A stretch of 64,000 bases of DNA from an uncultured Candidatus Peribacteria bacterium (GTDB lineage: Bacteria; Patescibacteriota; Gracilibacteria; Absconditabacterales; Absconditicoccaceae). This document shows positions 1 through 64,000 of this stretch, in pieces. The stretch is taken from assembly GCA_964563595.1 (NCBI GenBank), contig CAZLWR010000001.1, positions 9,857 to 73,856 on the forward strand, given 5' to 3'. The notes under the pieces were generated by a model. That model had not been told where the DNA came from, searched no databases, and saw only the letters and a program-made list of their open reading frames with translations. The number at the start of each line of letters is the position of its first letter. The first letter of the stretch is position 1. A program made the translations under genes and the position numbers.

Positions 1-3000
1 TGTTTTCCCTGCATCAACAATGGCTTCCAGAAGGTTTGCACCCAATGCGAGGTTACTATTTATCTTATCAATAATGAAGATGGCATTGTTTACCACGATA
101 CCGATAAGTGATATAAAACCAATCATGAATGGCATACTATAGGGATTTCAGGTTATCCAAAGTCATATGTTGGCACCCAACAACGCTGTAATGATAGAAT
201 AGAGAATGATGATGGATTGTGAAAAACTATTGAATTGATAGATAAGAATCAAAAATATAAGAAATATAGCTACCGCAAAGGCAACCATTGTTGCTTGGAT
301 CAAATCTGCATTTGCTGCATTTTCTCATCATGCTTTGTAGGATATTCCTGCAGGGAATTGATAGCTTGATGCAAAGGTGACCAGTTTGGGTTGAAAGTCG
401 GTTGGAGTCTTTCCTATTTCCAGGTCTGATTCTACGGTGATAGTTAAATCTCAATCTTTTCTACTCAAGAGATTGAGAGACTGGTTAATAGAATACTCCG
501 CAACCGAACCAAGCATAATGGGTCAGTTTTTGGTATTGATTATGGTGCTTAAAAGGACTTCTGGTGTCAGATTATTTTTAAATCATTTATATTTTACGAT
601 AATATCTCTGTCTTTTTTCTCAAGTGATATGGTCCCTGCATTTTGACCCAAGAGAGCAGACAATACTTCTCCCTGAAAATCACTTGGATTTAGTCATAGC
701 TCTGCAAGTTTATTGCGATCTCGGGTAAATTCGAATTGTCATGGATTGTTCTTACTGGAATTACTGACATTTGTGGTTCCCTCTAGAGACTTCAGGTAAG
801 TTTCAAAATCGACAGAGACTTTTTTGAGTGAGTTGAGTAGGGAAGTATCATCTGCAATAAGCTGAACTCCTACGGCCTTACCTGTGGGCGGTCAACCTTC
901 TTGTACTTTTGATTCCACGGTATATCACTTTTCTTTGAGATAAGCAAGCATACTGAGTAGTTCATCCTGTACTTCAAAACTATTCTTCTGTCTTTTGCCT
1001 TTTTTGACCAATCTAACAGCGATGTTGATGGTATTATTACTTACTACAAGATTGAAGTTTCTGAGTTCAGGTAGATCTGCTATAATCTGACTGACTTTGG
1101 GGGCCAGGGACTTCATACTGTCTGTCGTTGCTCATTCCTTGGTACTGATAGCAATATTCATGAATTCATTGTCCCCTGAGGGGAAAAGCGTAAAGCCTAT
1201 ACTGCCAGAAAGAAATACAAAACTCATGATCAATAATGCAACAGGCCCGAGATAAGATCGTTTTCTCCAAAATCTATGTTCCAGAATTCGATGTAATTTA
1301 GTACTATACCAATGGGCAACGGTATTTATGAATTTGTCGGTTGCTGGCTGTGCCTCGGCATTTCTTGCTTGCTTTCCTTCTTGTTCGAGTTTTAATAGTT
1401 CTTTATCTTCTTCACTCAGTAGTATTTCTTCGTCTTCTCATTCTTCGTAATCCTTAGGTTTAAAATAGTAATTCTGATTAATATTTAATTTCCAAAAAAT
1501 TGCATTATTGATAGAAGATGCCAAAAATAAACTTGCTGCAAGTGTAATAAAGATGGTAATAGGTATATATGCTAAGAACTTTCCTGTGATACCCGGCAGT
1601 GCAAGCATAGGTAAAAATACAATCATATTTGCTAGCGAACTGGTTATATTTGGTTTGGCATATTGTTTGAGGGCTAGTAGTACAGCGGTTTTTGCATTAT
1701 ATCCCTTCTTCATCAGTTCGTATGCGGCTTCTATAATCACAATGACGGTATCGATCCCCATACCAAAGGTGAGCACCAATGAAAAATTAGTAAGGAAGTT
1801 GAGCGTATAGCCCATCCGGTTCAGGACGATAAAGGTGATGAAAAATGATAGAGGCATAGCGAGGGTAGCAATGAGAGACTGTTTCAGTCCTACAAAAACC
1901 CGCATAATCAGAAAAATGAGTATGACCGATTGGACGGCATTTGATCCTAGTGATGCATAGTCATCAATAATAATCTCAGATAAGTCCGTTGTGTATTCTA
2001 CTTTTATACCTGCATAGATTGGTTTTTGTAATTCTTTCTCGATGAGCTTTTTGGCTTCACCTGCGTTTTCAAATACGTTCGAACGATTTGCCTTGTAGAT
2101 TACAAGCGTGGTTGCTACGTTGTCGCCATCTGCTTTTATTCACCCATATCCTAATGAAGTATCTTTATAATTTCTTTCTATAGTGGCTATGTCTGCAAGT
2201 CTAATATATCTTTTTGGACCCTGTGTGCCAATCGTGAGGTTGATGGGTATATCCATAAGTTCGCTTACAGTTGTTATTTTTCCTTTGATTCTATAATCGT
2301 ACTTGAAATTTCCCAGCGTGTGATTCCCCAGTGGCAAGTTGGCATTAAAGTTCCTGATTGATTGAGTTACTTGTCCAAGTGTTAGACCTAATTGTTGAAG
2401 TCTTTTTTCGTCAAGAAGTACATCTATATCATATTGATTGTCTACTGTTGATCATCATCCCATACCTCATCCATCTCCTACTGAACCAATTTTAGCGTCT
2501 ACAATAGGCCCCTCTCATTTCAAGTCATCCGCTAGTTGGTAAGCAAGAGTTCTTAAGTGGTTTATAGAAAAAGACTTCGCATCAGCATAGAGCATCATTT
2601 CAAACAAAAGTTCGTTTGCTGTACTGATTTCGGTCACCGTTGGGTCTTTCGCGTCTGTTGGTAGACTAACTTTTGCTATTTCATTTTTGACATCGTTGAT
2701 AAAATCTTTTACATTTGTTTCGTTTTTTAGCGTAACAACAAGGCTTGATATACCTACTGATGAACTTGCATCTATATTATCAATTCCATCAAGATTCTCT
2801 ATTTTATCTTGTAATTTGGTAGTAATGAGCTGATCAATATCTACGGGATTTGCTCCTGGATAAGCAGTAGTGATACTGATAAGTCAGAACTTAATATCTG
2901 GCGAGGATTCTTTTGGAATTTGAAAGGCAGCAAAAAGGCCATATCCTACGAGTAGAATAGTTAACATAACAGATATTCTGAAGTTTTTGATTCGTCGTCC

Positions 3001-3027
3001 AAAGAAATTATTTTCTAATGAATCCAT
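1..3027 (-). CDS. RND (AcrB/MMPL-like) efflux transporter; 3' end runs off the window start
   Basis: The minus frame is open from ATG (3027) to position 1 once TGA=Gly. Standard-code fragments 925..1116, 1438..1905 and 2140..2337 share this frame, and I found no in-frame TAA/TAG. The N-terminus MDSLENNFF..VMLTILLVGYGLFA..PDIKF-G-LISITTAYPGANP and the TM block LAMPLSFFITFIVL..GMGIDTVIVIIEA are typical RND features. Confidence 0.85.
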
Positions 3028-3285
3028 ATAGGGGTGCAGCTGCGGGGACATACGAAAAATAGATAACTATAAATTGCACAAGAAGGCATTGTATACAATT
3101 AGACTGAAAAATGAAGACGAGTTGAATGAAATGACAAATTTCTCGAGTTATTATTTTCGTGATAAGTCAATTATGAAGTTATATTTATATGATAATATTT
3201 TCTTTTTATACCATTTTTATGGCATCCTTATTTGAAAGCTAGACATGAAAAGTTATGATGTATTTTTGTACCCTCTAAGAATTTG

Positions 3286-4362
3286 ATGAATCAAAACAGT
3301 GAACTTATTATATCCGATCAGCTAGCCATTGATTGAAAGAAGATATGCCTTGTGGGTAATCGATGACATCATAATTTTGGTGATGAGCTCATATGTATCG
3401 GACTTATTAAGCTGCTTATAAAACACAATGTTGAAGACTGAAAGCTAAAGGCTTTATATGTTTCTTGCGGAGACAGTAGCTTTCTCAAGGAGTTTTATCG
3501 TTATTTTTTTTCAGAACAAGAGTTGAAATATATTCATTATATTCAAGAAATCCCCCATGGGTTTAGATCGTGATGGCGTTTTCTAACTTCTAAGCTTACA
3601 GATCTTTGGACTTACTTTCGTTGTGATACATTTATTATAGGCTGAGGGGAATTGTTTACTGAAGAAACACCAGGTAGTTATCTTTATTGGTTTGTTTCAT
3701 TATTTCCTTTTTGGTTGCGTAGCTTATTTAAACCAACAAGATTATATGTAATGTGAGGTATGCAAGAACCTAGAACTTGGTATAATAAACTACTCTTAAA
3801 GTGGATCGTCAAGTCTACTTCAGCTTGTTTTTTGAGAGATGAAGAAAGCGTGGATGCCGCAAAGAAAACAAAACATATGCTCCCAAGTTCAGCTACTTGA
3901 GCCATATCTCGATTTATAGATACGAGTTATTTTGCATTAGATTATGTCACTCTCCAGAAAAATAACATAAAAGATAATCAGAAGACAAAACATATTATTG
4001 TTAATACTAACCCATTATCTACCAAATGGACTGCAGAACTGTCTGACATTGTCTGACAGTATCATGTCTTGGGATATCAGGTCTATTTCTTACCTGCATT
4101 TTTTACAAGCAATCCGCAACAAGATGATATGGCTTGTTATGAGCTTTTAAAGAAACAACATAACTTTATTCAATTACTGGATCGAAGAAACTGGGATCAG
4201 TTTATCCCTTTATTTATGAGCACAGAAAAGATATTTTGCTCAAGACTTCATGTATTTCTTGTGGCTGCTTTTCTGGATAAAGATGTTCAAGCCTATCCTT
4301 ACCAAAAAAAGATTTCCAAGAATAGGGAAATTCTAAAAAGATCTTGAGTTTTAAAAGAATAA
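3286..4362 (+). CDS. polysaccharide pyruvyl transferase family protein
   Basis: A single frame-1 ORF appears when TGA=Gly; I checked it triplet by triplet. Motifs seen: KICLVGN-W-G-HHNFGDELI, IIG-G-GELF, and a C-terminal SRLHVFLVAAFLDKDVQAYPYQKKI. The antisense ORF 3684..3905 is a shadow. Confidence 0.75.
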
Positions 4363-4469
4363 GTGTTTTATTGTTGTCACAATAGTGCATGCCTCTTGTA
4401 TACTCAGAGGCTTATAGCTGTATTATATTTTTTAAAGATTATATTTATCTACTTTATATAGTATACTAC

Positions 4470-5468
4470 ATGAAAAAAACTCTTTTATCTGCTTTTGCTG
4501 CTTTGTTTGCAGTAAGTAGTATCGCAGCGATTGCTGGCGGGACTAGAATGGTGACTAATGTTGTAGATCCTGCAAATGAAAACGGCACTGCAAAGCCGAT
4601 TTGGGTGGATCCAGATTATCCCAATGGAGGTAACATTACTTATAACTTTGATGCGTTGGATTTGAAAACCTATGTAGCAACAAATAAATCTACTATTGTA
4701 AAGGTCAGATGTGATAGCAAAGCTATTCTTAAGGCCCTTGGTGTTACTACTGCGAAGGTGATATCTATAGGAATCCAAGAATGAGATTTCACTTTCACCT
4801 ATGACTTCAATAACTGCTCTTTTTGGGCAGGTAGGATCAACTATCTTCAGGCTACTGACGTAATAACTGATGATGTTGCTATCAAAATGGCAAAAGACTT
4901 TTTAGCGAAAAGTGAGGCATTGGGTTATTTTAAAACTATGGTTGGTGAACCGATTATTATGTATAGAAATAACTTTGATGCACAGGGTATAGCAAGAGAA
5001 GGAAAGTCTTATTCTCTTACAGTTGCTTTCCCAATTAGGATTTCTGGTAAATCTGTTTATCAAACCTATGGAGATCCACTTGGTTTGACTATGGAAGTAA
5101 ACAATCAGGGTGTTAGCAGTGCAAATGCTGGTATATTGCCTTTTGGCCTATTGAAGGCAGATAGCTACAAGCTTTCAGTAGATGACTTGCTCGCATTTTT
5201 GAAAAAAGGATGAAACAATCCTTATTATCCACCTTATGTTGTGTGAGTAGATAATGCCCAGTTGAAAGCCGAAGTAAAAGCGACTAGTTTTGACAAGATA
5301 TGGGTTATCAACTACAAATATCCTCCTTATGGTGGACAGCCTTCTATCTATCTTACCAGTTGAATTAGAATAAAGACTGATAAAAAACTCGATAATGGTC
5401 CTGGTACAGAAAAGAGAGATTACAATATGGTGGTTAGTGACTATAAAGTAGCAAACAATTATTACTAA
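4470..5468 (+). CDS. secreted hypothetical protein (N-terminal signal peptide)
   Basis: It starts MKKTLLSAFAALFAVSSIAAIAGG. Fragments 4389..4784 and 4887..5213 lie in the same frame and are joined through TGA codons. It ends at TAA 5466..5468 and is followed by a strong terminator. Confidence 0.75.
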
Positions 5469-5493
5469 GATTACACTATAAATTAATCCAATA

Positions 5494-5533
5494 AACCTGT
5501 TTGATGCTTCTTTTTTGCAAACAGGTTTTTTTT
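5494..5533 (+). terminator. rho-independent terminator
   Basis: A 10-bp perfect stem, AACCTGTTTG (5494-5503) / CAAACAGGTT (5518-5527), is followed by a T-run. Confidence 0.8.
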
Positions 5534-5599
5534 GTTATCTTGTATTGAGACAGTATTTTGTTACTAATTATTCAGTTTATTATATATTTCACTATACCT

Positions 5600-6154
5600 A
5601 TGGCAGACTTAGAAATAGGGGGATTGGAGTCGAGCCAGAATACTGGCAATGAATGATCTGAGGTTAGTAAAGAAGACTTAGTTCGTGTTAATGAACAGTT
5701 AGGTGAGTCGAGAAAGTATCGTGGGATGATAGGATCTTCAGTTACAACCAACACTAATATTGCTGCTTTTTTGAAATTCCTTATTGTGGAAATTAATGCA
5801 AATGAGTTTTGGGACACTATAGAATGTTTTTATGTAAGAGCCGGCATTGGAGAGCTCATGTTTTTGAGTACTACTTTTTGTGCCTGTATGTTGCCTTTGT
5901 ATCCGGAGAAAGCAGATGAATTATGAATGGATAAGGCTTTCTCTGTAGATTATCATATACCGATCTCATTCTATGATTATTTGCCCTATATTCAGAAAGT
6001 ATTTGCTCATGATAAGGAGAGTTGGAAAGTAGATGAAAAAAAGTTTATAGTCTTTTTGCGTAAAATTGTAGATCTGTGGAATATAGTGCCGGAGGACAAA
6101 CTTGCTCTTAGCCAGATAAAAATTGATGCCTTATCACAACCATGATCTCCGTAG
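5600..6154 (+). CDS. hypothetical protein
   Basis: ATG 5600 opens a frame that joins ORFs 5726..5926 and 5927..6145 through TGA. It ends at TAG 6152..6154 and overlaps the next gene's start by 13 nt. Confidence 0.6.
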
Positions 6155-7143
6155 TTATACCAACAAGAGGAAGGGGTGATTTTAGTAAGTTGATAGACTT
6201 ATTGAGGTCACTGGAACAGCAAACTCTGCAAGCAGAGGAGATTTTAATTATTATTGATTTTGATATTCCAAAAAAACCTTTGTTGCATGCCATTAAAGAA
6301 TCAAAGCTCCGTCTTCATAGTATGCAGATACTCAATCAAGATGGGTATAGACTCAGTGCTGCGAGAAACTGGGGCGTGAAACAAGCACAGTGAGATTATA
6401 TTTTGTTGTGTGATGATGATATTCTCTTGCAAGATGAGTATTGTCTTGAGAATCTGTATGAAGAGTACCATATGAAGCCAGTCCACAATTATTCCGATTT
6501 ATTGTCCAATGTTTGAGACATGTGAAATCCTCATTGAGGACATATTCTCTATCCTACTATTACGTTTCATGATACTGGTAAGATCCAGACACAATGATTT
6601 ATATCTTACAACTGGCTTTTATGTTGGCCAGTGCCGAAATATGGTATAGAATGGAAGAGCAAGTTCCGGAAATGGCTACCGGTTTCATGGGTAGAAACTC
6701 AACCGAGATATGGTGATGTTCAGCTCATTTGATCTATTTGCATATTCGGGAGCAAATCGACATTTTTAAATTATCCTTATGATGAACGTTTTGTGTTTAT
6801 TTATGAGGATTTGGAGCGGAGCTATCGTATGTATAGAGCGGGAGTAGCATTATATGTTTCCAAGAATATTACAGTGCAACACTGGGAAAATGACAAAAAT
6901 ATGCTAGCTTGGTCGTATATCGATACACCGGATCATGTGTATCTCAAAACAAGACATAGGATCCGATTCGCTCTCAAACATGCCCAGGGATTGCAGCTAC
7001 TTCTATTTTATACAATCGGCTTTTGGGTTAGTAATGCTTGGACATTGCTTTATATAATGCTGTATGGAAGAAGGAAGAACAAGCTGATTCAGTCCTGGTG
7101 GAAAGGGATCGCTGATTGACTGGCTTATGAAAAGTTTGAATAA
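6142..7143 (+). CDS. family 2 glycosyltransferase
   Basis: MISVVIPTRGRGD..LLRSLEQQT..(TGA)DYILLCDDDILL shows the typical GT2 N-terminal VVIPT and DDD motifs. Fragments 6142..6393 and 6793..7119 are in frame and joined via 6 TGA codons. Confidence 0.8.
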
Positions 7144-7184
7144 TCCTAGAATATAAAATACTCTTTTATCGTTTGTTAGGGGAT

Positions 7185-8906
7185 ATGCCAAAAAGTAAGA
7201 TTTTACCAACTGATTTTGTTCTACATACGCGAGATGATGTAAGGCTCTATTATGATCAGGTTATTTCTCAACCAATCAATAGCGTTGATGATCTTAAGAG
7301 GTTTATAGATAATACATGCGATCTAGATGATTATCTTTCTGAAGATTACGCTCGAAGATATATCAAACAATCTTGTAATACTTTGGATCAAGACCTCAAG
7401 AAGCATTATGAGGAATTTGTTGATGCAGTTCAACCTGATCGATCAAAGACTTCAGATCTTATTAATAAGCTCATAGTCGCAAGTCCTTATACAAGTGAGT
7501 TGGAATGACCTTATGCTATATTGCTGAGATGAATAAAGAGGTCAATTGAGGTTTATAGAGAGGAAAATGTTCCCTTGGAGCAAGAAGTCGATAAGATTGG
7601 ACGTGCCTATTCAGAACTTGTTTCGAAAATGACTATAGAGCACAATGGTGAAGAACTGACCATGAAACAAGCATCTAAGTTCTTGAAGGAAAAAGACAGG
7701 AATTTGAGAAAAGTAATATGGGATAAAATGGTGACTAGGAAAGCTCAGGATTATGATGCTATCGATGCCATTCTGGACAAGTTAATTTCTCTTAGAACAA
7801 AAATGGCTCAAAATGCTTGATTTACTAATTTTGCAGATTTTAAGCACTTTGCTTTACAAAGATTCGATTATACTTTGGATGACATATATGCCTTCCATCA
7901 ATCAATCTATGAGATTATTTCTCCCTTGGCAAAAAGTATTACTGAACATAGAAGGAAAGTATTGTGACATGAGCTTAAGCCATATGATTTTGCTGTGAGT
8001 ATTTTTGATAAAAGCAGTAACGAATGTTATAAAGACAGCTCTGATCTTGTAGAAAAAATAGCAAGCTCGCTGAATAGCACATTCCAATGATTCGGTGACT
8101 TCATAAAAAAGCTAAGCACTTTAGGACAGCTTGATTTGACCACCAGGAAAGGTAAGGGACCCGGTGGTTATAACTATCCCTTGAGTACATCCGATAGCTC
8201 ATTCATTTTTATGAATGCAGTAAACGATAGTTATGGAATGTTTACTATGTTGCACGAAGCGTGACACGCACTTCATCACCATTATACCTATTGAATTGAG
8301 CCCTCGGCTTCTAGGCATCCTTGATCTGAGGTTTGTGAAATTGCTTCTATGGCTCAAGAATTGCTAAGTCTTGATAAATTGGAGAACTTTTTTGAAAATA
8401 AACAAGACTATACTATCGCTAGTATGGAAAAATTGGAAGATGATATCCTTACATTTCCCTGGATTGCTAAAATTGACTTATTTCAACAACGACTCTATAA
8501 AAATCCAAATCACACCCATGAAGAAAGAAATCATAAACGATGAGAATTAGCTCAGCAATATGCTAATAGTAGTGGCTTGGGTCAATATGATTCTTGGATA
8601 GGAGATTATGAAAATGCTTTATTATACCGTTGGCAGGGACAAATGCATATTTTTGATTTACCAATGTATTACATTGAGTACGCTATAGCAGGCTTAGCGG
8701 CAATTGCTATGTGGAAGAATTATTTGGAAATCCCTGAACAATGAATACAAAACTATATAAACTTACTTAAAGTAGGTAATACAAAAACAATGCCGGAGAT
8801 ATTTGAGACATGAGGTATCAAGTTTGATTTCTCTAGAGAGTATGTTCAAGAGCTTATGAATTTTATGCATACTAAATTGGAAGAATATTATAATAAGTTG
8901 TGATAA
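7185..8906 (+). CDS. pepF: M3-family oligoendopeptidase F
   Basis: The zinc motif HEA-G-HALHH has its Gly encoded by TGA at 8262..8264. The C-terminal part carries FQQ-W-LYKNP..EERNHK-W-G-EL with CGA at the Trp positions. All fragments (7173.., 7575.., 8349..) are in one frame. Confidence 0.85.
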
Positions 8907-8940
8907 TTTCAGATTATATTATATATAACATAAGCAGACG

Positions 8941-9492
8941 ATGACAGATTTACAGCATATTAAGAACTTTTGTATTATAGCTCACATTGATCATGGTAAA
9001 TCTACCTTGGCAGACAGATTGATGGAGATCACGGGTACGATAAAAAAGTCTGACCATGGTCAAGTTTTAGACAAGCTGGAGTTAGAACAGGAAAGAGGAA
9101 TCACGATCAAACTCGCACCTGTTAGAATGAATCGAAAGGGCTATCAACTCAATCTCATTGATACTCCGTGACATGTGGATTTCCAGTATGAGGTAAGTAG
9201 ATCTTTGGCGGCAGTGGAGGGTGCAATATTATTGGTGGATGCGAGTCAGGGTATCCAAGCACAGACCTTGAGCGTACTTTATATGGCTATGGAGTATGGC
9301 CTAGAAATCATCCCTGTTTTGAATAAAATAGACCTACCTGCTGCAAGACCCGAAATGGTTGGTAAAGAAATAGAGGGATTGTTGTGAGTGCCCTATGAAG
9401 ATATCCTTGCAGTGAGTGGTAAAACTGGCCAAAATGTCGAACAACTTCTCGATTTAATTATTGCTAAGATACCCAGTCCAAGACTAGATTAA
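8941..9492 (+). CDS. lepA: LepA/EF4 GTPase-domain-only fragment (183 aa; truncated or pseudogene remnant)
   Basis: [27 protein letters not shown] (TGA 9169..9171), NKIDLP and IAKIPSP are present, then TAA at 9490..9492. The roughly 420 aa that normally follow are absent, and the next gene starts at 9519. Confidence 0.8.
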
Positions 9493-9518
9493 TCAATGCA
9501 GATTCAGATTGTTTCGAT

Positions 9519-10211
9519 ATGCCTATGCTTGAGTTTGTTACATCTCTTACAAAAAAGAAATTATTGCCATGGCTGGTATTGATGGGAGGGTTTACCGTAT
9601 TATTTATTTGGTGAGCAAATAGTGCGGTCAATAGACAGGCTACGAGTTATATGGTAGAGTTTCATGAAGTAGTAGGGCAGTATGATGCGGCAATTATTTT
9701 GGGTGCAAAAGTATACGCCAATGGTGCTCTTGGTGCTGTTGTTCGTGATAGAGCCGATATGGCTATCAAATTGTATAAGGCCGGTAAGGTAAAAAAACTG
9801 CTAGCAAGTGCTGACAATAGTAATTACAACTATAATGAAACAAAGGCTATCTATATCTATCTTATAGATAATGGAGTAACGAAGAACGACATCTTTTTGG
9901 ATTTTGCCGGATTTGACACCTATGATAGTATGTATAGAGCTAAACATAATTTTCTCATTAAAACGTTGTTGATCCCCAACCATCTCAATTACTGTCCCAG
10001 GAGTTTATATCTAGCTCGTCATTTAGGTATAGATGCCTGGTGTGTTACTATGCCAAAATGGTTCAAACCCAAGACGATCAGCGGCTATTACAGAGAGAGT
10101 TTTGCAAAAGTAAAAGCCCGGATCGATATTATGTTGTGATCCAAGGCTTATTTTGCTTGAGAAGATACCTATCCTATTGATAGTACTGGTAACGCAGTAA
10201 TGTTCTATTAG
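9519..10211 (+). CDS. SanA/YdcF-like DUF218 membrane protein
   Basis: It has an N-terminal TM (LLPWLVLMGGFTVLFIW), then DAAIILGAKVY.NG....V.RDRAD.AIKLYKAGKV.KLL.S.D and GFDTYDS.YRA. Confidence 0.7.
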
Positions 10212-10217
10212 CTATAA

Positions 10218-10760
10218 TTAACCCAAGCTAATCATATCTTCTTCATCTATAGCAATTTTTTCTTCAGCATCTATTTGGCCGTTTTCTACAACATCTTTTA
10301 TTGCTTCTAAAAGAGTTTTTAAATAACTAAAACTTTTTTCATCAAGCTGAGTTCCTCTGCTCTTCACGGATACTCTCTCGGATCCATTCTTAGAATAAGA
10401 AATTTGCGTAGTAGAAGAATTTCTGAAATCACCTCACTCTGACTGTTTAGAATGGATTGAATATGTATTTGAACCTACAATCAAAGTCGCCCTTATCTCT
10501 TCGCTGGACCAACTACTCATGGCCTCGGTTAGGCCAGATGATTCTTGTAACCTTAATGCATATGCAACTTCTTGTTTTACTTTCTCTATTGTTGTTATTC
10601 ATTTTCATTCTTGAGAAAAAGTATTATCACCTCTCATATCATTTGAATAAGTTGTTTTTTTCATTTTCTTTTTATCAACAAAACTGTACATTACTTTTTT
10701 GAGTTCTTGAATTTGCTCAGATGTAGTTTGGGCACTGGGTGAGGGTGATGTTGTTAACAT
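10218..10760 (-). CDS. hypothetical protein
   Basis: A 181-codon minus-strand frame with no TAA/TAG (checked triplet by triplet) and 3 in-frame TGA. I recognised no motif. Confidence 0.55.
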
Positions 10761-10788
10761 AGTATATAAGTAAAGTATAAAAAAGAAT

Positions 10789-11556
10789 TTATTTTTGAGT
10801 TAACTTATTGGTTTCTCATTGTATTATTACTTTATAATAAGGACATACTTGTTGCAAAGGACATGGCTCACATTTTGGACTTCTAGCTGTGCAGTGATAT
10901 CTTCCAAATAATACGATACTATGATGAGCAATTGTTTTGTTTTTTTGGTAGATTAGATGCTCTAGTAGTATGCTTGTTTGTTCTGGCATATTTGTTTCCA
11001 CTCGTCCCAGCCTATTACACACTCTGTGAACGTGCGTATCTACTCCAATTTCTCCAGATCCATATAGTATATGACTTACTACCTTTGCAGTTTTAATGCC
11101 CACTCAGGGGAGTTCGGTAAGAACATCGGTAGACCTTGCTATAAGGTAGCCATACTCCTTGTAATATGATTTTTCTTTATTACTTGTCAAGTGTATATTA
11201 GAAGTAGATTGGGTTAGTAACAATTGAGCCGTCTTATAGATGTATAGTGCTTTTGCTTTATAAAAGCCTATGGATTTAATCTGTTCTTTCAACTTATCTC
11301 ATCATAGTTGTATAATATCTTTTGGAGATTTTATAATCTGAAACAGAGCAGTAGTCACTTTGTTTACTTGTTTATCTGTACATTGAGCGGAAAGAATGAC
11401 AGCAACAAGTAATTGGAATGGTGTTTCTCGATGAAGTTCAGTTGTGGTAGATGGAAACATCTTATGAATAACCATGAGTTCATTATTGATTTGCTTTTTG
11501 GTTTTTTTCATGAATGATTTAGTTATAGGTGAGTTATTGTCATTATATAAGGTCAT
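10789..11556 (-). CDS. nth: endonuclease III
   Basis: Motifs seen: FQLLVAVILSAQCTD; HhH motif LP-G-VGIKTA with Gly=TGA (11104..11106); VDTHVHRVCNRLG-W (CGA 11002..11004); and a 4Fe-4S cluster C-x6-C-x2-C-x5-C (CTARSPKCEPCPLQQVC). The true start may be the internal MKKTKK. Confidence 0.9.
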
Positions 11557-11599
11557 ACAAAATAATGTTTATTCTATTTTATTAATCTAGTTTAGTTTT

Positions 11600-12019
11600 A
11601 TGAATAATATCCCAACTCAAGAATGAGTAATAGAGTGCTTGAAGACTGTTGTTGATCCAGAATTCCCGTTAGTGGATATTTGGACAATGGGGCTTATCTA
11701 TCAGATAACAATTAACAGTGATCAGTGAATAGATACTAAAGAAAGTGATGTCAAGGTTACTCCGTCTTTGGCTCGCAATGATGTAGAGGGTGAACGGGAC
11801 GATGAGGGCTTTGTGAGTTATGGCGATCAAGGTCAGATTATGATAGATATGACTCTCACTACTCCTGCTTGTCCTGCTGCCGATTATCTACCAGAGGCTG
11901 CAAAAAATGCTGTTCAAAGTATGTATCCGGAATATAGTGTTTCTGTTTCTATGGTACGAGACCCAACTTGGACTATAGCAATGATAAAAGACGAAGACTT
12001 GAAAAGAATGTTTGAGTAA
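11600..12019 (+). CDS. DUF59/SufT-like Fe-S cluster assembly protein
   Basis: Motifs seen: VIECLKTVVDPEFPLVDIWTMGLIY and MTLTTPACPAADYLPE. It carries an acidic internal insert. Confidence 0.7.
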
Positions 12020-12106
12020 AATGAAATAAACAAATTCAATCTTAATAATAAAAAGTAATACATTGATTCATTTAGCTCTATGAAGTGAGATATCTTTTTA
12101 GTAATT

Positions 12107-12136
12107 AAAAAATCTCCCAGACTCGAGAGATTTTTT
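12107..12136. terminator. bidirectional hairpin terminator between convergent genes
   Basis: AAAAAATCTC..GAGATTTTTT is an A-run/T-run flanked hairpin lying between the stops at 12019 (+) and 12153 (-). Confidence 0.55.
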
Positions 12137-12152
12137 GTTGATTCATTCGGTT

Positions 12153-12788
12153 TTACTTTTTCTTTGGAGTAGCTTTAGCAGTTACTTTCTTTGCAGCTGG
12201 TTTCTTAGCTACAACTTTTTTCTTAGCTGGAGCTTTTGCTTTTACTGCCGCTTTTTTTGGAGCAACTTTTTTCTTCACTACTGGTGATTTTTTAACTACT
12301 GCTTTAGCAGTTACTTTCTTTGCAGCTGGTTTCTTAGCTACAACTTTTTTCTTAGCTGGAGCTTTTGCTTTTACTGCCGCTTTTTTTGGAGCAACTTTTT
12401 TCTTCACTACTGGTGATTTTTTAACTACTGCTTTAGCAGTTACTTTCTTTGCAGCTGGTTTCTTAGCTACAACTTTTTTAGTACTAGTTTTGGCCATATC
12501 TTCAGTAAAATCTAAAACTACTTTGGTGAGCGGTTTAATTTTTTTGAGTATCTTTTTTCCAAGTTTGCTGAGATCATATTTATCTCCCTCCTTCTTCAGA
12601 ATATGCAAATCTAATAATTCTTTTATTTTTGTGGATACTAATTTGCTATTTATACCCAACTCTTTTTGTAGTTCTGTGTAAGATCTTGGTAATTTTCTCA
12701 CTAGACTCATAAGTTCTATAGACCGCTTTTTGCCTAGCGTATGCAATAGATCATACAACTTGTCTGTCTTCTTGGAAGTATCTGTCAT
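12153..12788 (-). CDS. winged-helix DNA-binding domain fused to a Lys/Ala-rich histone-H1-like tail
   Basis: This is an intact 211-aa ORF even under the standard code. The N-terminus (LGKKRSIELMSLVRKLPRSYTELQKELGINSKLVSTKIKELLDLHILKKEG) looks like a wHTH. The C-terminal half is KKxAAKK / PVVKKK repeats. Confidence 0.8.
   Translation of the reverse strand: MTDTSKKTDKLYDLLHTLGKKRSIELMSLVRKLPRSYTELQKELGINSKLVSTKIKELLDLHILKKEGDKYDLSKLGKKILKKIKPLTKVVLDFTEDMAKTSTKKVVAKKPAAKKVTAKAVVKKSPVVKKKVAPKKAAVKAKAPAKKKVVAKKPAAKKVTAKAVVKKSPVVKKKVAPKKAAVKAKAPAKKKVVAKKPAAKKVTAKATPKKK
12172..12478 (-). repeat. perfect 129-bp (43-codon) tandem repeat, about 2.4 copies, inside the H1-like tail
   Basis: GCTTTAGCAGTTACTTTC.. 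recurs at 12172, 12301 and 12430, and I saw no mismatch. Confidence 0.9.
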
Positions 12789-12914
12789 AAAAGAATGAAG
12801 AATATAAAATCAAAATAATATTTAGTATGAATGCATATTAGATAATCAGAAAACTTTCAATTGCAAGCAATTTTTTATATTTTTGTATTATAAGTAACTG
12901 CCGTTTGGTAGTTA

Positions 12915-15656
12915 CTACTGAGTAAGTAGAGATGCGATGACTTCGTCTTCTAATTCATTGGAAATATACTTTTCTATCGGTCTAGCACCGTACTGTGCAT
13001 TGTAGAGTTCTTTCACTTTTTCTTGTATCATTTCTTCACTGAAATTTGGAACCACTGCTAGTGGATTTGCTTTTCGTTGTTCTGCAAATTGTTTATAAAG
13101 TTTTTTGAAAATGTGTTCCAATTCAGTATGACTCAAGGGAGTAAATACTATTCTATGATCAATTCTATTGATGAGTTCTGGTGGCATGAAATCGTTGAGT
13201 TTCTCTAGTACAAGTTCTTTGGTGTGTTCAAATGCTGCTGCATCTGCTGCACTATCGTCTCCTGTATAATAGTTAAAACCAATTTGCTTACCTTGTTGTG
13301 AGAAATATTCAGAACCGATATTGCTTGTCATAACAATAATGGTATTTTTGAAATCAATGACTCTACCTTTACTATCTTTGAGTTGTCACTCATCTAATAT
13401 TTGAAGAAGTATATTGAGTATCGATCTGTCTGCTTTTTCTATTTCATCAAACAATAATACTGAATAAGGTTTGCGTCTTATTTGTTCATTAAGCGATCCA
13501 CCTTCGTCATATCATACATATCATGGTGCAGATCAGATTATTTTTGATAATGAGTACTTTTCCATATACTCAGACATATCAATCCTAATGAGAGATTTGG
13601 AATCGTGAAAATAATGTTCAGCAATAAGTTTTGCTATATATGTTTTACCAACTCCCGATGGTCACAAAAATAAAAATGATGCAATGGGTTTTTGTTTTGG
13701 TATGATAGATAATCTAGATTTTTGAATAGCTTTGATAACTTTTTCTACCGCTTCATTTTGTCAGAAGATATGTGTATCGAATGTTTCTCTCAAACTTACT
13801 AATTTTTCTATCTCTGATTCGCTAATAATATCTGTAGGTATACCAAGCTTATCGCTCAATACCTGTCCGATATCTCCAACATCTACTGTTGGTCTAAGGT
13901 GGGCTGGCATACTAGATTTTGATTTTAGATTTTTGATTTTAGTTTTTAAAACCAATTCTTGTTGCTTGAGTTCGGCAGCCTTGAAATAATCTTGATTGCT
14001 TACCGATTGTTCTATTTGTTTTTCTATAATTTTGAGTTCATCAGTAATAGTTCCGTATTCTTCATTGGTCTGTAACTTGGAAAGCAGTACTGATTTTCTT
14101 GCACAAGCTTCATCTATCAAGTCGATTGCCTTATCGGGTAGATGTTTATTGAGTATATATCTTGTAGATAACCCGACAGCATATTCGATAGCTGCAGGAC
14201 TTATATTTACATCATGGAAGTTCTCGAATCTTTCTTTGAGTCATTGTAAAATGGAAACAGCGTCGGTTGGCGTCGGCTCTTCCACGTTGATCTCTTGAAA
14301 TCTTCTTTTCAAAGCTGCATCTTTTTCAATATACTTTTGATATTCATCAAATGTTGTTGCTCCGATAAGTTTAATCTTGCCTCTTGCGAGCAATGGTTTG
14401 AGAGTATTTGAAGTTTCTCCTGCTTGTCCTTCATGTCCACCTGCTCACATAATTGTATGTATCTCATCGATAAACAAGATAATCTGATTGAGAGGATCAC
14501 TAGCTTCTTCCAACACTGATTTTAATCTTTGTTCAAACTCACCACGATACTTTGTGCCCGCGATCATACCGGCCATATCAAGGTTGATAATCTTATGATT
14601 CTTAAGCCTATCAGGTACATTTCCTTCGGCTATTCTTTGTGCTAGACCTTCAACAATAGCTGTCTTACCTACGCCGGCTTCACCGATCAACATAGGGCTA
14701 TTCTTGGTTTTTCTTAATAAGGTATAGATAATCTGATCTATTTCTCTTTCCCTTCCTATGACGGGGTCAAGAGTACCGAGACTGGCATCATTTGTCAGAT
14801 TATTTCAGAAATATTCGACTGTGAGTTTTTTAACAGGATCTTCCCCTTTTTCTTCTATATCAATGCTACTTTGGTGTTTACCTGTGCCGGACAATAACTC
14901 ATCTTCGTCAGTGTCAGCTGCAGAGGCAAATATAGGATTAATTCTTTTGTTGATAGGTGTTTTGTTCGCAACTGTTTCTTGTAAGATCTGCATAAGTTTG
15001 TTAATAAGAAGATAGAGTTGTTTGTTTATATCTCCTTCATCCTTATTTTGCAATCATTTGGCTGGTTCTGGTTCTATACTACTTGCCAATGCTTGTAACT
15101 CTAGGATATCCATCTTGCTAAGTTCTGAAATAGTGATACCATATTGATTCACTAGCTCTTGCAAGAGCTTGAATAGCTGTTTCGGTGCTATACGTAATGA
15201 CTCCATCCGCTGTATAGTCTGCGGTAGACTCTTTTGTATTTTCACTAAACCTATTTTATTTTTTATTCACCATTGTACAGTTGCTTCAGATATTGCTCTT
15301 ACTGCTATATGAAATAAACTGATCAGATTATCGGTTGTATTAATATTTGCTTCATGTAGTTGGTTTTGTAAGCTTGGGGTAAGTTGTAATTGCATGGTAA
15401 TTTGGTGTGGGATAGGCTGCTGGAGTCTATATATTTCATTTGCATAATTTATAAGCTGATCTACTTTTTTTAGTCAAACCATATCAAAAAATACTTCAGC
15501 ATAGGGTTGTGATTTGATAAAGTTAATGATACCAAAAAACAGTTCATCGCCATCAATGATTTGTTTGCCCGCAAATACTGTATACATACCAGCAGATGCG
15601 ATACAATTGAGATATTCTTTATCCGAGCTTCCTTGTATTCAAAATTGAAAATTCAT
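12915..15656 (-). CDS. clpC: ClpC/ClpB-type AAA+ chaperone ATPase (two nucleotide-binding domains)
   Basis: 913 codons, with all fragments in one frame. D1 Walker A is [17 protein letters not shown] and Walker B is [16 protein letters not shown]2 has ..[44 protein letters not shown]-like DYFKAAELK linker is present. Confidence 0.88.
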
Positions 15657-15937
15657 AGAGCATTAATGATAATAATTAAAGCTAAGACACATCGTGTACG
15701 CTATTAAGAACTATGGTTCATAGATCAAGATAGCACACAGGCTGTCTTGGTGCTATCATTATAATTAAGTATTTTATAATATCAAATAATATTTATTGAC
15801 TTGGAATAACGCAGATATGCTTGAAACCATGAGGGGAAAAATTATGAATTATAACATTTTCGAATTCTTCCCAAATCATATATAACTATATGTATGATAA
15901 TTCTGAAACTATAACATTTATTGTTATGATTGTGTTT

Positions 15938-16011
15938 CGGGAACTAGCTCAGATGGCTAGAGCGCGCGGTTTGGGACCGCGAGGTCGCGAGTTCGAGTCC
16001 CGCGTTCCCGA
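15938..16011 (+). tRNA. tRNA-Pro (anticodon TGG)
   Basis: Cloverleaf drawn by hand: acceptor CGGGAAC/GTTCCCG, anticodon stem CGCGG/CCGCG with loop TTTGGGA, and T-loop TTCGAGT. No CCA is encoded. Confidence 0.85.
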
Positions 16012-16017
16012 AATTAT

Positions 16018-16092
16018 GCCAAGGTAGCTCAGTTGGTAGAGCAGCTCGGCTTGTAGCCGAGTATATCGGTGGTTCGATTCCATCAATTGGTT
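16018..16092 (+). tRNA. atypical tRNA-like gene, anticodon TGT (Thr) if functional
   Basis: The first 27 nt are identical to the neighbouring tRNA-Phe. The anticodon arm is G-CTCGG/CTTGTAG/CCGAG-T (6-bp stem, or a 9-nt loop under standard numbering). The acceptor stem has G1-U72 plus two G-A mismatches at 6-67 and 7-66. Confidence 0.55.
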
Positions 16093-16111
16093 AGATTAGT
16101 TCTTATTTTTT

Positions 16112-16187
16112 GCCAAGGTAGCTCAGTTGGTAGAGCAGAGGCCTGAAAAGCCTTGTGTCGGTGGTTCGATTCCGCTCTTTGGCACCA
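16112..16187 (+). tRNA. tRNA-Phe (anticodon GAA), CCA encoded
   Basis: Acceptor GCCAAGG/CTTTGGC, anticodon loop CTGAAAA, T-loop TTCGATT, and a 3' ACCA. Confidence 0.9.
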
Positions 16188-16225
16188 CTTATTGATAAAT
16201 ACAATTAGATACTTAGATTGACGCA

Positions 16226-16492
16226 ATGGAAAAAATTATTGGATTGTTTGATGAGCTCACAAGAGTTAAAGAGGAAGTCTGACATGGCTTTGAGAAAGAC
16301 TCTAAGGCAGAACAAGTTGCATGGGCGTTGTTATGCGAAGCACAAACACAACATGGTCCATTGAAGATTTGGGCAGATTGTTTTATTGCAGAGAAAGTGT
16401 GGAATCCTACAGTAGTATTGAGTAGAATGGGAGAGGTAATCTTCTCGGTGATCAATCAAAGTGTTGATCCTCAGGATGTATCTATTCAATAA
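16226..16492 (+). CDS. small hypothetical protein (88 aa) embedded in the tRNA cluster
   Basis: ATG to TAA with one in-frame TGA. It fills the gap between tRNA-Phe and tRNA-Ile. The listed antisense ORFs here are shadows. Confidence 0.5.
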
Positions 16493-16510
16493 AGTCAAAA
16501 TACAATATAT

Positions 16511-16587
16511 GGTCATATAGCTCAGTTGGTTAGAGCGCGTCTCTGATAAGGACGAGGTCCATGGTTCAAGTCCATGTATGACCACCA
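16511..16587 (+). tRNA. tRNA-Ile (anticodon GAT), CCA encoded
   Basis: Acceptor GGTCATA/TATGACC, anticodon loop CTGATAA, T-arm CATGG-TTCAAGT-CCATG, and a 3' ACCA. Confidence 0.9.
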
Positions 16588-16747
16588 TTAAAACATTTTA
16601 CTTACTAAGATATAGTGAGTTTTTTTGTAAGTAAAACCATTGCAATTATCAGCAAGATTTCAGAGACTATAGAAAAGGCCCATATAACTATTGACAAAAT
16701 GAGTATAATATTTATCAAAAACTACTTTTATTCCTAATTCACTGCAT

Positions 16748-17065
16748 ATGCAAAATATTCCCGCAAATCATTATGAAGATGGTAAATGAATGCTTAGAAA
16801 ACTTAACTTAAATCCTATTTTGGCACATGCACTATGATGACTTACTTTGGTGTTGGGCGGCATGACTAATATAATTCACCAGGATGGTGTAATGGATGCA
16901 CTGAGAGAAGTTGTTACTGAACATCCAGAACTTAGTTCTCAACTTAATACATGATTATATATGCAGATATTGAATTTTGTTATCATGCTTGCATGAGCAG
17001 GCTTGATATTGTATGCTCCAGAACCAGCCAATAAGGTTAAAGAACCTGCAGAACAAGTGCAATAG
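16748..17065 (+). CDS. small hypothetical membrane protein
   Basis: 105 codons with 5 in-frame TGA and two hydrophobic segments (LTLVLGGM.., LNFVIMLA-G-AGLILY). Confidence 0.5.
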
Positions 17066-17434
17066 CTATTTTCGGATACGAAACTTTAATGTTCATTGTA
17101 TGCTCATATCCTCATCTTCCAGATTCTCATTATTTCGAGCATGTTCAAATCAAGTTTGTTCAATAATGACTCATTCATAAGTTTGCATTGCCGTGAATAG
17201 TGCATTAGCATAAGCTTTTTGTGCTGTTTTTCAAAATCATGTACTAATTTCTTCCGAGTGGAATCTGACGGGGTTTATTCTGTTGGGGATTATTTCTTCG
17301 CCAGTTGTGGCCCATAGCTTTTGTCCTGGTTTGTCCTCTAGATTATGATAGAGAGCACCTCATTGAAATCCTTGAATACATGCTGTATCTGTTACTTTTG
17401 GAATAATTCATCAAAATCTATCTAGTGAACTCAT
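17066..17434 (-). CDS. hypothetical protein
   Basis: A 123-codon minus frame free of TAA/TAG (checked) with about 10 in-frame TGA. Its stop abuts the stop of the convergent gene. Confidence 0.5.
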
Positions 17435-17601
17435 TTGTTTGTCATATTACAATTTAAATATAAGTGGAGTATTCATTATACAAGTAGTCTATTAAGTCAA
17501 TACTATACATATATAATCAAGAAAGGTAAGATGTGTTCCTATGTGCTTTATCTTGGTAAGAAGATACTTGTTTCACTGTCTTTTTTATATTGAATTTAAT
17601 A

Positions 17602-17629
17602 TTGACAGTTATGTATAAATACTTAGTAT
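17602..17629 (+). promoter_or_regulatory. sigma70-like promoter candidate upstream of the GC-rich thioredoxin-like gene
   Basis: TTGACA (17602..17607), 16-nt spacer, TAGTAT (17624..17629), about 70 nt upstream of ATG 17699. Confidence 0.4.
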
Positions 17630-17698
17630 ACTTTTGTCATCTTTTGACTTGGTACTATGGGTCTTACCAGCCATACAACATGAAAATCTATTGCCTTT

Positions 17699-18256
17699 AT
17701 GAACAAGAAATTATTTTTCGGAACCAGTGCCGTATTGAGTCTTTTAGCAACAGCCATCTTGTCCTTCCAGGTGTACGAACGTACTCATCTGGATGTGCCC
17801 AATCAGCACGTCATGGAGCTGGATGGAATTGAAGCCGTCGAATCAGCGTTTTCCGCCCAGAAGCCGATCTTTCTGAAGTTCGGTGCGGACTTCTGTCCGC
17901 CATGCCGGGCTATGGAGGCTAATATGAAGGCCGTCGCACCCTGGCACTGCGGGGACGTCATCCTCGCTACGGTTGATATCGTCGAACAACCAGAGCTGGC
18001 TTATGTTCTGGCTGACGAAATCGGGCTGGAACTGAATGCCATTCCGAAGCTCGTGGTGCTTTCGCCGGGCCAGGATTCGGCTTATGCCCCTGCGCTCATT
18101 CAAGGCGGCTTTGTTCGTTCGATTCCGGGCCTGGAATGGGAACTGCTGAAACTGGGGCACTTTTCGCCTCTGTATTATCTCTTATCGGCAGTGGTACTGT
18201 TTGGAGTCGGCATCTTCTGCATGTTCCGCTTCAGAAGCCTATCGGTAGTGGCATAG
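17699..18256 (+). CDS. membrane-anchored thioredoxin-like protein (CPPC active site), compositionally foreign
   Basis: This is an intact 185-aa ORF under any code (no TGA, no CGA), with FGADFCPPCRAME and N- and C-terminal hydrophobic segments. GC-rich third positions (ctg, gcc, ggc, ccg) contrast sharply with the flanks. Confidence 0.8.
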   Translation: MNKKLFFGTSAVLSLLATAILSFQVYERTHLDVPNQHVMELDGIEAVESAFSAQKPIFLKFGADFCPPCRAMEANMKAVAPWHCGDVILATVDIVEQPELAYVLADEIGLELNAIPKLVVLSPGQDSAYAPALIQGGFVRSIPGLEWELLKLGHFSPLYYLLSAVVLFGVGIFCMFRFRSLSVVA

Positions 18257-18484
18257 GTGCCGACATCCACATTATTATCAACTTTGTTAAGGTCTTCCTT
18301 TACGAAAAAAAGAGCTATGCTGGTTTACTGGTGTAGCCCTTTTTTAATCTTTTCGTAAGTCTCTTCACCTCTTTGACCAATCCACTACTTTCGCATAATC
18401 AGACTACTCTATATTGACTTATATATTAATATATGTATATAATATCAGATTATTTTCTTAATACTTTTAGACTAAATTAATTTA

Positions 18485-19600
18485 ATGTTTTTCCCAAAAA
18501 AAGAACCATCGAACCCATGAAGAATGCAGGCATGATTTTTGAATTATCCTATTTTTAATATTGAAAATATTTCTTTTGAGGACTTGATTCCTCTGAATGG
18601 ATACGATATATCTCTTAAAAAAACCTTTGATAAATCGGAACATGTTGATTGGTTTATGGATAAATCAGACTTGTTTCTGAAAAGAAAGCTTAAATGATAT
18701 GCATGAAAGTTCAAAACATATGTTATTTCCTCATTGAGCAGTACTAATAAATTTAGTTGATGATATAAAAACTGTCAGTGAATAATCTGAATCTGACAGA
18801 TGGGTTGCGGTAATGTTTCCTTCATGAGCCATCAATGTCCTAGTGAAATTCTTAGAGAGGACAAATATTGAAAACTCGAGTTAAATAAGCTCTGAGAAGA
18901 TTTTAAAAGTGACTTGATCCAAAGATTGAGAAGACTGAAATCTCAAGCAACAAACTTAGACATTGTACTATTTGGTTGAAACATATTCGATGTTTCAGAT
19001 AAAACCAATTATACGGGTTCAAAAAATCACCTCTACTACTATAAAGAATCTTTGAAATTATATGTTCGTTTGATTATTGAAGAAACATGAATTATTCCTA
19101 CAGTTATTGTATGACCCAACAAATTTAGTTGAAGCCAAGCATTTTTATTGGATACAAGCAATAGAAGACTCTATTGTACTAGATTTGATGGAAGTATTAA
19201 TAGAACTAACGAATGATTGATTCTGACCAATGATTGGGATAATGAAATAGAAATATACATTGATTTATTGTGTTGACGCATATCGTATCAGGATTATCAT
19301 GCATTTATGTATTCAAGGGAGATATTTAAATGATTTAAGGAATTAACAAAAGAAGATATACAGTCTAGTATTTTTTCTATCATAAAAAGTGCTCATTTCA
19401 ATGGATTAGATAACAATGAAATCGATTGACTGATAGCCTCCTTAAACTTAGGTGGTGACTTTTTTAAACTTTATACTCCATTACAATACAAAATACCTAT
19501 TGCGGAATATTACGAAATTATACTTCTTCTAGAGAAGTTATGATTGGAGAGGAGCTATTTTGTTTCCTTGATCAAAAAAAAATTAATTAATCAAAAATAG
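18485..19600 (+). CDS. hypothetical protein (371 aa) with about 20 in-frame UGA codons
   Basis: Frame 2 is open from ATG 18485 to TAG 19598..19600, which is invisible in the standard-code track. I recognised no family motif. Confidence 0.6.
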
Positions 19601-19633
19601 ACCCAAGACCTTTTTGAGAATATATTCTAATAG

Positions 19634-20503
19634 CTACTCCATAGCAAGCTTTGCTGCTGTGATTTCTGAAATTTCTTTGGTAATATTTGCTTGTCTCAGT
19701 TTGTTGAACTGTAGTGTCAAGGCACCTATAAACTTTGTACAGTTATCTTTTGCGTTTTTCATAGCAATCATGCGTCAAGCGTGTTCCGCGAGTTTGTTTT
19801 GTAAAACCATAGCGGTAATAAGGTAGTTCTTGACCTGTTTTTGTAATTCATTTGTTACTGCTTCAGCAGAAGGTTCTAGTAATTCAAATGACTTAGTGCT
19901 TGTTTGAGGCTTGAGTTCCACTCATACTTCTTGCAAGAATCATTCAATAGCCTCTTTGCCTAGCGGGCTAATGGTGAAGTGCGAAGCGGATTGAGTGAGA
20001 ATACTATGGAAAAAGCTGAATACAACATCTATTTGTTGATATTCTCATCCATGTTGCTCAATAAAAGTAAACAGGGGAGCTAGGTCAGATTGATGTATTT
20101 CATCTTTCAGATTCAAGTATCAGACTATAGTATATCCTGACCTTTTGCAGTACTCAAATCATTTTTTTCCTATCACAAATACATCAGTATTTTCTTTGTC
20201 ATATATAGTGCCTACCAGTTTGGTTATTTTGCTATTGAGGCCTCCGCAGAGTCACTTTTCTGAACTAGTTACGATAACGAGTGTTTTTCAACCACTATCT
20301 TTTTTGCTGGCATCATAAAGTTCTACCTTATTGGAAATATCAGAAATAAGCTGAGCAAGATCGAGAAAATATTGCTTTGCAGAAAGTACTTTTGCTTTAT
20401 TCTTCTGAAGTTTGATGGTTGAAATAATCTCCAAGGCTCTTGATATCTTTTTGAGATTTCCTGTAGATTTTATTTTAGTTTTGATGGATTTTAGAGATGG
20501 CAT
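19634..20503 (-). CDS. atpG: F-type ATP synthase gamma subunit
   Basis: [28 protein letters not shown].., TSSEK-G-LCGGLNS, and C-terminal ..[16 protein letters not shown]. The 290-codon frame was checked triplet by triplet. Confidence 0.85.
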
Positions 20504-20609
20504 AGAAATTTATATTGCTGAATAATAATTGTTTTATATAAAGGGAATATCTAAACTATAAGTAGTTATTTCCCACTTTGGTGCAAGGCAAACTAGCTTG
20601 GGCTTTTCT

Positions 20610-21035
20610 TTAGAACCTTTTCACTCCAATTTCCCCATTGATATTACCAATACTCTGAATAGGAATGCTTCTATCGTCTCAGGCTATTTTTATTTTTTCA
20701 TCAAAATCTTTATCGAATGATTTCAGAAGATCCACAAGTTCTAGTGCTTTTTCATGTCCTTCTTTGATACGGTGATAGTATCTGTAAAGCTCGCTACTAA
20801 TCTTCATGAGATCATCATTTTTTGTAATCAACTCTGTCACTTTTTCTTTCAGTAAGAAATTTTGTTGTTCATATTCTTTGAGATCCATCCCTTCTGACTG
20901 CATTTGATGTTGTAGGTCGAGAAGATTATTCCTGAGATCATCAACTAGTTTCCTATCTGCGTAGCGAAAGTAAAACACGATATAGCCTATTGCTACACCT
21001 AGAACAAGACCAATAAGAGCGAAGCTAAGTTCCAT
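20610..21035 (-). CDS. membrane-anchored coiled-coil hypothetical protein
   Basis: It has an N-terminal TM (FALIGLVLGVAIGYIVFYF) followed by heptad-like charged sequence, and it extends through one TGA. Confidence 0.6.
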
Positions 21036-21087
21036 AATACTATGGGGAAAGAGTTATAAATGAAGAGTAATAAGACAACTAAATAGT

Positions 21088-23028
<1,941 letters not shown>

Positions 23029-23119
23029 AGTGTCTATAAAAGTTATATCTTAAAGAGTAAGTAATATTAACAATATTCTGGTCAATAACAATTAGTAAAT
23101 TCCTTGCATAGGAGATGTA

Positions 23120-23506
23120 TTATTCTTTTTTGACAAAAAGTTTTTGTAATGAAATTTGCAACTTATTGCTGACTTGTTGCCAGTCGTTTTGTTCGAGCAG
23201 CTTATTCCATTCTTCAACTTTTGTTTTATGTGGTAGTGCAATAGTTTTGATAAATCACTTGTTATCAGTGGTAGTCTCTAGATAATTGTTTTTTTCTATT
23301 ATATCATAATATATTCTTTTCAGCTTATTTCTTCTATTAGATCTTTTGTGAAGCTTGGTAGATAATTGTATAGCAAACTGATTGTAGGAACGATTGGGAT
23401 ATTGAGCTATATGGAAAAATAAGAAATCCGCAGTACTAATCGTCTGTCTACGTTTCAGAATATAGTTCACATCTTTAGTGCTGAGGCGATGTTGTTTTTT
23501 GAGCAT
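23120..23506 (-). CDS. rnpA: ribonuclease P protein component
   Basis: MLKKQHRLSTKDVNYILKRRQ.. is the typical basic RnpA N-terminus. The gene extends through one TGA. Confidence 0.75.
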
Positions 23507-23562
23507 AATGAATAATTGGCGTCATAATAATATTCTCTTGGGGATATTCCTTATAGATTTTA

Positions 23563-24210
23563 TTAATTTGAATAATAATCCAGTGGTATGGTATCTAGGG
23601 TATCGCCAATAAAACTTTGGATGGAAATATGTCCACTATAATTTCCTTTCTTGTACCTGACCGTACTCGTGACTTTGAGCAATTTATCGGGGTGAGCCTT
23701 TTTACCTTCTGGGTCTAAGTATACTGGGGTAAAGGTAATAACTCTGGAGAATGGACTACTTTGAGTTCCTACTATAGAAAATGATGAAAAGGTGGAGAGC
23801 ATGGAAAACGTGCCATCGCTGCTATCTCTTTTGTATAGTTTTGTATTAGATAGTGCGGTTGCTGGTTGAAAGCCATAGCCTTCATCAAACTGTGTGACGA
23901 GTATCCGACTTGTGCTTGTACTAGTGTCACTTGGATTGTGAAAGTAAAGTCAACAAGCACCATCATAACTATTCGCATCCAATTCTAAGCAGTTCCATAA
24001 CCATCACTTTTTTACATTGGTATCGCGACGATTGTAGACAATTTCTATTCATTCTTTGGCCAGCATGGTCGCGGTTGTTTTGAGTTTGGTTCTCTCTGAT
24101 AGTCCTATATTAGCAATAATCAGATACGATATGGACAAAATTCCTACAGAAAAAACTGCAATGCTTATAAGGATTTCGATAAGAGTGATTGCTGCTATTT
24201 TCTTTTGCAT
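23563..24210 (-). CDS. prepilin-type N-terminal cleavage/methylation domain protein (type IV pilin / pseudopilin)
   Basis: MQKKIAA-ITLIEILISIAVFSVGIL carries the class III signal with Glu at +5. 216 codons, with the frame verified. Confidence 0.75.
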
Positions 24211-24230
24211 GTGGCTATACTAATTTACTA

Positions 24231-25241
24231 CTAATTAGTTACAAGTTGTGATCCGAAAAATCCATAAATACTGGTCCAAAAACTTTCTGAAGGGATCAAT
24301 CCTGTCTTGAGTTTATGATCCATAGCAACCAATTGATGGTAGAGATCATAAAAATATTCTTTTTTTTCTAGTAATTGATTTTTTTTTGGAAGATAGCGGG
24401 ATACCGTAAAGGGTGGTAATTTACTATATTTTGCCAATTCTGCCGGGTTCTCTATGCGATGTTCTCGAGCATTTATGAGATTGATAATCCCTCAAATACT
24501 TCGGTACAGTAGTCATAAGAACTGGAACTCGTTGTTATCTGCGTGGGCAAAGTTGATGAGTTTTTGAGTACTCTTTTTGTTTTTATCCAAAATAATGCCA
24601 TCAAGAAAACTTCGCACATCGTAAGTAGCCGAAGAGGAAACAATCTGTGTTATGAGGTCAGTCGTAAGTCTGGTGTTGGGCCTTGCTTGTAGATAAGATT
24701 GTATTTTATTGGTCTCATTATCTACTAAGTACATATTTCCATTGCACAATAGCAGTATAAGATCTTGATGTTCACCGCTGAGCTCATTGTTTGGGAATTT
24801 TGATTGTATAAACTGCGTTATGGACTTTTTATCCGCTTTGTATTCGTTTAGTTTAATTTGCGGATCACTGTTTTCTAAAAAATATTTAGTCCACTTTGTT
24901 TTTTTGTCTGGATTTGAGGTATGGAATATAATCAGATTATCTTCGCTTATTGATCATTTGTTTGCCAGGAAGTAGTCATATAATTGATTGATTTGTTCCT
25001 TAGTTGATTCATTGTATTTACTTGTTGTATCTTGGGGGAGTCCGTGTACGATAACGAGTTTTTTTGTAGTAAAAAGCCCTCATCATCGGATTCCGCTAAT
25101 GGTGTCACTAACGTTAAAGTCTTTTGTAGAAAAATGAAAAATGTTTTCTTTGCCATGTTTAAGGGCAAATTCTTTCGTTCGTGTCTTGAGTTTGAGTTCA
25201 GTGAAAAATGGATCTCAATAAAACAGATATATATTTGACAT
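24231..25241 (-). CDS. holA: DNA polymerase III delta subunit
   Basis: The N-terminus is IYLFY-G-DPFF.. followed by ..LFTTKKLVIVHG. The length (336 aa) and layout fit HolA. The frame was checked across all gaps. Confidence 0.7.
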
Positions 25242-25389
25242 ACAATGCACTCTGAGTGCTAAAAATCAATACAAGATATTAATTTGATTCTGATTGTTTG
25301 CAAGCCGAAAGCTTAAACTTTTTAGTTCTTAAGTGTTCCTTGATAGAAAATGAAAAGTAGTTCTGATAGAGTCGAATCATATTGAGAGA

Positions 25390-26004
25390 CTATTTTTTGA
25401 AATGTAGATCATCAAGTTTTTGTTGATTCTTACCATTTCCTTTGCTACTATTTTTTGCTTGGCTTTTGAGCTGATCGAGTTTCTCTCCTATGAACTTAAT
25501 TTTTTGTTCTACGTCAAATTTTTCTTCGGCAGCTAATGCTCATTGGAGTGCGTATTTTGTGACTGTTTTTTTGAATAGTGCGAACTTGCTTGAAAGTTGT
25601 CTATAATATTCGATTCGTTTATCTTCTGCGTATTCCTTAGCATTGTCTTCGAATTCGACCAACTCCGCTTCAATACTTACTATCTTTTCTTGCAACATAG
25701 CAACGATGCTATTTCGTTGAGTTTTTGCTTTTGAGATCATTTTTTTTGTATCTAGCTGTTTGATCTGCTTTCTTGCTTCTCCTGTAGTTTGTTTTACGTT
25801 TTTTACTACGCTATCAAGATTAGTTTCGTCTATCAATTCTTTGTTTGTAGATACGAGATATTCTCAGGCTATCTTTAATTTATCGAGTCCTTTCGCAGCA
25901 TCTACTTTGGATTTGAATCCTTTATCTTTTTTATATCCGGAAATAAGCTGACCTGTAGCGACACCGAGAATAGATCGCTTAAGTGCATTGAATAATCGTC
26001 CCAT
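25390..26004 (-). CDS. coiled-coil hypothetical protein
   Basis: 204 aa, charged and helical throughout. The N-terminus reads MG-W-LFNALK-W-SILG when CGA=Trp. The family is not recognised. Confidence 0.55.
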
Positions 26005-26033
26005 GAGATAAGGTATTAGGAGATAAAAATATT

Positions 26034-27350
26034 CTAGTATGATAGAGGATATTTTTCACACAATTTCAAGACCTTGCTGTGTAGTATCTGCTTATCTAGC
26101 ATATTTGTCAAACTGTTATCGGATGATAAGCAAGAGTTGATAATCGCTGCTAGAGTTATCATATCGTCCTCCCTGAGTCACCTTGTGGTGATTGCTGGAG
26201 TTCAGATTCTGATTCCCGAAGGGTCTAATGCGGGCCTTGGGTCGAAAGGTATGAGTTGTTTGTTTACTGATAACCCTATTTCTTCAAGTGCTTTCTCTGC
26301 AGTTTTCCCAGTATGTCAGGTCTGTGTATCCTCGTATTCCAATGTACTGCTTTGTATTTTTTTTGTGACATCCATTACGATGAGATGGTTATCGGTACCT
26401 CCTGTTGCAAGAGTCCAACCAAGCCTAATAAGCTCCTTTGCCAATGTTTGTGTATTTTTTATAATCTGATGACAATATGCTTCTCGGTTTATTTCAGGAT
26501 CGAGTATTTCTTCAAAAGCAGCAGATTTTGCTACTAGCACATGATCAAATGGTCATCATTGTACCCCGGGGAAAACTCATTTATTAATACCTTTTTCAAT
26601 GCTAGGGTTCGTATCTTTTTTATAATATATCAATGCCCCTCTTGGTCATCTTAATGTTTTGTGAGTTGTTGTAGTTATTATATCGAAACCTGCTTCAAAT
26701 GGAGATTCTATACACTTTCACGCAACGATTCCTGCGATATGTGCTATGTCAGCCATAAGATATGCATGGTGATTATGTTCTTTAACGAGTAGCTCATTAA
26801 CTTGTGTAAACTTTTCTCGTTCAATACTTCTGGGATAACTTGAAAATCCTGCGAGAATGAGTTTTGGTTTGTGCTGGATGGCCAATTCTTTCAGATTATT
26901 ATAGTCTATATATCAGTTTGCATCTACTCCATAGTGAATAAAGTTGAAATACTTACCGCTTGCATTGAGTTTATAGCCATGTGTGAGATGTCATCCTGCA
27001 TCAAGTGACATTGCTAAGATGGTATCTCCAGCTTCAAGTAATCCCGTATATACTGCAAGATTAGCTACCGAACCAGAAAGCGGCTGTACATTTACTCATC
27101 GTGCTTCTGAATCCAGATCAAATATCTTGAGTGCTAGTTGTTGCGTATAGAGTTCTAGTTCATCAACTACTTCATTGCCTCCATAATATCTTTTACCTGG
27201 ATAGCCTTCTGAGTACTTATTGGTAAACACATTGGCATAGGAATGAAGCACATTCGGGGATACGTAATTTTCTGATGCAATAAGTTCTAAAGAATCTTGT
27301 TGCCTTAGCAGTTCTCTTTTTAAGAGTGAGATAAGATAGTCTGAAATCAT
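26034..27350 (-). CDS. glyA: serine hydroxymethyltransferase
   Basis: Motifs seen: [48 protein letters not shown], and SGIRI-G-TPAITTR-G-L (Gly=TGA). Confidence 0.93.
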
Positions 27351-27484
27351 CAGTATGCTTGTTATGAATTAATCGGATATGGCATTAGTATTGATATTCG
27401 GCTCAAAAGCAATATTATAAAAAAAGCCTCCCCTGGGTAACCAAGGTTGGCAAAATAATTTCATTCCCCGTCTCCGTATCGGTC

Positions 27485-27760
27485 TTACTGTATTGCATAT
27501 TCTATGCCCGAGCTGATGAGAATCAACACAATGACGTAGATGATATCGTTTTCATCCACCCATTTAATCAACTCGTCGAGGAAATAGAGGAACGCACCCA
27601 CAAAGATGGCGATGCAGGCAGTGATGATGAGCACGTTTGCGCCCTCACCGGCCTTCAGATATTTGAAGATATCCATCAGCCAGCTAAATACCAAACAACC
27701 TGTAAATACCGTACACCATGGGTTTGTTTTAGCAAATTGTACAAGATTTTGTTTCAGCAT
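27485..27760 (-). CDS. small membrane protein (91 aa), GC-richer than its surroundings
   Basis: The ORF is intact under the standard code with no TGA, several hydrophobic segments, and G/C-ending codons (ctg, gcc, ggc, gtg, ctc). Confidence 0.6.
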   Translation of the reverse strand: MLKQNLVQFAKTNPWCTVFTGCLVFSWLMDIFKYLKAGEGANVLIITACIAIFVGAFLYFLDELIKWVDENDIIYVIVLILISSGIEYAIQ

Positions 27761-27858
27761 GTTAATTCTTTTTGCACTTTGTTTGAACTCGGAAATCGAG
27801 CATATGTTATATAACTAAAATACCGTTTAAGTCAATTATTTTGTCGCTGTGTCACAAG

Positions 27859-29394
27859 ATGAAAAAGAATCAGATTATTCCACATATTCGTATAGAAAAG
27901 ATTTGATATGAGTGAGTATGACTTGCAAGTTTGCCAGATGGAAAAAAGCTAATAGTAAAGTGAGGGGTATTGCCCGGTATGGTTTGTGACCTGAGAGTCG
28001 TGAGGAATCGCAAAGACTATGCCGAATGCCATGTAGTAGATATTGTTTCAGTAGATAAAGAATATGCTACTGGCGAAATTAAATGTCCTCATTACTTGTA
28101 CGCTAAAAATGATATGCCAGTTCACAAGTCTGGTTGTGGTGGCTGTAAGTGGCAAATAGTTGCATATGGACAGCAGCTTACTATCAAACATGATATTGTG
28201 GTGGATAGCTTTCGTCATCTTGGTAAAGCAATTGAAGTGCTACCCGTTCTTGCGAGTCCTGAAATATGGTGATATAGAAATAAGATAGAATACAGTTTTG
28301 GTAAGTTCATTTCATGAAAACTAGAAGATAAGCAGACTCTGAGTGACTGGTCCTTAGGTTTCCATAGGCAGGGCATGTTTGGTAAAATTATTGATATTGA
28401 CCAATGTTTTCTGGTAGATGAAAAAGTGAATAAGATATTCAAATATATCAAAGCACTACTGGAAAAATCTTGACTACCTGTTTATGATCAAATGAGGCAT
28501 GAAGGAGTTCTAAGACATTTGTTGATGAGACAGGCAAAAAGAAATAATCAGATTATGGTAGTTTTATCTGTTAGTGGAGAACTTATATCTCGTGAATGAA
28601 CCAATAATAGCTTAATACGTATGCTGCAAGAAGATAGCTGGTTGAAAGAGCGTATTACTACTTTTGTTTTGATTGTTAATGACAGTTTGGCTGATGTGGT
28701 TGCGACCAGAGATAGTAAGTTTGAGACCTTGTGGGGCGATGGGATTATTAATGAAACGTTGAAGATCAAAGACCAGACATTAAATTTTGATATATCTCCA
28801 TTATCTTTTTTTCAAACGAATAGTACTGGTGCAGAGTTACTCTATAGTACAGCTATCAATATGGTAGGAGATGTTCAATGAACAATATTGGACTTGTATT
28901 GTGGGACGGGCACTATAGGTATTGCCTTTGTAAAAGCTTTACAGGATTCAAAGGGGACTGGTAATGGTGGGGTTTCATTGATTGGAGTAGAAGAGATAGA
29001 ATCTGCTGTAGCGGATGCATATAAAAACGCTGAAGTTAATAGGTTGAAAGTAGACTATCATTTCTTTGCCGGTAAGGTGGAGAAGCTTTTGCAGATGAAA
29101 GACGGTGCTCTAGATATCAAAAGTTGAGATTCTGAACTGGCTATTCCTGCTTCGGATCTAGGTTTGGTTATAGTAGATCCGCCAAGATCTGGTTTGCATG
29201 AAGGGGCTGTGCAAACTCTCATTGAACTCAAAAAACAAACTCCTCATTTGAGAGTATGCTATATTTCTTGTAACCCCGTCACCCTTGCTAGAGACTTAAG
29301 ATTGTTATCTGAGGTGTATACATTTGATACCGTGCAACCGGTTGATATGTTTCCTCATACCTATCATATTGAGAATATTGTAGTGTTGAGATAA
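27859..29394 (+). CDS. 23S rRNA (uracil-5-)-methyltransferase RlmD/RumA family
   Basis: It has a TRAM-like N-terminus, a Cys cluster (CPHY..CGGCKWQ), SAM motif LDLYCGTGTIG, IVDPPRSG, and a catalytic YISCNP. 512 codons in one frame. Confidence 0.85.
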
Positions 29395-29416
29395 AGTAGT
29401 TTAAGTTTTAAGAATG

Positions 29417-29442
29417 ATCCTCGTCGCGTGACCGCAACGAGG
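29417..29442 (+). terminator. GC-rich hairpin downstream of rlmD-like gene
   Basis: TCCTCGTCGCG-TGAC-CGCAACGAGGA forms a stem of about 10 bp with one mismatch, followed by a T-rich tract. Confidence 0.5.
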
Positions 29443-29575
29443 ACCGTGGAACAGTGTTTGTTTTGTTTGTCCCGTAATTCTATTAATTACTTTTCCGTAT
29501 ATGTCAATGTATTGTATCAAGCTATACAACTTCAAAGTTTCTTGATAATATCTGATAAAAAGCTATGTACTGGAT

Positions 29576-30094
29576 ATGATGACTTTGGGAAATCGTAATA
29601 TCTATCATATCCTATCAATTATTAAGCTCATTATAGGCTTGTTAGTTTTGGTGATTGTTTATATCTATATAGATCCTTTTCAAGATCCTGAGACGGGCGT
29701 AATCATAGGTTCGATAGGATTACTCTTTTTGGCTCGAGGTGGAACGTATTTTATATTTTATGCTGCAGGTTTGCAATGGAGTGACCATAAGGTTCAGCTT
29801 ATATCAAGTCATGCTTATAAACTTTCTCTTTTGGTAGCTTTATTTTTTCTTACTAATATTGTATTTTTGGTTGTAGAGTTCTGGACAGTAACTCATAGTC
29901 TGATTATTCTTCTTATTTTCTGAAGTGTTTATCGGCTTATTTTCCACAAGCCTTTACCGGAGCATCATACGAGTATTGATATGGTTATAAGCTGAAAGCA
30001 AAAAGCGAAAAGCAAAAGGCTTGATTCTGATGATTCTCAATGAGATAAAGATAGTCTGAAGGATGAGGATTGAATTGAAACTGAAACTGAATAA
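29576..30094 (+). CDS. hypothetical membrane protein with acidic/basic tail
   Basis: Four hydrophobic segments, then (through 4 TGA) KQKAKSKRLDSDDSQ..DEDGIETETE. Confidence 0.6.
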
Positions 30095-30111
30095 ACTATA
30101 AGAAAATCCAT

Positions 30112-30183
30112 GGTTCCATCGTTCAATGGATAGGACATGCCCCTGCGAAGGGCATAATGCAGGTTCGATTCCCGCTGGGACCA
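30112..30183 (+). tRNA. tRNA-Arg (anticodon GCG)
   Basis: Acceptor GGTTCCA/TGGGACC, D-arm GTTC-AATGGATA-GGAC (A20 present), anticodon stem TGCCC/GGGCA with loop CTGCGAA, 4-nt variable region, and T-loop TTCGATT. The minus-strand ORF 29954..30184 is its shadow. Confidence 0.8.
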
Positions 30184-30233
30184 TTTTGCTACTACATTAA
30201 CATTCCAATATATAGCTTTATTATCGTCTCAGT

Positions 30234-30800
30234 ATGAGAATTCTACTTATTGATAATCACAGTAAACATAGTGAAGCATTGAAATTATTGCTTGCTCAAT
30301 ATGGATGAGTAACTGCTATAGACAAAGATAATCTGAATGCTTTCCCAGCTTTATGATATGATCTGGTCGTTCTTTCTTGAGGCCATGACTGTAGTGTTAT
30401 AGGTCATGAAGCATATTATGAACAAGAGTTACATTTCATTACAACAGCAAAGATTCCTGTTATTGGTATTTGTTTAGGGGCACAACTTATTGCTCATGCT
30501 TTTGCTGCTACACTTAAAAAACTACCAAAAAAATTAGAACTCTCTTTAAAACTTGATTCTTGTAGTGATCATTTCCAATTTTCTAGTAAAGACACTGTGG
30601 TTGCGGAGAGACATTGGTGGTGTGTTACGCAGCTTGGAACAGAATTAGAGTGATTAGCAAAGTCCCCCTATGGTTATGAAATATTTAAACATAAAAAAAG
30701 ACCTATCTATGGATTACAATTTCATCCTGAGATAGATACTTTGCATTTGGGTGGTGATGAGCTATTAGACCTAATAATTAGAAATGGTCTAGATAGATAA
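30234..30800 (+). CDS. class I glutamine amidotransferase-like protein
   Basis: MRILLIDNH.., nucleophile elbow IPVIGICLGAQLIA, and YGLQFHPE. Confidence 0.75.
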
Positions 30801-31134
30801 ACATTCTATGTTCATAAGAACTTCAACTTAAAGTTGGTAGTCTATCGTATGTTCAGATTTTCCCTACGCCCTCCGCTCATAATATTCAATTTTGAGCGCC
30901 ACCTATTGTCCTGTTTCATACTACAACTCCTATTGGCACCTTAGGTCCATTTCGTTCCAATAGATAGACTCCTCAATGGAGATGTTTATTAATATAGTCA
31001 AGTACTCTATCTTTTTCTCCAAGTCACAACGTTGCATCGAGTATAGTTGCTATCTCTAATCAATGTTTTCATGGAGAAAACTCTGTCGCATTGTGTGCGA
31101 CGATCTCAGTGATTTTTATGTTATCTGGATTCAT
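30778..31134 (-). CDS. hypothetical Gly-rich protein (118 aa)
   Basis: A 119-codon minus frame free of TAA/TAG (checked) with about 12 TGA (Gly) codons. Its 3' end overlaps the convergent GATase gene by 23 nt. Confidence 0.5.
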
Positions 31135-31262
31135 GTTTTTATTTACTTCGGTAAATTGATTGTTTTAGTATAAGTATATAGCATATAATGTCAATACTAT
31201 GATTATTATTAATCTATTATTTTGTCGTGGATTTTTCAGAGAATATACTTATTATCAAGCTT

Positions 31263-32270
31263 ATGAATGCATACAGAACCCTAGCTATAGAAACGAGTTG
31301 CGATGATACCTCTTTGGGTATTATTACTTTTGATAACGGAGTATTTTCTTGTGAACTGTTAAAAACCCATAGTCAAATAGCTGATCATCAACAATACGGC
31401 GGCGTGGTACCAGAGTTGGCTTATAGATTACATGAAGAAGAGATATTAAAAATAGTCAGAGAAATTGGATATGATCAGATTTGAACATGTGATTGTATTA
31501 CTGTTACTAAAGAGCCCGGTTTGCCTGGATCACTGGTCGTTGGTAATGCTGTGGCAAGTATGTTGTCTACATTTTTGCATAAGCCTATTCAGAGAGTCAA
31601 CCATATTTATGGACATATATTTTCGTTATTGCTTGATAGAACCATAGAGGAACTTGTTTTTCCTTGGTTGATACTTACTGCGAGTGGTGGCCATAACGAA
31701 CTTTATATTGTTGAACAAGTGGAAGCTAAAAAACAAAACCTAAAGATAACAAAACTTGGATATTCTCTAGATGATGCGGCAGGTGAATCTTTTGATAAGG
31801 TCGCAAGAATGCTTGGGGGAACCTATCCTGGCGGTCCTCGGATCGATCGTATGGCTGAAAAGTCAAAAGGGAACAAGGATTTTCATTTTAAAAGAATTAT
31901 GTTAGATGAAAACAATATGTTAAACTTTTCTTTTTCAGGAATGAAATCACAAGCATATCAATTACTCCAAAAGCGTCCTTTGGAAACGCTCTCCGAACAA
32001 GATAAAGCAGATATATGCTGGGAGTTTCAAGAATGTGTGACGGATATATTGGTCAATAAATTGCAGTGGGCTGCGGTACGTTATAATGCAAAAACGATTT
32101 GATTGGTTGGAGGCGTCAGTGCGAACGATAGATTGTTTGAAAAAGCTCAAATAATTGCTACTAAAATACCTCAAGCACAAATCCTTAGACCAACAAAAAA
32201 AGTCTATAGTACCGACAATGCAGCTATGATAGGAGTTGTAGGTATATTACAATCTTTATGATACTTTTAA
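31263..32270 (+). CDS. tsaD: tRNA N6-adenosine threonylcarbamoyltransferase
   Basis: Motifs seen: LAIETSCDDTS, YGGVVPELA.R.H, VNHI.GH, TASGGHNEL, DDAAGESFDKVARMLG..YPGGP, and LVGGVSAN. I preferred ATG 31263 over the listed GTG 31227. Confidence 0.9.
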
Positions 32271-32831
32271 ATGAACAGAGAACTGATCAGCGAGATAGTG
32301 ACTATGCTAGAGTCATGAAAGTTAATTCTTTATCCTACCGATACGGTATGGTGAATTTGAGGAGATGCGACAAATGAGTCGGTGATACAATCGATTATGA
32401 CATTGAAAGGGAATAGAGAAAATAAACTATGATTTGTGATGCTGATTCATCCTCAGCATATCTGAAATTATGTTGACTGCGATATAGAAGAGATCACCAA
32501 AAAGATAGATGAGATTTGATGACCCGTTACTTTCAGATTTACAGATCCCAAGGGGATCCCCCAGTCAATGTTGTTGCAATCTGAAAATACTGTGGCAATG
32601 AGGATTCCTTTTACTTGCAAGTATTTGATGGATATGCTAGAGGTATTTTGAAAACCTATCATATCTACTTCTGCAAATATCACTAATCATCCGTATCCCT
32701 TAGTTTTTGAAGATATTGTTGAGGAAATAAAAAATGGAGTGCAGTATATTGTTCCGCCAGAATTAGACCAAGGAACAAAAAAACCAAGTACGATTGTATG
32801 ATATGGAGATAATATACTCTTTAGATCCTAA
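32271..32831 (+). CDS. tsaC: L-threonylcarbamoyladenylate synthase (YrdC/TsaC type)
   Basis: LILYPTDTVW-G-I-G-GDATNESVIQSIMTLKGNRENK and STSANITN. It starts on the base after the tsaD stop. Confidence 0.8.
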
Positions 32832-32921
32832 AGTCTGTATATAGCATCTTTATGACACATACACTATGGGCCAATACAACCCATCCCTCAGTATCAAATC
32901 TTTATAATCTGCCTAGCCTTT

Positions 32922-33620
32922 ATGACACCCAAAGATCAGTTTATAATTTATACTCAAAAACTCTTAGGAGAAAAAAAGGTATCAAATACTGCTTTATTAG
33001 TAGAGGCATTTACTCATAAGTCCTTTTCTACGGAATCCAGCAAGCCCTTGGCTCATAATCAAAGACTAGAGTTTCTTGGAGACAGTGTCTTAGGAAACAT
33101 CGTTGCTGCTCAATTGTATCAAGATCATCCTGATTTTGACGAAGCTCAGTTAACCTTGTGGAAAATATCATTGGTCAGAGAGGAAAATCTTTATGAAGTG
33201 GCCAAAGAAATCGGACTTGATAAAGTAATACTGATAGGAAGATGAGAGGAGAAAAAAAACGGAAGAGATAATCCAGCAATATTAGGGGACTGCTTAGAGG
33301 CATTGATTGGGTATATCTATCTAGATATGGGGTTTGAAATAGTAACAAAGTTTGTTCTCGACTATATTTATGTAAAAGCACAAACGATTGCTTTGGTAGG
33401 TTCTAAGAGCTGGAAATCGTTGCTGCAAGAGAAATTGCAAGCACAGTTCAAACAGCTACCAGTGTATATCAATGAAGAGATAGAAAGAGATGATAAACTG
33501 AATTATATTAAGTACAAGAGCACAGTGGTGTTGGGACAGAAAATGTTGTGAGTGGGTTATGGTTTGAGCAAAAAGAAGGCAGAGGAAGATGCAGCAAAAA
33601 ATATTGTGGATAAATTGTAG
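32922..33620 (+). CDS. rnc: ribonuclease III
   Basis: It carries the signature NQRLEFLGDSVLG, ..LGDCLEALIGYIYLD, and a C-terminal dsRBD ending G-YGLSKKKAEEDAAKNIVDKL. Confidence 0.9.
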
Positions 33621-33633
33621 ATGTTATTTGTAT

Positions 33634-34632
33634 ATGAACATTAAGATGAATGTAGAGGCCTTGGCAGATCAGATTATTTCCATTTATAAGACTTGAACTA
33701 TTCCTCTTATTTACTGACAAACAGCAACTGGGAAAACGAGGTTGAGTTTAGAATTAGCAAAAAGATTCCCCATTGAAGTTATATCGGCTGATAGTAGGCA
33801 GATCTATAGGTATATGGATATTGGTACAGATAAAGTGAGCCAAGTTATCAGATCTCAGATTATACACCATCAGATTGATATTGTTGATCCCGATCAAATC
33901 TATACTGCGGGACAACGACAAGTAGATACCTACAAGATTATTGAAGAAGTTTTTAAGCGTTGAAAGATTCCAGTGATTGTAGGAGGTACTGGTCTGTATA
34001 TTGATACCGTGGTATATAATTTCACCATGGGCATAGTAGAACCGAATCCTGTTTTAAGAAAAGAGCTGGAAGAAAAGGAAACAAGAAAACCTGGTATACT
34101 TTGGGATACGCTGCATACCATAGACCCTGTGGAAGCAGCAAAACATCACCCCAGTAGTATAAGATTTATCATCAGGGCACTAGAGATCTACTACCAAACC
34201 TGAGCCCTCAAATCCGATATTATGAAGAGGCAAAAGCCAAATTACCCCCTCTTGATGGTTGGTTTGCGACAAGATGTGAAGATGGGTAATAAGCTGATAG
34301 ATGAAAGATTAGAGCTGATGATTCAAGATGGATTGATTCAGGAGGTTCAAGATTTGTTGGATAAATGATATGATCCAAAATCCAATGCTTTGCAAAGTAT
34401 AGATTATAAACAAACAATAGACTACTTAGAAAAGTTAAAAATTGAACAGCCTTCAGCCTTCAGCCTTTTGCATTCGGCCTATATGGCATCATTACAGATA
34501 GCCAATCATCAATTAGCTAAAAAGCAAAGGACCCGATTTCGTAGATACAGTAGGGATAATGAATATCATAATGGCCGAGATGATCAAAATAATATAAGAT
34601 ATCTGGACTTATATTTACCTGATTATATATAG
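33634..34632 (+). CDS. miaA: tRNA dimethylallyltransferase
   Basis: P-loop G-QTATGKT, ISADSRQIYRYMDIGTDK, VGGTGLY, and LAKKQRT-W-FRRY with Trp=CGA (34534..34536). Confidence 0.9.
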
Positions 34633-34744
34633 TAACTATTTGTCAATCTGGAGATAGTATCTTTGTGTGCGTAAGCCTTGAATTTCACTGGTAGATGTAT
34701 TTAATCACCATCAAATCTCTATTTATTTATTATCGATTATTGGT

Positions 34745-35644
34745 ATGACTGCAAATTCACAAAAGAATGCAAACTTTTGGGACACAAACTCGCACTTGAT
34801 TACTAGTGTAGCAAGCGTCCTTACTTTGCTTCTCGTTGTCTTCAATACATTCGGCGGTGCTGGTGTTAAGAGAGCAATTGAAGAAGTAGAGGCTATGAAA
34901 GTTGGTGGCCAAGAGAACTATGAAATTGTTAAGAAGATTTACGCAAGTGACGCTTTCAAGGCATCTCAGAAGAGTTCTTTGGAGTCTGCTCAACAACAAA
35001 TGGCTTGAGCTGCTGCTGAAACTACGCCTACTGATACAACGGCTACTACGCCTGATGCAGAAGCAACTGCTGACGCAAAAAAAACTATTACTAAAGAACA
35101 ATTAGAAGCTATCAAGAAAACTGGTCAATGGGATGGTGCTAAAAATGGTAAAGTTATTTTACTTGAGTATAGCGACTTACAATGTCCATTCTGTAAGAGA
35201 CATCATGACAACGGTACTATCAAATCATTATTAGCAAAATATGATGGTAAGATTAGTCACTCTTTCAGACATTTCCCATTATCATTCCACCAATTTGCTG
35301 CACCAGGTGCTAACGCTGTTTTGTGTGCTGCTGATCAAGGAGGAACTGATGTTTACTACAAGTTTATTGAAGGTGTATTCGCTAAATCACTTAGCTCTGA
35401 ACAAATATTGTTTGATGTAGCTAAGGAATTGAAGCTTGATGAAGCTAAATTCAAAGACTGTATGGATAAAAAACCATTTGCTGCTACTGTTACTGCCGAA
35501 ATGAACGAGGGTCAAAGCTTGTTTGGTGTAACTGGTACTCCAGGAAATGTAATGATCAACACAGAAACTCTTGAATGGGTTGCTGTAGCTGGTGCATATC
35601 CTGCTAGTGAGTTTGAAAAAACTTTGGATCTATGGACTAAGTAA
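34745..35644 (+). CDS. DsbA-family thiol:disulfide oxidoreductase (membrane-anchored, exported)
   Basis: It has an N-terminal TM, a Thr/Ala-rich linker, then LLEYSDLQCPFCKRHH (CxxC) and ..GTPGNVMIN. Confidence 0.8.
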
Positions 35645-35671
35645 ACAAACAAATAATTGTTTAAGAAATGG

Positions 35672-35702
35672 CCTGCTTGCATTCTTGTAAAGCGGGTTTT
35701 TT
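35672..35702 (+). terminator. rho-independent terminator
   Basis: CCTGCTT..AAGCGGG stem (one G-U pair) followed by TTTTTT. Confidence 0.6.
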
Positions 35703-35788
35703 CTAGATTGATTTGAATATAAGGATTATTAAATTAAGATTCTAGCCACTACTATTACATTACCCATTTTTCATTATTAATTATTCTC

Positions 35789-36322
35789 ATGAGTAGAGAG
35801 CAAATTGGACAATTTCTGAATGATATCACGCTTATGACCGATACAGAGCAACAAGATGGTGATGTGGTGAGACTTATGACCATACATGCTAGTAAATGAC
35901 TAGAGTTTGAATACGTTTTTGTGGTTGGTTGTGAAGAAGGTAATTTTCCTGGTAATAATTCTGTTCTTGATCTTGATGAATTGGAGGAAGAAAGAAGGCT
36001 AATGTATGTGGCCATAACCAGAGCAAAAGATCATCTTTTCTTGAGTCATGTAGACTCTCGTATGATATGGTGAAAGACTGTTTCAAGCAAAGTTTCAAGA
36101 TTTATAGAGGAATTGCCTACTGATTTACTGAAATCTTATGATCTAGGATCTACGGGTTCCAAAAAAAGAAGTGTGGACCTTGATGCGGGTGATAGAGTAA
36201 GAAATAAGTTGTTTTGACCTGGTACGGTGAGAGAGATCTGGTGAGATGTGGCCATTGTTATCTTTGATAAACCAAGTGTAGGTCTTAGAAAACTGGATAA
36301 AAGAATGGTAGTAAAGATGTAA
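35789..36322 (+). CDS. UvrD/PcrA-type helicase C-terminal fragment only (177 aa)
   Basis: [28 protein letters not shown] and [21 protein letters not shown] are helicase motifs V/VI. An in-frame TAA at 35735..35737 precludes any upstream helicase core. Confidence 0.7.
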
Positions 36323-36354
36323 TAATCTGATTATATTTTATACAAACAAATTAT

Positions 36355-37338
36355 ATGAAAACTATACTAACTGGCTTACAAGCTACATCGGATCAAATTC
36401 ATATTGGTAATTATTTTGGGGCGGTAAAGCCCCTTATGCAAGATATCAATAACCCTGAATTTCATTTTTCAATTATGGTAGCCGATCTCCATAGCATTAC
36501 TAAAGTACTTAATATCAAAGATAATTATCCATATAATTCTTGGACATACAATGCTATCAAAATTTACATTGCTTCCGGGGTTGATATTGAGAAAACTGTT
36601 TTATTTAAACAATCTGACGTACCAGCACATTGTCAGCTTGAGTGGATATTGGCATGTATCACACATCTAGGTTTTATGCAACGTATGCATGCCTATAAAG
36701 ATGCTGAGAATAAATGAGAACTCAACCTTATGAGTATGGGAAGCGTTTGTTATCCAATTTTAATGGCAACAGATATATTACTATACGATGCAGATATTGT
36801 ACCGGTGTGAAAAGATCAGCAGCAGCATGTAGAGTACTGTGTCGATATCGCACAAAAGTTTAATCATCGCTATGGTCCGGTATTTAAGGTGCCTAAACGA
36901 CAAATTTCAGAAGAAGTAGGTGAAGTGCCTGGTCTTGATGGTCGTAAGATGTCCAAGTCTTACAATAATTATCTAGGTATGCTGGATAGTCCAGAAGTTT
37001 TAAGAAAAAAAGTAAATAAAATCATGACTAGCGATTTGTTGCCTGATGATGCAAAAGATCCTGATACCTGCAATGTTTACCAGATTATTAAACTGTTTCT
37101 CAATGAAGATGAACAAAATAACCTGAGACAAAAGTACCAAGCCGGAGGGATGAGCTATAAGTACGTTAAAGATTACCTTTATGAAAAACTTATTCTCTTT
37201 TTGGAGCCAATCCAAACAAAATTTGCTTGAATAAGTGATGAATATGTACAGAATCTTTTAGCAAAGAATGCAATTATCGCTAATGAAGTGGCGAATAAGA
37301 AAATTGATCAAGTCTACAAAGCAATAGGCTTCAGATAA
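36355..37338 (+). CDS. trpS: tryptophanyl-tRNA synthetase
   Basis: Motifs seen: TGLQATSDQIHIGNYFGA (HIGN), G-KDQQQH, and GRKMSKS (KMSKS). Confidence 0.9.
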
Positions 37339-37362
37339 TATTTATGTTTTATTACGATTATT

Positions 37363-37671
37363 ATGACTTTAAATCCAATAAAGAAGATTACGTACTATAC
37401 TCCGAGAGAGCATAATGATCCCATAGGTACTTCTTGAATCTTGCAGAAGTTAGGGAAAGAATTGTGACTACTCTTTGGAAAAGAAGATAGGATTGATGTG
37501 GTAAATTGCACCGATGCTAAACTTGTTGTAGAGTTCAAAGGTTGAAGAAAATTTAGTTATAATCTGAGAGAAGAGTATAACTTAAAACATGAATTGATTG
37601 ATCATGTCTTATTGTGAACTGATGACCCAAATCTACAGGCTGAATTGGCTTTGTGAAAGTATGGCCTATAA
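37363..37671 (+). CDS. small hypothetical protein (102 aa)
   Basis: ATG to TAA with 5 in-frame TGA, followed directly by a terminator. Confidence 0.45.
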
Positions 37672-37685
37672 AACTTGTTTATAGT

Positions 37686-37711
37686 AAAAGCCTCGTTTAT
37701 CGAGGCTTTTT
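37686..37711. terminator. bidirectional rho-independent terminator
   Basis: AAAA-GCCTCG-TTTAT-CGAGGC-TTTTT lies between convergent stops at 37671 (+) and 37729 (-). Confidence 0.8.
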
Positions 37712-37728
37712 AATATATTTTTTCTGTT

Positions 37729-40700
37729 CTACTTCTTGATACTAAAGTTAATAATGCCTTCTTCTACGTCGCATTCTCCAGTATAATCTGGATTCTCAAT
37801 TGATCATGCGATGGTACCAAGTGTTTCTCTGGCGATGTAATCTCCATATTGAGATAAAATACTTTCAGCTTCAAAGCCAGATATAGTTAAACTAATTCTG
37901 TCGGAAACATCATAGCCAGTATTTTTTCTGGCTTCTTGGATGGATCTGATAAGTTCTCTTACGTATCCTTCCAGTTTTAACTCTGGTGTTATAGTTGTAT
38001 CTAGCATAAGAACTAGATTTCAAGAAGTTATAATATCTCCCGTAAGATCTCCTTTTTCGTATCTCATTTCGTATTCATCTGGCTGGAGTATAATGTCTGA
38101 CACTTTGACTGTATTGTCTGACAAAAGTTCAAACTCCCCGGATTTTGCAAGAGTATTTATTTCTGCAAATCTTGAGCCGAGCTTCTTACCTAACAACTTT
38201 GCATTTGGTATACAGATTCTATTTATTTGATTATCTAGTTTTGCATCTACGATGAGCTCTTTAACGTTTAACTCTTCCAAAATAGTAGTTTCGTATTTTG
38301 GATTGATTTGCTTATTAATTCTGAGTGATTGAAGGGGTTGCTTTACTTTGATTTTAAGCGAACCTCTCAGTGAAAGACCAAGCTCCACAATTGTTTTAGT
38401 TAAATCCATATCTTGTAGTAATGTAGTATCAACCAATGTGTTAATCTTACTCGAGTCAGTTCGATAATCCAAATGTACCGACTCTTTGTTTGTAAGATTT
38501 CTATAGATATACTCTGACAAGAAAGGCATAAAAGGTGCCAGTACTTTGCATAATTCTATAAGAACTACATATAATACATCATAACCAGACATCTTATCAC
38601 TATCATTTTCAGATTTCCAAAATCTGCGTCTATTGCGGCGTATATACCAATTAGTGAGATCATCCATAAAACTAAATAATGGGGCGGTTGCTTTTTGAAT
38701 ATTATAGGCTTCCATTTGTTTATTTACTTCCGTGATGAGTTCTGCTGTTTTTCAGATTATTCGTTTATCAAGATCGTTTTTAAATTCATAACCTACGAAA
38801 TCACTAATACTGTGCTTAGTTGGAGCGAACTTGTCTATATTTGCATAGGTAGTGAAAAATGAGAAGCTATTCCACAAAGGAAGATTCACTTTTCTGATTA
38901 TTTCTTTTCGTCCTTCTTCATAAAAATTCATATCACCTCAAACGAGTATAGGACTAGATGCAAAGTACATCCTGAGGGAGTCAGAACCATGTGTCTTCAT
39001 ACTTTCTTCCGGATCTGGATAGTTACCATAGGATTTGGACATTTTACGACCATCATTTCCTGCGAGCACACCCGTACAAACAACATTGGTAAAAGCAGGG
39101 TTATCAAAGAGCATGACTCACAATGCATGCATAAAGAAAAATCGACATCTCACTTGACCTAGATACTCTGCAACATAATCTGCAGGAAAGGATTGTTCAA
39201 ACTTTTCTTTATTTTCAAATGGATAATGTACTTGAGCATAAGGCATAGATCCGGATTCGAGCCATGGATCCAATACTTGCGTTATTCTCGTAAACTTTTC
39301 ACCTTCACGTATTCACCAAATTGCATCAATATAAGGACGATGAAGATCAAATTCTTTATTCTCTAAAGTATTTCGGTATTTCTCTTTTCAATTTAAAACT
39401 CTCTTTTCGAGTATTTTACTTCCTGTTTGATCCAATGCAAATATATCCTCTCTGCTGCCGCATACTATTATTTTCCCGCTTTCTGCTACCCAAACTGGCA
39501 TTGGAGTTGCCCAATATCTAGTACGACTAATACATCGGTCAGGAGCAGATTCCATGGATTTTAAAAATCTACCATGCTTGAGATGCTCTGGTACTCGATT
39601 TACTTTTTCATTTTCAGCGAACAATCTTTCTTTGATTGATTTGATGTCAATAAACCAGTTGTCTTGCGTTTTGTAGATTAATGGTACTCCTGTTCTTGGG
39701 CACATAGCAACCGAGTGAGTAATAGACTCTTTCTTGAAAAGTAATCACTTCTCTTTGAGTTTGTCCATCACAAGATCATTCGCATCGCGGTAGTATACTC
39801 CTTTCATATCTGCTATTTCCTCGGTATAGTTCCCTTGTTCGTCCAGGGCAGCAGATTGAGTTAAGTCATGTCTTTTTCCTGTTTGAAAGTCATCTTCTCC
39901 AAATTCAGGGGAGGTATGTACGATACCTGTTCCATCGCTGTCAGTCACATAATCAGCAAGGTATACTTTGTGATCATTAGTGCTTTGTCAGACATAGTAA
40001 TCAAATGGTGCTTGATAACTTAATCACTGAAGTTCGGCCCCTTTAGATGTATATATAATCACATATTGAGAAGGATCTTTATAAAACTTAGAAATAAGGT
40101 TTTCTGCTAGTATGAAATACTCCTGTAAGACTAGATCAAATAGCTGTAGGTATACTATATCTTTGTTCACTACGAGTGCCATATTTGCTGGTATAGTTCG
40201 TGGTGTCGTAGTTCGTGCTAAGAAGGAAAATGGGTACTTATCTCAATTACCTTGCAACGCTCAATGTTCTACTATTTGTTTGTAGTGGTAAAGATCTTTG
40301 AAGGTTCTTATCTCTTCTTCACTATCTATGATAGCATTATTTATGGTGAAATTTCGTCATAATTCGTTTTCACTTGTTCATATATATGTATACCCATATG
40401 CAGTATGCTTATCTGACTCTAATAACTGAATCTCTCAATGTATTATCTCCGCTTCATAAAACTCTAGATATGCTTTGTGTGAATTTCTAATATCTTTGTG
40501 GGCACACACTCTTTTTCAAACCTTTACGCTCACTCATAATTCTTCCTGTAACTCTCTTTCTAGGGCTTGAGTCGCAGTTTCTCATAAATCTACTTTACCG
40601 CCGGGAAACTGCCAATTTCCATGTTTTTGATTATAGACCGATAGTATTCCACCTTTACTATCTTTGATTATAGCCTGTGCATAGCATATAAATCCGTCTT

Positions 40701-41394
40701 GCGTGGCTTCATATTGATTTCAATCTGCTAAGGCAATGTCTTTTCAGATTAGTGGAAATTTCACAGTGATAGCCGGATCAGCAATATCTGCATAACTATT
40801 ATCCAATGCTACTTCATAGTTACTAATTGGCGTATTGAGTTTGGTAGAGTATAATGATACTCTCTTGCCTTCATAAATCATACCCTTATCTCGTAGAGAC
40901 TTGAATACTCGCATAACAGATTCCATGTAATCATTGTCCATGGTTTTGTAGGCGTTTTTGAAGTCCACCCATCTTCCGATATGATCTACATATCGCTCCC
41001 ATTGGTCACTGACATTTTTGGTGTAATCATAACATGCTTCAATAAACTCTTTAATACCATGTGCTTCAATTTCTTTGTTAGACTTATAGCCGAGTTTATC
41101 CTGTATTTTTTGTTCTACATAAATTCCATGGCAATCCCATCCTCGTACTCTTTCTATTCTTTTCCCTTTTTGCGTCCAGAATCTTGTTACGATATCCTTT
41201 ACTACGCTGCTCAATAGGCTTCCATAATGTGGTAAACCAGTAATGAATGGTGGTCCATCGTAAAATCTATAGGCATTCTCTTCGGATCTTGTTTCAATAG
41301 ACTTTTCGAAAATTTGATTATCTTTCCAATATTGTAAGATTTCTTCTTCTAACTGGAAGAAATTTGGAGAACTAGGAAGTTTTGGGAAAGACAT
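37729..41394 (-). CDS. ileS: isoleucyl-tRNA synthetase (type 2 / eukaryote-like) carrying an internal Nudix-domain insertion
   Basis: 1,221 aa in one frame. Motifs seen: [37 protein letters not shown] (Trp=CGA at 40213..40215 and 40198..40200), [17 protein letters not shown] (CGA 39535..39537), and GRKMSKS. Confidence 0.92.
40260..40735 (-). other. Nudix hydrolase domain inserted in IleRS between the ..ITVKFPLI.. strand and WTTTPWT
   Basis: The canonical Nudix box GX5EX7REUXEEXGU is read in frame: G-KVDL(G)[15 protein letters not shown](G)V at complement(40531..40599). It is preceded by [31 protein letters not shown]. Confidence 0.8.
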
Positions 41395-41579
41395 CGCGAA
41401 TGGACCTAACAGAGTAAAATGTAAAATTTATATAATAATATTGAAATGTATTACAACGCTTTGTAAAGTAAAATTCACTTAACTACTGCTTTCTAGTTGA
41501 TAAAACTGCACAAAAGGGTAAAAGAAAACGAATAAAAACTTGCTTTTGGATTTCATTAATTCCTACTTGTTATACTCTG

Positions 41580-44500
41580 ATGTTTCAACGAAGTAAAAAA
41601 AAGATTATACTCTTTATAGTACTTATTGTTTTCAGTGTTGATACAGTACTATCTGGTACTATTTTTTGATGGAATAAAGCACGAGCAGCAGAAACAAACT
41701 TTACTGATATTATCAGCGTTTTCATTGATAAAAATATTGCTGCCAGTGCAGGAAGTGACCTTGATTGGTTTACGAAACAGTATTTGTGAAGAAATTACGA
41801 CAATGCTCAGGTAATGGTATTTCAAATTGACCCATCGGGAGTCTCTCCAGCGGATATGGCTAAGATCAATCAAAATCTCTATTTGGAATGAAAAAAATGA
41901 GTTCCTAGTAGGTTGATCGGGACCGTTCTTATTGGTGATTTGAAATTACCGGTGGTCAATAAAGACTGATTTGTTTTTTCAACTATCTATCCGTTAGTAG
42001 ACTTTGAAAAACCTAAATATTATTACGATAAGAATTCAGATTATTTTCTTTATCAGTCCGAAGGCAATAGCCAACCTGAAATACGGCATAGTGTGATTAA
42101 CTTTGCGAATGATACGAGTAAGTACAAAATATATCTAGATAAACTGAAACAGTACGCTGCGGATCCGCAGTCGTGGGTGAAACAAGGTGTATGGTATGAT
42201 GATATCATCCATCAAAAACAAACTCTCAACGCTGATAATATTTCTAAATACGTTAACAATGCTGTGTTTAGCGAAGACGTAATGTACAATAGATATACCA
42301 ACTTGATGGTTGATATCTTCCAGGCCTTGCACAATAGTGGAGTAGTAGATACTTTGGGTGACTATGATGATCAGGTTATTAATAATTTGGAAGATCCTTA
42401 TTACAATGATCCAGAATTTCAGGAAGTGAAAGATCAATATAAAGGTCAGATAGAAAAGTTTTGGAATTTGATAAAATCACTAAAATCATTGGTAGGTTCG
42501 AATAATACCGACTCTTCAGATCCAGAGCCTTCAAATTCTGCCTTGGGCACATTGCCCAATAGTAAGTTTATCAATACCTTATTTATTCAAAAGGTGGTTG
42601 ACGGATTTATGAAAGATTATGTAGAGTTGTATGGGACCCTCTATTTTGATACCAAAGAGAAAAGGTTGCAGCTTGGTGGAAGATATGTTGCTGGACAAAC
42701 AGGTACTGCAGTAGATGATCATATTACGATGACTAGTAGATGGGATGAAGTCAGTAAGCAATTGTTAGCTGATGCGAATACGAAGCTGGAAAAAGCACTT
42801 GATGATAAAATTGAGCAGGAGGGATATAGTATGAATGTCTTGGTTCCGACTAGAGTGGATATCAACGGTTGTAACAATGTAGAAACAAAAGACTATGATG
42901 CGAAGAAATCGTATGAGGTGTACTATTTTGGTAGGCCGGCTGAGGAAATTGATAACGCTGAGGATTTTGGTATTTACCGTGGTACCTTCAATAATATTAG
43001 ATCACTTGTAAAGCTTGATGGTTTCGACTATACCAGTTGGATGGATGCCCAAGAGAATCAATCAATTGGTGCAACCAGGGGAGAGAATGCAAGGGAAGTG
43101 GAAGCACATAGAGGCTATGATTTCTCATTGATAGAATACGATCAACAGGAATTTGAAAGGGTAAAGAGTATTATGCCTTTTAGTAAACATAAGAAAAAAA
43201 GAAAAAACATTGATAAGTTTATCAACTATTACCGAGCAGGATATACGCCACTCAATATTGACCCTAACAGTGAAGATGTGAGACTGAACCAAACAAGAAT
43301 GGACTATACACAGTTGTGGAATCCTTGGAAGAATAGAACATTGGGCGGACCTGTATTTGATATAGCTTGAAGTAGAATCACTACTCCTGATAGGAAAATT
43401 AATTTCAGTTATGGATCGGATGATGATGAAGACGAAGATGATGGAGATGAGGATACGCCGGATATTGTTACTAAGTCTTATTCAGGTTATTCTGATAGTT
43501 ATTTAGGAGCAGACTTTTTTGGAACTACCTTGCAGGTTGCCAGAAATAATGGTAAGTGGATAAAAGTTCAGAAAAGAAAAGTAAGAAAAAATGGTAAGCC
43601 TAAGAAAAATCGAGAGGATGTTAGACTATTTGCTTTGGGTGGATTATCTAGCAATGATGGTTTATTCCTCAAAAATCCTAATGATGACGGCTATATTACG
43701 ATAAATAGTTGTGCGAGCAATAACCGAAATCGTTATTTTAATTCAGTTGATAGTAGATATTTCCATAAATCACCGACTTTAGATGAGCTCTACGGTAAGT
43801 TCACCAATCTCAATAAGGTTAAAATGGATATCAGCTTCGGCTGTGACTCTCCTGATAATGGCAATTATGCTGAGGGTCAGCAGTGCCAAGGAATAGAGTT
43901 TAGACGAAGTGATTTCTTACCGGGCTTTAATGATAATTCCGCCTCTCCCTGGTATTTATCTAAGGATGATTATTTTATAACCTGAGGCAAGATTTATTTC
44001 AATAGCACTGCGAAGTTTTACTTTGCTGGTCAAGATATTGATTTGAGTAACGTAATAGGTGAACTTACTGGTGGAAAAATAAAATTTCAATATGATGGTA
44101 GAAATATAGCACTAACGTATGCGAATGCTACTTTTGATTGCGAAGAGCTGGAGACCGACGTAGAAGAAGGTCTTGCTTGTGTGGGTTTGAGTTTCGAGAT
44201 AGATCATAGGAAGCACTTTATAGATTATAAATACTTTGACTATGATACTACTGGTCAGGTTATTTCATTTTATCCCTGAGCAAAAATTACTGTCATGAGC
44301 AAGGATTATCCCTTGTGAGGCATGGTGGTCCAAGTCAATGGTGATAAGTGAGAGTTCTCTGGCAAACAACTTCAAATAGGTGGTATGAATGAATTCACCC
44401 TCGAGAGACCGGTTGATTCTCCTAGGTATGTCAATTTCCAGGGAATAGGAGGGGATAAGTTGACTTGGGTCTATCCGAATATGTGGAAAGTGGCGGTCTA

Positions 44501-47500
44501 TAAAGAAGTAGATGGTAAAAGAGTACTTAAAACCATAGAGGAGATACAGGATGCTTTAAAACAATATCTGCGTGATAAAGTAAAAGATTACAATAATCAG
44601 CTTCAAGACCAAAGAAATAAGAGATTTGATTACTATAATGGTAACGAGTGAGGAGCTGCAAGAAGAAACCGAATTGATAAATTTGATAATTATGATACGA
44701 GTATTTCGCCTTTAGTGCATGAAGATAATACACAGCTTAATCTGAGATCTTACAAGTTGTTACCTGAAAATTTCTTGATTGATGGCTTGGCGACGACACG
44801 AGAAGGAGAAGCAATCAGCAGCAACGATATGCTTAAGGTTATTGCTCAGCAGCTCTATCATCAAAATGTGATGCGGTTGCAACTGCCAATTGACACCAGT
44901 AAAAAAGTCTTGGATGAAGTGAGTTTGATCCAATCGTTTGCCGATATTAATCATAAATCCAGGGAACTTTATTCCGAATACTTAACTGAGCAACCAAAAG
45001 ATGCTTTTGAGAATGTTCGTGCATATGATTTAGATTTACCTTATTATAATCTTAGTGGTTACGAAGCTGGATATATCAATAGTGATGGAGCGGACTATGT
45101 GCAGTTTCAAACAGTACCGCCACTAGTGAAGCTTATCCAAAAACAAAAAGCAAAAGATACTCCTCCAAAACCAAAGACGGCTGAAGATCTAGACACCAGC
45201 AGATGTGCGAATCTTATACCTGCAAGTTATGTGGTGTCCCTATCAAAACGACCTGCGGCATTTAAGTGCTGGCTTTCTGATATCACTTCTTCAAAACTTT
45301 TTGATGTAAAGATTTCTTTTGCTGGCTCTGCAAATGGTGTCTTTTGATTGGGTAGTGATGAAAACAGTTCTGGACGACTGGAAGATGCTTGGCAGCAAGG
45401 TACTGATCAGTTTAAAACCGAGCGGAAAAACTATTCTCAAGGACGAAGGGCTACGGTGAAATGAGAAGATACGGGTATCGCTCCTGATGAAAGAAGAGAA
45501 TTGGCGAAACAATTAGATAATCTGATCATCAAACCTACTAGTTTTTCTCCTGCTTTGACTGCGTGAGTGAGACTAGCGATTTCCACCAAAGAGGATTTGT
45601 GATCTTATACTATTCAGATTTCTAGTACGGGTGCCAACTGTTTGAAATATGTAAATGGGTCTAACTTGTGCCAATCACCGCAATCTTTACAAATAGCATG
45701 ACTGTATTCCAGCAATTATGATTTTACTTTCACAAAGTTGTTTGAAGGGGTTGGCGATATGAATATCCAAGTTAAAATTTGTAAATCTAAATGTGTTTAT
45801 AAAAACATAGTAATTGCTGTCCAGCCATCTGAAATTAGTAAATTAAAGTTTGTACACCCTATGGGTGATCAGATCTATCCGGTGGCGAGAGGTGTGCAAC
45901 TGCCTATGATGACCAATGCTTTTGATGCATATGGTAATAGCATTGGAACTACCTTATATGATTTTATTGTAAAGACTTCTCATAAAGGGTGACTCATCTA
46001 TGATAATGAACTTACTCAACAATTTCAAATCAGTTCATTCACCGATGCAGGGTTTCTACTAGATACGATTTCTGTGAATGGAAATAAAGAGACAATAACT
46101 ATTGCTCCAAATCCTTCTTTTGTCGCTCTCAATCCTTCATTACCAAAACAAGAACTTACGTTAGATATCGTGGATCCGAATGTGAGTATCATTACTAGTT
46201 CTACCGTAGTTCAGTTACCAGAAAGTAGTAGCGATTTAGAAAAGACAAGTGATGGCGTCTCTTACACAGATATTTCTAAACTGACTAAGATAAGAGTGGT
46301 AGTTAATAATGGTCAAAAGTTATATGCTGTTGTCTCAGCAAAGTCTCTATGAGGTAAGTTTATTGCTGGTATCAAAGGTACAAAAAAAATAGCTAAACCG
46401 AACAATCAATATGCTACTGTGGAGACATTCATTCCCGTAGAGGAGGTGCTTTCTACTGGAGGTTTTGTAGAGTTTTATCTATATCCCACTATGAAAGCAG
46501 GAGAAGATAGCCTCCAGATTCAAGTTGGTCAATCAAGTAAAAATATTACCCTTGAGGTAAAACCGGCAAGTCCCAAAAAGACCAGCATCAATATTGATAC
46601 GGATGTAATGGATTTGCAATGAAAGGTTGATGGTACTATAGCAGTCACTGATATCTGGTGAAATATATTACCAACTTCTGTGAATGTATTATTATGAGCA
46701 TATGGCAATATTACTGTTGACGGAGTAAATGGTTCTGGCAGTGTTATTGCTATTGCTTGAGAAAAGCAAATTACTGTTCGCCCGGTATATCCCTGAGGAC
46801 AGGGTTACTTATTTGTTACTATACAATGAGTCCCATTTGATCAACAATTTCCTGATTATCGTAGTATACTTGTGCAAAATAGAGCACGACCTATAGAAGA
46901 TATAAATGTAGCTTACCTCAATCTTTACGGCTCAGATCGAGCGAACCAAGTTGATAAGCAAACAAATAAGATAATCTGACCAGCAGTTCTTACGGACAGT
47001 AATAAAACTTTATCGCTTACTACTCAGTATGGAGATCCATCTCAAATCTACAAAACATTGTTCGCAGTAGATAAGAAATGACAGATCAAACAATGATGAA
47101 CAGAGAGTATTGAACTCGCTTTGTCTAATGAACAACTTGGATATCATACTGAACAGTATGGGTTCTTACCTATCGGTCAAGCCAGTAGTTTTGGTATGCA
47201 AGTAGTTTCAAGTTTGGATGGAGGGCTTGCCGGAAATGCTTGGGCTGTTAAGGTTTGAGAAATCAGTTCTACCATACAATCAATTGTGGTTGTAGGCAAG
47301 CAGTTGCGTGTCAATGATCAGATTATTATAGATTTGCAAAATGCTGTATGGGATACCAAGGTAAGTATAAAGTATGCAGGAAATATAGGAAACTATACCA
47401 AGCGAAATATATATTATGGTAATGACATTGTTGCTCAGTTTATTCAAACATATGCTTTGGATACTACCTATACTGATATGCGAAGATCTCTTGTGGATCC

Positions 47501-50500
47501 TACAAGGTATACAGTGGCGGATGTTTTGGTATCTCAATACCATGATCAAGGAATCGGTATACTGGATAATGCTGCTAACTTGAGCGACGAAGATAAAAGC
47601 GTTCCTAGTATCCAACATAGTGAGGATAGTAAATATAATATTGGATTTGGTGACACCTTTAAACCGCTTACACAGTTTGCTCAAGGTAAATCAGTGGGTG
47701 AGTCTTCTGTCGCCTTTGCAAGTGAGTTTGTTCTCAATCTGTGAGATCCGACCTACCGTATTTATGAAAAAAATAAACTAGTAGATCATACAAATTATGA
47801 TGGCTGACTTGGTGTTACTGCTTTCGCTGATCCCGATAAAATTATCCAACAGGTTATGGACATAAATCGAGATAAGCAGGGCGATAGGGATTTATTGGTA
47901 GTATACGCAGACGGTTCGGTAAGGCTATTGATATCAAAAGGTAACAAACAATATGTTAAAGTATGAGACTTGGCATATATACAAGACGGCATCCAAAAAC
48001 TCTATGTAGGTGATGGTGATGGTGACGGTTATCAGGATCTCTTTGTGCATACGATGGCCAATCAGTTGAGATTCTATAAAAATTATGAGTGAGAAAGAAT
48101 TGATGTAGATGGTTATCCTATTTGTCTAGACATAGAGGGTGGGGATAAAAATCTAAATGGTGTCTGGCAATGGTTTCTTACAGATCCAAACAATGATAAA
48201 GTTACCGATATTGTTATAAATGATAAAAATAATCAGATCAAATTATTCTTGGGATGAGGATGATCTACTTTATTTAATTTATGATTTGGTTGAGGAAATT
48301 ATATATCCAAAGATAAGTATGCTTGCGACCCGGATTGGAAATCCAGACAGGAAGGTAAAATTGCTACTATCAAGTCATTCGCCCCAAAGCTTGATGGCAC
48401 GCAAATCACTGACGAATCTTTGGTGCATCGAAATGGTCTTAGCACGTCAGACACAGGAACTATTAATCCTAATGTGGATTCTGCAGATGACCTGGAAGAT
48501 CCTGATAGGATTAATGTCGACATACAATTGGGTAATTCTAAAAAACCAAAAGATGTTATAAATCTCGTGAAGAGTCAGCTTATGTCTACTTTTAATCCGC
48601 AAACATGGATTACGGAATATACAAATTCATTAGATAACACCATTACTCTTGATGCTGCCTATAAGCCAGTATATGAAACAATTCCTGGCGAGACCGTTTA
48701 CAAACAATTGCAGTCGTTACTTACCACCGATAAATTGGCTTCCTATAAAACCTTTACTGACTTAAATGGTGGTAAATTAGAAGATGGCGATATAGTGAAA
48801 ATAAATATTACTATCCAATGAAAGTGAGCAGCTAAGGCAACTTATATTGAGAAACTCTCTGGTCCGCGGGAAATTCCCGTCAGTGGTACCCAGCAGGTAT
48901 GATTTTTCCAAGGTAACTTGAATTCAGATTATACTTTCATTTTGCAGCCTTGACCGAGTTATGTGTTTATGATTGATAATATAAACGTATGAGCAACAAC
49001 AAACTTTGGTTACCATGTAGTATATAAATCACAACAAATAGTAACTATTCAGCATGGAGAGTGATTTACTGATGTCAATGGAGTAGGTGGATCTATTGGT
49101 AAAAACCTTATACCTCATGCTTATGCCCAATCGGATAATACGCCGCCTTGGCTTGAGATAACACCTTTGGACGGATGTGCCAAGTTTAAATGGAAGATTA
49201 CTACTCCCAATATATGACCCATTTTATCAAATTGGTTTGTAGAACAAAAGATTGACCTAGAACAACAGATAAAAGATAAACAGAAACAAGACGAAGAGAA
49301 ATATACCGAAGGCATGAGTGATACGTTTTCTGATCTGGTAAGTGATACAAAGGATGAAATAAATAGTGAGCTAAAAGATACGTATCTGAGAGAATCCCGG
49401 AGACAAAAAGGTTTATTGAAAGACGACCCCGCACTCAAAGCTATTGAACAATTTGCTTATACTACTGAAGCACTCAGCAATCTCAGTATCAATAATAATC
49501 TGAAAATAGGAGGTTTTGGTGCGGATATTGATCAGTTGTTGGATAATAAAATTGGTGAGCTTACAAAGGGACTTTGTGAAGGATTTAAAGTTGGGCAAAA
49601 AAACTGTTCAGGTATACCTATTTTGAGTAGTCTTCCGCGAAATATGGCTTTCTTGTCGCCTGGAGATATGCAGGTTATGGGATGTAAAATTTGGAAAGAT
49701 AAGGGTATACCATTGTTGCGGTTCCCCGCAACCTTACAAACCCCAGTCGGTCCGGTGCCTTTCATAGGACCTATTGGCCAAAAATGACCGGGAGATGGAT
49801 TCTATCGATTTGGTGGATGAACTTATACGTCTTTGATCAGAATGTATGTCTCACCCACTTTAACAGCAAAGCTGGGAATTGGTATCTGTTTCGGTCCTTA
49901 TACAGCCGGTATTAAATTACCAAAACCCTTTAAGGATATTATGGGCAATTGTATCGTATTTGCAGTAGATCCAGGACTTGGTAAATGTGAGCAGGTGAAT
50001 GAATGATGACCAAGTGACTATAGTTCTTATGTTATCAATAAGGAAACAAAAGAACTAGATGATACCAATACTTGTAATGATGACATCACTGTTAAGAATT
50101 CTCCACTGAAGTTAGTAGAGACCTCAGTAAATACTGCTGATAACTGGCTTGATTCTGTTCAATGAGAGCATGGGTTGGTAATAAAACTTGGATGACACGC
50201 CAACCTCACCAACTACAATAGTATTGCTCTCAGCGATTTTGTTACTAAGGTAAGACTTGAGGGTGGCAATCCTTTAGATTTACAGATAAAGGGAGCAAAT
50301 GATAAAGGTTTAGTGAGCTGTCTTATCAATCAGTTCGCTGATAACCAGATTAGATATATCATCAATAATCTGACTAGTATGGATATCAATATTGTCTTAC
50401 CGGATTTGAGAGGCTTGGGAAGACAAATAGTTGGAGTAGCAAATGTATTCAATAACAATGCTTGGCAAGAAAAGCAAAGCAACGAAGCGTTTTCTGATTA

Positions 50501-53500
50501 TGCTTCTCAATATGAAAAAACTCTCAAACATAATACTGGTAGTCTCAAACAATTTGTAACAGCATGACAGAGTAAACAAAAACTTACCAAAAGACTCAAT
50601 ACGGTTCTATCAAATCCTTTTGAGAAATTAGCATTATTTTTCGCTGATAGTGAATTAGTAAGGATCAGTAGTAGAGATGTGTTGGTAGAAATACCTTGGA
50701 TATATACGGAGGACATAGTTACTCTCAGATGAGTATATAGAGCTTGGCGAGAGAGAAATCAGCCGGTCCTCAAAGAACGACAGGACTTTGCTATTGATTT
50801 TGTGAAACAATGTGAGGCGAAAACGGACGATTTCGAGAGACAAAATTGTATGATAAGAGCCAACAAAATTATACAACTCAATAATCAACTAGGCCAATTT
50901 GAAAAATCTATCAGAAGGAATCTTCAGGTATTGGATGAATATGGTGAATTTCCAAGTAAGGTATATGACCTATTGCATGGTTATGACACTTATATTTATG
51001 ATCTATTTAATTTTGCTTATGGTACTATTGATGCAGTAACGAGCTGGCTATCGAAGCTTGCAAGAGGATTTGAGGCTTGGGTAGACTTTATTGTATCCTT
51101 GATAGGTATTCTTAAAACCCGGCAGGTATTGATTGATTTTTCAGTCAACTGGAAAGAGAAATGCAGCAAATGTACGGTAGATAATTATTCGGCTTATAGT
51201 TGCTCCTTTAGTAAGTTTTGTCCCAAATTACCGGTATTTAATATACCTCCATTCAAAATACCAGATATTACAATTGATCTGAGCAATATAGATTTACGTA
51301 CTGATATTGTATTACCGAAGTTTAGGTTCCAGCCTAAAAGAATCTGATTATTTGATAATATTAAACAATTTGGTTTGCCTGATGTGCCGTATCCTACGCA
51401 AATTGGATGGCTAGATAACGAAATCAACCTTAAGCTACCTTCTATCCCGCTGATACCATCACCGCCAGATTTGGATGCAATTAGCTTACCAAGCTTTATT
51501 CCTCAAATCAAATTCAAAGGTCCTACACTGCCACCAGCACCGAAGATTCCTAAGATAGCCCCAGAACTTGGCTTAGCAATTGATATCGCTGATTTCATTG
51601 GAAGAATATATTGTTTGGTAAAGTGAGGTATTGGATTGGTCGGAGAAGCAGGGCTCAAGTCAAGGATTGAACAAATGACTCAAAGAACTTGGGCAGTAGA
51701 ACCATTCGATAGTCTCAAGTTACTTATACCAAATGCTCCTTTGCAAACTCTCAATCTCTTCAAACCCCAAAGGGACGAGGGAGGCAGTTTAGATTTCAAA
51801 CTGGAAGCCTTTGCGGATGTTAAAATGTACTTTGATGGAGTGTATGGATTATTTGATGGAATAGCCGAAAGTATCAATACTCAAACAAGGAAGGTGCAAA
51901 GAACGAGTACTGAGGTACCTGCTTTACAGACAGTAGGTGAATTTATAGACAAGGCTAGTTCAACATTCATTGATGCTACTGATAAAGCAACAAACGAGAG
52001 TATTCAGACCAATATTAATATTAACCCTTTTGGTTACGTAGAAACATCAGATTATCATTCAATCAATAGTAAGATCAAATGAGATCTTGCTTATTTCACT
52101 GAAAAAGATGATCAGCCATTTGCACAGGGAAGAAAATTGCTTGCTGCTGATATTGTTAGATCCTATGATTTAGATACCACTGTGAGAATAAATACAAAAG
52201 GTATGGATGAAATAAAAACTCAAGTTAGTGAGGTATTAAATCAAGAGTTGAAAGAAAATAGTGAAGTGAAGAATTGGATACAACAGGATTGGGACGGTTG
52301 GCTTGATCACATCATAAGTACACAGTATGTAAGCGACGATAAAACACTGTATTCCTTAAAAACAAACCTTCTGGATATAGATCAACAGACTTTGGACTAT
52401 GTTGGTAATTACGATATCGCTAAAGAGTATGTTGCTACCGAAAAAACAGTGATAGATGGGTATGTCAACGGTCTTGCAAATTCGGATTATGAAACTTTAG
52501 GTATGCAAAAATCAGATTATGATAGATCAGCAGAATATTTGAATACTCTGAAACAGAACGTTGATCTGGCACGAAACAATGTAAATGCTCCCAAACAAGA
52601 AATTGATTCACAAATGCCAGCGAATGTGGATGTTAATTGATGAGAATGAAAGCAACAAATCAATTGTACCTTGTGTAATAAAGAACCTGGTGATCCTGTG
52701 CTACTTTCTCAACAAGGCGGTAACACTAATTCACCTACGAGCAATACCTTTGCACTTGGAGGAGTAGATGATCCAACTAGATATCTCAATGGATACTTTG
52801 TGAAAGGAGATGACGATAATTACCACAATGTTATTACCAATATGGATAAGTGAGAACAACTTAGTAAGAAGAGTTTCGAGAAGGATATTACCAATGATGG
52901 GTTGCATGAAGTTGTCTTGCGGGATGAACACAATGTGTATATCAAATATGCAGATAAAATTTCAAATACTTCTAACCCAAAACAAGGGAAGCATGTTGCA
53001 AACGTTGTTACTATCGTAATAGATTCTGTTGCTGATATGGAGAGCCAAGTAGATGCTTACGGCTATTATGGCAGTCGAGCTGGTAAGACAAAAATTCGAT
53101 CTCAGGAGCGGATGCCTAAGGAATGGGAAGTAGCATGACAAGCTTATCAGTCTATGACTTATACGGTTTCCAATGAAATTGAGTCTGCGGGTGACGGCGT
53201 AGTGGGATATGCAGTGAGATATACTGATACTATTACGAAGACGCTTAGTAAAGATGCCGATTATGATTATATGATTATTTTGGATACCGCATTGCAGGGC
53301 AAACCACTTAGCGATATTGATATTGATGGCGTCCATTTGCAAGCCGATGAGGTGCAGATTATATATGTTGATCCGGGTCAGCAAAGTATCAGTGCTGTTT
53401 TGAGCAATTTACCTAGGAGATGGTACTATAGTCAGATCACTAAGTTATCGAGTAAACAACAGGTAAGTAAATTATTCGGATTTATTCCTTTCGGATCAAA

Positions 53501-54569
53501 AGATACTCTGACAAGAATTTATAAATCCTCTCCGCGATCCAATAATGAAACTGCGGGCATGCAGATCATTGCTGATACGAGTGCTCCTTACGCTGATGTG
53601 AAATTGGTTCGTACTCAAAAACCACTTGTTGTTGCTCAAGGAGATAGTATGTTTGGCACGATAAAAACGTATTACACGCTTAGCGGTAGTTGGTATGATG
53701 ACAGTAAGGTAATTAAAAATCGAGTATACAGCGGTAACGTACTTATTGCATCCGGTGATCATGATCTTATATTCGTATCTGGCATCTATTCTGATAAGCC
53801 AGTTAAACTTACTTACCAATTGGTGGGACAGGATAGTGCTGGTAACATAGGGCAGAAAACCGTAGAAGTAAATCTATGATTGCCAAAGATTACCGTCGAT
53901 AATGTTGATACAAATACTATATGACAATCTGATGTACTCTCGAGTTTGAACACTGATATAGATAAGTGAACTGTGCAATTTGTGAGGGTGAGAAATGGAG
54001 TAGAATCTGTTTTGGAATCCGTATTTGGTAAGAAGAAATTATTTGATACCATCACAGATCAATTAGTAGTTACTTGAGGTAAATTTGGGTTTAAACAAGA
54101 TATAGGCTTTTACGATGCAGATGGTAAGTATCTCAATGTAAGCCTAACTCCTGCTGGTCAGATAGTAAATACTAATCCTGCAATAAAAGTTACTGTGGAT
54201 TTCGTGGATAATGTTCCTAAGATTGTATTATCAAAAGATAATCAGGAATTATATCGTATCTACCTTAAACCAAAAGCATTTGATAGCGCTAAAGGTATCA
54301 CTATTTTAAATGGGGCATACGACACGTTGAGAATGCCAGTAAGTACGCCTGCGCTTGGTCAGTTTGCCGGTGGTGTATGTATCAAACCAAAGAACGGTGT
54401 ATGTGAGATTATGATTGCTCCGTCAGGCTATATATTTATTTCTAAACCATATCATAGATTATATAGAGGATACTATAAGTTTGAATCTGGGAAAGTAGTC
54501 TATGGCATACAAAAAGGTAAAGAAACGGTAGCTGAAGTAAGAGTAGAAGTAGAACCAGTCAAAAACTAA
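41580..54569 (+). CDS. giant signal-anchored surface protein (4,329 aa), putative adhesin / host-interaction protein
   Basis: All 20-plus standard-code fragments between 42093 and 54569 are in frame 0. I read every inter-fragment gap and found only TGA, never TAA/TAG. The start is ATG 41580 (an upstream in-frame TAA lies at 41469) and the N-terminus is MFQ-W-SKKKIILFIVLIVFSVDTVLSG. It ends at TAA 54567..54569. Confidence 0.85.
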
Positions 54570-54601
54570 ATCGATAATTTTAAAGCGGAGTTACTTATAC
54601 T

Positions 54602-55465
54602 ATGATAGTACTTTATTCTAAAGATATTATTGCTCAAAAAAAACTCTTTCTACAAGAGCATTTTGCTACTCAACAATATAAAAGTAAGTACCTAGCTATA
54701 TTGTATTTCGGTCATGACCCTGTTATATCCGTATACGTAAGGAACAAAATCAAATTTGGATATGATGTTGGATTGGAAGCTAGGTTGTTTGGGCAGGAAA
54801 AGTATTATACGCTTGAAGATGCATATGAGTGCATAGAGTCTTTAAATAAGGATAAACACTGCGTAGGAATCATTATCCAATTGCCTCTTCCTTCTTATCT
54901 GCAAGATTATCAACAGTCTTTGTGTAATGCTATTGCTATTGGAAAAGATGTAGATGCTATGACTAGTGCTATGATGGGTAAGATAGCAATGGGTTCCCCA
55001 GATGCAATATATCCTGCGGCGGTATGAGCCAGTATACAATTATTAGATTTTTATAATCTGAATGCCATAAGGGGTAAGCAGATAAGTATTATCGGGCAGA
55101 GTAATTTGGTAGGGAAACCATTTGCTTTGTATTGCATTAATCAGTGAGCCCAGGTTCATAGTTTTGGTGTAGACGGTGATCCTGAAGTTATGAAAGAAGT
55201 TTGTAGAAATTCAGATTATATTATATCAGCAACCGGAGTTATTGAATTGGTTACTAAAGAGTATGTAAGAAACGATAAAACCCAGATTATCATCGATATT
55301 GGTTATGGTATCAAAGATGGTAAAGCTTTTGGTGACGTTGCATTTGAACAGGTACAAAACTTGGTCCATGCTATTACACCCGTACCTGGTGGGATATGAC
55401 CTATGTGTGTATGTCAGTTGTTTGAGAACATACTATTACTTACAAAGGATCTTTCTGAGAGATAA
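54602..55465 (+). CDS. folD: bifunctional methylenetetrahydrofolate dehydrogenase/cyclohydrolase
   Basis: Motifs seen: YVRNKIKFGYDVG, GIIIQLPLP, IIGQSNLVGKP, and ITPVPGGI-G-PM. Confidence 0.88.
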
Positions 55466-56564
55466 GAAGTCTATTTTGAATAGCAAGTATCTTTTGTGCT
55501 AATAGTTCTGGTTTTTCCTCATGAGGATTGTGCCCTAGATCTGCTATAACTTCAAATCATCCCTGGGCAATATGCTCACAAATTTCTTCAATCCTTTCTC
55601 GTTTAAAGCGCTTATCTTTTTCTCCGTGCAATACATATACAGGTGTATCTATAGATGTTAGTATATCCTCGATCCAGTTCATATCTTCTCTGAAAAGATT
55701 AATCGCAGTGTAATAAAATGCTCTGAGGAAGTCGGGATTCGATGCTTGCTGGAGATAATCGGGAAAGAAATAGTTCATATTAGGGTTGTGTTTATCCGCA
55801 TAGAGTACATTAAGTCTCTTTTTGATGAAATAATGCAGTAAGAACTTCCCGAGTTTATCAAGTTTCTTTTGCCCAATAAGATTTTTGGAAATGCGGAAAA
55901 ATTGCTGTGTCTGTTTTGTTTTTTTGGCTGTATATTTATCAATACGACTGAGTACGTCGTATATTGGTAGAGATGGTCTGTAATACGCTGGATTGAGGCA
56001 GATAACGCTTGATACATAGCGTTTAACATCCTCATCATGTGCAACTGCCGTTGCAATAGTACCTCCTATAGAATGTCCAAGAAGGGTAAAGCTATCTAGA
56101 TCCTTGGCATCAACAAGTCTCAGTACTTTCATTCTTGCGTGCTGAATAATTTTTTCCGAAGTTCGTTGGTCTATGTCTCCATGGAGTGATTCTAGAGAAT
56201 CAAGACGATTGCCATGTCCTTTCAATGATAACGTGTAGAAAATTGCTAGATGTCAGGTGGACCATAGGCTTTGTTTGAGCAGATCAAAACTTTTTTCTGA
56301 ACCACCAAATCAATGCAAGCATATGTAGATAGGTGCATTATGAGCCTGAGTAATGACTACCGGATTGGTAGATTGATGAAGAGTTTTAATGATGGACTCT
56401 TGTTGTCATCATTGGAAACTTGAAAGCGTGCTATAACTTATGGTATATATTTTTTTGGAGTCTGTTTGATCATCAAGAATCATGTGAAGTGCACTACTGT
56501 CATTTAATAGTGCTGAGTCCAGTGGATCTCCTGAATAATCTGATTTAGTGACTTGTGTTATCAT
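55440..56564 (-). CDS. alpha/beta-fold hydrolase
   Basis: Oxyanion motif ICLH-G-FGGS, nucleophile elbow LLGHSIGG, and a C-terminal ..DLGHNPHEE (His). Its 3' end overlaps folD by 26 nt. Confidence 0.75.
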
Positions 56565-56661
56565 GGTATAAAGCGGTTTTGTCTAATACGATAACTCGTA
56601 TGAAAAAATTATACAATATTTGACAAATAGCAAGGGTAACTTATGATAATTTATATTTTTA

Positions 56662-58089
56662 TTATTGTATTGTTTCCCAGTGTACTCTTGTTTGCTCCAT
56701 GGTGTCTCTATTTCTGATTGTTACGGTACCGTCTTCGAGTGATTGATGATCAATACAGACACAATACGGCGTACCGACTTCATCTTGTCTACGGTATCTT
56801 TTACCAATATTCCCACCGGCATCATATTCACATTTGTAAGTCTTTTTCAGTTTATCATATATTTTTCTACCTAATTCTACCATGTTTTCATCTTTTTCTA
56901 TCAAAGGTAGTATAGCGTATTTGATTGGTGCAATCTCGAAAGGAAACCTGACTACTACTCTTGTTTTATCATCACTGCCTTCTCCCTGCGAAGCAATGGT
57001 TTCTTCATCGTAAAACTCTAGCATACTTGCCATCATACAACGACCTACTCCCATAGATGTTTCTACGCACCATGGTATATATCTCTGACCTGTTTTTGGG
57101 TCAGTATATTGCATACTTGTTTTTGAATATTCTTGATGTTGCTTAAGATCAAAATCAGTACGATTGTGAATGCCTTGCACTTCTCCAAATCACCATGGGA
57201 AGGCAAACTCGATATCCGTAGCTGCTGCTGCATAGTGAGCGAGTTTATCGTGATCTTTATATCTTAAATGTTCTGGAGATATACCAATAACCTGAGTCCA
57301 AAAATCCATACTTACCTTTTTCCGCTCATCAAATACCTTCATAGCGTTATCGGGATCGGCTGGTACAAAGTATTCAATTTCCATTTGTTCGAATTCTCTT
57401 GTTCTAAACAAAAATTGACCAGGAGTAATTTCATTGCGGAATGCTTTACCTATTTGAGCCAGACCAAAAGGTATCCTATTCCTCGTAGTGTCGCATACAT
57501 TTCTAAAATCAGTAAATAAACTCTGGCAAGTTTCTGGTCTCATATATACTTTGTTTGATTCGTCTGCTACGGGTCCAAGGGTAGTATTAAGCATAAGATT
57601 GAAATTTCTGCATTCTGTCCATTCTGGCTTTTCTTTTAGTCCCTTTGGTCGTATTTCTTCTTCAACAATAAATCTTCTCATGTTTTCATTTCCTCGGGAT
57701 TCCGGAGATCAGTTGAAAAATTCATATTCGCTTGGATGCTTTTTATATGAGTCCTTTTGTCTGCCTTCGATATACTCTTCGATAAGTTTATCTGCTCTAA
57801 ATCTTTGTCCGGTTTTTTTGTCGTCAATAAGTGCATCACTAAATCATCCTACATGACCGCTTGCGATCCAGGTGGTAGGGTGGGCGATTATAGCAGTATC
57901 CATCAAGATAACATCATCACGCTCTTGCGTATAATATTTTACCCAAAGATCAGTAATATTTTTTCTCAACAATGCTCCATATGGTCCATAATCCCATGCA
58001 TTTGCTAATCAACCATATATTTCACTATTGGGATATACAAAACCCTTTCTCTTGGCTCGTGATACGATTGTTTCTAGTGGGAAAGACAT
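56662..58089 (-). CDS. glyQS: glycyl-tRNA synthetase (homodimeric class II, GlyQS type)
   Basis: Motifs seen: [88 protein letters not shown], and RYIPWCVETSMGVGR. Confidence 0.92.
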
Positions 58090-58188
58090 GTGTAATGAGG
58101 CATTTACTGGATTAAAAAATGTCACTCTATGGTTGATAGAGGACGGTATTTGTAATGAATTAATGATCCAATGCAAACAAATCCTTGT

Positions 58189-58626
58189 TTATCCATCGAA
58201 TTTTGCTTTTCTGTTGGCGAGCGTTTCGCCTCTTTTGCGTTTGTTGTTTAATCTTTTTTCTTTTTCTTTTTTTGGTATCTTGGTTTCTTTTCTTTCTTTG
58301 GGTTCTATGAGACATAGTTCGATCATCTGTTTGAGTTTGCGAACGGCAGTGGCGAGATTGGTGATTTTACTTCTTGTTTCTTGGCATACGATAGTCAGTT
58401 TCCCTTCTGCATCAATTTTATTACGATACTTTTCTTGTATTCTTTGTTTAACTCCCTCAGGGAGTTTCGTATTGCTCAGATTCCAATAGAGTTGTACTCT
58501 GGACTCTGTTTTGTTGACATGTTGTCAGCCCGGTCAAGAACTCCTCGAATACTGCGTTTCCACTTCTTCTCTTACGATGCTATCAAGCACTGCTTGATCA
58601 AGTACTGGGTATTTTGTTTTGCTCAT
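58189..58626 (-). CDS. arfB: alternative ribosome-rescue factor ArfB (peptidyl-tRNA hydrolase, GGQ domain + basic tail)
   Basis: RSS-G-PG-G-QHVNKTESRV has the second Gly of GGQ encoded by TGA (58525..58527). The C-terminal tail is Lys/Arg-rich. Confidence 0.85.
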
Positions 58627-58747
58627 ACACGAAGTATAGCGGATATTGTGTTTTTTTCAAGTTTTCTGGTGATTTTGTGCATATGTATCCCAATAGATAT
58701 TGTATCCTGCTGGAAAATCTGTAGTATCAGATTATATTTATTTTTTT

Positions 58748-59209
58748 ATGGGTGATCCGCTTATGCTTCAAGAGGATTTGTATTTTCATGGCGTGAAGGC
58801 CCTGATTACAAACAACGATAGAAAGATTTTATTGTTGCAAGTAAATACGATCAGTCTTCGCAATCGAAGTGGTGATCCTTATTGGGATATGCCTTGAGGA
58901 AGAGTTTGCCGTGGAATGAGTATTGAAGATACCTTGCAAAGAGAAGTGAACGAAGAAATGTGAGCACATGATATCACTATAGAACATTACATAGGTACTG
59001 CTTTGTCACCTATCAGGATACCCTATGGAGATACTGATTATGGTTTATTTTTATCGGTATACGATTGTTCTATCTCCGACTGAGATGTTGTGTTGAGTGA
59101 TGAACATCAGGCTTTTGAACGGTTTGACATAGAAGATGCATTACACTTATTATCAGTAAAGTATCCATCCTCATTTTTGGATTTGTTAAGGTGATATTTT
59201 CAGAAATAA
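58748..59209 (+). CDS. Nudix-family hydrolase with a degenerate Nudix box
   Basis: WDMP-G-GRVCRGMSIEDTLQREVNEEM-G-A has REVNEEMG intact, but Met replaces the first box Glu. The C-terminal DEHQAFE-W-FD has Trp=CGG (59120..59122). Confidence 0.75.
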
Positions 59210-59245
59210 CATATTTTTATTTATTTACTGTCTATTATTTGTCTC

Positions 59246-59608
59246 ATGAGACATATGCTTGTACTATTCTGATTATTAATGATTTTTGTAAATCCATCGT
59301 TTGCTCTTACGGTAGAGGTGCCTTGAGATGCTCCGACCCTCAAAGATACCAATGTGCCGAGCTCGCTCATACAGGGTAACTCTGACAGCATTATTACTTT
59401 AGTACAGCAGATCAATGATTATTTGTGGTTTACTATCGCTGCAATTTGTCTTGCTGTAGCTATTTATGCTGGTATTAAGTTGTTGCTGGCACAGTGAGAA
59501 AAAGCAAAAATGCAAAAAGCAAATGAAACGTTAGTTGGTGCCTTGGTAGGCGTATTCATTGCTGTATTCGCTTACGTTCTGGTAAGAATAATAGTTAATC
59601 TTTTTTAA
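59246..59608 (+). CDS. TrbC/VirB2-like T4SS-pilin family protein (common CPR small surface protein)
   Basis: It has a signal peptide (MRHMLVLF-G-LLMIFVNPSFA) and two TM helices flanking the AGIKLLLAQ-G-EKAKMQKANETL loop. Confidence 0.7.
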
Positions 59609-59627
59609 GATTTTACTTGTAAATAGA

Positions 59628-60461
59628 GTGTCAAAATATCAATCCCCTAGGACTTTATTGTGGCGAAGAGCACAAAAAAAACTACAGACCTGTGGTTCGT
59701 TTTTTAGTAAATATGGTCTAAGAGCTCTTGTTTTTATTCTTTCATTCCTGATTATTACGTGAGCTGTAATAGGTGTTCTAAGGGCTTTGAGCGGACCCAA
59801 TTGGACTATAAGTGAAGTGGAGGTACAAATTGATGGAAAAGGTAAGTTGTATGATCACCAAGATTTATTGAAATATTTGGAAAAAGATTTTAAGGACGTA
59901 AATAGGGTGGTAGCTTATGGTTATAGACGAAGATTTTTTTCTTATTATGAAAAACAACTTCCTTGGATACAAAATATGAGGATGAAAGTAGATAATGGTA
60001 TTGCTTACATTACGGTGGAAGGTAGAGCTCCTCTACTATACATTCAGTCTCAAAATCGTTATTTTGCTTTTGCAAACAATAGGCTTATTTCTGTTCAGAA
60101 GATAATATCTGTGCCCTCAACGGGCTCGGTGACTATCCCTCAAATAGAACTGACCGGTATGATATCTTCAGGTAATGGCCTTACGTGATTGTTTTATGGA
60201 ATGGACGGTGTGAGATTGGTCAAGCAATTGCAACTTATTGTAGACAATATAAGTGATTTTAAAAAACTGTATTATATCCCAGGAGCAAGAAAAGTAATTA
60301 TGCTGATGAATACTTGACACGAGCTTTACTTTGATTTACAAAAAAACATCATTGCACAGTTGGATAAATATCATCTTTTGCTTACGGATTGAGCGTCACT
60401 CAAATGATATCGTAAAATAGATGTGGGAACTATGGATGATATGGTATTCTTAGGAAAATAA
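59628..60461 (+). CDS. ftsQ: FtsQ/DivIB-like cell division protein (TM + POTRA); start codon uncertain
   Basis: It has a basic N-terminus, a TM (ALVFILSFLIIT-G-AVIGVL), then WTISEVEVQIDGKGKL.. in a POTRA-like layout. There is no upstream ATG, so a GTG at 59628 or TTG at 59658 start is possible. Confidence 0.6.
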
Positions 60462-60507
60462 TATAATCAGAACTGCTCAGCTTTTAAACATTTTAACAAA
60501 GAGTCTT

Positions 60508-61944
60508 ATGTCTTTATATTTGAAATACCGCTCTCAAACCTTTGACGACATTGTTGAACAGGAATACACCAAAGATATTCTCAAGCAACAAGTGATTAAA
60601 TCCTTTGAAGGAGAGAGTTTTTCAAATTATCTTTTTTATGGTTCTAGAGGTATCGGTAAAACTAGTATAGCGAGAATAGTTGCAAGGGCGCTCAATTGTT
60701 TGAATAGCAAAGACGGAAATCCTTGCAATGAATGTGAAAGCTGTAAGATTATTTCCCAAGGAAAATCTGTAGATATTGTAGAAATCGATGCAGCAAGTCA
60801 TACGGGAGTAGATAACATCAGAGATGAAATTATTAATAAAGCCATCTATCCGCCAACCCAATTAAGAAAAAAAATATACATTATCGACGAGGTCCATATG
60901 CTTAGCACTGGTGCGTTCAATGCATTGCTGAAAATTATGGAGGAGCCACCAAGTTATCTCGTCTTTATACTTGCGACTACTGATTTACATAAGGTTCCAG
61001 ATACGATTATTTCTCGTTGCCAGCTGTTTAGTTTCAAGAGAATTACCATCCCCGGTATTGTTTCTAGATTAGAATATATCTGCAAACAAGAAGGATTTGC
61101 TTATGATGTCGCTTGACTGTCAACGATTGCAAAACTTGCAGATGGAGGCATGAGAGATGCAGTGAAGTATCTAGATCAAGTGAGTATATTGGGTCGTATA
61201 GACGAAGAGACCGTTGCTCAATGCTTGGGAGTAACTTCCGATGCTATTGTAAAGGAGTTTGTAGAGCTTATTGAAACTCGTGATGGCGTACGTGGTGTTC
61301 AGCTTATTTCTTCATTACAAGAAAAGAGTATCGATATTTATGTTTTTTTGAAGGACGTCCTTCAATATATTGATAGAAATATAACAGTTGAGAATATGAA
61401 CATCTCACTTCCTGTAGCACAATTCATCAAAACGGTATATGAAAAACTTAAGTACTTTCCCCATCCTATGGTCTTACTTAAGGCTGAGTTATTGGACTAT
61501 GCTTGAACAAAAGCTGGTCAATTGCCATCTAAACCTGTTGAAAAAAGAATTGATAATCAGACAGACACTCCTAGTACTCCTGTACAAATGCCAGTACCAG
61601 AGCCTATAGTTTCAACTGAAACAGTAGAACTTCCTCAGGCCAACAAATTGCCTCTTGCTGAGCATGATTTCGATGCCATCAAAGACCGTATTATCAGTCA
61701 TATGAGCAGTCAATCCCTCAAATCTATTTGGGAGGGCAGTTGTCATATCGATTCGATCCAAGGTGGACTTATGAAAGTACATGTTATTGAAAACGGTAAG
61801 ATGATTTTGCTGAACATGAGTAATAATAAGCAGATTGTGGAGAAACTCGCTAGTGAGATACTAGATAAAACAATTCAGATAGAATATGAATTTATTGAAA
61901 AGGAAGAATTTTTGAAGAAATGATTGGGTGGATTATTAGTGTAA
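60508..61944 (+). CDS. dnaX: DNA polymerase III gamma/tau subunit
   Basis: Motifs seen: YRSQTFDDIVEQE, YLFYGSRGIGKTSIARI, zinc module CNECESC, IYIIDEVHMLS, FNALLKIMEEPP, and SRCQLF. Confidence 0.92.
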
Positions 61945-61977
61945 ACACTTTAGAATTCTATTTAATGAATACCGATA

Positions 61978-62223
61978 ATGAAAATTGCTGTATATGTGAA
62001 GTTATTCGCTAAACAATCCAAACTGGAGCCAGTTGAAGTCCTAGAAGGATTGCAAGGTAGCGAGCAGCTGTTCACTGCCTATCTTATGTCTGCTCCAATA
62101 GATGGCAAAGCAAATAGTGAACTTATAGAACTTGTTTCTCAGTATTTTAAGGTCAGAAAGTCTCAAATTACTATCACAAGCTGAAGTACAAGTAAACATA
62201 AAATCATTGACATTAGATCATAA
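61978..62223 (+). CDS. DUF167 (YggU-like) protein
   Basis: KIAVYVK..APIDGKANSELIELVSQYFKV.KSQITITS-G-STSKHKII is the typical YggU pattern. Confidence 0.65.
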
Positions 62224-62233
62224 CACAACTATA

Positions 62234-62815
62234 ATGAAAGCAAGCGAAAAGCTTCATGCTGAAGACGAAAATCCTCTATCACATGAGACTGTAAAAGGAC
62301 GAAAAAGACGGGGAAAGGTTATTTTTCGGTTCGCCATACTTATTGGATTTAATTATCTGCTTTATCTTATTTATGTGATGCCGTTAAAAGACGCTTCGGT
62401 CCAGCATACCCCAATCGTTGCAACTGGCGGAGGGAATCCTCAGACAGGTTTGGTACAAAAAGAAATTATAATCTGAACAACATCTCTTTTGGTAGAGCTC
62501 GCCCAAACTCCTGAACAAAGAAGGATTTGATTGATGTATCGTGCAAGTCTCGGCGTAAAAGAAGGTATGATCTTCATGTTTGACAACGAACAACCGCTGA
62601 GTTTCTGGATGCAACATACCTATATTCCTTTGGACTTGATCTATGTGTGAGCTGATCAGATTATTAAACATATTCACAAAGGAGCAAAGACGCTTGATTT
62701 GACTGGCTTACCCAGTATCTATCCTGTACAGTATGTGATAGAGGTCAATAGCGGTTTTGTGGACCAGTTCAATGTGAGAATCGGAGACAAGGTCATATTG
62801 GATAAAAATCAATAA
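62234..62815 (+). CDS. DUF192 domain protein with N-terminal membrane anchor
   Basis: TPEQRRI-G-LMYR..L..KEGMIFMFD..QPLSFWMQHTYIPLDLIYV is the DUF192 signature. Confidence 0.7.
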
Positions 62816-62902
62816 AATTTACAAACAATTGAACTTCAGTATTGAAATATTATAATAATTGCAATATTTGCATCAATGATCTGATTATAAATTCATTTTC
62901 CT

Positions 62903-63391
62903 ATGAAATACAAAATTCTTACTGGGGCAACTAATCCAATTCTGAGAGCTGTCGCTGATCCGATAGACCATTTTACTAACGACATTGCTCAATTGTGAGA
63001 AGATATGAAGAAAATCTGTCATGATTACGATGGAGTAGGTTTAGCGGCTCCTCAAATAGGCTTGCCCTTGAGGATGATTTACATTACGCATTGGAGAAAG
63101 ACCCCAAAGGGCACTAAGTACATCAATGATCAGATTATGATAAATCCCGAAATATTGTCTCAATCTGAAACACTGAATACAGATGTGGAGGGATGTCTCA
63201 GTCTGCCTTGATTAACTGGTAAAGTGAAAAGACATGATTGGATTAGAGTGAAATTTCAAGATATTGAGTGAAAGGTAGGTACTAAGAACTATAAAGGATT
63301 TGACGCAAGAATCATACAGCACGAGATAGATCATATCAATGGTGTCTTGTTTATTGATAAAGCTAAGGATCTAAGAAGTTCAGATAAATAA
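62903..63391 (+). CDS. def: peptide deformylase
   Basis: The three signature motifs are present: GVGLAAPQIG, EGCLSLP-G (Gly=TGA 63209..63211), and HEIDHINGV. Confidence 0.93.
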
Positions 63392-63407
63392 TATAATAAG
63401 AAATGAG

Positions 63408-64000
63408 CTATTCACTGTAAGCATGATCTACAAGTTTAGGTTTTTGCAATCATACATAACTGAAGAAAGTCTTAATCAGGTGCAATTTTTTGAAGGGGAT
63501 ATTGGCGATAGGTATCTTCATTGTTTTGATTTTTTGTTGAAATTGCTCCAGATCAAGATCAAAATCATCATTAATAAGCAGTCTTTCGTCTCTATTGAGC
63601 CTTCCTGATAAACTTTCTTTTATGACTGTTCTATAGTCGTCTAGATCTATCGATCTACTCAGATATAGTCATAATAAATCATCGTCTTGCAGTTGTGCTT
63701 TGGTCAATCATACATCATTAAACTCCATCCTACCTTTATCTTTCTTTTCCTCTAAATACTCTTCAAACTTTCTATTAACGTTGAATACTCATCACTTTTG
63801 AATAACTCAAAATGCCTGATCCTGATATCCAAGAAATGTCTTATAACCTGAAAGTTTTATATGACCAAAGATTTGTCCTTTATACTCTATTAAAATTGCT
63901 TTATGCAAGCCATCTTGGAAAATTCACTTTGTGTACATTTCTAGATCATTGCACGAACCAAAGGTATTGTCATGCTGATAAATGGTTGGTTCTGATCTTT
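63408..64000 (-). CDS. hypothetical protein; 5' end beyond the window
   Basis: The minus frame is open from the window end to TAG (63408..63410), with 7 in-frame TGA and no recognised motif. Confidence 0.5.

Follow-up and report, generated by a model that had tools for sequence, protein, structure and literature searches.

The reading of UGA as glycine goes back to 2013 (Campbell 2013 and Rinke 2013, as cited in PMC8629427). For Absconditabacteria, the Codetta study of 2021 (Shulgina & Eddy, eLife) predicted UGA as glycine together with CGA and CGG as tryptophan, and a tRNA-Arg(GCG) reading CGY (PMC8629427). The literature on the clade describes the same glycine and tryptophan assignments, a tRNA-Gly(UCA) and the loss of RF2 (PMC8629427, PMC13092985). 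In the sister group Gracilibacteria the status of CGG is mixed according to Codetta, whose authors point out that predicted reassignments need experimental confirmation (PMC8629427). Related changes are found elsewhere: the lineages of NCBI table 4 have, according to the literature, lost RF2 and carry a tRNA(UCA), and in Anaerococcus and the RFN20 Bacilli CGG alone is reassigned, with CGA kept for arginine by a tRNA-Arg ICG and UGA kept as a stop (PMC8629427, PMC13092985). Hence the three-codon code that we discuss here was already known, since UGA as glycine dates from 2013 and CGA/CGG as tryptophan was predicted in 2021.

In this study we analysed a window of 64,000 nucleotides, the whole stretch presented above, with a GC content of 36%. 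Judging from its sequence, it very probably belongs to an Absconditabacterales (SR1, Patescibacteria/CPR) genome in which UGA encodes glycine, CGA and CGG encode tryptophan, UAA and UAG are the sole stops and arginine is left with AGA, AGG, CGU and CGC. The sequence-only reading had compared the code with that of SR1 and Gracilibacteria and placed the window in the CPR, and the nearest named relatives are indeed Absconditabacterales/SR1 and Gracilibacteria: GlyA matches Ca. Absconditabacterales at 63%, ClpC matches SR1 HOT-345 at 59% and IleRS matches SR1 Aalborg_AAW-1 at 46%. We place it in Absconditabacterales specifically because CGA and CGG stand for tryptophan, following the Codetta prediction (PMC8629427).

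UGA serves as a sense codon in this DNA, and its effect on the open reading frames lies far beyond chance. Genes had been described as chopped under the standard code, and the count of stop-to-stop ORFs with 300 or more codons does rise from 1 with code 11 to 20 with TGA as sense, the longest growing from 466 codons to 4365. No comparable gain came from reading TAG or TAA as sense in place of TGA. With the same greedy caller over the whole window (1..64000), coverage was 92.5% with TGA as sense versus 34% with code 11. The 53 ORFs obtained in this way contain 357 in-frame TGA among 19,675 codons, along with 95 CGA and 27 CGG. In-frame TGA is carried by 52 of the 53, 194 TGA lie in frame 0 of homology-supported genes, and Pfam domains continue across multiple TGAs. 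The ORFs end on TAA (36) or TAG (16) and on no other codon, just as the first reading had it. Its estimate of a roughly doubled coding density was fair, the factor depending on the minimum ORF size (1.6 with a 50-aa and 2.7 with an 80-aa cut-off).

On the evidence of aligned homologues, UGA stands for glycine and not for tryptophan, cysteine or selenocysteine. When ClpC, GlyA and IleRS were pooled and compared with standard-code homologues, glycine ranked first at 21 of 28 TGA columns versus 43 of 1931 other columns (p = 2e-27). The claim that TGA falls on invariant glycines thus stands for about three quarters of the alignable sites and not for all of them; in about a quarter of the TGA columns the homologues do not have glycine. 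In the ClpC-like ATPase (12915..15656, minus strand; 13 TGA, 10 alignable columns), nine of the ten columns have a glycine majority among 79 standard-code genomes, seven of them at 100%, and tryptophan is at 0%. Among 72 standard-code homologues of GlyA, the mean glycine fraction is 0.69 where the window has TGA, 0.85 where it has GGN and 0.02 at all other columns, with tryptophan at 0.004 at the TGA columns. Codon pairs with relatives agree, TGA standing opposite GGN 191 times, opposite TGA 71 times and opposite TGG never. The SHMT profile scores 439 bits with TGA read as glycine versus 403 bits as tryptophan. Counting TGA supplies 25% of the glycine codons and raises the glycine content from 4.8% to 6.4%.

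At the level of single genes, an in-frame TGA in the expected frame and motif was found at all five coordinates cited before: the glycine of DTPGH (G3 motif) in a LepA-like GTPase (9169..9171, plus strand), where the GTP_EFTU domain runs across it; that of HEAGH in an M3 (PepF-like) peptidase (8262..8264, plus), where Peptidase_M3 reaches 116.5 bits with glycine only and goes undetected with tryptophan; and, by motif context, those of EGCLSLPG in peptide deformylase (63209..63211, plus), of LPGVG (HhH motif) in endonuclease III (11104..11106, minus) and, as the second glycine of GGQ, in an ArfB-like protein (58525..58527, minus; context SS-x-PG-x-Q), which has a further TGA at 58534-58536 (minus). 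GlyA/SHMT likewise bears out the proposal for FPGVQGGP, whose GG is written by two adjacent TGA (26556-26558 and 26553-26555, within 26553..26558, minus) with glycine in 72/84 and 74/84 distant homologues. The proposal for the Walker A motif of FtsH (22324..22338, minus) holds in part: the TGA at 22336-22338 lies opposite an invariant glycine, but that at 22324-22326 lies opposite the Thr of GPPG-T-GKT in Thermotoga FtsH, a variable position. Against solved FtsH structures, glycine stands opposite five of seven aligned TGAs and tryptophan opposite none.

The second departure from the standard code concerns CGA, and IleRS (37729..41394, minus; 20 TGA and 14 CGA) is the main test case. In our analysis 10 of its 12 CGA columns were dominated by tryptophan (mean fraction 0.72, arginine 0.11), with arginine at 0.80 in the CGY and 0.68 in the AGR columns; compared with the solved cytoplasmic IleRS 9w01_B, the 12 CGA face W seven times, F/Y twice and R never. 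According to the homologue columns, CGA writes both tryptophans of the synthetase motif WTTTPW (40213-40215 and 40198-40200, within 40198..40215, minus), that of D-W-x-ISR-x-RYW (39535..39537, minus) and that of Q-x-R-G/C-W-F (39142..39144, minus). The CGA in GlyA (26817..26819, minus) falls in a column with tryptophan in 67 of 72 standard-code homologues. After pooling, tryptophan ranked first at 11 of 15 CGA columns versus 3 of 1931 other columns (p = 1e-23). In relatives CGA stands opposite TGG 70 times, CGA 32 times, CGG 6 times and an arginine codon once, and the arginine codons of the window are matched by arginine 490 times, lysine 120 times and CGA/CGG once. Pfam scores climb again with CGR as tryptophan (SHMT 451, tRNA-synt_1 383, Anticodon_1 115), and the closed genome of SR1 Aalborg_AAW-1 has CGA at 6 of 19 tryptophan columns of IleRS. 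CGA occurs 44-48 times per 10,000 codons, which exceeds half the frequency of TGG, and tryptophan is written by 122 CGR versus 161 UGG codons. About a quarter of the CGA columns have homologues without tryptophan; such columns, like the TGA columns without glycine, are expected at variable positions, and they leave room for slight ambiguity.

CGG is rare (12-14 per 10,000 codons), and its six independent sites with counterparts in relatives stand opposite TGG (10) or CGA (4) only. In TsaD the CGG of YPGGP-x-ID (31839..31841, plus) is TGG in three relatives (YPGGPWIS); the site is variable and scores 1.9 bits higher with arginine on a generic Pfam profile. In the giant ORF the CGG of QPEI-x-HSVI (42084..42086, plus) is TGG in relatives, that at 44874-44876 (plus) lies opposite TGG and that at 48867-48869 (plus) opposite CGA. 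A pilin-like protein (23905..23907, minus) faces TGG in two relatives and CGA in one, a membrane protein (29933..29935, plus) TGG in two and CGA in two. AcrB gains 5.9 bits with tryptophan at its two CGG sites. In a thioredoxin-like protein the CGG that follows CPPC (17906..17908, plus), judged by generic thioredoxin profiles, scores 3.3 bits lower with tryptophan than with arginine and is the sole CGG site where the generic profile prefers arginine. In nine metagenome contigs retrieved via the CGR-CGR version of WTTTPW, tryptophan columns are written by CGA (55), TGG (49) and CGG (22), and arginine columns contain zero CGA and zero CGG. Arginine in the window is written with AGA, AGG, CGU and CGC only.

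As for the decoding machinery, the window encodes tRNAs for Pro, Thr, Phe, Ile and Arg(GCG), the last at 30111..30184 (plus; A20 and A73, sequence read by hand) and at the same position in relatives. This tRNA can decode only CGU and CGC, which leaves CGA and CGG free. We found no tRNA with anticodon UCA, UCG or CCG in the window or in the ~250 kb of relatives' flanks scanned, and no class-I release factor within the 64 kb except the ArfB-like protein. Following the clade literature, UGA would be read by a tRNA-Gly(UCA) that the class II, alpha2-type GlyRS (56662..58089, minus) would have to charge. RF2 is presumably lost, so that termination at UGA would not occur, and RF1 would handle UAA and UAG. 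CGA and CGG might be read by a tRNA(UCG) and/or tRNA(CCG) with tryptophan identity, to be charged by TrpRS (36355..37338, plus).

Could the standard code still hold, with pseudogenes, assembly errors, selenocysteine, programmed read-through or C-to-U editing of CGA/CGG behind the exceptions? Each can yield in-frame TGA in isolated genes, and in plant organelles an apparent CGG for tryptophan is truly explained by CGG-to-UGG editing. However, nearly every ORF carries TGA, the TGAs sit at conserved glycine positions, and syntenic relatives show the same pattern; the genes concerned include essential ones (IleRS, GlyRS, FtsH, DnaX), which cannot all be pseudogenes, and editing of CGA to UGA would yield glycine in the code of this window where tryptophan is observed. 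The number, placement and conservation of the codons therefore exclude this explanation, to which we give hardly any credence. Just as implausible is a Mycoplasma-type code (table 4) with UGA as tryptophan, which gene calling for the protein database assumed in this organism: common pipelines choose between tables 11 and 4 only, in the database copy of the GlyA of this window (P0001) each of the 11 TGA is rendered as W, and coding density is identical under tables 4 and 25 by construction. It was rejected on column composition (tryptophan 0.4% in GlyA, glycine dominating), codon pairs and profile scores (36 bits lost for SHMT, Peptidase_M3 lost altogether), and it would triple the tryptophan content to ~2.4%.

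Plain table 25, which NCBI and current predictors assign to the clade, would keep CGA and CGG as arginine and explain the tryptophan columns by lineage-specific Trp-to-Arg substitution. The CPPC-CGG site and the profile score at the variable TsaD site fit it better, but the TGG in relatives of TsaD does not, and arginine at both tryptophans of WTTTPW, at DW-ISR and at RGWF would have no precedent among class-I synthetases. Arginine is the top residue at 0 of 15 CGA columns versus 56 of 75 for the remaining arginine codons (CGY/AGR), in relatives CGA and CGG swap with TGG and each other and essentially never with AGR/CGY, and reading CGR as tryptophan raises Pfam scores; we regard this account as very unlikely. 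Slightly less remote, although still improbable, is that CGG, perhaps also CGA, is ambiguous between arginine and tryptophan or that CGG is in transition. The rarity of CGG, the arginine-like CPPC site and the mixed status in Gracilibacteria (PMC8629427) would agree with this, but all six comparable sites are of the tryptophan type and CGG in relatives never occupies arginine columns. Moreover, the meanings of CGA and CGG are hard to separate, since a tRNA(UCG) would decode the two alike (PMC8629427).

The reassignment of all three codons matters for annotation: code-11 calls break genes into fragments, code-4 calls wrongly place tryptophan at every UGA-encoded glycine, and code-25 calls still place arginine at ~43% of tryptophan positions. 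The sequence-only reading, which spoke of code-25 behaviour, was right on UGA; our results support calling it incomplete rather than wrong. Table 25 (Candidate Division SR1 and Gracilibacteria) shares UGA as glycine and the two stops with this window, but keeps CGA/CGG as arginine, so re-calling with it would mistranslate 122 codons (~0.6%), including catalytic-core tryptophans of IleRS. Table 4 (Mycoplasmatales, Entomoplasmatales, insect endosymbionts) likewise has UGA as sense and fragments under code 11, with tryptophan rather than glycine at UGA. With Anaerococcus and the RFN20 Bacilli (Onthovivens) the window has in common a low-GC genome and the capture of an arginine CGN codon by tryptophan; unlike in those, CGA is here the main new tryptophan codon and UGA is recoded too. 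The closest match is the Absconditabacteria code of Codetta (PMC8629427), which has all three reassignments, low GC, arginine by AGR and CGY, and tRNA-Arg(GCG). CGA usage in the window lies at or above the upper end of the range in that paper (<37 per 10,000, from aligned Pfam columns and thus not strictly comparable), and we found no difference in kind.

Treating TGA as a sense codon changes the ORF map of the window (36% GC). Read from stop to stop under code 11, the window holds a single ORF of at least 300 codons and the longest has 466; with TGA as sense there are 20 ORFs of at least 300 codons and the longest has 4365. In a control in which TAG or TAA was made sense, ORF lengths showed no gain. 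Coverage, obtained with one greedy non-overlapping caller that was the same for both codes, rose from 34% under code 11 to 92.5% once TGA was sense, on a map of 53 ORFs with 19,675 codons and 357 in-frame TGAs. The 52 complete ORFs all end in TAA (36) or TAG (16), in agreement with the claim of the sequence-only reading that these are the sole terminators. ORF lengths match those of homologues (IleRS 1221 vs 1222 aa; GlyA 438 vs 422-441 aa), and Pfam domains run continuously across TGAs in AcrB-like, GTP_EFTU, ClpC-like, ATP-synt gamma, SHMT, TsaD, Sua5 and IPPT as well as in TrpRS, IleRS, FolD, GlyRS, the RF-1 domain, DnaX and Def. The same reading had placed TGA on glycines of conserved motifs. 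Its five examples with coordinates, in LepA, PepF, Def, Nth and ArfB, each turned out to be a TGA in the claimed frame and motif. Two further examples, given without coordinates, could be located. The GG pair of GlyA (26556-26558 and 26553-26555, complement) was borne out; in the Walker A motif of FtsH the first TGA (22336-22338, complement) held, but the second (22324-22326, complement) aligns with Thr. In a comparison with solved FtsH structures seven well-aligned TGAs fell on G, T, G, G, G, A and G, and since the T occupies the variable position of GPPG-T-GKT, the second Walker A TGA is not an invariant glycine.

The map also revealed some local features. In the M3 peptidase gene the final sense codon is TGA, directly followed by TAA (8901-8906, plus strand); this TGA may be a former stop that is now translated, with the TAA serving as back-up. 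A 371-codon ORF at 18485-19600 (plus strand) contains 20 TGAs, which is 5.4% of its codons and three times the window average, and has no family match. The sole ORF without any TGA, at 12153-12788 (minus strand), encodes a winged-helix domain and, after it, a tail of Lys/Ala-rich repeats similar to histone H1-like HC2, and has a weak HxlR match with CGG read as Trp. Two stretches of about 1.3-1.5 kb each, 16190-17650 and 58630-59975, hold only short TGA-dense ORFs without homologues; neither of them matched an Rfam family even at E<1 or showed a GC peak that would point to an RNA gene. Throughout the window, no Rfam families were found other than five tRNAs (Pro-UGG, Thr-UGU, Phe-GAA, Ile-GAU and Arg-GCG).

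Which amino acid is inserted at UGA was read from alignments in which TGA was masked as X, so that none was presupposed. For GlyA, compared with 72 more distant homologues lacking the W-at-TGA signature described below, the mean Gly fraction was 0.69 in TGA columns, 0.85 in columns where the query has a standard Gly codon (GGN) and 0.02 elsewhere, and the Trp fraction in TGA columns was 0.004. The motif DMSEYMEK is universal, so a scan of the genome collection with the ClpC-like protein picked up, besides one SR1 relative, 79 standard-code bacteria. With these 79 genomes as reference set, Gly formed the majority in 9 of 10 alignable TGA columns (100% in seven) and the Trp fraction was 0. Pooled over ClpC, GlyA and IleRS, Gly was the top residue in 21/28 TGA columns vs 43/1931 others (Fisher p = 2e-27). 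At the codon level, the partner of a window TGA in syntenic relatives is GGN in 191 cases, TGA in 71 and TGG in none, and GGN codons of the window pair with TGA 181 times. TGA makes up a quarter of all Gly codons; once it is counted, Gly content rises from 4.8% to a normal 6.4%, and read as Trp it would triple the Trp content. The SHMT domain scores 439 bits with TGA as Gly vs 403 bits with TGA as Trp, and the M3 peptidase domain is detected with TGA as Gly only. In the closed genome of Ca. Absconditicoccus praedator (CP054059, 28% GC), TGA occupies 20/26 conserved Gly columns of GlyA; hence UGA is now the dominant Gly codon there.

A Codetta survey predicted that Absconditabacteria read CGA and CGG as Trp, besides UGA as Gly (PMC8629427). 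Fourteen CGA codons lie in the IleRS gene (37729-41394, minus strand). Among the 12 of their columns that are well occupied in an alignment with 120 homologues, Trp was dominant in 10 (mean W 0.72, R 0.11), against R 0.80 and W 0 in columns of CGU/CGC, R 0.68 in those of AGA/AGG and W 0.88 in those of TGG. A minority 'R' appears in both CGA and TGG columns; it is the signature of relatives whose CGA/CGG codons have been mistranslated. Aligned to the solved cytoplasmic IleRS 9w01_B, 12 CGA codons fall on W in seven cases, on F/Y in two and on R in none, the sites on W including both Trp residues of WTTTPW and those of DW-ISR and RGWF. In GlyA the CGA at 26817-26819 lies in a column that is W in 67/72 standard-code homologues. 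Pooled, W was on top in 11/15 CGA columns vs 3/1931 others (p = 1e-23), and R in 0/15 CGA columns vs 56/75 CGU/CGC and AGA/AGG columns (p = 4e-8); for CGU/CGC columns by themselves R was on top in 9/10. Pfam scores went up again when CGA/CGG were read as Trp (SHMT 451, tRNA-synt_1 383 and Anticodon_1 115 bits). The closed genome of SR1 Aalborg_AAW-1 has CGA in 6/19 IleRS Trp columns and in 0 Arg columns.

We also probed public metagenomes with the motif A-W-T-T-T-P-W-T-x-P-x-N, both Trp written as CGA/CGG, a pattern not expected under the standard code. Nine metagenome contigs matched; a scan of viral contigs for the same double motif gave no match. In the IleRS genes of the nine contigs, Trp-conserved columns contain CGA 55, TGG 49 and CGG 22 times, two columns per contig being fixed by the search pattern and therefore left out of all later pair counts. 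Arg-conserved columns contain AGA 81, CGC 21, AGG 16, CGT 11 and AAA 9 times and CGA/CGG not once, and Gly-conserved columns contain GGN 162 and TGA 29 times. Synteny with the window over ORFs g19-g41 is seen in four of these contigs and in loci fetched via GlyA homologues. The final codon pairs were counted in alignments whose masks were neutral (X). CGA codons of the window face TGG 70, CGA 32, CGG 6, Tyr/Phe 11 and Arg 1 times; TGG codons face TGG 108, CGA 40 and CGG 6 times; and Arg codons (CGU/CGC and AGA/AGG) face Arg 490, Lys 120 and CGA/CGG 1 times.

CGG is rare, with 27 codons in the window, and Pfam scoring of Arg versus Trp was mixed. Reading it as Trp raised the scores of AcrB (+5.9 bits) and GlyRS (+1.0) and was the only way to obtain an HxlR match for ORF g12, but lowered those of a thioredoxin site (-3.3 bits) and TsaD (-1.9). 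Eight small CGG-containing proteins, joined into one chimeric query, yielded no matches in a homology search. In the comparison with relatives, six of six testable independent sites (g23 aa102; g29 aa120; TsaD aa218; g41 aa169, aa1099 and aa2430) pair only with TGG (10) or CGA (4). The TsaD site is TGG in three relatives, where the context is YPGGP-W-IS. This comparison of codons settles CGG as Trp on sequence grounds, superseding the Pfam scoring. Outside the six sites, the CGG that follows CPPC at 17906-17908, which is the thioredoxin site scored above, is the only one that remains Arg-like.

How do other explanations compare? Selenocysteine or read-through and pseudogenes can each be rejected for the window, given that the 357 TGAs are spread over 52/53 ORFs, fall on conserved Gly sites and recur alike in syntenic relatives. 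RNA editing is rejected for the window as well, as a CGA edited to UGA would be read as Gly in this code and not as the Trp observed. Table 4, in which UGA is Trp, fails because Trp is nearly absent from TGA columns and Pfam scores drop when TGA is read as Trp; columns, codon pairs, Gly content and Pfam scores together identify UGA as Gly. The sequence-only reading had assigned the window to table 25, and this was right for UGA as Gly and for UAA/UAG as the stops. It does not hold for the remaining codons, which are not all standard, since CGA and CGG behave as Trp: plain table 25 would make them Arg and is rejected by the CGA columns (W on top in 11/15, R in 0/15).

At the level of sequence, the meaning of the three codons and the split of the CGN box are shown here. 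The tRNA-Arg gene at 30111-30184, whose position is kept in relatives, has the anticodon GCG and not ACG/ICG and carries A20 and A73 (sequence read by hand), and such a tRNA can serve CGU/CGC only. The window's five tRNAs include no tRNA-Gly(UCA), tRNA(UCG) or tRNA(CCG). None of the three turned up either in roughly 250 kb of sequence flanking the loci in relatives (L001 and L081-L103), where the tRNAs were Arg(GCG), Pro, Phe, Ile and Leu. The only RF-1-domain protein within the 64-kb window is an ArfB-like protein of 145 aa. Judging from the literature on the clade, UGA would be read by a tRNA-Gly(UCA) with G1:C72, C2:G71, G3:C70 and U73, RF2 (prfB) would have been lost, and the readers of CGA/CGG would be tRNA(UCG) and/or tRNA(CCG) carrying Trp identity elements (G73 and no A20). 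The GlyRS and TrpRS encoded in the window would then have to accept the UCA and the UCG/CCG anticodons, respectively. For an in vitro test, TrpRS, GlyRS and tRNA-Arg(GCG) are all present within the window.

CGA/CGG account for 43% of the Trp codons in the window, and in some relatives the IleRS gene goes further. L088 has 18 CGA vs 13 TGG, and L083 has 16 CGA/CGG vs 5 TGG. In L082 (AACY020536692.1, 56% GC) there are 22 CGA and 6 CGG and 0 TGG in 752 codons. The intact IleRS gene of L089 (Ga0256838_1001635, 52% GC) has 34 CGG, 18 of them in Trp columns, 2 TGG and 0 TGA, and adjoining ORFs end in TGA. These counts suggest that the lineages of L082 and L089, two unusual contigs among the nine of the motif probe, have given up UGG for Trp almost or entirely, one of them without UGA recoding. 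C-to-U RNA editing may instead explain the pattern in these two contigs. As to abandonment of UGG, we consider it rather unlikely that Trp is leaving this codon altogether in the clade; on one reading of such a move, a tRNA-Gly(UCA) with U34 would endanger UGG by wobble, and selection would shift Trp to CGA/CGG. Under the wobble reading L089 would represent either a reversion of UGA to stop or an independent capture of CGG that low GC cannot explain.

Several window genes are unusual in other respects. IleRS contains an insertion of about 170 aa with a NUDIX domain (45 bits; 40231-40743, minus strand), located between residues 215 and 219 of the solved cytoplasmic IleRS, directly ahead of WTTTPW/CP1. 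IleRS homologues of the clade bear NUDIX, His_Phos_1, acetyltransferase or PF06821 domains, and in the relative L100 gene calling puts NUDIX and DUF5915 into ORFs of their own after a 1022-aa IleRS. The LepA-like gene (8941-9492, plus strand) encodes the GTPase domain alone (183 aa), ends in TAA and is followed by a gene for a DUF218 protein; L100 has a full LepA of 649 aa with EFG_C and LepA_C domains. A stand-alone ORF of 177 aa at 35789-36322 (plus strand) has a match to UvrD-type helicases in their C-terminal domain only. Since relatives have it at equal length with 74% identity, it is a real small gene and not a broken helicase. A giant ORF of 4329 aa (41580-54569, plus strand) has an N-terminal membrane anchor, 64 TGA and 35 CGA/CGG codons and, over 2623 aa, is 51% identical to its counterpart in L087.

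To our knowledge, no standard NCBI table annotates the window correctly. Under table 11 the genes fall apart into fragments, under table 4 each Gly written as UGA becomes Trp, and with table 25 Arg still stands at 122 positions that are Trp, about 43% of all Trp and core Trp residues of IleRS among them. In the protein-database copy of the window's own GlyA (26034-27350), each of the 11 UGA codons is given as Trp, and the conserved Trp column reads Arg. This copy must therefore have been called with table 4, and a W in close GlyA relatives thus marks TGA and not a real tryptophan; about half of these relatives show the same artefacts. Common pipelines choose between table 11 and table 4 by coding density, and this is how the W-for-G entry for GlyA came about. 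In L091, called under table 11, FtsH is broken into five or six fragments. For proteins of Absconditabacteria these errors are inherited by structure prediction, HMM building, phylogenomics and metaproteomic databases, and the value of our results is practical rather than conceptual.

The best named homologues of GlyA come from Ca. Absconditabacterales (63%) and Ca. Absconditicoccus praedator (49%); other best named matches are SR1 HOT-345 for ClpC (59%), SR1 Aalborg_AAW-1 for IleRS (46%) and Gracilibacteria (47-48%). The finding of the sequence-only reading is real, and its interpretation was correct though incomplete. The code is already known: UGA as Gly was described for this clade in 2013 and CGA/CGG as Trp was predicted in 2021 (PMC8629427), the latter being taken as given in a 2026 paper (PMC13092985). 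With respect to these precedents, the window provides clean and independent comparative support for CGA/CGG as Trp, a computational prediction.

What the first reader, a model, noticed from the sequence alone, without database searches (positions are those of the whole stretch)
1082..63138. Highly over-represented 9-mer TCAGATTAT / ATAATCTGA scattered in both orientations, all reading frames and intergenic DNA (DNA-uptake-sequence-like word)
By manual scan I found the exact 9-mer 35 times.
- Forward copies start at 8909, 11833, 13533, 15323, 18445, 24932, 27870, 28548, 33669, 33855, 42036, 47318, 48924, 52047, 52512, 55211, 58727, 62656, 63130.
- Reverse-complement copies start at 1082, 11333, 14479, 14728, 18782, 26461, 30328, 36322, 37559, 45517, 46971, 49495, 50365, 55053, 56535, 62468.

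Assuming about 1/3 A, 1/3 T, 1/6 G and 1/6 C, such a 9-mer is expected only about 1-2 times on both strands of 64 kb.

The word is translated in several different frames, including Q-I-I, S-D-Y, I-I-G and (D/N)-N-L. It also occurs in intergenic spacers (8909, 18445, 36322, 58727). The constraint therefore acts on DNA, not on a peptide.

Three copies extend to a perfect 13-bp palindrome ATAATCWGATTAT (24928..24940, 28544..28556, 36322..36334). One-base variants with the central W swapped also occur, for example at 3975, 12842, 22566, 51345 and 60473. I saw no strand bias, which argues against Chi or KOPS-type polar motifs.

The density, about one per 1.8 kb, is in the range of Neisseria DUS and Pasteurellaceae USS. 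CPR bacteria depend on DNA and nucleotide scavenging via competence-type pili, and a pseudopilin and a pilin-like gene lie in this window. A self-recognition uptake signal is therefore an attractive but unproven explanation. Alternatives are a site for a nucleoid or global regulator (the palindrome suggests a dimeric binder) or a methyltransferase target.
Basis: seen in the sequence. Interest (0 to 1): 0.82.

Follow-up and report, generated by a model that had tools for sequence, protein, structure and literature searches.

The report
Hyper-abundant DNA word in SR1 bacteria
A 9-base DNA word (TCWGNTTAT) is scattered about once every 670 bases through this UGA-recoded SR1/Absconditabacterales genome and its nearest relatives, on both strands and in most reading frames. 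It has the statistics of the DNA-uptake sequences of Neisseria and Haemophilus, but its function is untested.

Summary
The exact 9-mer occurs 40 times (reader: 35), against about 2 expected. A codon-aware null that keeps every protein and the codon usage gives 3.6. The true motif is degenerate, TCWGNTTAT. It has 95 copies against about 10 expected, split 47 on + and 48 on -, with random spacing and no preference for intergenic DNA or terminators. A weak T-rich, G-poor tract lies 6-9 nt downstream. The genome reads UGA as sense (SR1/Absconditabacterales). The same motif, at 1.1-1.8 per kb, occurs in six further loci from at least four other syntenic relatives. It is at background in seven other SR1/Gracilibacteria loci and in 722 kb of unrelated AT-rich DNA. 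Only about 30% of sites are shared at orthologous positions, although density is constant. This indicates an ongoing genome-wide process acting on DNA. The best analogy is a DNA uptake sequence spread by biased uptake plus recombination (confidence about 0.4). Uptake bias, a receptor and the genome's com genes could not be tested. Rivals are binding sites for a clade-restricted winged-helix/H1-like protein encoded in the window, or a methylase- or repair-linked process like HIP1. I found no published description.

The parts
148..156 (+). TCAGGTTAT
567..575 (+). TCAGATTAT exact
857..865 (-). TCAGCTTAT
1082..1090 (-). TCAGATTAT exact
1904..1912 (-). TCTGATTAT
3974..3982 (-). TCTGATTAT
4197..4205 (+). 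TCAGTTTAT
5052..5060 (+). TCTGTTTAT
5572..5580 (+). TCAGTTTAT
7256..7264 (+). TCAGGTTAT
8909..8917 (+). TCAGATTAT exact, intergenic
8930..8938 (-). TCTGCTTAT, intergenic, convergent with 8909
11333..11341 (-). TCAGATTAT exact
11833..11841 (+). TCAGATTAT exact
12842..12850 (-). TCTGATTAT, intergenic, upstream of the wHTH/H1-like gene
13533..13541 (+). TCAGATTAT exact
14479..14487 (-). TCAGATTAT exact
14728..14736 (-). TCAGATTAT exact
14795..14803 (+). TCAGATTAT exact
15314..15322 (-). TCAGTTTAT
15323..15331 (+). TCAGATTAT exact
15451..15459 (-). TCAGCTTAT
18395..18403 (-). TCTGATTAT, intergenic
18445..18453 (+). TCAGATTAT exact, intergenic
18782..18790 (-). TCAGATTAT exact
20346..20354 (-). TCAGCTTAT
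21215..21223 (-). TCAGATTAT exact
21916..21924 (+). TCTGATTAT
22566..22574 (-). TCTGATTAT
23320..23328 (+). TCAGCTTAT
24116..24124 (-). TCTGATTAT
24928..24936 (-). TCTGATTAT, half of palindrome 24928-24940
24932..24940 (+). TCAGATTAT exact, half of palindrome
25943..25951 (-). TCAGCTTAT
26087..26095 (+). TCTGCTTAT
26461..26469 (-). TCAGATTAT exact
26891..26899 (+). TCAGATTAT exact
27870..27878 (+). TCAGATTAT exact
28328..28336 (-). TCTGCTTAT
28544..28552 (-). TCTGATTAT, half of palindrome 28544-28556
28548..28556 (+). TCAGATTAT exact, half of palindrome
29794..29802 (+). TCAGCTTAT
29899..29907 (+). TCTGATTAT
29987..29995 (-). TCAGCTTAT
30328..30336 (-). TCAGATTAT exact
32936..32944 (+). TCAGTTTAT
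33493..33501 (-). TCAGTTTAT
33669..33677 (+). TCAGATTAT exact
33855..33863 (+). TCAGATTAT exact
34289..34297 (-). TCAGCTTAT
36014..36022 (-). TCTGGTTAT
36322..36330 (-). TCAGATTAT exact, half of palindrome 36322-36334
36326..36334 (+). TCTGATTAT, half of palindrome
37118..37126 (-). TCAGGTTAT
37559..37567 (-). TCAGATTAT exact
38581..38589 (-). TCTGGTTAT
38752..38760 (+). TCAGATTAT exact
38893..38901 (+). TCTGATTAT
42036..42044 (+). TCAGATTAT exact
42139..42147 (-). TCAGTTTAT
42371..42379 (+). TCAGGTTAT
43482..43490 (+). TCAGGTTAT
43977..43985 (-). TCAGGTTAT
44255..44263 (+). TCAGGTTAT
45517..45525 (-). TCAGATTAT exact
46971..46979 (-). TCAGATTAT exact
47318..47326 (+). TCAGATTAT exact
47435..47443 (+). 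TCAGTTTAT
48229..48237 (-). TCTGATTAT
48575..48583 (+). TCAGCTTAT
48924..48932 (+). TCAGATTAT exact
49276..49284 (-). TCTGTTTAT
49495..49503 (-). TCAGATTAT exact
50341..50349 (-). TCTGGTTAT
50365..50373 (-). TCAGATTAT exact
50493..50501 (+). TCTGATTAT
51343..51351 (+). TCTGATTAT
52047..52055 (+). TCAGATTAT exact
52512..52520 (+). TCAGATTAT exact
55053..55061 (-). TCAGATTAT exact
55211..55219 (+). TCAGATTAT exact
56535..56543 (-). TCAGATTAT exact
56847..56855 (+). TCAGTTTAT
57287..57295 (-). TCAGGTTAT
58727..58735 (+). TCAGATTAT exact
59268..59276 (+). TCTGATTAT
60463..60471 (-). TCTGATTAT
61299..61307 (+). TCAGCTTAT
61553..61561 (-). TCTGATTAT
61826..61834 (-). TCTGCTTAT
62468..62476 (-). TCAGATTAT exact
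62656..62664 (+). TCAGATTAT exact
62880..62888 (+). TCTGATTAT
63130..63138 (+). TCAGATTAT exact
63843..63851 (-). TCAGGTTAT

Best explanation
TCWGNTTAT, with a weak T-rich, G-poor tract 6-9 nt downstream, is a clade-specific genome-wide recognition word. It behaves like the DNA uptake sequences of Neisseriaceae (DUS) and Pasteurellaceae (USS).

Proposed mechanism (inferred, not shown): a component of the DNA-uptake machinery of this Absconditabacterales clade binds DNA carrying the word preferentially. Conspecific fragments that carry it are imported and recombined more often. Mutations that create the word are therefore over-transmitted and those that destroy it are lost (molecular drive). 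The word builds up to an equilibrium of about 1.5 per kb wherever the proteins tolerate it, on both strands and in any usable frame.

What is shown: the statistics, the DNA-level nature of the constraint, the restriction to one clade, and site turnover at constant density. What is inferred: the link to uptake.
For: (1) Enrichment survives every null tried.
- Exact word: 40 against 2.2 in dinucleotide shuffles, and against 2.1 under an order-3 Markov model.
- In CDS: 36 against 3.6 with proteins and codon usage kept.
- TCWGNTTAT: 95 against 10.3 +/- 3.1.

(2) The constraint acts on DNA.
- Four frame/orientation classes are used: 32, 25, 12 and 12 sites.
- Intergenic or gene-edge DNA holds 10 of 95 sites on 8.3% of the sequence.
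- Synonymous codon choice is skewed towards the word.

(3) There is no polarity. Strand counts are 47:48 in a window whose GC skew is positive nearly throughout, with cumulative skew rising across the window. Same-strand versus antisense to genes is 48:37.

(4) Placement is random and even. Mean spacing is 667 and sd 663. There are no significant deserts here or in relatives.

(5) Eight positions are strict and two are relaxed. This is a mismatch spectrum of the kind a binding specificity gives. A one-position repair bias could not produce 24-fold enrichment, because the expected counts of the roughly 27 one-mismatch neighbours sum to only about the observed count of the word itself.

(6) An asymmetric downstream T-rich, G-poor tract is present in all five motif-bearing genomes tested (L302 and L303 were not checked for it) and in every frame class. 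It recalls the AT-rich flanks of the USS.

(7) The same word occurs at 1.1-1.8 per kb in six other loci (L082, L087, L001, L089, L302, L303) from at least four other genomes. One of these has 40% GC. It is at background in seven other SR1/Gracilibacteria loci and in 722 kb of unrelated AT-rich DNA.

(8) Only 25 of 86 orthologous sites are shared, while density stays the same. Motif sites are 2-3 times better conserved than other 9-mers in the same alignments. This means continuing gain and maintenance, as the drive model predicts.

(9) Literature: com genes and type IV pili are conserved across CPR. ComEC mediates true transformation by homologous recombination in Saccharibacteria and is dispensable for growth (PMC10187176). 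An Absconditabacteria relative has ComEC, ComEA and type IV pili (PMC8080830).
Against: - No uptake experiment exists, and the defining property (biased uptake) is untested.
- The window has no comEC, comEA, dprA or secretin. Its one type IV pilin-like protein has no ComP_DUS match even at E<=1.
- Known DUS/USS systems are confined to two diderm proteobacterial families. The well-studied monoderm transformers take up DNA without sequence preference (established knowledge), and CPR cells are monoderm-like.
- There is no enrichment as inverted pairs in terminators, unlike Neisseria.
- Spacing is simply random.
- Depletion in mobile DNA could not be assessed. The only island-like stretch (L302 4216-6757, with Abi_C and Bro-N genes) has 2 sites in 2.5 kb, which is not clearly depleted.
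- SR1 relatives with GlyRS as similar as 78-79% lack the word and show no replacement word. The trait is therefore labile.
- A clade-restricted DNA-binding protein is encoded in the window and offers a different reader for the word.
Confidence: 0.4

Rival explanations
1. The word is the binding site of an abundant chromosomal (nucleoid-type) protein of this clade. One candidate is the protein encoded at 12153-12788, which has a winged-helix domain and a histone-H1-like Lys/Ala/Pro tail. Under this reading the sites are kept by selection for chromosome organisation or for marking self DNA.
For: - The protein has a wHTH domain (HTH_45; weak PDB similarity to HxlR and to the archaeal chromatin protein Sso10a) plus an HC2/H1-like tail.
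- Its family is very narrow: 9 clusters among 5.8 billion proteins. Every homologue-bearing contig I could examine carries the word (window, L082's contig by contig-length match, L302, L303). No hit was seen on the 932-kb or 675-kb contigs of the motif-negative relative.
- A motif copy lies in the short spacer upstream of the gene in the window (12842) and in L303 (3917), but not in L302.
- The asymmetric core plus a T-rich flank about 18 bp long fits a protein footprint.
Against: - The co-distribution is confounded by phylogeny, since all carriers belong to one clade.
- The window's own copy is missing from the protein database, so absence elsewhere is weak evidence.
- To my knowledge no nucleoid protein has roughly 1,500 near-exact 9-bp sites per Mb inside coding DNA.
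- Per-site selection would be very weak.
- Spacing is random rather than regular.
Confidence: 0.2
2. The word is a by-product of a sequence-specific DNA methyltransferase and/or a dedicated mismatch-repair or gene-conversion activity. The analogy is the proposed link between HIP1 and methyltransferases in cyanobacteria, or between Vsr and CCWGG in E. coli.
For: - The phylogenetic distribution is labile, as expected for a mobile modification gene.
- An Absconditabacteria relative encodes eight DNA methylases and several R-M systems (PMC8080830).
- The core TCWGA resembles short R-M type sites (my own knowledge).
Against: - No DNA methyltransferase or R-M gene was found among the 27 window proteins scanned. 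The remaining proteins were assigned only by reading their translations.
- A contiguous asymmetric 9-mer with one N, plus a fuzzy one-sided T-tract, fits no standard R-M class (my own knowledge). R-M targets are normally avoided, not enriched.
- A repair bias at one position can at most convert the pool of one-mismatch neighbours, which is far too small for 24-fold enrichment over eight strict positions.
- The word is not palindromic, unlike HIP1.
Confidence: 0.12
3. The word is a polar chromosome-maintenance signal: a Chi-like recombination hotspot, or a KOPS/AIMS-type orienting sequence for FtsK.
For: The length (8-9 bp, with one N as in KOPS GGGNAGGG) and the over-representation in core genes are compatible.
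Against: - Strand counts are 47:48 in a 64-kb window whose cumulative GC skew rises across its whole length. There is no switch of orientation along the window.
- Pooled relatives give 102:115.
- Known Chi and KOPS motifs are strongly skewed towards the leading strand (established knowledge).
Confidence: 0.03
4. The enrichment has no function and is an artefact of base composition, codon or dipeptide usage, a repeated peptide, a dispersed mini-repeat (MITE/REP), or the assembly.
For: - The genome is AT-rich (36% GC) and the word is AT-rich.
- The frames used encode common residues.
Against: - All composition-aware and codon-aware nulls fail by 10-fold or more.
- Flanks carry almost no information, so the word is not part of a longer repeat.
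- Sites lie in frame inside conserved housekeeping genes for GlyRS, IleRS, FtsH, a Clp ATPase, SHMT and DnaX.
- Unrelated AT-rich genomes lack the enrichment.
- Seven loci from independent assemblies (NCBI, ENA, JGI) show it, including one at 40% GC.
Confidence: 0.02

Closest known systems
Pasteurellaceae uptake signal sequence (USS; 9-bp core AAGTGCGGT followed by AT-rich flanking segments)
   Same: - A 9-bp asymmetric core at about 1 per kb, equal on both strands and mostly inside genes in several frames.
- The word bends codon and tripeptide usage.
- A weaker A/T-rich flank lies on one side only.
- Family-level sequence variants exist.
- Individual sites turn over while density is kept.
   Different: - Unrelated sequence and an unrelated phylum: CPR/Absconditabacterales, monoderm-like, with UGA read as Gly.
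- Uptake bias is not demonstrated.
- The word is confined to a sub-clade, and close relatives have no word at all.
- The flank signal is much weaker.
Neisseriaceae DNA uptake sequence (DUS, GCCGTCTGAA / AT-DUS, with dialects; receptor is the minor pilin ComP)
   Same: - Density, strand symmetry and clade specificity.
- Tolerated variation at defined positions. The A:T ratio at the W position is 67:28 in the window but 15:17 in L001, which is reminiscent of dialects.
- By coincidence it shares the pentamer TCTGA.
   Different: - It is not concentrated as inverted pairs in terminators.
- No ComP_DUS-type pilin was detected in the window.
- There is no outer membrane or secretin context.
HIP1 (GCGATCGC), the highly iterated palindrome of cyanobacteria
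   Same: - A hyper-abundant short word in all frames and in intergenic DNA.
- Patchy across lineages.
- Function unresolved.
   Different: - HIP1 is a perfect palindrome that contains methylase target sites.
- The present word is asymmetric. Only 3 of 95 sites form the 13-bp palindrome.
Chi (for example GCTGGTGG) and KOPS/AIMS (GGGNAGGG)
   Same: An over-represented 8-9-mer in the core genome. KOPS also has a central N.
   Different: Those motifs are strongly co-oriented with replication. This word is not (47:48).

Membership tests
DNA uptake sequences (DUS/USS) | DNA carrying the word is taken up or transformed preferentially by the cell | not testable with these tools
   This needs uptake or transformation competition assays. 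No literature links uptake sequences to CPR.
DNA uptake sequences (DUS/USS) | Hundreds to thousands of copies, about 1 per kb, far above composition-aware expectation | tested here: met
   There are 95 copies in 64 kb (1.48 per kb) against 10.3 expected. The exact word occurs 40 times against about 2. Only 64 kb of this genome and 13-22 kb of each relative were seen, not whole genomes.
DNA uptake sequences (DUS/USS) | Both orientations equally frequent, with no replication or transcription polarity | tested here: met
   Strand counts are 47:48. Same-strand versus antisense to genes is 48:37.
DNA uptake sequences (DUS/USS) | The constraint acts on DNA: the word occurs in several reading frames and in intergenic DNA, and distorts synonymous codon use | tested here: met
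DNA uptake sequences (DUS/USS) | Shared by related species and absent from unrelated genomes, with site turnover at constant density | tested here: met
   Six further motif-bearing loci, seven motif-negative SR1/Gracilibacteria loci and 43 unrelated AT-rich loci were compared. Orthologous sites are shared in 25 of 86 cases.
DNA uptake sequences (DUS/USS) | Competence machinery (ComEC, ComEA, DprA, type IV pilus) present in the same genome | not testable with these tools
   The window holds only one type IV pilin-like gene (23563-24210) and a T4SS pilin (59246-59608). The rest of the genome could not be fetched. Relatives are reported to have these genes (PMC8080830, PMC10187176).
DNA uptake sequences (DUS/USS) | A dedicated sequence-specific receptor (ComP-type minor pilin in Neisseria) | tested here: inconclusive
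   The one pilin-like protein in the window has only the N_methyl motif and no ComP_DUS hit at E<=1. The receptor could be encoded elsewhere or be of another type.
DNA uptake sequences (DUS/USS) | Under-representation in prophages and recently acquired DNA | tested here: inconclusive
   There are no significant deserts. The only island-like stretch (L302 4216-6757) is too short to judge. Two scans of viral contigs found no motif-rich contig, but the sensitivity was low.
Neisseria-type DUS specifically | Frequent inverted pairs that form transcription terminators | tested here: not met
   There is one AT-rich convergent pair (8909/8930) with no hairpin or T-tail. There is no systematic overlap with predicted terminators in positions 1-20000.
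HIP1-type iterated palindromes | The word is a perfect palindrome | tested here: not met
   The word is asymmetric. Upstream positions -4 to -1 carry 0.07 bit or less. Only 3 palindromic 13-mers exist.
Chi / KOPS polar motifs | Strong strand skew relative to the direction of replication | tested here: not met
   Strand counts are 47:48, although cumulative GC skew rises across the whole window.
Dispersed repeat elements (REP/MITE) | Conserved sequence beyond the core and an intergenic location | tested here: not met
   Flanks are unconserved, and about 90% of sites lie inside ORFs.
Restriction-modification or methyltransferase target | A cognate methyltransferase is present and the site is methylated | not testable with these tools
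   No DNA methyltransferase was found among the window proteins scanned. Methylation data are not available.

The most novel reading that the evidence does not exclude
The word is a self-DNA mark in a predatory epibiont with a recoded genetic code. A clade-specific reader, either an uptake receptor or the winged-helix/H1-like chromatin protein, uses TCWGNTTAT to tell the cell's own (or conspecific) DNA from prey DNA. Own DNA would be routed to recombination or protected, while unmarked prey DNA is degraded for nucleotides. This would be the first sequence-based self/non-self DNA discrimination system, or the first uptake-sequence system, outside the Proteobacteria and in the CPR.
Probability: 0.15. 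Interest if true: 0.9.

Novelty: new variant of a known kind. Interest (0 to 1): 0.72.

Why it matters
- Genome-wide uptake-type words are known only from two proteobacterial families. A statistically equivalent word in a CPR lineage with an alternative genetic code would mean one of two things. Either sequence-selective DNA uptake evolved independently in a monoderm-like, ultra-small epibiont, or a second, unknown process can load a genome with about 1.5 copies per kb of a 9-mer.
- Either way it gives a concrete, cheap hypothesis to test. One can add TCWGNTTAT, with its T-rich flank, to donor DNA when attempting the first genetic transformation of Absconditabacteria.
- It may provide a sequence signature for binning and recognising this clade in metagenomes.
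- It provides a handle on whether competence in CPR serves genetics rather than feeding.

Tried and rejected
Only two CPR code-25 relatives (L001, L003) came back. The other 78 loci served as an unrelated-genome control instead.

(2) Looking up window proteins by exact identity failed. The database translated this genome with code 4, writing W at TGA, and the contig is not in the position index. The rest of the source genome therefore could not be read.

(3) An apparent 'dialect' GGTCAGACTT in L086 turned out to be a 69/138-bp tandem repeat (L086 6287-7667). After masking that repeat, L086 is motif-negative.

(4) Weak enrichments in L085 (TCAGATTT, 18 against 4.4, strand-biased) and L084 (GTCAGAA) are too weak to call dialects.

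(5) The viral-contig scan for direct pairs of the word returned only tandem-repeat arrays, among them giant-virus MAG contigs. The scan for convergent pairs returned 90 loci at background density. No motif-rich phage was found, but sensitivity is low.

(6) The metagenome scan with the giant-protein alignment gave only three loci. Two of them are identical to L001.

(7) Literature searches found nothing relevant. I searched for the word itself, for uptake sequences together with CPR, Patescibacteria or Gracilibacteria, and for methylation motifs together with Absconditabacteria.

(8) Resemblances considered by eye and set aside, with no tool test: a DnaA box (TTATNCACA), an IHF site (WATCAANNNNTTR) and an Hpy188I-type site (TCNGA). 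They match at only some positions, and none of these occurs at this density.

(9) A link to terminators or promoters was rejected.

Full report
**1. The observation**

The exact word TCAGATTAT/ATAATCTGA occurs 40 times in the window, 23 on the + strand and 17 on the - strand. Dinucleotide-preserving shuffles give 2.19 +/- 1.39, with a maximum of 6. Five copies were missed: 567, 14795, 26891 and 38752 forward, and 21215 reverse. It is the most frequent 9-mer of the window, ahead of every A/T homopolymer-like word. Markov expectations of order 0 to 4 are 1.4, 1.8, 1.7, 2.1 and 3.4. The three 13-bp palindromes are real. Three of the five 'variant' coordinates are off by 1-10 bases.

**2. The genome and the right null model**

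Under the standard bacterial code the window has almost no long ORFs. With TGA read as sense it resolves into a dense set of genes covering about 92% of the sequence. These include a 4329-aa ORF and genes that, read from their code-25 translations, look like a Clp-type ATPase, FtsH, SHMT, DnaX and Def. IleRS, HolA and DUF192 are also supported by Pfam, and GlyRS by database homologues. The GlyRS is identical to a database protein except at its four TGA codons. At two of those columns homologues have Gly. Close homologues are named candidate division SR1 or Candidatus Absconditabacterales. The organism is therefore an Absconditabacterales (CPR) bacterium using code 25.

I then ran codon-aware nulls on 48 genes.
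- 36 copies lie in CDS.
- Reshuffling synonymous codons while keeping every protein and the codon usage gives 3.6 +/- 1.8 (maximum 9).
- Shuffling codon order gives 1.2 +/- 1.1.
- SDY is written TCAGATTAT in 7 of 12 cases, and IIG is written ATAATCTGA in 5 of 11. Codon usage predicts about 1.3 and 0.2.

**3. The real motif**

Single-substitution counts show that two positions are relaxed.
- Position 3 accepts T: TCTGATTAT occurs 19 times.
- Position 5 accepts any base: 10, 9 and 8 copies for C, G and T.
- All other substitutions sit at background.

The enriched unit is TCWGNTTAT. It has 95 copies against 10.3 +/- 3.1 in shuffles and about 12 under an order-3 Markov model.

Placement:
- Strand counts are 47 on + and 48 on -.
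- 85 sites lie inside ORFs and 10 in intergenic or gene-edge DNA, which makes up 8.3% of the sequence.
- 48 sites are on the sense strand of genes and 37 on the antisense strand.
- Frame classes hold 32, 25, 12, 12 and 4 sites. The sixth frame would contain TAA.
- Spacing is exponential, with mean 667 and sd 663. The largest gap, 3.1 kb, is not significant.
- There is no systematic overlap with terminator-like hairpins in the part scanned, positions 1-20000. The one intergenic convergent pair (8909/8930) is not a hairpin terminator.

Flanks:
- Flanking bases upstream carry essentially no information. The word is therefore not part of a longer repeat.
- Downstream, 6-9 nt after the core, there is a T-rich, G-poor tract. 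T is present at +15 in 62 of 95 sites against a 32% background.
- The tract is seen in every frame class.
- More weakly, it appears in all five motif-bearing genomes tested. T at +16 is 46-61%, and G over +9 to +18 is 9-13% against 16-20%. L302 and L303 were not checked for it.

**4. Relatives**

Loci of about 20 kb were obtained around GlyRS, around the giant protein and around the winged-helix gene.

| Locus | Source | GC | Density per kb |
|---|---|---|---|
| L082 | ENA | | 1.45 |
| L087 | JGI | | 1.47 |
| L001 (identical over their shared stretch to L090 and L091) | CALMFT01 | | 1.49 |
| L089 | JGI | 40% | 1.78 (exact word 21 against 0.6 expected) |
| L302 | JGI | | 1.09 |
| L303 | NCBI GCA_041674565.1 | | 1.38 |

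L082, L087, L001 and L089 are syntenic with the GlyRS/giant-protein part of the window. L302 and L303 align to a different part of it, positions 2.4-20 kb.

- Pooled over the first five genomes (142 kb), the exact word occurs 94 times against 4.1 expected. The substitution spectrum is the same, and strands are 102:115.
- The A:T ratio at the W position differs between genomes: 67:28 in the window and 15:17 in L001.
- Seven other SR1/Gracilibacteria loci are at background, 0.05-0.42 per kb. They include the two with the most similar GlyRS: L081 at 78% identity and L088 at 79%. They show no replacement word.
- Forty-three unrelated AT-rich loci (722 kb) have 0.019 exact and 0.11 degenerate copies per kb. 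The second refutation condition is not met.
- In orthologous alignments, only 25 of 86 window sites are also a motif in the relative. Motif sites are nevertheless 2-3 times more often conserved (at most 1 mismatch) than other 9-mers of the same genes.

Density is thus held constant while most individual sites turn over.

**5. What it is**

The data show a clade-specific process acting on DNA that is still operating. It recognises eight strict positions plus a fuzzy one-sided flank, has no polarity, and pays no attention to gene boundaries.

- Composition, codon usage, peptide repeats, mini-repeats and assembly artefacts are excluded.
- Polar signals such as Chi or KOPS are excluded by the strand symmetry.
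- A bias at one position, like very-short-patch repair, cannot give 24-fold enrichment. The expected counts of the one-mismatch neighbours (about 27 variants at roughly 1.5 each) sum to only about the observed count of the word itself.
- To my knowledge, the only known phenomena with this combination of properties are the uptake sequences of Pasteurellaceae and Neisseriaceae. There, biased uptake followed by homologous recombination drives accumulation.

That is my preferred mechanism, with a confidence of about 0.4. The literature supplies plausibility but no direct evidence. Com genes and type IV pili are conserved across CPR. ComEC mediates true transformation and is not needed for growth in Saccharibacteria (PMC10187176). 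An Absconditabacteria relative has ComEC, ComEA and type IV pili (PMC8080830). A recoded genetic code would make preferential uptake of conspecific DNA advantageous; this last point is my inference.

**6. What speaks against it, and the rivals**

- The defining property, biased uptake, is untested.
- The window has no comEC, comEA or dprA. Its type IV pilin-like protein (23563-24210) has only the N_methyl motif. The other 'pilin' (59246-59608) is a VirB2-type T4SS pilin.
- Uptake sequences are so far unknown in monoderm bacteria.

A concrete rival reader is encoded in the window. The protein at 12153-12788 has a winged-helix domain, with weak similarity to HxlR and to the archaeal chromatin protein Sso10a, and a histone-H1-like tail.
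- Its family has only nine clusters in the 5.8-billion-protein database.
- Every contig carrying a homologue that I could examine is motif-bearing.
- A motif copy lies just upstream of the gene in two of three loci.
- This co-distribution is confounded by phylogeny, and the database lacks the window's own copy. I therefore give this reading about 0.2.

A methylase- or repair-linked origin, like HIP1, gets about 0.12. No methylase was found among the window proteins scanned, the word is not palindromic, and its shape fits no R-M class. The labile distribution would suit a mobile gene.

**7. Comparison and novelty**

The word works like a USS in several respects: a 9-bp asymmetric core, a one-sided A/T-rich flank, location mostly inside genes, and site turnover. 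I cannot file it as a member of that class, because uptake bias, a receptor and the com genes of this genome were not testable. The Neisseria-specific association with terminators is not met.

Full-text searches found no paper that connects uptake sequences, this word or methylation motifs with CPR, Patescibacteria, Gracilibacteria or Absconditabacteria.

I rate it a new variant of a known kind (genome-wide iterated recognition words), in a phylum where none has been described. Interest is 0.72.

Noticed in passing
window, whole; GlyRS 56662-58089 (-): TGA is a sense codon. ORFs collapse under code 11 and become long under code 25. The GlyRS equals database protein P0001 except at four TGA codons, which the database wrote as W. 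Homologues have Gly at two of those columns. The organism is SR1/Absconditabacterales.
   Followed up: yes
window 37729-41394 (-): The isoleucyl-tRNA synthetase (1221 aa) carries an inserted NUDIX hydrolase domain at residues about 241-335 (Pfam PF00293, E=1.1e-11, above the curated cut-off). This is an unusual fusion for an aminoacyl-tRNA synthetase.
   Followed up: partly
window 12153-12788 (-): This protein has an N-terminal winged-helix domain (HTH_45; weak PDB similarity to HxlR and Sso10a) and a Lys/Ala/Pro-rich histone-H1/HC2-like tail built of tandem repeats of about 45 aa. The architecture resembles a linker histone. Its family is tiny, nine clusters, and was seen only on motif-bearing contigs. 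A motif copy (12842) lies in its upstream spacer.
   Followed up: partly
window 41580-54569 (+): A giant 4329-aa ORF with 64 in-frame TGA codons. Orthologues lie next to folD in L082, L087 and L001, and the C-terminal 820 aa also match L089. That C-terminal part is 48-54% identical to L082 and L001 and up to 68% (best segment) to L089.
   Followed up: partly
window 59246-59608 (+) and 23563-24210 (-): Two different 'pilins'. One is a VirB2/TrbC-type T4SS pilin (PF18895, E=1.9e-7), conserved in L082 and L001. The other is a type IV pilin-like protein with an N-terminal methylation motif, next to holA.
   Followed up: partly
window 35789-36322 (+): A stand-alone 177-aa ORF that matches only the C-terminal domain of UvrD/PcrA helicases (PF13361, E=1e-28). 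It may be a truncated or split helicase gene. The palindromic motif at 36322-36334 overlaps its stop codon.
   Followed up: no
window ~1-3070 (-): A 1022-aa open reading frame on the minus strand runs off the start of the window. The small plus-strand ORFs first called there are spurious. In L303 the syntenic gene matches ACR_tran, an RND-type transporter family.
   Followed up: partly
window 15937-16587 and 16600-17650: A tRNA cluster (Pro-Thr-Phe-Ile) is followed by about 1 kb with no convincing ORF under either code and no Rfam match. This stretch lies in one of the larger motif-free gaps, 15451-18395, which is not statistically significant.
   Followed up: no
window 18485-19600 (+): A 371-aa ORF with no Pfam match and 20 in-frame TGA codons (5.4% of codons). 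This is much higher than in neighbouring genes.
   Followed up: no
L086 6287-7667: A tandem array of 69/138-bp units inside a 556-aa ORF of a motif-negative SR1 relative. It produced a false 'dialect' signal, GGTCAGACTT.
   Followed up: yes
L085, whole locus: TCAGATTT(T) occurs 18 times against 4.4 expected, with 13 copies on one strand. It is a weakly enriched word that shares TCAGATT with the motif, in a genome lacking TCWGNTTAT. It could be a decayed or related signal, or a coding bias.
   Followed up: partly
L302 4216-6757: A small insertion relative to the window carries Abi_C, cupin and Bro-N (phage-associated) genes, between the ATP-synthase gamma / HI0933-like genes and the Clp ATPase. 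It has 2 motif copies in 2.5 kb, too few to judge depletion.
   Followed up: partly
IMG/VR loci L106, L143, L196: Several viral contigs, among them giant-virus MAG contigs, carry arrays at or near a contig end of 10- or 18-bp tandem repeats that contain TCAGATTAT. These are unrelated to the dispersed word.
   Followed up: yes

Follow-up and report, generated by a model that had tools for sequence, protein, structure and literature searches.

Features and codon usage of the window

The window, the whole 64-kb stretch of DNA analyzed here, has a GC content of 36% and carries the following genes that bear on the meaning of CGA and CGG.

26034..27350, minus strand: serine hydroxymethyltransferase gene with three CGA codons
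30111..30184, plus strand: tRNA-Arg(GCG) by ARAGORN (30112-30183 by Rfam)
36355..37338, plus strand: tryptophanyl-tRNA synthetase (TrpRS) gene
37729..41394, minus strand: isoleucyl-tRNA synthetase (IleRS) gene for a 1221-aa protein, with CGA in frame at 14 positions; the main test bed
41580..54569, plus strand: giant ORF, 4329 aa with 26 CGA and nine CGG codons, the source of most evidence on CGG

By IleRS and GlyRS matches, the nearest relatives are MAGs that carry the names Candidatus Absconditabacterales or candidate division SR1; for the window IleRS, identity to GTDB species representatives does not exceed 64%. TGA is frequent in frame (354 among the 19,799 codons of the window ORFs) and pairs with TGA, GGA and GGT in relatives. 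A small Codetta-style screen of IleRS and ClpB returned robust deviations from the standard code for two codons only: TGA, with Gly in 10 of 11 conserved columns, and CGA, with Trp in seven of eight. The host is very probably an Absconditabacterales (candidate division SR1) bacterium in which UGA encodes Gly and both CGA and CGG encode Trp, splitting the CGN box.

CGA and CGG occur 119 times in 30 of the 53 window ORFs and, read as Trp, make up approximately 43% of the 279 Trp codons. Arginine is encoded mostly by AGA, and UGG still specifies Trp. Counted over all ORF codons, usage per 10,000 is 48 for CGA, 12 for CGG and 81 for UGG, at the high end of the ranges reported for Absconditabacteria (13-37, 0.9-24 and 35-75, respectively), which cover Pfam-aligned codons only (PMC8629427).

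Conserved tryptophan positions

The earlier note proposed that CGA, and probably CGG, had been reassigned to Trp on top of UGA = Gly, and it cited seven CGA and two CGG codons, all nine of which are present with the coordinates, strands, frames and peptide contexts it gave. CGA and CGG were masked as X before alignment, and IleRS was compared with 70 standard-code homologues. The 12 alignable IleRS CGA codons fall in eight W-majority columns, one Y/W column, one V/I/L column and two variable columns, and in no R column. With 23 of 855 alignable columns W-majority, the binomial probability of placing at least eight of 12 codons in such columns is 1.2e-10. The CGA at aa 84 lies in a column with W in 44/70 homologues, and the seven codons below, all on the minus strand, occupy columns with W in 68-70/70.

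40909-40911: IleRS CGA, aa 162
40213..40215: IleRS CGA, aa 394, first W of WTTTPWT; W in 69/70, relatives with TGG or CGA
40198..40200: IleRS CGA, aa 399, second W of WTTTPWT; W in 69/70, relatives with TGG, CGA or CGG
39595-39597: IleRS CGA, aa 600
39535..39537: IleRS CGA, aa 620, W of D-W-x-ISR; W in 70/70, relatives with CGA, CGG or TGG
39142-39144: IleRS CGA, aa 751
38761-38763: IleRS CGA, aa 878

The sites at aa 394, 399 and 620, described earlier as essentially invariant Trp positions, are also W in three of three PDB chains. Conserved Arg residues use other codons, as had been claimed: the ISR-T-R segment of IleRS is written CGT..AGA, and all 70 homologues have R in the column of its CGT (aa 624). 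TGG is likewise kept for Trp, with a W majority in 11 of 13 IleRS TGG columns. Among the Arg controls in the same alignment, six of seven CGT/CGC columns and 15 of 23 AGA/AGG columns are R-majority. In IleRS columns that are at least 90% R, the window and its relatives use AGA (83), CGT (48), AGG (9) and CGC (5). The continued Arg meaning of CGU, CGC, AGA and AGG is thus supported by alignment. Where columns are at least 80% conserved, the CGR codons of the window and nine relatives fall in W columns 41 times and in one V column three times, and none was seen in a column of that conservation for F, Y, R, K, L or G.

The distribution over columns also bears on RNA editing, in which a C-to-U change at the first codon position would restore UGG from CGG and leave the code unchanged. 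A single C/T transition separates CGG from TGG, and plant organelles edit CGG to UGG. An edited CGA, however, would become UGA, a Gly codon here, yet the pooled CGA columns are 67% W and 1% G. Editing would also have to be site-specific at 119 codons across 30 of 53 ORFs, and we know of no RNA-editing system of this kind in CPR bacteria; the explanation is scarcely credible.

Outside IleRS, seven further CGA and CGG sites were compared with homologues.

8490..8492, plus strand: CGA of an M3 oligoendopeptidase, in FQQ-x-LYKNP
8538..8540, plus strand: CGA of the same gene, in ERNHK-x-G
11002..11004, minus strand: CGA of endonuclease III (Nth), after RLG
17906..17908, plus strand: CGG of a thioredoxin-like ORF, directly after CPPC
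34534..34536, plus strand: CGA of MiaA, in the T-W-(F/L)-R motif
57322..57324, minus strand: CGG of GlyRS, aa 256
59120..59122, plus strand: CGG of a Nudix hydrolase gene (~58748-59209), after the Nudix fold

Several of the proposed Trp assignments stood. The MiaA site is W in Pseudomonas aeruginosa MiaA, the sole PDB alignment that reaches it, and TGG in the closest relative (L001). The second M3 oligoendopeptidase site (8538) is W in three of three close PDB homologues, and the Nudix site is W in all three PDB alignments that cover it. Two others had been overstated: the Nth site (F in two PDB Nth proteins, W in a third) and the first M3 oligoendopeptidase site at 8490 (F, Y or A, depending on the PDB homologue) are not invariant Trp positions but are aromatic or hydrophobic rather than Arg. 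The name PepF given to the latter protein was mistaken, as it belongs to the M3 'not-PepF' subfamily TIGR02289. The GlyRS CGG is ambiguous as a Trp against PDB structures (W, W, Y and E), although four relatives have CGA, CGG, CGA and TGG there; among 120 homologues the column is W in 90 and R in 30, with no other residue.

The Nth and 8490 columns might instead indicate that CGA and CGG encode another aromatic or hydrophobic residue (Phe, Tyr or Leu). One MiaA CGA is F in four of four chains, IleRS aa 829 is V/I/L, and GlyRS aa 11 is L in distant homologues. Against this, the conserved-column count placed CGR in W columns (41 codons) and one V column and in none of the columns for F (20), Y (16) or L (20), and TGG is the dominant partner codon in relatives. 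We give this alternative almost no weight.

Reading W for R at CGA and CGG raises Pfam or NCBIfam profile scores in 11 of 15 proteins and lowers them in two. The gain is 15.4 bits for the M3 peptidase, 12.1 for SHMT (Pfam SHMT, 451.1 for the W reading vs 439.0 for R), 10.9 for miaA (TIGR00174, 237.9 vs 227.0), 10.7 for ACR_tran, 9.4 for nth (TIGR01083, 196.6 vs 187.2), 5.3 for GlyRS, 2.6 each for FtsH M41 and GTP_EFTU, and 0.9 for ClpB_D2. The HxlR profile match, and that of the NCBIfam Nudix profile to the Nudix hydrolase, appear only with W. The choice has a direct consequence for annotation: the M3 oligoendopeptidase reaches the NCBIfam family cutoff of TIGR02289 (442.35) only with CGA as W (447.5) and fails with R (432.1). 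At the TsaD CGG (31839), R is better by 1.9 bits against the Pfam profile, yet relative L001 has TGG there.

Codon exchange with relatives

Relatives (code-25 loci) were compared with the window at the DNA level, codon against codon. Window CGA is partnered by TGG (84), CGA (37), TAT/TTY (16) and CGG (7), and no Arg codon is among its ten commonest partners in these loci. Window CGG is partnered by TGG (11), CGA (4), TTT (1) and GCA (1), and window AGA by AGA (172), CGT (78), AAA (43) and AGG (26). Outside IleRS, 27 of 37 CGA sites have only TGG, CGA or CGG in relatives, nine have other codons and one has an Arg codon; for CGG, the corresponding counts are 12, two and zero of 14 sites. An Arg codon in any relative is therefore confined to one of 51 CGA and CGG sites outside IleRS, the others having TGG, CGA or CGG or aromatic or hydrophobic codons. 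In the giant ORF, eight of nine CGG codons have TGG or CGA as their sole counterparts in relatives L001, L011 or L163, and the ninth (45423) aligns to TGG and GCA.

The proposed reassignment is borne out by conserved columns, relatives' codons and profile scores, which agree, and a Trp meaning for both CGA and CGG is supported by conservation and codon substitution. The rival is standard decoding, in which CGA and CGG are rare Arg codons and the lineage has Arg where other bacteria have Trp. This is what NCBI translation table 25 (SR1 / Gracilibacteria) assumes, and the stored public copy of the window GlyRS protein gives R for each of its four CGR codons. Standard decoding would, however, require Arg at the seven IleRS positions that are W in 68-70/70 homologues, lower profile scores for 11 of 15 proteins, and relatives that swap CGA freely with TGG yet never with AGA or CGT. 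No CGA or CGG lies in a conserved Arg column, the placement that the earlier note had named as evidence against its own proposal. We regard standard decoding as highly improbable.

Outside IleRS, the separation of CGA from Arg codons has a single exception, in the giant ORF, where the CGA at 44799 is CGT in relative L011.

Table 25 shares UGA = Gly with the window and assigns CGA and CGG to Arg, an error at 119 window codons. As the earlier note had warned, annotation with this table mistranslates, writing 119 tryptophans as arginine in 64 kb; several are catalytic-motif residues of IleRS. The stored GlyRS copy is wrong twice, as it also has W at UGA.

Of the two codons, CGA has the stronger support as a Trp codon in the window. 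CGG behaves like CGA except directly after the CPPC of the thioredoxin-like ORF, where alone the position looks basic: five PDB thioredoxins have K (4/5) or L (1/5) there, and against the Pfam Thioredoxin profile the R reading scores 32.7 and the W reading 29.4, a difference of 3.3 bits in favour of R. A search for homologues of this ORF with which to examine the site found none besides the protein itself. Because the protein is an orphan with a weak thioredoxin match (26 bits), its column says little. The site could nevertheless reflect ambiguous or incomplete decoding, in which CGA and CGG are mostly Trp and CGG especially is partly Arg, for example through a residual tRNA-Arg or mischarging of the CGR-reading tRNA by ArgRS, leaving some sites that still accept or favour Arg. 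The evidence here is all comparative, the published inference for CGG is '?' in five of ten Absconditabacterales species and Arg in one, and the authors of that study acknowledge the possibility, absent experiments (PMC8629427). The 14 window CGG sites argue otherwise, with 12 restricted to TGG, CGA or CGG in relatives and none paired with an Arg codon, as do the Nudix CGG, W in 3/3 alignments, and CGG in the relatives' IleRS, with eight occurrences in W columns and none in R columns. Ambiguous decoding is improbable, if less so than the other rivals.

tRNAs, TrpRS and related codes

The tRNA-Arg(GCG) of the window has the tRNA-Arg identity set on reading of its sequence (G18-G19-A20, C35, G36, A73 and G1-C72), and syntenic relative L001 carries the same tRNA. 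Neither ARAGORN nor Rfam found a tRNA with an ACG, UCG or CCG anticodon in the 64-kb window. The tRNA-Arg(ACG or UCG) that the earlier note had set against reassignment is absent there, and tRNA-Arg(GCG) is the sole CGN-box tRNA. On the Arg side of the divided CGN box, it decodes no codons but CGU and CGC: both would stay Arg through this tRNA, whose G34 is expected to pair with U or C only, and the usual inosine-bearing tRNA-Arg(ACG) appears to be absent from CPR bacteria.

Trp-type tRNAs with UCG or CCG anticodons have been reported for Absconditabacteria (PMC8629427), and none was found in 26 loci of code-25 relatives. Following that literature, one or two tRNAs with Trp identity (G73, no A20) and a UCG and/or CCG anticodon would read CGA and CGG, so that TrpRS rather than ArgRS is proposed to charge them. 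The window TrpRS (Pfam tRNA-synt_1b, 177.7 bits; 73% identical to its L001 orthologue) is the enzyme that would have to do so. The evolutionary route suggested by the literature is that AT pressure made CGR codons rare, after which they could be captured.

The CGA and CGG reassignment here is real but had been described before: a 2021 study already covered the clade, the codons and the proposed tRNA mechanism. The earlier note had correctly pointed to a Codetta prediction of CGA and CGG as Trp (Shulgina and Eddy, eLife 2021, PMC8629427, for Absconditabacteria); papers of 2026 treat the same reassignment in the clade as documented (PMC13092985; bioRxiv 10.64898/2026.05.03.722492). The window matches the published code in clade and in all three codon meanings, in GC content (0.36 against a reported 0.26-0.38), in the dominance of AGA for Arg, in the presence of tRNA-Arg(GCG), and in the type of evidence, which likewise comes from conserved-column alignment (PMC8629427). 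As far as can be told, its genome is outside the ten species tabulated in that study. Support for the reassignment so far appears to be computational throughout, and no proteomic proof of Trp at CGA or CGG was found in the literature searched. Sense-codon reassignments are very rare in free-living bacteria. One 2026 preprint counts seven documented changes of the bacterial genetic code, and all of its listed sense-to-sense cases affect an Arg codon (bioRxiv 10.64898/2026.05.03.722492).

Anaerococcus and the RFN20 Bacilli ('Onthovivens') resemble the window in low GC content, a Trp-identity tRNA and capture of CGN by Trp (PMC8629427; PMC13092985). In these bacteria, however, only CGG has changed and CGA stays Arg through tRNA-Arg(ICG), with no tRNA(UCG), whereas in the window both CGR codons have changed and the Arg tRNA is GCG. 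Like the code of table 4, that of the window would require a TrpRS that accepts a non-CCA anticodon with C35 kept, here UCG or CCG. In the table 4 code, UGA is Trp in Mycoplasmatales and insect endosymbionts, and TrpRS accepts UCA. The table 4 change is stop-to-sense and affects anticodon position 34 only, whereas the window involves a sense codon and position 36 differs as well (G, not A).

With some 43% of Trp codons being CGA or CGG, capture may be advanced, and it is conceivable, although we think it unlikely, that the TrpRS at 36355-37338 has evolved relaxed or altered anticodon recognition, accepting UCG or CCG besides CCA. The lineage would depend on such an enzyme at this level of capture. 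The proposal differs from a tolerance already inherent in every bacterial TrpRS, and a weaker variant would leave CGG still partly ambiguous between Arg and Trp. If altered recognition is true, the window TrpRS would be a natural synthetase for testing how anticodon recognition is retargeted during sense-codon reassignment.

CGA and CGG codons at tryptophan positions

The window has a GC content of 36%, and 93% of it is coding when ORFs are read with TAA and TAG as the sole stops. Its ORFs (19,799 codons) contain 95 CGA and 24 CGG codons (together CGR), next to 74 CGT and 28 CGC (together CGY), 393 AGA, 101 AGG, 160 TGG and 354 in-frame TGA codons. The protein features that bear on the meaning of CGR, or adjoin it, are as follows.

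Protein features of the window
7185-8906 (+): M3 oligoendopeptidase (PepF-like)
8941-9492 (+): short LepA/EF4-like ORF
12153-12788 (-): HxlR-like protein
17657-18256 (+): thioredoxin-like membrane protein
40240-40710 (-): insertion within isoleucyl-tRNA synthetase (IleRS)
41580-54569 (+): giant ORF, 4329 aa
56662-58089 (-): glycyl-tRNA synthetase (GlyRS)
58697-59209 (+): Nudix gene
58822-59379 (+): out-of-frame ORF, 185 aa

An earlier note proposed that CGA, and probably CGG, encodes tryptophan at nine codons (seven CGA, two CGG). The coordinates, strands, frames and peptide contexts of all nine are confirmed, and the tryptophan reading is supported by masked alignments, by the codons of relatives and by profile scores. 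Trp positions are borne out in MiaA (CGA 34534; W in Pseudomonas aeruginosa MiaA, TGG in the related locus L001), at the second cited codon of the PepF-like gene (CGA 8538; W in all three PDB homologues) and in the Nudix gene (CGG 59120; W in the three PDB alignments that reach the site). The description of invariant Trp does not extend to Nth (CGA 11002; aligned PDB residues F, F and W) or to the first PepF-like codon (CGA 8490; F, Y and A). These two are aromatic or hydrophobic positions, and both still argue against Arg. The out-of-frame ORF that overlaps the true Nudix gene wins a naive longest-ORF call; long spurious ORFs in the wrong frame arise here because UGA is not a stop.

IleRS against standard-code homologues

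IleRS loci taken from one genome per GTDB species form two comparison sets. The first comprises the nine loci with in-frame TGA, which are the closest relatives (43-64% amino acid identity) and several of which bear the names Absconditabacterales or Absconditabacteria; the second comprises 70 IleRS of standard-code organisms, among them Saccharibacteria, spirochaetes and Chloroflexota. All CGA and CGG codons of the window and the nine relatives were set to X before alignment, so that the alignment is not biased to either answer.

Residues of the 70 standard-code homologues at CGA codons of the window's IleRS
aa 162, 394, 399, 600, 620, 751, 878: W in 68-70 of 70
aa 84: W 44, F 15
aa 168: Y 41, W 23
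aa 829: V/I/L
aa 134, 978: variable columns
aa 347, 674: within clade-specific insertions

Of the 14 CGA codons in the window's IleRS, none coincides with an Arg column of the 70 homologues. W-majority columns account for 23 of the 855 alignable columns, and the binomial probability that at least 8 of 12 CGA codons land there by chance is 1.2e-10; alignments to solved structures give the same outcome. As controls, CGT/CGC codons lie in R-majority columns in six of seven cases (the seventh column is bimodal for W and K, and every relative has CGY or AGA there), AGA/AGG codons in 15 of 23, and TGG codons lie in W-majority columns in 11 of 13. When the window is pooled with its nine relatives, IleRS columns with at least 90% W hold TGG 133 times, CGA 33 times and CGG 8 times, and neither AGA nor CGT; columns with at least 90% R hold AGA (83), CGT (48), AGG (9) and CGC (5), and neither CGA nor CGG.

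On these alignments the CGR signal is specific to tryptophan. Among columns conserved to at least 80%, CGR occurs 41 times in W columns and three times in a single V column, and columns of F, Y, L, R, K or G have none; a generic aromatic meaning of CGR fails this specificity test at the conserved F and Y columns. C-to-U RNA editing fails as well, because an edited CGA would become UGA and hence Gly in this organism, yet the columns that hold CGA show W instead of G. When every codon is tallied over the conserved columns of IleRS and ClpB, CGA (W in 7 of 8) and TGA (G in 10 of 11) alone deviate robustly from the standard code, and no further codon reassignments are seen in this small Codetta-style screen.

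The insertion in the window's IleRS spans ~155 aa (aa ~230-385) and separates the N-terminal catalytic half from the CP1 editing domain. It resembles MutT/Nudix hydrolases (4dyw_A, E 5e-9) and contains a perfect Nudix box of 23 residues. Both the insertion and an intact box recur in the relatives L002, L003, L004 and L064, and the L001 IleRS has an insert of similar length; the insertion is missing from L007, L010, L012 and almost every one of the 70 standard-code sequences. A literature search found no paper on a Nudix domain within IleRS.

Codons of relatives and profile scores

Masked window ORFs were also set codon for codon against syntenic DNA of code-25 relatives, and a GlyRS homologue search supplied additional relatives for a site-by-site comparison.

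Partner codons in syntenic relatives
CGA (164 aligned pairs): TGG 84, CGA 37, CGG 7, TAT 8, TTC/TTT 8
CGG (17 aligned pairs): TGG 11, CGA 4, TTT 1, GCA 1
AGA (446 aligned pairs): AGA 172, CGT 78, AAA 43, AGG 26
TGG (210 aligned pairs): TGG 132, CGA 40

No Arg codon is among the ten commonest partners of window CGA. At the 37 CGA sites outside IleRS, relatives have only TGG, CGA or CGG at 27 and other codons, mostly aromatic or hydrophobic, at nine; an Arg codon appears at one (44799, CGT in L011). At the 14 CGG sites outside IleRS, relatives have only TGG, CGA or CGG at 12, other codons at two and Arg codons at none. Plain Arg decoding of CGA and CGG is contradicted, since every alignment opposes it. 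The giant ORF, which has counterparts of ~47-56% identity in L001, L011 and L163, accounts for 35 of the 119 CGR codons in the window.

PDB chains leave the CGG of GlyRS (57322) ambiguous (residues W, W, Y and E), and four relatives carry CGA, CGG, CGA and TGG there. Across 120 homologous proteins the column consists of W (90) and R (30), with no other residue. This exclusive split has the look of TGG/CGR alternation in which CGR was mistranslated as R.

In a stand-in for Codetta, 15 window proteins were scored against Pfam or NCBIfam profiles, with W and then R at each CGR codon.

Profile scores, W minus R
M3 oligoendopeptidase, TIGR02289: +15.4 bits (447.5 with W, above the cutoff of 442.35; 432.1 with R, below it)
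SHMT: +12.1 bits
MiaA: +10.9 bits
ACR_tran: +10.7 bits
Nth: +9.4 bits
GlyRS: +5.3 bits
FtsH M41: +2.6 bits
GTP_EFTU: +2.6 bits
ClpB_D2: +0.9 bits
Nudix, HxlR: profile match only in the W version
TrpRS, FeS_assembly_P: about 0
TsaD: -1.9 bits (the L001 codon there is TGG)
Thioredoxin: -3.3 bits

The gene labelled PepF is a member of TIGR02289, the "not PepF" subfamily of M3, and reaches the curated cutoff only with CGA as Trp. The short LepA/EF4-like ORF (183 aa) consists of a GTP_EFTU domain alone, and an unrelated DUF218-like gene follows it directly. This short form may be genuine and not a truncated gene, because L064 aligns over the same 177 aa with 77% identity. The HxlR-like protein joins a winged-helix DNA-binding domain to a stretch of ~110 aa whose Lys/Ala/Val-rich repeats are similar to the histone H1-like protein HC2; its single CGG aligns with Tyr in 3df8, the sole aligning PDB chain of the HxlR family.

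The negative thioredoxin score comes with a CGG (17906) directly after the CPPC motif of the thioredoxin-like membrane protein, a position that is K in four of five PDB thioredoxin alignments. It is the sole CGG that resembles a basic position. Among 5.8 billion proteins searched, this orphan protein matched none but itself, so relatives give no check on its CGG; the codon is treated as uninformative on codon meaning. It is also the main reason why partial Arg/Trp ambiguity, above all in the decoding of CGG, keeps a small probability beside the Trp reading.

tRNAs and comparison with known codes

ARAGORN and Rfam agree on five tRNAs in the window.

tRNA and TrpRS features of the window
15937-16587 (+): cluster of tRNA-Pro(UGG), Thr(UGU), Phe(GAA) and Ile(GAU), adjoining a ClpB-like gene
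30111-30184: tRNA-Arg(GCG), ARAGORN and Rfam (Rfam 30112-30183)
36355-37338: tryptophanyl-tRNA synthetase (TrpRS) gene, Pfam

The tRNA-Arg(GCG), also present in the syntenic relative L001, carries the arginine identity set (G18-G19-A20, C35, G36, A73 and G1-C72). Because G34 pairs only with codons ending in U or C, this tRNA serves CGU and CGC, leaving CGA and CGG free. Anticodons ACG, UCG and CCG are absent from the tRNAs of the 64-kb window, and ARAGORN detects no UCG or CCG tRNA in nine IleRS and 16 GlyRS loci of relatives, nor does any of the 26 relative loci scanned hold one. A metagenome scan based on ClpB, picked because it lies next to the window's tRNA cluster, returned nearly all unrelated ClpB/ClpC loci and no code-25 contig with a UCG or CCG tRNA.

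CPR bacteria are reported to lack tRNA-Arg(ACG); nearly all of ten tabulated Absconditabacterales genomes encode one tRNA(UCG) and one tRNA(CCG), and nearly all combine the presence of tRNA(GCG) with the absence of tRNA(ACG) (PMC8629427). The anticodons and identity elements of such tRNAs are reported to match the new meaning, with a provisional Trp-acceptor rule of G73 and no A20; the eLife source data hold tables of tRNA presence and absence, with no tRNA sequences (PMC8629427). By extension from that work, CGA and CGG would be read by tRNA(UCG) and tRNA(CCG) of Trp identity, and the two codons would shift meaning jointly because U34 would read both (PMC8629427). We infer that TrpRS would then have to accept the anticodons UCG and CCG, which have C35 alone in common with CCA. 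Such acceptance is plausible because the TrpRS of table-4 organisms already accepts anticodon UCA. The window's TrpRS gene offers material for a direct biochemical test.

The reassignment is already known, and the window is not a new phenomenon. As the earlier note pointed out, Codetta predicted CGA and CGG to Trp in Absconditabacteria (Shulgina & Eddy, eLife 2021; PMC8629427). There, CGA is Trp in 10 of 10 Absconditabacterales species (GC 0.29-0.38), and CGG is Trp in four, undetermined in five and Arg in one (PMC8629427). Papers from 2026 state the reassignment as documented (PMC13092985; bioRxiv 10.64898/2026.05.03.722492); a literature search found no proteomic confirmation of CGR as Trp. 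The window organism shares this reassignment and is a fairly distant clade member, whose IleRS is no more than 64% identical to that of any GTDB species representative. Its usage per 10,000 codons, with all ORF codons counted (CGA 48, CGG 12, UGG 81), lies towards the top of the range published for Pfam-aligned codons only (PMC8629427). The window falls outside plain table 25 (the SR1/Gracilibacteria code, UGA = Gly), which keeps Arg at CGR, and outside the CGG-only codes of Anaerococcus and RFN20 Bacilli, in which CGA is unchanged.

Annotation by table 25 mistranslates 119 residues of the window. The stored public GlyRS (P0002) carries eight deviations from the correct translation, R at four CGR codons and W at four UGA codons, which indicates translation by table 4, not table 25.

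Follow-up and report, generated by a model that had tools for sequence, protein, structure and literature searches.

Extracytoplasmic, membrane-anchored oxidoreductases are found in Gram-positive bacteria, where ResA and StoA of Bacillus subtilis and Etrx1/2 of Streptococcus pneumoniae represent the TlpA/Redoxin branch with its extra structural elements, and StoA also carries a CPPC motif. In thioredoxins, the residue that follows the CxxC motif is not known to be catalytic. Cultured Absconditabacteria are reported to have purple-sulfur hosts, whose GC content is well over 60%. Horizontal gene transfer (HGT) into this group has been described, with 126 genes of such origin in Vampirococcus lugosii (PMC8080830), and according to a published prediction CGA and CGG both encode Trp in the Absconditabacteria (Shulgina & Eddy 2021, PMC8629427). 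Neither membrane-anchored thioredoxins nor HGT into this group is new in kind, and what is mildly unusual about the locus described here is that the gene is a full orphan despite its un-ameliorated composition and that it has an apparently code-discordant codon beside its active site.

The locus lies in a stretch of 64,000 nucleotides, called the window hereafter, and it consists of a 185-aa open reading frame (ORF) at 17699..18256 on the + strand, which contains FGADFCPPCRAME and belongs to the thioredoxin family (PF00085). The explanation preferred here, at a probability of roughly 0.7, is that this ORF encodes a classical thioredoxin tethered to the membrane, that it was acquired horizontally and is still un-ameliorated, and that it was inserted at a hotspot of gene content in the Absconditabacterales. 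If so, it provides a clean single-gene case in which a CPR bacterium has fixed foreign DNA from a donor with a different code, the differences being at TGA, CGA and probably CGG.

Composition and borders of the gene

The GC content of the thioredoxin ORF is 0.530 against 0.361 ± 0.027 across all 558-bp windows of the 64 kb (z = 6.3), and nowhere else in the 64 kb does a 558-bp window exceed 0.45; moreover, the related Absconditabacterales loci, 240 kb in all, contain none above 0.48. At third codon positions the difference is larger still, GC3 being 0.61 in this ORF versus 0.30 ± 0.04 (maximum 0.38) in the 43 other ORFs of the window (z = 7.5), and the favoured codons are CTG, GCC, GGC and CCG, which differ from the background. 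At first codon positions, too, the value for this ORF (GC1 0.61) is higher than in any other ORF of the window, which makes its amino-acid composition foreign as well, beyond synonymous codon choice. ML segmentation places a GC-rich patch at 17719..18270, nearly coincident with the ORF body, with a GC content of 0.547 inside and 0.307 outside (log-likelihood ratio 54.9 nats); its start falls in the range 17715-17753, that is, 20-55 nt inside the ORF, and its end in the range 18260-18274, at most about 15 nt from the stop codon. The first 20 codons are of intermediate composition, with a GC3 of 0.45. A reading made earlier from the sequence alone (the sequence-only reading) had described a GC-rich gene of foreign composition with ctg/gcc/ggc/ccg codons between AT-rich, native-looking flanks and had proposed plots of windowed GC and codon usage, and these, now run, display one island in 64 kb and agree with it on both the gene and its flanks.

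That reading had also stated that the gene has no in-frame TGA or CGA, and a codon count of the 185-aa form gives the same answer: TGA 0, CGA 0 and CGG 1. TGA accounts for 25% of the Gly codons of native genes and for none of the 12 in this gene (P ~0.03). On average TGA makes up about 1.7% of codons, and two neighbouring ORFs, p371 (18485-19600, + strand) and p122 (17066-17434, - strand), are the most TGA-rich of the window, with 20 of 371 codons (5.4%) and 8 of 122 codons (6.6%), respectively; the thioredoxin gene, with no TGA, stands at the other end of the range.

Around this coding body the DNA is of the native, AT-rich type. The start codon of the ORF lies within such DNA and its frame continues across the 5′ composition junction, and a terminator-like hairpin (18314-18337) with the T-run behind it takes up 18314..18347 (+). 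Upstream, the promoter candidate TTGACA-16-TAGTAT named by the sequence-only reading is indeed present at 17602..17629 (+) and matches 10 of 12 consensus positions; its significance as a promoter, however, was rejected, since the window contains 6 such matches and shuffled sequence would give 6.9, which puts them at chance level. A Shine-Dalgarno motif is absent from the native genes here and from the leader of the thioredoxin gene as well. In the resident code, furthermore, the TGA at 17681-17683 does not close the frame, which extends upstream as far as an ATG at 17657, an option that had been missed before, and the candidate N-terminal extension at 17657..17698 (+) adds MGLTSHTTGKSIAF; if this ATG is the start, the protein could be 199 aa long with one TGA-encoded Gly. 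The longer start option is invisible to a code-11 gene caller and visible under code 25. In the mechanism proposed here, the terminator, the opening codons, the leader devoid of a Shine-Dalgarno motif and the promoter-like site are all AT-rich DNA of the native type, so that the gene appears to stand under resident expression signals.

Compositional change this abrupt at both ends, in a contig assembled from a metagenome, would also be expected of a chimeric join or a contaminant insertion. Logan, which is an independent assembler although its reads may be common with those of the window's contig so that the data are not necessarily independent, has a 1304-bp contig (run SRR8893623) that is 100% identical to window positions 17120-18423 and spans both composition junctions, and the identical thioredoxin protein is recorded on it. 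A chimera is unlikely, because a second assembler rebuilt both junctions identically. In addition, the patch measures only about 550 bp within a 115-kb contig and holds one intact ORF that starts in the native part, and a chimeric join would rarely give an ORF in frame across the 5′ junction. As far as it is testable, the gene would appear to be no product of assembly, and a chimera or contaminant is regarded as extremely improbable.

Genetic code and codon 70

The relatives of AtpG place the genome in the Ca. Absconditabacterales / SR1. When TGA is read through, the ORFs of at least 100 aa in the window rise from 8.4k to 26.5k aa, and in orthologue pairings with a partner other than TGA, the TGA codon is paired with Gly codons (GGN) in 63 of 93 cases and with Trp in none. 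As for CGA, 12 of these codons in the isoleucyl-tRNA synthetase (IleRS) gene could be aligned to solved structures, and seven fall on invariant Trp, two on aromatic residues and none on Arg, the invariant-Trp motifs concerned being AWTTTPWT, W-VP, DW-ISR, RGWF, DRWI and WWVF; moreover, CGA and TGG interchange between the window and orthologues in the related locus L003. TGA is Gly and CGA is Trp in this genome.

The lines that bear on CGG specifically are thin: codon 285 of GlyRS lies on a conserved yW motif in two of four structure alignments, codon 22 of an HxlR-like protein lies opposite a Tyr of 3df8, and the single alignable CGG pairs with CGA in L003. A tRNA decoding CGG is absent from the window. 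The premise of the sequence-only reading that CGG might mean Trp here stands to the extent that CGA is Trp and CGG behaves as its synonym, while the lines for CGG itself stay few. The same reading had pointed to a single in-frame CGG directly after the CPPC motif, and this is correct; it is codon 70 (17906..17908, +), which follows C69 and means Arg in the standard code and probably Trp in the resident one. Since the CGG lines above agree with the published prediction (PMC8629427), residue 70 is probably Trp in this cell. Among 146 motifs in 101 distant matches, the residue after CxxC is R in 65, K in 45, Q in 16 and W in none, and the gene has evidently, to judge from these relatives, been shaped under a code in which CGG is Arg. 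In the proposed mechanism, the residue by the active site would be translated as Trp and not as the Arg typical of the family.

Several other genes of the window were observed in the course of this analysis. The IleRS gene (37729-41394, - strand) has 14 CGA codons, seven of them at invariant Trp positions, and some 170 aa of its product (residues ~217-388) form an insertion that aligns to no solved IleRS and shows, by eye, a Nudix-box-like motif. A giant ORF of 4329 aa (41580-54569, + strand) has 64 TGA, 26 CGA and 9 CGG codons; huge putative surface proteins are reported for Absconditabacteria, and this ORF looks like one of that kind. The ORF at 12153-12788 (- strand) joins an N-terminal winged-helix domain (HxlR/ArsR-like) to a histone-H1-like tail rich in Lys, Ala and Pro, in which there is an exact internal duplication, KKPAAKKVTAKAVVKKSPVVKKKVAPKKAAVKAKAPAKKKVVA occurring twice. 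A 177-aa ORF at 35789-36322 (+ strand) resembles UvrD-like helicases in their C-terminal domain alone (PF13361 positions 261-347); it may be a fragment of a gene, or a gene that is split or has been given the wrong start.

The atpG-tRNA slot and the origin of the gene

The thioredoxin gene is situated in a slot at 16600..19633 that extends from a tRNA-Pro/Thr/Phe/Ile cluster to atpG and is hypervariable by synteny with the loci L018, L003, L053 and L054. Its cargo in the window comprises TM105 (16748-17065), p122 (17066-17434, -), the thioredoxin gene and p371 (18485-19600); the ORFs flanking the thioredoxin gene have no Pfam match, p371 and p122 are orphans, and foreign composition among the slot genes is confined to the thioredoxin gene. 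The neighbours are core genes of native composition, including Nth, a ClpC-like protein, the four tRNAs, AtpG, FtsH, RnpA, aminoacyl-tRNA synthetases, DNA polymerase III subunits, Def and a DsbA-like protein. The backbone of ClpC, tRNA cluster, slot, atpG, p141 and FtsH is conserved in relatives, whereas the content of the slot is not. In L018, the nearest relative in which the full slot could be compared (AtpG 67% identical, collinear on both sides), the slot at 10873-13990 holds an unrelated 3.1 kb with a 423-aa flavoprotein-like ORF and two others, and in L003 it is empty (10871-11070), the tRNAs coming directly after atpG. The closest relatives found, L053 and L054 from one JGI sample, are contigs of only about 1.3 kb that end short of any tRNA cluster; the C-terminus of their AtpG is 94% identical in amino acids (79 residues) and 83% in nucleotides, and the similarity stops at the end of atpG. 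L053 and L054 themselves have ends that are 93-99% identical and central ORFs with an identity of just 24% (E = 2e-14). The thioredoxin gene is missing from all 54 related loci. Judged by this synteny, the atpG-tRNA slot is a gene-content hotspot in the Absconditabacterales, and it may help to track gene gain in reduced genomes; the insertion site of the gene would be the backbone of atpG, tRNA cluster and ClpC in a Ca. Absconditabacterales genome.

No integrase is visible at this slot in the compared genomes, and no integrase, transposase or mobile-element gene was found in the window, while a search for att sites or repeats at the borders of the thioredoxin gene brought up nothing beyond short, AT-rich matches due to chance; the earlier statement that transposase, integrase and direct repeats are missing at the borders thus holds. 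Within the cluster beside the slot, the genes for tRNA-Thr(UGU) (16018-16092) and tRNA-Phe(GAA) (16112-16187) are alike over a 31-nt stretch on the 5′ side (97% identical) and over 16 nt of the T-arm, a likeness that suggests that a tRNA gene was duplicated and that one copy then changed its anticodon, and this tRNA-Thr copy is absent in L003 and L018.

A word-indexed search of 5.8e9 proteins for an orthologue returned only the window's own protein, and an exhaustive phmmer search over 1.84e9 representative proteins returned none. In the latter, only three non-self matches were below 1e-10, the best of them being 30% identical over residues 26-102 only (E = 1.8e-12), and the closest proteins among the representatives are 30-43% identical over 50-90 residues. 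Viral contigs and JGI metagenome contigs gave no match to the protein, and in phage and plasmid records blastn found no match and tblastn only generic thioredoxin matches of 30-33%. The few top matches that bear a name are 'thioredoxin family proteins' with CPPC-R from Thermoguttaceae/Planctomycetota, which gives only a hint of a Planctomycetota affinity. The homologues are all too distant for a meaningful tree, and the search for a donor by BLASTP and phylogeny that had been recommended accordingly names no lineage.

Such an absence of orthologues bears on the alternative that the gene is native and vertically inherited and owes its odd composition to selection on the mRNA or on amino-acid content. 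The native look of the flanks and expression signals and the intermediate first 20 codons (GC3 0.45) are what this alternative would lead one to expect, but it has to accommodate a GC3 that is 7.5 standard deviations above that of the other genes, TGA-Gly codons numbering zero versus 5-7% of codons in p371 and p122, slot contents that are unrelated in genomes with the same backbone, and the lack of an orthologue in relatives or databases; it is considered very improbable. Orthologues of the same composition inherited vertically were what the sequence-only reading had named as evidence against transfer, and they were looked for and found neither in the lineage nor in the databases. Acquisition by horizontal transfer is well supported, because the composition is foreign, orthologues are absent and the content of the slot differs among relatives, and in this respect the earlier proposal is upheld.

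With GC1/GC2/GC3 values of 61/38/61, the gene fits best at a genomic GC of 55% on the codon-position regression lines of Muto-Osawa / Lawrence-Ochman, and this fit suggests that it is little ameliorated. In the preferred explanation, donor composition would be confined to the coding body and the donor genome would have about 55% GC. We infer from these features a transfer into this genome and, from composition, its relative lateness; the earlier qualification of the acquisition as recent would follow from the un-ameliorated composition only. An identity of 30-43% is odd for a recent, un-ameliorated transfer, unless the donor lineage is unsampled, and since the ends of the ORF are very nearly the limits of the foreign composition, no donor flank is left as a witness.

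It had also been suggested that the donor may be a host. Transfer from the bacterium's own host or prey, with DNA taken up during epibiotic feeding and then fixed, has in its favour that Absconditabacteria are thought to import host DNA, that HGT is frequent in them (PMC8080830) and that the gene is compatible with the standard code. Nevertheless, identity among the 1.84e9 representatives goes no higher than about 43%, and that over part of the domain, which means that the gene is absent from the sequenced lineages of host type, and the fit at about 55% GC lies below the GC of the purple-sulfur hosts of the cultured relatives. A host donor is not borne out by the best non-self match (30% over residues 26-102) or by the GC fit, and it is held to be quite unlikely.

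The predicted product and known thioredoxin systems

The sequence-only reading had seen in the product a membrane-anchored CPPC protein of the thioredoxin fold, and this description is supported, with the anchoring as a prediction. The ORF at 17699..18256 (+) matches PF00085 with 32.9 bits against a gathering cut-off of 23.5 (E = 6.6e-8), its other Pfam matches being only weak ones to Thioredoxin_2/7/8, and its sequence matches in the PDB are all thioredoxins. In an alignment of 58 sequences, consisting of the query and 57 distant single-domain matches, the active-site CPPC (C66-P67-P68-C69; 17894..17905, +) has both cysteines invariant, the cis-Pro loop proline P116 (AIPKL; 18044..18046, +) is an invariant column, and the invariant or near-invariant positions C66, C69, P116, A63, P68, D93, G124 and G132 are all kept in the query. 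The AF2 model, which is MSA-based and built with this 58-sequence alignment (a single-sequence model gave a pLDDT of 50), has a core at residues 40-125 with pLDDT 87-96 and the order β-α-β-α-β-α-β-β, while the last helix is poorly defined (pLDDT <50, residues 136-153). Foldseek against the PDB gives as top matches exclusively thioredoxins and PDI a-domains, with a probability of 1.00 and a target-normalised TM score of about 0.7. Two other families were considered and rejected: the DsbA family, as there is neither a PF01323/PF13462 match nor an inserted helical domain in the AF2 model, and the TlpA/ResA/StoA type, as PF08534 (Redoxin) and PF00578 (AhpC-TSA) do not match even at E <= 1.

Hydropathy and the AF2 model predict two transmembrane (TM) helices, an N-terminal one or signal anchor at residues 4-25, preceded by MNKK (17708..17773, +; AF2 helix 7-28), and a C-terminal one at residues 155-185, then RFRSLSVVA (18161..18253, +; AF2 helix 157-177). 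Because MNKK precedes the first helix and RFR comes after the second, the positive-inside rule, used here by itself, suggests a topology with the N-terminus inside, the thioredoxin domain outside and the C-terminus inside. The product is, from this, a predicted extracytoplasmic, membrane-tethered thiol-disulfide oxidoreductase with CPPC, and its substrates would be exported or cell-surface proteins. A protein of native composition with an N-terminal anchor and DsbA-like features (Thioredoxin_4/DSBA match, CPFC motif) is encoded at 34667-35644 (+), so the genome already owns an exported thiol oxidoreductase, and the thioredoxin would work alongside it. The redox partners CcdA/DsbD, Msr and VKOR are not among the genes of the 64-kb window, and a reductive role would therefore have no visible electron donor of the CcdA/DsbD type there.

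It is conceivable that the acquired gene is a non-functional passenger which is silent, or whose product is crippled by, for example, the change of Arg70 to Trp, and which is decaying. As a singleton without orthologues, with a promoter match at chance level and a residue adjoining the active site that probably departs, through the resident code, from the consensus of the family, it has some features of such a passenger; on the other hand, an ORF of 185 codons has stayed intact in an AT-mutating genome, all invariant thioredoxin positions are kept, the start codon and terminator lie in native DNA with the ORF in frame over the junction, and the residue after CxxC is not known to be catalytic. 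A passenger is judged unlikely. A wider proposal goes beyond the preferred explanation of a horizontally acquired thioredoxin gene, namely that a gene of the standard code entered, and is expressed in, an organism in which three codons have been reassigned, that CGG, the one codon in it on which the two codes disagree, puts a Trp by the CPPC motif where Arg/Lys is typical of the family, and that the integrase-less slot is maybe a general entry point; this is tentative, and doubtful as a whole. If it is true, the gene would be a natural and assayable case of sense-codon reassignment filtering or reshaping incoming genes. One tryptic peptide would reveal how CGG is decoded in vivo, FGADFCPPCR indicating Arg and FGADFCPPCWAMEANMK indicating Trp, and the same peptide would show whether the recoded residue is tolerated beside the redox centre.

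The HGT genes of Vampirococcus lugosii are the closest parallel as regards origin, for there, too, foreign genes have been fixed in a code-25 CPR genome. The evidence here, however, is compositional and syntenic and not phylogenetic, and the thioredoxin gene differs from them as an orphan with a CGG whose meaning is probably not the same in donor and recipient. With regard to the protein, the best database matches are the CPPC-R/K 'thioredoxin family proteins' of Planctomycetota, which are exported or anchored at the N-terminus (Thermoguttaceae metagenome-assembled genomes, for example MBS7338292.1, MGI6401847.1 and MCP3902188.1), together with unnamed metagenomic relatives. They have the motif FGA-x-(W/F)-CPPC-R in common with the protein described here, and many of them have an N-terminal hydrophobic anchor; the identity, though, is just 30-43% over 50-90 residues, and most of them are tandem two-domain proteins or are without a C-terminal TM helix, and neither orthology nor a donor relationship can be claimed for them.

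The anchored oxidoreductases of Gram-positive bacteria (ResA, StoA and Etrx1/2) would be alike in location if the prediction is right, with the thioredoxin domain outside and tethered to the membrane, and weak PDB matches to 2yp6 and 4hqz belong to this comparison; by analogy, the protein may work in a similar manner. It differs from them in matching PF00085 and in having a predicted second, C-terminal anchor, and a CcdA partner was not seen in the window. Finally, classical thioredoxins such as Escherichia coli TrxA, the Brucella protein 6ckp and Mycobacterium tuberculosis TrxC have the same fold, with a CxxC motif that starts helix 2 and a cis-Pro loop, but they have CGPC with a W before the first Cys, whereas the protein described here has CPPC with an F and an insertion of about six residues ahead of the cis-Pro loop; and while the classical thioredoxins are soluble and cytoplasmic, the thioredoxin domain here is predicted to sit between two TM helices.

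Follow-up and report, generated by a model that had tools for sequence, protein, structure and literature searches.

The gene at nt 30112–30183 (+ strand) of the window, the whole 64-kb stretch of DNA analyzed here, is best read as a functional, single-copy tRNA-Arg(GCG) of Absconditabacterales that decodes exactly the CGN codons still meaning Arg, with a G34 inherited from the CPR ancestor; we put the probability of this reading at about 0.9. The code of the window is UGA for Gly, CGA and CGG for Trp, and CGU, CGC, AGA and AGG for Arg. G34 is mechanistically compatible with, and needed for, the division of the box into CGY for Arg and CGR for Trp, and is not diagnostic of it. The anticodon GCG is the inherited, phylum-wide state of the CPR, a permissive precondition and not a consequence of the reassignment. 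[quoted passage not shown] The present case matters little beyond confirmation; it offers a single-gene view in which the decoding range of the sole CGN-box Arg tRNA seen equals the Arg part of the box in an SR1 bacterium.

The gene is 72 nt long without an encoded CCA, and was identified by both Rfam (RF00005) and ARAGORN. The Rfam match is full-length (1–71 of 71) with a score of 55.9 bits (E=2.3e-9 in the 64-kb window); the earlier note had named a covariance-model score as its check for a pseudogene, and this score is well over the gathering score of 29. ARAGORN spans nt 30111–30184, where the extra base at each end makes an eighth T-A pair. These 74-nt boundaries were dropped in favor of the 72-nt Rfam span, which is right because all the distinct homologues among the matches listed (67 of 67) end in A73. 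These 67 CPR tRNA-Arg(GCG) are all 72 nt in length and carry A20, A73 and the Arg identity elements. As read from the sequence, the acceptor stem is GGTTCCA/TGGGACC (7 bp), the D arm is GTTC-AATGGATA-GGAC with G18 G19 A20 U20a A21, and the anticodon arm is TGCCC-CTGCGAA-GGGCA. The variable region has 4 nt, and the T arm GCAGG-TTCGATT-CCCGC contains a single mismatch, A51·C63 (+ strand, nt 30161–30173, with A at 30161 and C at 30173).

The anticodon G34 C35 G36 lies at nt 30145–30147 (+) inside the loop CTGCGAA (nt 30143–30149), as given by both the sequence and ARAGORN. In the D loop (AAUGG-A20-U20a-A21), with the numbering anchored on G18 G19 at nt 30128–30129, the base at nt 30130 (+) is A20, the main identity element for ArgRS, a role on which PMC8629427 also relies. 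With C35 (nt 30146), G36 (nt 30147) and the discriminator A73 (nt 30183, +), the Arg identity set of the window tRNA is complete. A34, the substrate of TadA, is absent from this tRNA, nt 30145 being G. Sequence, ARAGORN and Rfam confirm the earlier note on the coordinates, A20, the anticodon loop sequence CTGCGAA and the good quality of the cloverleaf. Its observation of one tRNA-Arg, with G34, is borne out as well, since tRNA-Arg(gcg) is the sole tRNA-Arg among the five tRNA genes found by ARAGORN within the 64-kb window.

The cloverleaf is maintained among relatives. In an alignment of 51 distinct CPR homologues of tRNA-Arg(GCG), taken from the matches listed, pairing is found in 98.9% of cells, compared with 40–50% for the control in which the 3′ partners were slid, and 16 of the 21 pairs have changes on both sides. 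The invariance of the D arm is forced by the search pattern and has no evidential weight; T33, G34, C35, G36, A37 and A38 are similarly invariant by construction of that pattern. Orthologs in three further lineages (L003/L088, L084 and L136) occupy the same neighborhood, with the shared gene order TrmA-like methyltransferase, tRNA-Arg, TsaD, RNase III, MiaA, DsbA-like, TrpRS, IleRS and giant ORF. The flanks in these lineages are approximately 65–75% identical to the window, and the tRNA is identical at up to 70 of 72 positions. The closest ortholog, that of L084, differs from the window tRNA at 2 of 72 positions, where the two substitutions compensate each other (U27-A43 to C27-G43); in the tRNAs of L003 and L136, additional compensatory substitutions affect the acceptor, anticodon and T stems. 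The A51·C63 mismatch is common to the window and L084, while L003/L088 and L136 possess a standard 51:63 pair, and the mismatch is therefore lineage-specific and evidently tolerated.

The surroundings of the tRNA-Arg form a conserved block (nt 27766–41394) rich in tRNA and translation genes, containing a TrmA/RlmD-like U5-methyltransferase, the tRNA-Arg, a class-I GATase, TsaD, TsaC/Sua5, RNase III, MiaA, a DsbA-like protein, a UvrD C-terminal fragment, TrpRS and IleRS. The IleRS (nt 37729–41394, − strand) has a NUDIX domain inserted at about aa 240–370, and its homologues in Absconditabacteria/Gracilibacteria carry NUDIX, histidine-phosphatase (PF00300), GNAT or PF06821 in the same protein; since the extra domains differ, accessory fusions or insertions vary within the IleRS of this clade. 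The best IleRS relatives, up to 67% identical, are metagenomic proteins, and the named ones are labeled Absconditabacteria, SR1 or Gracilibacteria. Divergent from the adjoining IleRS is a giant ORF (nt 41472–54569, + strand; 4366 aa under code 25) with syntenic giant ORFs of 4302 aa in L002, 4264 aa in L003 and at least 3576 aa in L136; no Pfam hit is on record for them. Elsewhere in the window, a tRNA cluster (nt 15937–16587, + strand) contains Pro(tgg), Thr(tgt), Phe(gaa) and Ile(gat), of which Thr scores only 41.3 bits. An ORF at nt 8929–9492 (+ strand) is LepA/EF4-like and just 188 aa long, corresponding to the GTPase N-terminus, with an unrelated ORF directly after it; this is perhaps a gene that has been truncated or frameshifted.

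The window has a GC content of 36%, and treating TGA as sense raises its ORF coverage from 37 kb to 96 kb over the 64 kb. The code was tested on the IleRS gene, which has 14 CGA, 14 TGG, 20 TGA, 4 CGT and 4 CGC codons, in an alignment of 121 sequences (the window IleRS and 120 homologues). Ten of the 14 CGA codons are located in near-invariant Trp columns, and the other four in variable columns. Summed over the CGA columns, W occurs 1030 times and R 198 times, and the TGG columns hold the same mixture of W and R. The R in the CGA and TGG columns presumably stems from the relatives' own CGA and CGG codons under standard translation. The columns of AGA, AGG, CGT and CGC are Arg. At the codon level, the Trp columns of the window gene and five Absconditabacterales IleRS orthologs, that of SR1 Aalborg_AAW-1 among them, show free exchange of TGG, CGA and CGG.

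The same assignment emerges from a codon matrix built on all ORFs common to the window and eleven Absconditabacterales loci. The CGA codons of the window (n=130) are matched in the orthologs by TGG 58 times, CGA 39, CGG 9, CGT 1 and AGA 0, and the CGG codons (n=23) by TGG 14 times and CGA 7. CGT and CGC are matched by CGY and AGR only, never by CGR or TGG, and TGA (n=276) by TGA 84 times and by GGN 110 times. In alignments with PDB sequences, the CGA/CGG positions of SHMT and GlyRS face F, Y, L or W and never R, although several of the CGA positions are in variable columns, which makes the PDB alignments less informative. The IleRS columns, the codon swaps between orthologs and the PDB homologues therefore give UGA as Gly and CGA/CGG as Trp, with the other Arg codons unchanged. 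Rough counts over stop-to-stop ORFs are CGT 72, CGC 26, CGA 88, CGG 24, AGA 376, AGG 98 and TGG 160. The genes of the window thus need UGA as Gly and CGA/CGG as Trp for their translation, and the standard tables, table 25 included, misplace Arg at approximately 110 Trp positions in 64 kb.

The distribution of the GCG anticodon was surveyed over one genome per GTDB species with a pattern of the D arm and anticodon loop that leaves position 34 free (GTTCAATGGATAGGAC-N7-T-N-CGAA). This survey is biased towards the D-arm sequence of the window, and its 120 loci are an arbitrary sample. Among the matches listed, position 34 is G in at least 72, C in at least 41, T in at least 7 and A in none; ARAGORN on all the loci among the matches listed gives at least 85 Arg gcg, at least 45 ccg and at least 9 tcg, with 0 acg. 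Nearly all the matches listed are Patescibacteria/CPR from many classes, with Saccharibacteria, Parcubacteria/Paceibacterota, Magasanikbacteria, Taylor-, Lloyd-, Kaiser-, Vogel- and Nomurabacteria, Peribacteria and Minisyncoccia represented. Six of the loci among the matches listed are labeled Absconditabacteria/SR1, and G34 is present in all six. In the 59 non-Absconditabacterial loci with this tRNA among the matches listed, CGA is used at approximately 88 per 10,000 codons and lies opposite R in 51% and K in 18%, exactly like CGT, CGC and AGA; its top partners there do not include W, whereas TGG lies opposite W in 75%. Because the subject residues in this comparison were translated with the standard code, it has a slight circularity. 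As the G34 tRNA and CGA for Arg coexist outside Absconditabacterales, GCG is older than the reassignment.

The earlier note held the anticodon to be unusual, and as expected if CGA had to be freed from Arg decoding. The same 72-nt tRNA-Arg(GCG) frame is widespread in CPR/Patescibacteria, which contradicts the former claim, and the latter fails because G34 was already present and CGA faces Arg or Lys in the 59 non-Absconditabacterial loci listed. Alternatively, GCG could be a derived state, in which A34 was changed to G34, or the ICG tRNA was replaced, under selection to release CGA, and the anticodon would then be independent evidence for CGA as Trp. The decoding range of G34 does equal the split box found in the window, and replacement of A34 by G34 is known in some Mycoplasmas. 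Nevertheless, many CPR lineages share this tRNA frame with G34, and CGA reads Arg beside this tRNA outside Absconditabacterales. In the part of the Figure 4 source data of PMC8629427 that covers Absconditabacterales, BD1-5, Peregrinibacteria and Peribacteria, tRNA(ACG) is 0 across the genomes shown and tRNA(GCG) is 1 in most, including Peregrinibacteria, Peribacteria and Gracilibacteria outgroups where CGA is Arg at up to approximately 257 per 10,000 codons. The published data, like those obtained here, place G34 before the reassignment. The Mycoplasma precedent also points the other way, since these Mycoplasmas exchanged ACG for GCG plus UCG after the loss of tadA and kept all CGN as Arg (Yokobori et al. 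2013, PMC3711424). A derived origin is thus largely refuted already, and we regard it as improbable. The claim that the tRNA is an independent observation fitting CGA as Trp stands for the fit, the decoding range being that of the split box, and falls for the independence, as G34 coexists with CGA as Arg. G34 is no marker of CGA reassignment because the whole CPR inherits this anticodon.

Two further explanations concern the tRNA gene itself and the completeness of the reassignment. The gene might be a decaying, non-functional pseudogene, and a different tRNA, encoded elsewhere in the genome, would then read CGU and CGC. The T-stem A51·C63 mismatch would suit such decay, as would the lack of a conspicuous sigma-70-like promoter or terminator beside the tRNA-Arg; a promoter and terminator scan around the gene gave nothing above shuffles. 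However, its score far exceeds the gathering score with every Arg identity element intact, its only differences from the L084 ortholog (2 of 72) form a compensatory pair, and the syntenic place is kept across four lineages despite flanks that are now approximately 70% identical. CGT and CGC are moreover regularly used, the window having 98 such codons, and need a reader. A pseudogene is the least probable of the alternatives considered, and we give it hardly any weight. It is also conceivable that CGA is ambiguous, with Arg still inserted at part of the CGA/CGG codons either by this tRNA or by an Arg tRNA(UCG) that escaped detection, so that the reassignment would be incomplete. The four IleRS CGA codons in variable columns leave room for this, and the view is limited to 64 kb of the genome. 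On the other hand, CGA and CGG make up approximately 41% of the Trp-type codons of the window by the rough ORF counts and stand in invariant Trp columns of essential enzymes. Opposite AGA or AGG in orthologs the window CGA is never found, and opposite CGT only once in 130. G·A wobble is, to our knowledge, not an accepted decoding mode. Ambiguous decoding is accordingly considered very unlikely, only slightly less so than a pseudogene.

A functional tRNA-Arg(GCG) with an inherited G34 would operate as follows. The CPR common ancestor would have been without the inosine system of tRNA-Arg(ACG) and TadA, and the inheritance of G34 from it would have made a clean CGY/CGR split possible. ArgRS presumably recognizes the tRNA through A20, C35, G36 and A73 and would charge it with Arg. 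The unmodifiable G34 would pair only with CGC by Watson-Crick pairing and with CGU by G·U wobble. Since we know of no accepted G·A pairing at the wobble position, the wobble rules predict that tRNA-Arg(GCG) leaves CGA and CGG alone. With CGA and CGG captured by Trp and UGA by Gly, the range of this tRNA would coincide with the remaining Arg codons of the CGN box, and AGA and AGG would be read by other tRNAs encoded outside the window. The CGR pair is normally read jointly by a U34 tRNA. Because there is no inosine-34 tRNA, CGA is untied from CGU and CGC, and CGR could change its meaning as a unit. The proposal of the earlier note that G34 restricts the tRNA to CGU and CGC agrees with the wobble rules, whereas its description of CGA/CGG as unassigned to Arg hinges on the genome having no tRNA-Arg(UCG/CCG). 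An additional tRNA-Arg(ACG) or tRNA-Arg(UCG), which the note named as its refutation, is unlikely in this genome given the literature on the clade. The genome is predicted to lack tadA. A deaminase motif of the cytidine/adenosine type ([HC]AE...PCxxC) was found in no frame of the window, a result that bears on these 64 kb only.

This arrangement can be compared with those of other bacteria. Most bacteria use tRNA-Arg(ICG), which TadA makes from ACG, for CGU, CGC and CGA, and tRNA-Arg(CCG) for CGG (PMC3711424). The window tRNA shares with the E. coli-type tRNA-Arg(ACG→ICG) A20, U20a, C35, G36, A73, the loop CU-N-CGAA in all but position 34, and the reading of CGU and CGC. It differs in a D loop shorter by 1 nt, in a variable region of 4 nt, and in having G34 for A34, and is therefore no substrate of TadA and forms no inosine; by the wobble rules it should be unable to read CGA. 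The Mollicutes of the Mycoplasma pneumoniae group, which lost tadA (PMC3711424), likewise serve the CGN box without inosine through a G34/U34 two-tRNA strategy. However, all four of their CGN codons are Arg and their change from A34 to G34 is recent, whereas the lineage of the window has an ancient, phylum-wide G34 and a changed meaning of CGR. Arg CGN codons have also been captured in low-GC genomes of Firmicutes, with CGG turned to Trp or Gln (Anaerococcus, RFN20 Bacilli, Peptacetobacter). These Firmicutes retain tRNA-Arg(ACG/ICG); therefore CGA is still Arg in them and only CGG can be reassigned.

The window matches the Absconditabacteria of PMC8629427 in UGA as Gly, CGA/CGG as Trp, the absence of tRNA-Arg(ACG), GCG for CGU and CGC, low GC, and a predominance of AGA among the Arg codons. 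In contrast, its lineage has no close representative in the protein collection searched (the nearest IleRS being 67% identical), and its CGA usage, roughly estimated from ORFs at approximately 46 per 10,000 codons, reaches or exceeds the upper end of the published values. Another difference is that the partner tRNA(UCG) and tRNA(CCG) of that paper, given in the part of its Figure 4 source data on Absconditabacterales as one of each per genome, are not found in the 64-kb window.

In line with the published table, a Trp-type tRNA(UCG/CCG), which should have G73 and no A20, is expected elsewhere in the genome. A TrpRS gene (class I W/Y synthetase; Pfam PF00579, E=4.4e-52) is located at nt 36355–37338 (+ strand), 6 kb downstream of tRNA-Arg(GCG), and its product would charge whatever tRNA reads CGA and CGG. 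No tRNA reading CGA or CGG is present among the five ARAGORN tRNAs of the 64-kb window. In metagenome contigs, a canonical tRNA-Trp frame with a YCG anticodon had 0 matches, and an Arg-type D arm without A20 combined with a YCG anticodon had 6 matches, none of them a tRNA. The IleRS neighborhoods of nine relatives (loci L002–L008 and L135–L138) contain no tRNA with a UCG, CCG or CCA anticodon, and include two more syntenic tRNA-Arg(GCG), in L003 and L136. It is about an even chance, in our judgment, that the CPR-wide lack of an inosine-34 Arg tRNA is the historical precondition that allowed CGA to be captured only there and CGG alone elsewhere, with the window representing a poorly sampled branch in which the capture is far advanced. 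If this is true, the genome of the window is a good place to look for the Trp-charging tRNA(UCG/CCG) and a matching change in the adjacent TrpRS.

Several minor observations were made in related sequences. At nt 4518–4600 of L132 (JACCDN011164861.1) lies a sequence that resembles an Arg-type tRNA(CCG) lacking A20, in its 5′ half only, GTCGTTCAATGGTAGGAC...CTTCCGAA. The anticodon loop is followed immediately by non-tRNA sequence, and no tRNA is called by ARAGORN at this position; this half-tRNA could be an intron-containing or a disrupted tRNA. In two genomes of Paceibacterota/Nomurabacteria, ARAGORN reported a well-formed tRNA-Stop with a UUA anticodon close to tRNA-Arg(GCG), at nt 770–843 (− strand) of L119 and nt 948–1021 (+ strand) of L127, which may be a UAA-reading, suppressor-like tRNA. 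Lastly, nt 17120–18423 of the window are 100% identical to a 1.3-kb Logan contig of run SRR8893623; this read set therefore contains the organism and can be used for reassembly of its genome.

Follow-up and report, generated by a model that had tools for sequence, protein, structure and literature searches.

The ileS gene and its genetic code

The window analysed here is the whole 64,000-nucleotide stretch of contig CAZLWR010000001.1 from an uncultured Candidatus Peribacteria bacterium. Its minus strand carries ileS (37729..41394, stop codon TAG included), which encodes a 1,221-aa type-2 (eukaryote-like) isoleucyl-tRNA synthetase (IleRS) recognized by TIGR00392, tRNA-synt_1, Anticodon_1, and DUF5915. 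Translated with table 11, the gene breaks up into many short ORFs. With TGA read as glycine (Gly) it becomes a single 1,221-aa ORF containing 20 TGA codons, and an intact type-2 IleRS is obtained only when TGA is read as Gly and CGA as tryptophan (Trp). The CGA=Trp reading is supported by alignment, as 10 of the 14 CGA codons lie at columns where 82-115 of 120 relatives have Trp as the majority residue. Both Trp of the WTTTPW motif are CGA codons within such columns, and the CGG codon is absent from ileS. The UGA=Gly/CGA=Trp translation adopted in the first-pass annotation is borne out by the single ORF and by these Trp columns.

The ileS product scored 806.1 bits against NCBIfam TIGR00392 (cut-off 621.4) in two stretches with an insert between them, and matched tRNA-synt_1 at 1.6e-114. 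The HIGH-type signature is PHYGS (aa 55-59; 41218..41232, minus strand), a HYGS variant also seen in two relatives (L001, L003), and the KMSKS loop is found at aa 784-788 (39031..39045, minus strand). Alignment, motifs, and a proxy model delimit the CP1 editing domain, nested insert included, to about aa 200-565 (39700..40797, minus strand). Within it lie WTTTPW, GTGIVH..D, and a 16-residue editing-site motif (aa 487-502; 39889..39936, minus strand) whose G-T-G..H..P-E-F..D residues are invariant in the IleRS alignment (A3). Together with Anticodon_1 and the C-terminal DUF5915, these parts describe a complete, editing-competent-looking type-2 enzyme. The best PDB matches were type-2 IleRS from human, yeast, Candida, T. 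thermophilus, and P. megaterium (IleRS2), with E-values of about 1e-183 to 1e-195, whereas type-1 IleRS matched at only 1e-61 to 1e-86. Assignment to the mupirocin-resistant MupA/MupB enzymes (NF000257/NF000258) was rejected at 593-623 bits against a cut-off of 1900.

A Nudix domain nested in the CP1 hairpin

The insertion site, termed site A, is bounded by two motifs. The upstream anchor is the first CP1 strand, DPAITVKF (aa 206-213; 40756..40779, minus strand), which is nearly invariant across relatives, and the downstream anchor is the Thr-rich editing-site motif WTTTPWT (aa 394-400; 40195..40215, minus strand). They are 180 residues apart in the window IleRS but 15-17 in insert-free relatives. 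The hairpin between them holds an insert of about 172 residues; in relatives and in solved IleRS structures this stretch is about 4-17 residues long. In a HMMER alignment to human IleRS (9w01_B), query aa 5-216 matched 5-214 and aa 389-1170 matched 219-1013; because the alignment breaks there, the insert was bounded at aa 217-388 (40231..40746, minus strand). This alignment, PF00293, and PDB Nudix matches define it as a nested Nudix module of a long type, hosted, as the alignments show, by the first beta-hairpin of the CP1 editing domain. The insert had previously been placed at 40260-40735, which falls inside the aligned bounds. As CP1 is itself set in the Rossmann fold, the arrangement amounts to three levels of domain nesting.

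The Nudix HMM search suggested in the first-pass annotation returned PF00293 at 45.3 bits for the full-length product and at 49.2 bits for the region excised from it, both well above the gathering cut-off of 21.1. The alignment is confined to the N-terminal half of the NUDIX model (positions 8-72 of 134). The Nudix box, a 23-residue GX5EX7REUXEEXGU motif (aa 266-288), lies exactly at the complement 40531..40599 reported before. Across 39 aligned inserts, conservation reaches at least 90% at E272, R280, E281, E284, E285, and E326. E326 (40417..40419, minus strand; E126 of alignment A1) is the downstream Glu of LLESDKH and, by analogy with Nudix enzymology, is a candidate extra metal ligand or base. 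Searched with phmmer against the PDB, the insert matched Nudix enzymes only, led by 4dyw (3.9e-10) and BdRppH (7e-10), with NudG/ORF135, MutT2, and MutT among the further matches. These results confirm the insert as a Nudix domain, with a match far beyond chance, and with it the earlier claim that a Nudix domain sits in frame within a type-2 IleRS that is otherwise intact (PF00293 45-49 bits, TIGR00392 806 bits).

The closest known proteins, by sequence and structure, are MutT/NudG-type enzymes; those compared were E. coli MutT (1mut/3a6t), NudG/ORF135 (2rrk), a B. pseudomallei enzyme (4dyw), and Bdellovibrio BdRppH (3ees). The insert resembles them in its fold, its GX5EX7REUXEEXGU box, and an upstream W-x-F-P-G-G-K. 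They are, however, free-standing proteins of about 130 aa, whereas the insert is nested in another enzyme and, unlike them, bears lineage-specific YExTxDGF and SENxLGW...IIDDxxEI extensions. The first of these, YEATQDGF (aa 228-235; 40690..40713, minus strand), is the N-terminal extension motif of the long type, its Y-E-x-T-x-D-G-F pattern being common to long-type inserts and to two free-standing homologues (P0190, P0166). The second is a conserved 22-residue C-terminal tail motif (aa 341-362; 40309..40374, minus strand), which across inserts reads S-(E/D)-N-x-L-G-(W/Y/F)...I-I-D-D-x-x-E-I. Although the best NCBIfam matches were MutT-type, NudG, and MutT models, the insert fell below every NCBIfam equivalog cut-off: 41.5-44.5 bits against 97.9 for the MutT 8-oxo-dGTP diphosphatase (TIGR00586) and 48.5-52.3 against 156 for NudG (PRK10546). 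PRK08999 was likewise rejected (52.7-56.7 bits against 245). By sequence the insert is MutT-like, assignable to neither the MutT nor the NudG family.

Structure models were built for a homologue (P0015) whose insert is 42% identical, not for the window protein. Its insert alone was modelled by AF2 with a pLDDT of 90.2 and a pTM of 0.84. Foldseek returned 448 PDB matches at E<=1e-3 with Nudix hydrolases throughout the top matches listed, and TMt values of 0.65-0.75 to MutT, BdRppH, and NUDT15. Modelled together with CP1 (pLDDT 90.4, pTM 0.88), the homologue gave a TMt of 0.83 to the T. thermophilus IleRS editing domain (1wk8, 1ue0) and of about 0.68 to Nudix enzymes. In two proxy models the long-type tail forms a beta-hairpin and helices (pLDDT 91-98). 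Because the phmmer alignment to 4dyw spans aa 20-120 of the window insert and the homologue model agrees, the fold is considered complete, the PF00293 alignment itself covering half of the model. In the homologue, a full Nudix domain is predicted to pack in a defined manner on the editing domain.

The presence of the RNA pyrophosphohydrolase BdRppH among the top structural matches, and of the module on the tRNA-handling CP1 domain, would be consistent with an RppH-like enzyme that processes synthetase-bound RNA (tRNA-Ile or some other) at its 5' end or nucleotide cap. This is highly improbable, as the BdRppH, MutT, and NudG matches are equally good and carry no subfamily signal, and the NCBIfam RppH models score below the MutT/NudG models.

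A chimeric assembly or mis-joined contig could in principle have put a Nudix gene fragment into ileS. The insert, however, is in frame at both ends and has a GC content of 35.3% against 36.1% for the remainder of the gene. TGA provides 10 of its 18 Gly codons, half of the TGA-Gly codons in ileS, two of them in the Nudix box (G271 and G287), and it also uses CGA for Trp (W347, in the C-terminal tail) as the host gene does. The insert has native composition and the host's deviant code. Moreover, the same architecture recurs in independent NCBI, JGI, ENA, and Logan assemblies and in 20 GTDB species representatives, leaving an artefact with a practically negligible probability. An intein was rejected, since a Pfam scan of the protein at E<=1 found no Hint/intein family and the junctions are variable, without a Cys/Ser...His-Asn-Cys/Ser/Thr pattern. 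A group I/II intron was also rejected, the Rfam gathering scan of the window having returned tRNAs only.

Distribution and exchange among relatives

A Nudix domain occupies the same IleRS site in those 20 GTDB species representatives and in 48 of the 120 closest IleRS in the databases, and every GTDB relative with more than 60% backbone identity has it. Comparison of these sequences indicates that the insert is fixed in the window's clade, where it is old and vertically inherited and its presence is not hypervariable, and that it occurs widely in the UGA=Gly Gracilibacteria/Absconditabacterales lineage. It is no oddity of a single genome. Comparable inserts at the site in orthologues proved to be Nudix domains, and not the chance look-alikes that the first-pass reading had named as a refutation. 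Such inserts could help to mark out these uncultured bacteria, which are probably predators or epibionts. PF00293 is already precomputed on such IleRS in public protein databases, without remark. Many database entries are table-11 fragments or have a Nudix box in which Trp replaces Gly, which shows how such domain architectures are concealed by alternative genetic codes.

Identity to relatives is 30-46% over the insert against 63-77% over the backbone, and the insert evolves much faster than the backbone. The perfect catalytic box and downstream Glu are kept in the window copy and in about 90% of inserts. The RE/EE residues are lost, with the full-length domain retained, in five clade members (P0008, P0017, P0019, P0023, P0027) and in L009; therefore catalysis is not what maintains the domain everywhere. 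A non-catalytic module could be proposed, serving as a nucleotide-binding sensor (of Ap4A, ppGpp, or NTP levels) or extending the editing domain structurally or by tRNA contacts, so that IleRS is modulated and hydrolysis is irrelevant or vestigial. These losses, the fixation of the domain in the window's clade, the integrated interface suggested by the Nudix + CP1 homologue model, and the use of the same hairpin, next to the Thr-rich editing motif, in IleRS, LeuRS, and ValRS all point that way. Such a role is nevertheless unlikely, given the intact box in most inserts and the fact that near-identical sister-clade enzymes either have or lack the module, as would not be expected of an integrated regulatory element.

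Exchange is seen in the sister clade, where orthologues are 92-94% identical yet differ in the cassette carried. At three orthologous loci with common downstream synteny and 89-93% DNA identity upstream of the site, one has a short Nudix (L086), one nothing (L087), and one a long Nudix (L088). The cassettes there are mosaic in distribution and AT-richer than the backbone. Synthetase tolerance of domain insertion can thus be followed in a natural experiment, and the permissive insertion sites may be useful in protein engineering. One reading of this pattern is a hitch-hiking or selfish cassette, copied from a free-standing gene and lodged in a permissive loop of a large, essential, and highly expressed protein, where it persists neutrally with any activity it has being unrelated to IleRS. 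It would fit the mosaic distribution, the quick divergence and occasional catalytic decay of the inserts, and the existence of free-standing homologues, such as the long-type P0190 in L089, which lies beside a free-standing HAD. However, the insert showed neither flanking repeats nor mobility signatures, nor any intein or intron signal. Fixation over a clade with 63-77% backbone identity and a mostly intact catalytic box argue for selection, and a selfish origin of its persistence is judged quite unlikely.

Bacterial synthetases are known for a textbook conserved architecture; the accretion of accessory domains is regarded as mainly eukaryotic, and the domains are usually non-catalytic and terminal. 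In the UGA=Gly lineage, IleRS has three insertion sites (A, B, and C), which hold Nudix (two types), GNAT, His_Phos_1, Ser_hydrolase, and HAD modules, and IleRS ORFs reach about 2,000 aa. Many relatives combine Nudix at site A with His_Phos_1 at site B or C; in the window IleRS, Nudix is the only module and there is no GNAT match. The homologous hairpin of LeuRS (P0178/L090) and ValRS (P0174) also holds Nudix modules. The insert is one of several interchangeable cassettes in three IleRS sites, and Nudix modules occur in two further synthetases. The Ile, Leu, and Val synthetases of the lineage are plugged with swappable small enzymes, a habit that appears undescribed.

Several known systems share parts of this arrangement. 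NF040702 (ileS_w_GNAT, 'isoleucine--tRNA ligase, N-acetyltransferase domain-containing') is a curated precedent for an IleRS with a foreign small-molecule enzyme domain. The window IleRS was rejected as a member (259 bits against 1999), its domain being Nudix and not GNAT, and even the lineage's own GNAT-bearing IleRS (P0072, P0071) reach only about 248 bits. Mycobacterial MutT1 (NF052459; 9cxx, 3fjy) unites a Nudix and a histidine-phosphatase domain, the pairing seen in many relatives. In MutT1, however, the two form one dedicated enzyme, whereas in the relatives they are separately inserted into a synthetase; direct matches of the insert to MutT1 were weak. CP1 itself is a hydrolytic domain nested in a host-domain loop, and the Nudix module lies one level deeper. 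CP1 is universal, ancient, and coupled in mechanism to aminoacylation fidelity. The Nudix module, by contrast, is confined to one lineage, can be exchanged, and is dispensed with in near-identical orthologues. The domains appended to eukaryotic synthetases (GST, WHEP, EMAPII) represent a similar accretion but are non-catalytic and terminal, while the insert is catalytic in type and nested. The first-pass annotation knew of no described fusion of this kind, and our literature search agreed, finding no publication that describes a Nudix nested in IleRS. Neither 'Nudix' nor 'acetyltransferase' occurs in the text of the AARS Online paper, whose tables list the domain superfamilies of synthetases.

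Possible roles of the insert

Judged by its motifs and distribution, the insert is most likely an accessory nucleotide pyrophosphohydrolase that is not needed for aminoacylation. The fuller proposal, that it is an active accessory Nudix hydrolase beside IleRS and part of a lineage-specific cassette system, seems to us about evenly balanced. The module would be an Mg2+-dependent pyrophosphohydrolase performing accessory 'housecleaning' of a nucleotide-type substrate beside IleRS. The most likely substrates would be of the (d)NTP type, possibly damaged, or dinucleoside polyphosphates such as Ap4A. Because near-identical orthologues function without the module, it would take no part in aminoacylation or editing chemistry. 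On this proposal, a small number of permissive surface sites in three class Ia synthetases of UGA=Gly Patescibacteria (IleRS, LeuRS, ValRS) would carry exchangeable small hydrolases or transferases, drawn as cassettes from free-standing genes in those organisms.

Synthetases produce Ap4A from aminoacyl-AMP and ATP, and the Nudix enzyme NUDT2 degrades it (PMC4856261). The functional logic of a synthetase-Ap4A-Nudix axis (for example LysRS/NUDT2) is alike, although the partners there are separate proteins. By this analogy, the coupling of the insert to Ap4A or AMP-derived by-products raised in the first-pass annotation is plausible, and the locus provides a definite case in which a possible physical link of aminoacylation to nucleotide housecleaning or Ap4A turnover can be tested. 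The idea that a reduced genome economises by such fusion is weakened, since the same window holds a separate free-standing Nudix gene (58748-59209) at a distance of 17 kb and near-identical orthologues lack the insert.

The rapid gain, loss, and swapping, in near-identical orthologues, of cassettes AT-richer than the backbone would also suit an immunity embedded in the target, by which the cassettes destroy or modify nucleotide-like class Ia inhibitors or toxic mis-activated adenylates in place. MccE/MccF-type detoxification of aminoacyl-nucleotide antibiotics follows a comparable logic. The enzyme classes are diverse, all being small-molecule modifiers, and in IleRS, LeuRS, and ValRS the cassettes adjoin the editing pocket. 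Furthermore, no profile in the libraries searched gave the insert a higher score than PADLOC PDC-S07 (67.6 bits, positions 12-104 of 135), a Nudix-like candidate single-gene defence system. This support is purely circumstantial: PDC-S07 is unvalidated and its likeness to the insert is that of a generic MutT-like core, and no defence-island context was found around the window ileS. Moreover, Nudix enzymes normally cleave a pyrophosphate bond, which is missing from aminoacyl-adenylates and from most known IleRS inhibitors, and in the window's clade the insert is old and vertically inherited. Immunity of this kind is accordingly very doubtful.

It is also rather improbable that class Ia synthetases of UGA=Gly Patescibacteria act more generally as docking platforms near the editing pocket for a pool of rapidly exchanged enzymes (Nudix, GNAT, histidine phosphatase, serine hydrolase, and HAD), with in-situ action on nucleotide-type by-products, toxic mis-activated adenylates, or natural inhibitors; if true, synthetase quality control or self-protection would have a modular layer that has so far gone unrecognised. 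Set against the housecleaning proposal, the modules recur beside the editing motif of three paralogous synthetases, a position that could link them to editing or tRNA handling.

The ileS gene and its reading frame

The ileS gene (minus strand, 37729-41394) encodes a 1,221-aa product which, by all of the sequence tests applied, is an isoleucyl-tRNA synthetase (IleRS). It scored 806 bits against TIGR00392 (cut-off 621), Pfam assigned tRNA-synt_1, Anticodon_1, and DUF5915 domains to it, and the motifs PHYGS, KMSKS, WTTTPWT, and DGTGIVH...D were all found. The protein is a type-2, eukaryote-like IleRS, whose best solved relatives are the human, yeast, and T. thermophilus enzymes and P. megaterium IleRS2. 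In a HMMER alignment with human IleRS, residues 5-216 correspond to residues 5-214 of the human enzyme and residues 389-1170 to 219-1013; therefore approximately 172 residues (aa 217-388, nt 40231-40746) are found where the solved enzyme has approximately 4. The segment is anchored upstream by the first CP1 strand, DPAITVKF (aa 206-213), and downstream by the Thr-rich editing motif WTTTPWT (aa 394-400), with 180 residues between the two as opposed to 15-17 in insert-free relatives. The first-pass annotation had placed a Nudix hydrolase domain inside IleRS at this point, and both the observation and its structural interpretation were confirmed.

Under the standard bacterial code (table 11), the minus strand at 37.7-41.4 kb appears as a series of short ORFs. 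Reading TGA as Gly produces the single uninterrupted ORF with 20 in-frame TGA codons, which coincide with conserved Gly columns. The gene was translated with code 25 and with CGA as Trp. This second recoding had been proposed from the sequence and holds: 10 of the 14 CGA codons fall in Trp-majority columns (Trp in 82-115 of 120 relatives), including both W of WTTTPW and the W of DWCISR and of GWDCHG, and the remaining four are found in aromatic, hydrophobic, or variable columns. Arg is encoded by CGT, CGC, and AGA, and CGG is never used. With both reassignments the coding fraction of the window is 92%. The window has five tRNAs. One of them, tRNA-Arg(GCG) (30111-30184, +), has an anticodon that would read CGY only, as would be expected if CGA no longer belonged to the Arg box; no tRNA able to read CGA as Trp was found among the five. 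TrpRS (PF00579; 36355-37338, +) directly adjoins ileS, and GlyRS (tRNA-synt_2b and HGTP_anticodon; 56662-58089, -) lies 15 kb off. That the synthetases for both codon-gaining amino acids (CGA=Trp, UGA=Gly) are near each other may be a coincidence. In this genome, where UGA is no stop, 58189-58626 (-) encodes an ArfB-like peptidyl-tRNA hydrolase of 145 aa that has an RF-1 domain and a GGQ motif.

At both ends the insert joins ileS in frame, and its GC content is 35.3% versus 36.1% for the rest of the gene. TGA accounts for 10 of its 18 Gly codons versus 10 of 59 in the backbone, placing half of the gene's TGA-Gly codons in the insert. Two Nudix-box glycines are encoded by TGA, and one CGA codon is found at an aromatic position. 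Given these codons, the domain is readable correctly only in the host's own code. Table-11 fragments from Logan, NCBI, and JGI (P0002, P0005, P0006) rejoin under code 25 into IleRS with Nudix at the same site. Misassembly was rejected based on the in-frame junctions, the matching GC content, the host code in the insert, and the same architecture in independent assemblies. An intein or intron was also rejected. Insertion in the manner of a transposon, with duplicated target sites, was rejected as well, the repeats around the insert being short and attributable to chance. The window also contains a free-standing Nudix gene (58748-59209, +; 153 aa; PF00293 46 bits, model coverage 5-122/134), in which the first Glu of the box is replaced by Met (GRVCRGMSIEDTLQREVNEEMGA); its recent duplication as the origin of the insert was ruled out, as the two are only 30% identical over 80 aa.

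Many of the public entries P0007-P0126 either result from translation by table 11 or with TGA read as Trp, or exist as fragments only. Mistranslated IleRS have a Nudix box with Trp at Gly positions (e.g., GKVDAWET) and show Arg where Trp belongs (LARTTTPRT). Automated annotation therefore under-reports the architecture. The public database copies already carry PF00293 precomputed.

The Nudix domain and its predicted fold

The domain assignment was borne out by Pfam PF00293, which the insert matched at 45-49 bits, well over the gathering cut-off of 21.1. A perfect Nudix box (GX5EX7REUXEEXGU) is found at 40531-40599, exactly where it had first been read; the catalytic box is intact and a downstream Glu is conserved. 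The top NCBIfam matches were MutT-type families, every one under its cut-off. A sequence search of the PDB with the insert returned Nudix enzymes only, with 4dyw as the best match (3.9e-10, approximately 100 residues), followed by BdRppH, NudG/ORF135, MutT2, and MutT.

Structures were modeled on the database protein P0015 (insert 42% identical), the nearest homologue with this insert type that had been translated correctly. Its insert alone was predicted with a pLDDT of 90.2 and a pTM of 0.84. Foldseek returned 448 matches from the PDB at E<=1e-3; those listed at the top were all Nudix hydrolases, with a target-normalised TM of 0.65-0.75. When the insert was predicted together with the rest of CP1 (356 aa; pLDDT 90.4, pTM 0.88), the two-domain model matched two sets of structures independently, the T. 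thermophilus IleRS editing domain solved in isolation (TMt 0.83) and Nudix enzymes (TMt ~0.68); among PDB chains, none spanned both the Nudix and CP1 halves. From these scores, the Nudix and CP1 folds are both predicted to be intact, with the homologue as proxy. Moreover, the high pTM of the P0015 model suggests a defined Nudix-CP1 packing rather than a floppy tether.

Distribution and exchange of inserted modules

At this hairpin (site A), a survey of the 120 closest database IleRS found a Nudix-type insert in 48 and a GNAT domain in two more. Twenty GTDB species representatives, labeled Absconditabacterales, Gracilibacteria, Patescibacteria, or 'Peribacteria', also have Nudix at site A. UGA is a sense codon in all carriers found, and taxa outside the carrier group have 0-23 residues at the site. 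An exhaustive search of 1.84 billion representatives, with the IleRS flanks included in the profile, returned 101,935 Nudix proteins at E<=1e-3 and 20 at E<=1e-30. Approximately 10-15 matches spanned the full profile including the flanks, and these were IleRS-length proteins or fragments. Judged from these searches, the Nudix-in-IleRS family is small and restricted to one lineage.

In the window's own clade, a long-type insert (with N-terminal YExTxDGF and C-terminal SENxLGW...IIDDxxEI extensions) is found in every member (approximately 30 database sequences), as well as in all GTDB relatives with more than 60% backbone identity. From this universal presence, the insertion is old and vertically inherited there. 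Insert divergence within the clade far outpaces that of the backbone (30-46% versus 63-77% identity); between the window protein and P0007, identity is 77% for the backbones and 30% for the inserts.

In a sister clade, backbones that are 92-94% identical have nothing, a short Nudix, or a long Nudix at site A. The NJ backbone tree is rough, and the mosaic claim is based on the direct comparison of three syntenic orthologous loci, L086 (NCBI), L087 (JGI), and L088 (ENA), which have common downstream synteny. Their DNA is 89-93% identical over the 300 nt before site A, and after it L086 and L088 are 90% identical. L086 has a short Nudix at site A and nothing at a second site (site B), L087 has nothing at site A and His_Phos at site B, and L088 has a long Nudix and Ser_hydrolase, respectively. 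The site-A Nudix cassettes of the sister-clade loci are AT-richer than their genes (35-39% versus 45% GC). As near-identical orthologues differ in their site-A content, the module is dispensable for IleRS function and exchanged as a cassette. In L087 (JGI 3300079086), a PemK-family toxin gene (102-545) lies directly upstream of the insert-free ileS, which has a 47-aa low-complexity insertion soon after WTTTPWT that is absent from the other two orthologues.

Alignment to the insert-free relative P0044 mapped three recurrent IleRS insertion sites. Site A, the CP1 hairpin, contains the Nudix and GNAT modules. Site B, near P0044 positions 495-520 in the CP2/CP3 zone, contains His_Phos_1, Ser_hydrolase, His_Phos+GNAT, HAD+His_Phos, or His_Phos+Ser_hydrolase, and site C, directly before the anticodon-binding domain, contains His_Phos_1. 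Some IleRS ORFs are as long as 1,900-2,165 aa. Very long IleRS (1,400-2,165 aa) are encoded at the loci L001 (Logan SRR32406774), L005 (JGI 3300042652), and L019, L040, and L052 (GTDB), and their two further sites are occupied by modules of the histidine-phosphatase, serine-hydrolase, GNAT, and HAD kinds. In L005 the code-25 ORF stops early at locus position 8022 and IleRS-like sequence resumes downstream, which suggests a frameshift or a further element.

The profile search picked up Nudix modules in other class Ia synthetases as well. The LeuRS P0178 (TIGR00396 684 bits, cut-off 548) has a long-type Nudix between GKSEGVEVNF and TVYTTRPET, in the hairpin homologous to site A, and a second Nudix module as well. 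A ValRS fragment (P0174) has two Nudix modules after ValRS model position ~204, just before the Thr-rich motif. A LeuRS fragment (P0223) contains three Nudix stretches and HAD; summed over its modules it reaches 106 bits, exceeding the NCBIfam MutT whole-protein cut-off of 97.9. In the P0178 LeuRS, encoded in L090 (2001-5540; JGI 3300056789), and in the P0174 ValRS, a module lies in the site-A-homologous hairpin just before the TTRPET/TSRPET editing motif.

Free-standing proteins of approximately 220 aa have the same long-type N- and C-terminal extensions. One of these, P0190 (220 aa), is the product of a genuine separate long-type Nudix gene in L089 (Logan SRR14092367), and such proteins are plausible cassette donors. 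The tandem in L089 (1656-3663) also comprises a HAD_2 gene, itself free-standing, and the gene for a 222-aa protein; HAD and Nudix are also among the synthetase-embedded domain kinds. Lineage-wide modular decoration of class Ia synthetases is the more interesting result, and the window gene is a fixed, long-resident example.

Precedents, candidate functions, and neighboring genes

Free-standing MutT/NudG-type Nudix enzymes have the fold and box in common with the insert, but not the context. An enzyme domain in IleRS has a precedent in NCBIfam ileS_w_GNAT, a different family whose cut-off was missed by the window protein and by the GNAT-bearing IleRS of the lineage. The other closest known entities are the CP1 domain itself, a hydrolytic insertion that is nested too, mycobacterial MutT1, in which Nudix is joined to a histidine phosphatase, and the synthetase-Ap4A-NUDT2 axis. 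Open-access papers and bioRxiv yielded no account of any aminoacyl-tRNA synthetase with a Nudix domain, an absence which is no proof. The inspected papers pairing 'Nudix' with 'isoleucyl-tRNA synthetase' linked them via (p)ppGpp/mupirocin or reference lists. Neither Nudix nor acetyltransferase appears in the AARS Online paper, where the domain superfamilies of synthetases are listed in tables. Domain accretion by synthetases is known; the catalytic domain, its nested placement, and the cassette-like turnover would be new.

On the favored reading, the insert would be an active pyrophosphohydrolase on a nucleotide-type substrate, with IleRS carrying this accessory function. Damaged or non-canonical (d)NTPs (MutT/NudG-like) are candidate substrates, as are dinucleoside polyphosphates, which synthetases make by AMP transfer from aminoacyl-AMP to ATP. 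Nudix enzymes such as NUDT2 hydrolyse the dinucleoside polyphosphates made by synthetases (PMC4856261). Because the insert reaches no equivalog threshold, no choice is made among these candidates. The earlier functional interpretation, a possible coupling to by-product removal, is plausible but too narrow, and the idea of gene economy in a reduced genome is weakened by the separate Nudix gene in the window.

Three observations speak for rival readings. Five members of the window's clade (P0008, P0017, P0019, P0023, P0027) have lost RE/EE residues and kept the domain, whose retention in these catalytically degenerate proteins points to a role in structure or sensing. The cassettes turn over, and they comprise varied enzymes that modify small molecules; both features are reminiscent of systems for conflict or immunity. 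Among PADLOC profiles, the best match of the insert was the unvalidated Nudix candidate PDC-S07, and the defence and phage profile libraries matched the insert with generic Nudix profiles only. In three paralogous synthetases the modules recurrently occupy the hairpin beside the editing motif, a hint that they may be connected with editing or with the handling of tRNA.

Divergent from ileS, a giant 4,329-aa ORF with a hydrophobic N-terminus is found at 41580-54569 (+). Giant genes are linked to predatory bacteria. Absconditabacteria have been described as predators (bioRxiv 10.1101/2023.11.21.568195). A 177-aa ORF at 35789-36322 (+) contains the UvrD-like helicase C-terminal domain only and may represent a helicase gene that has been truncated or split. 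The tRNA cluster at 15937-16587 (+) comprises Pro(TGG)-Thr(TGT)-Phe(GAA) and, after a gap, Ile(GAT); an ORF call at 16213-16575, on the strand opposite to the tRNAs, overlaps tRNA-Ile (16511-16587) and is probably spurious.
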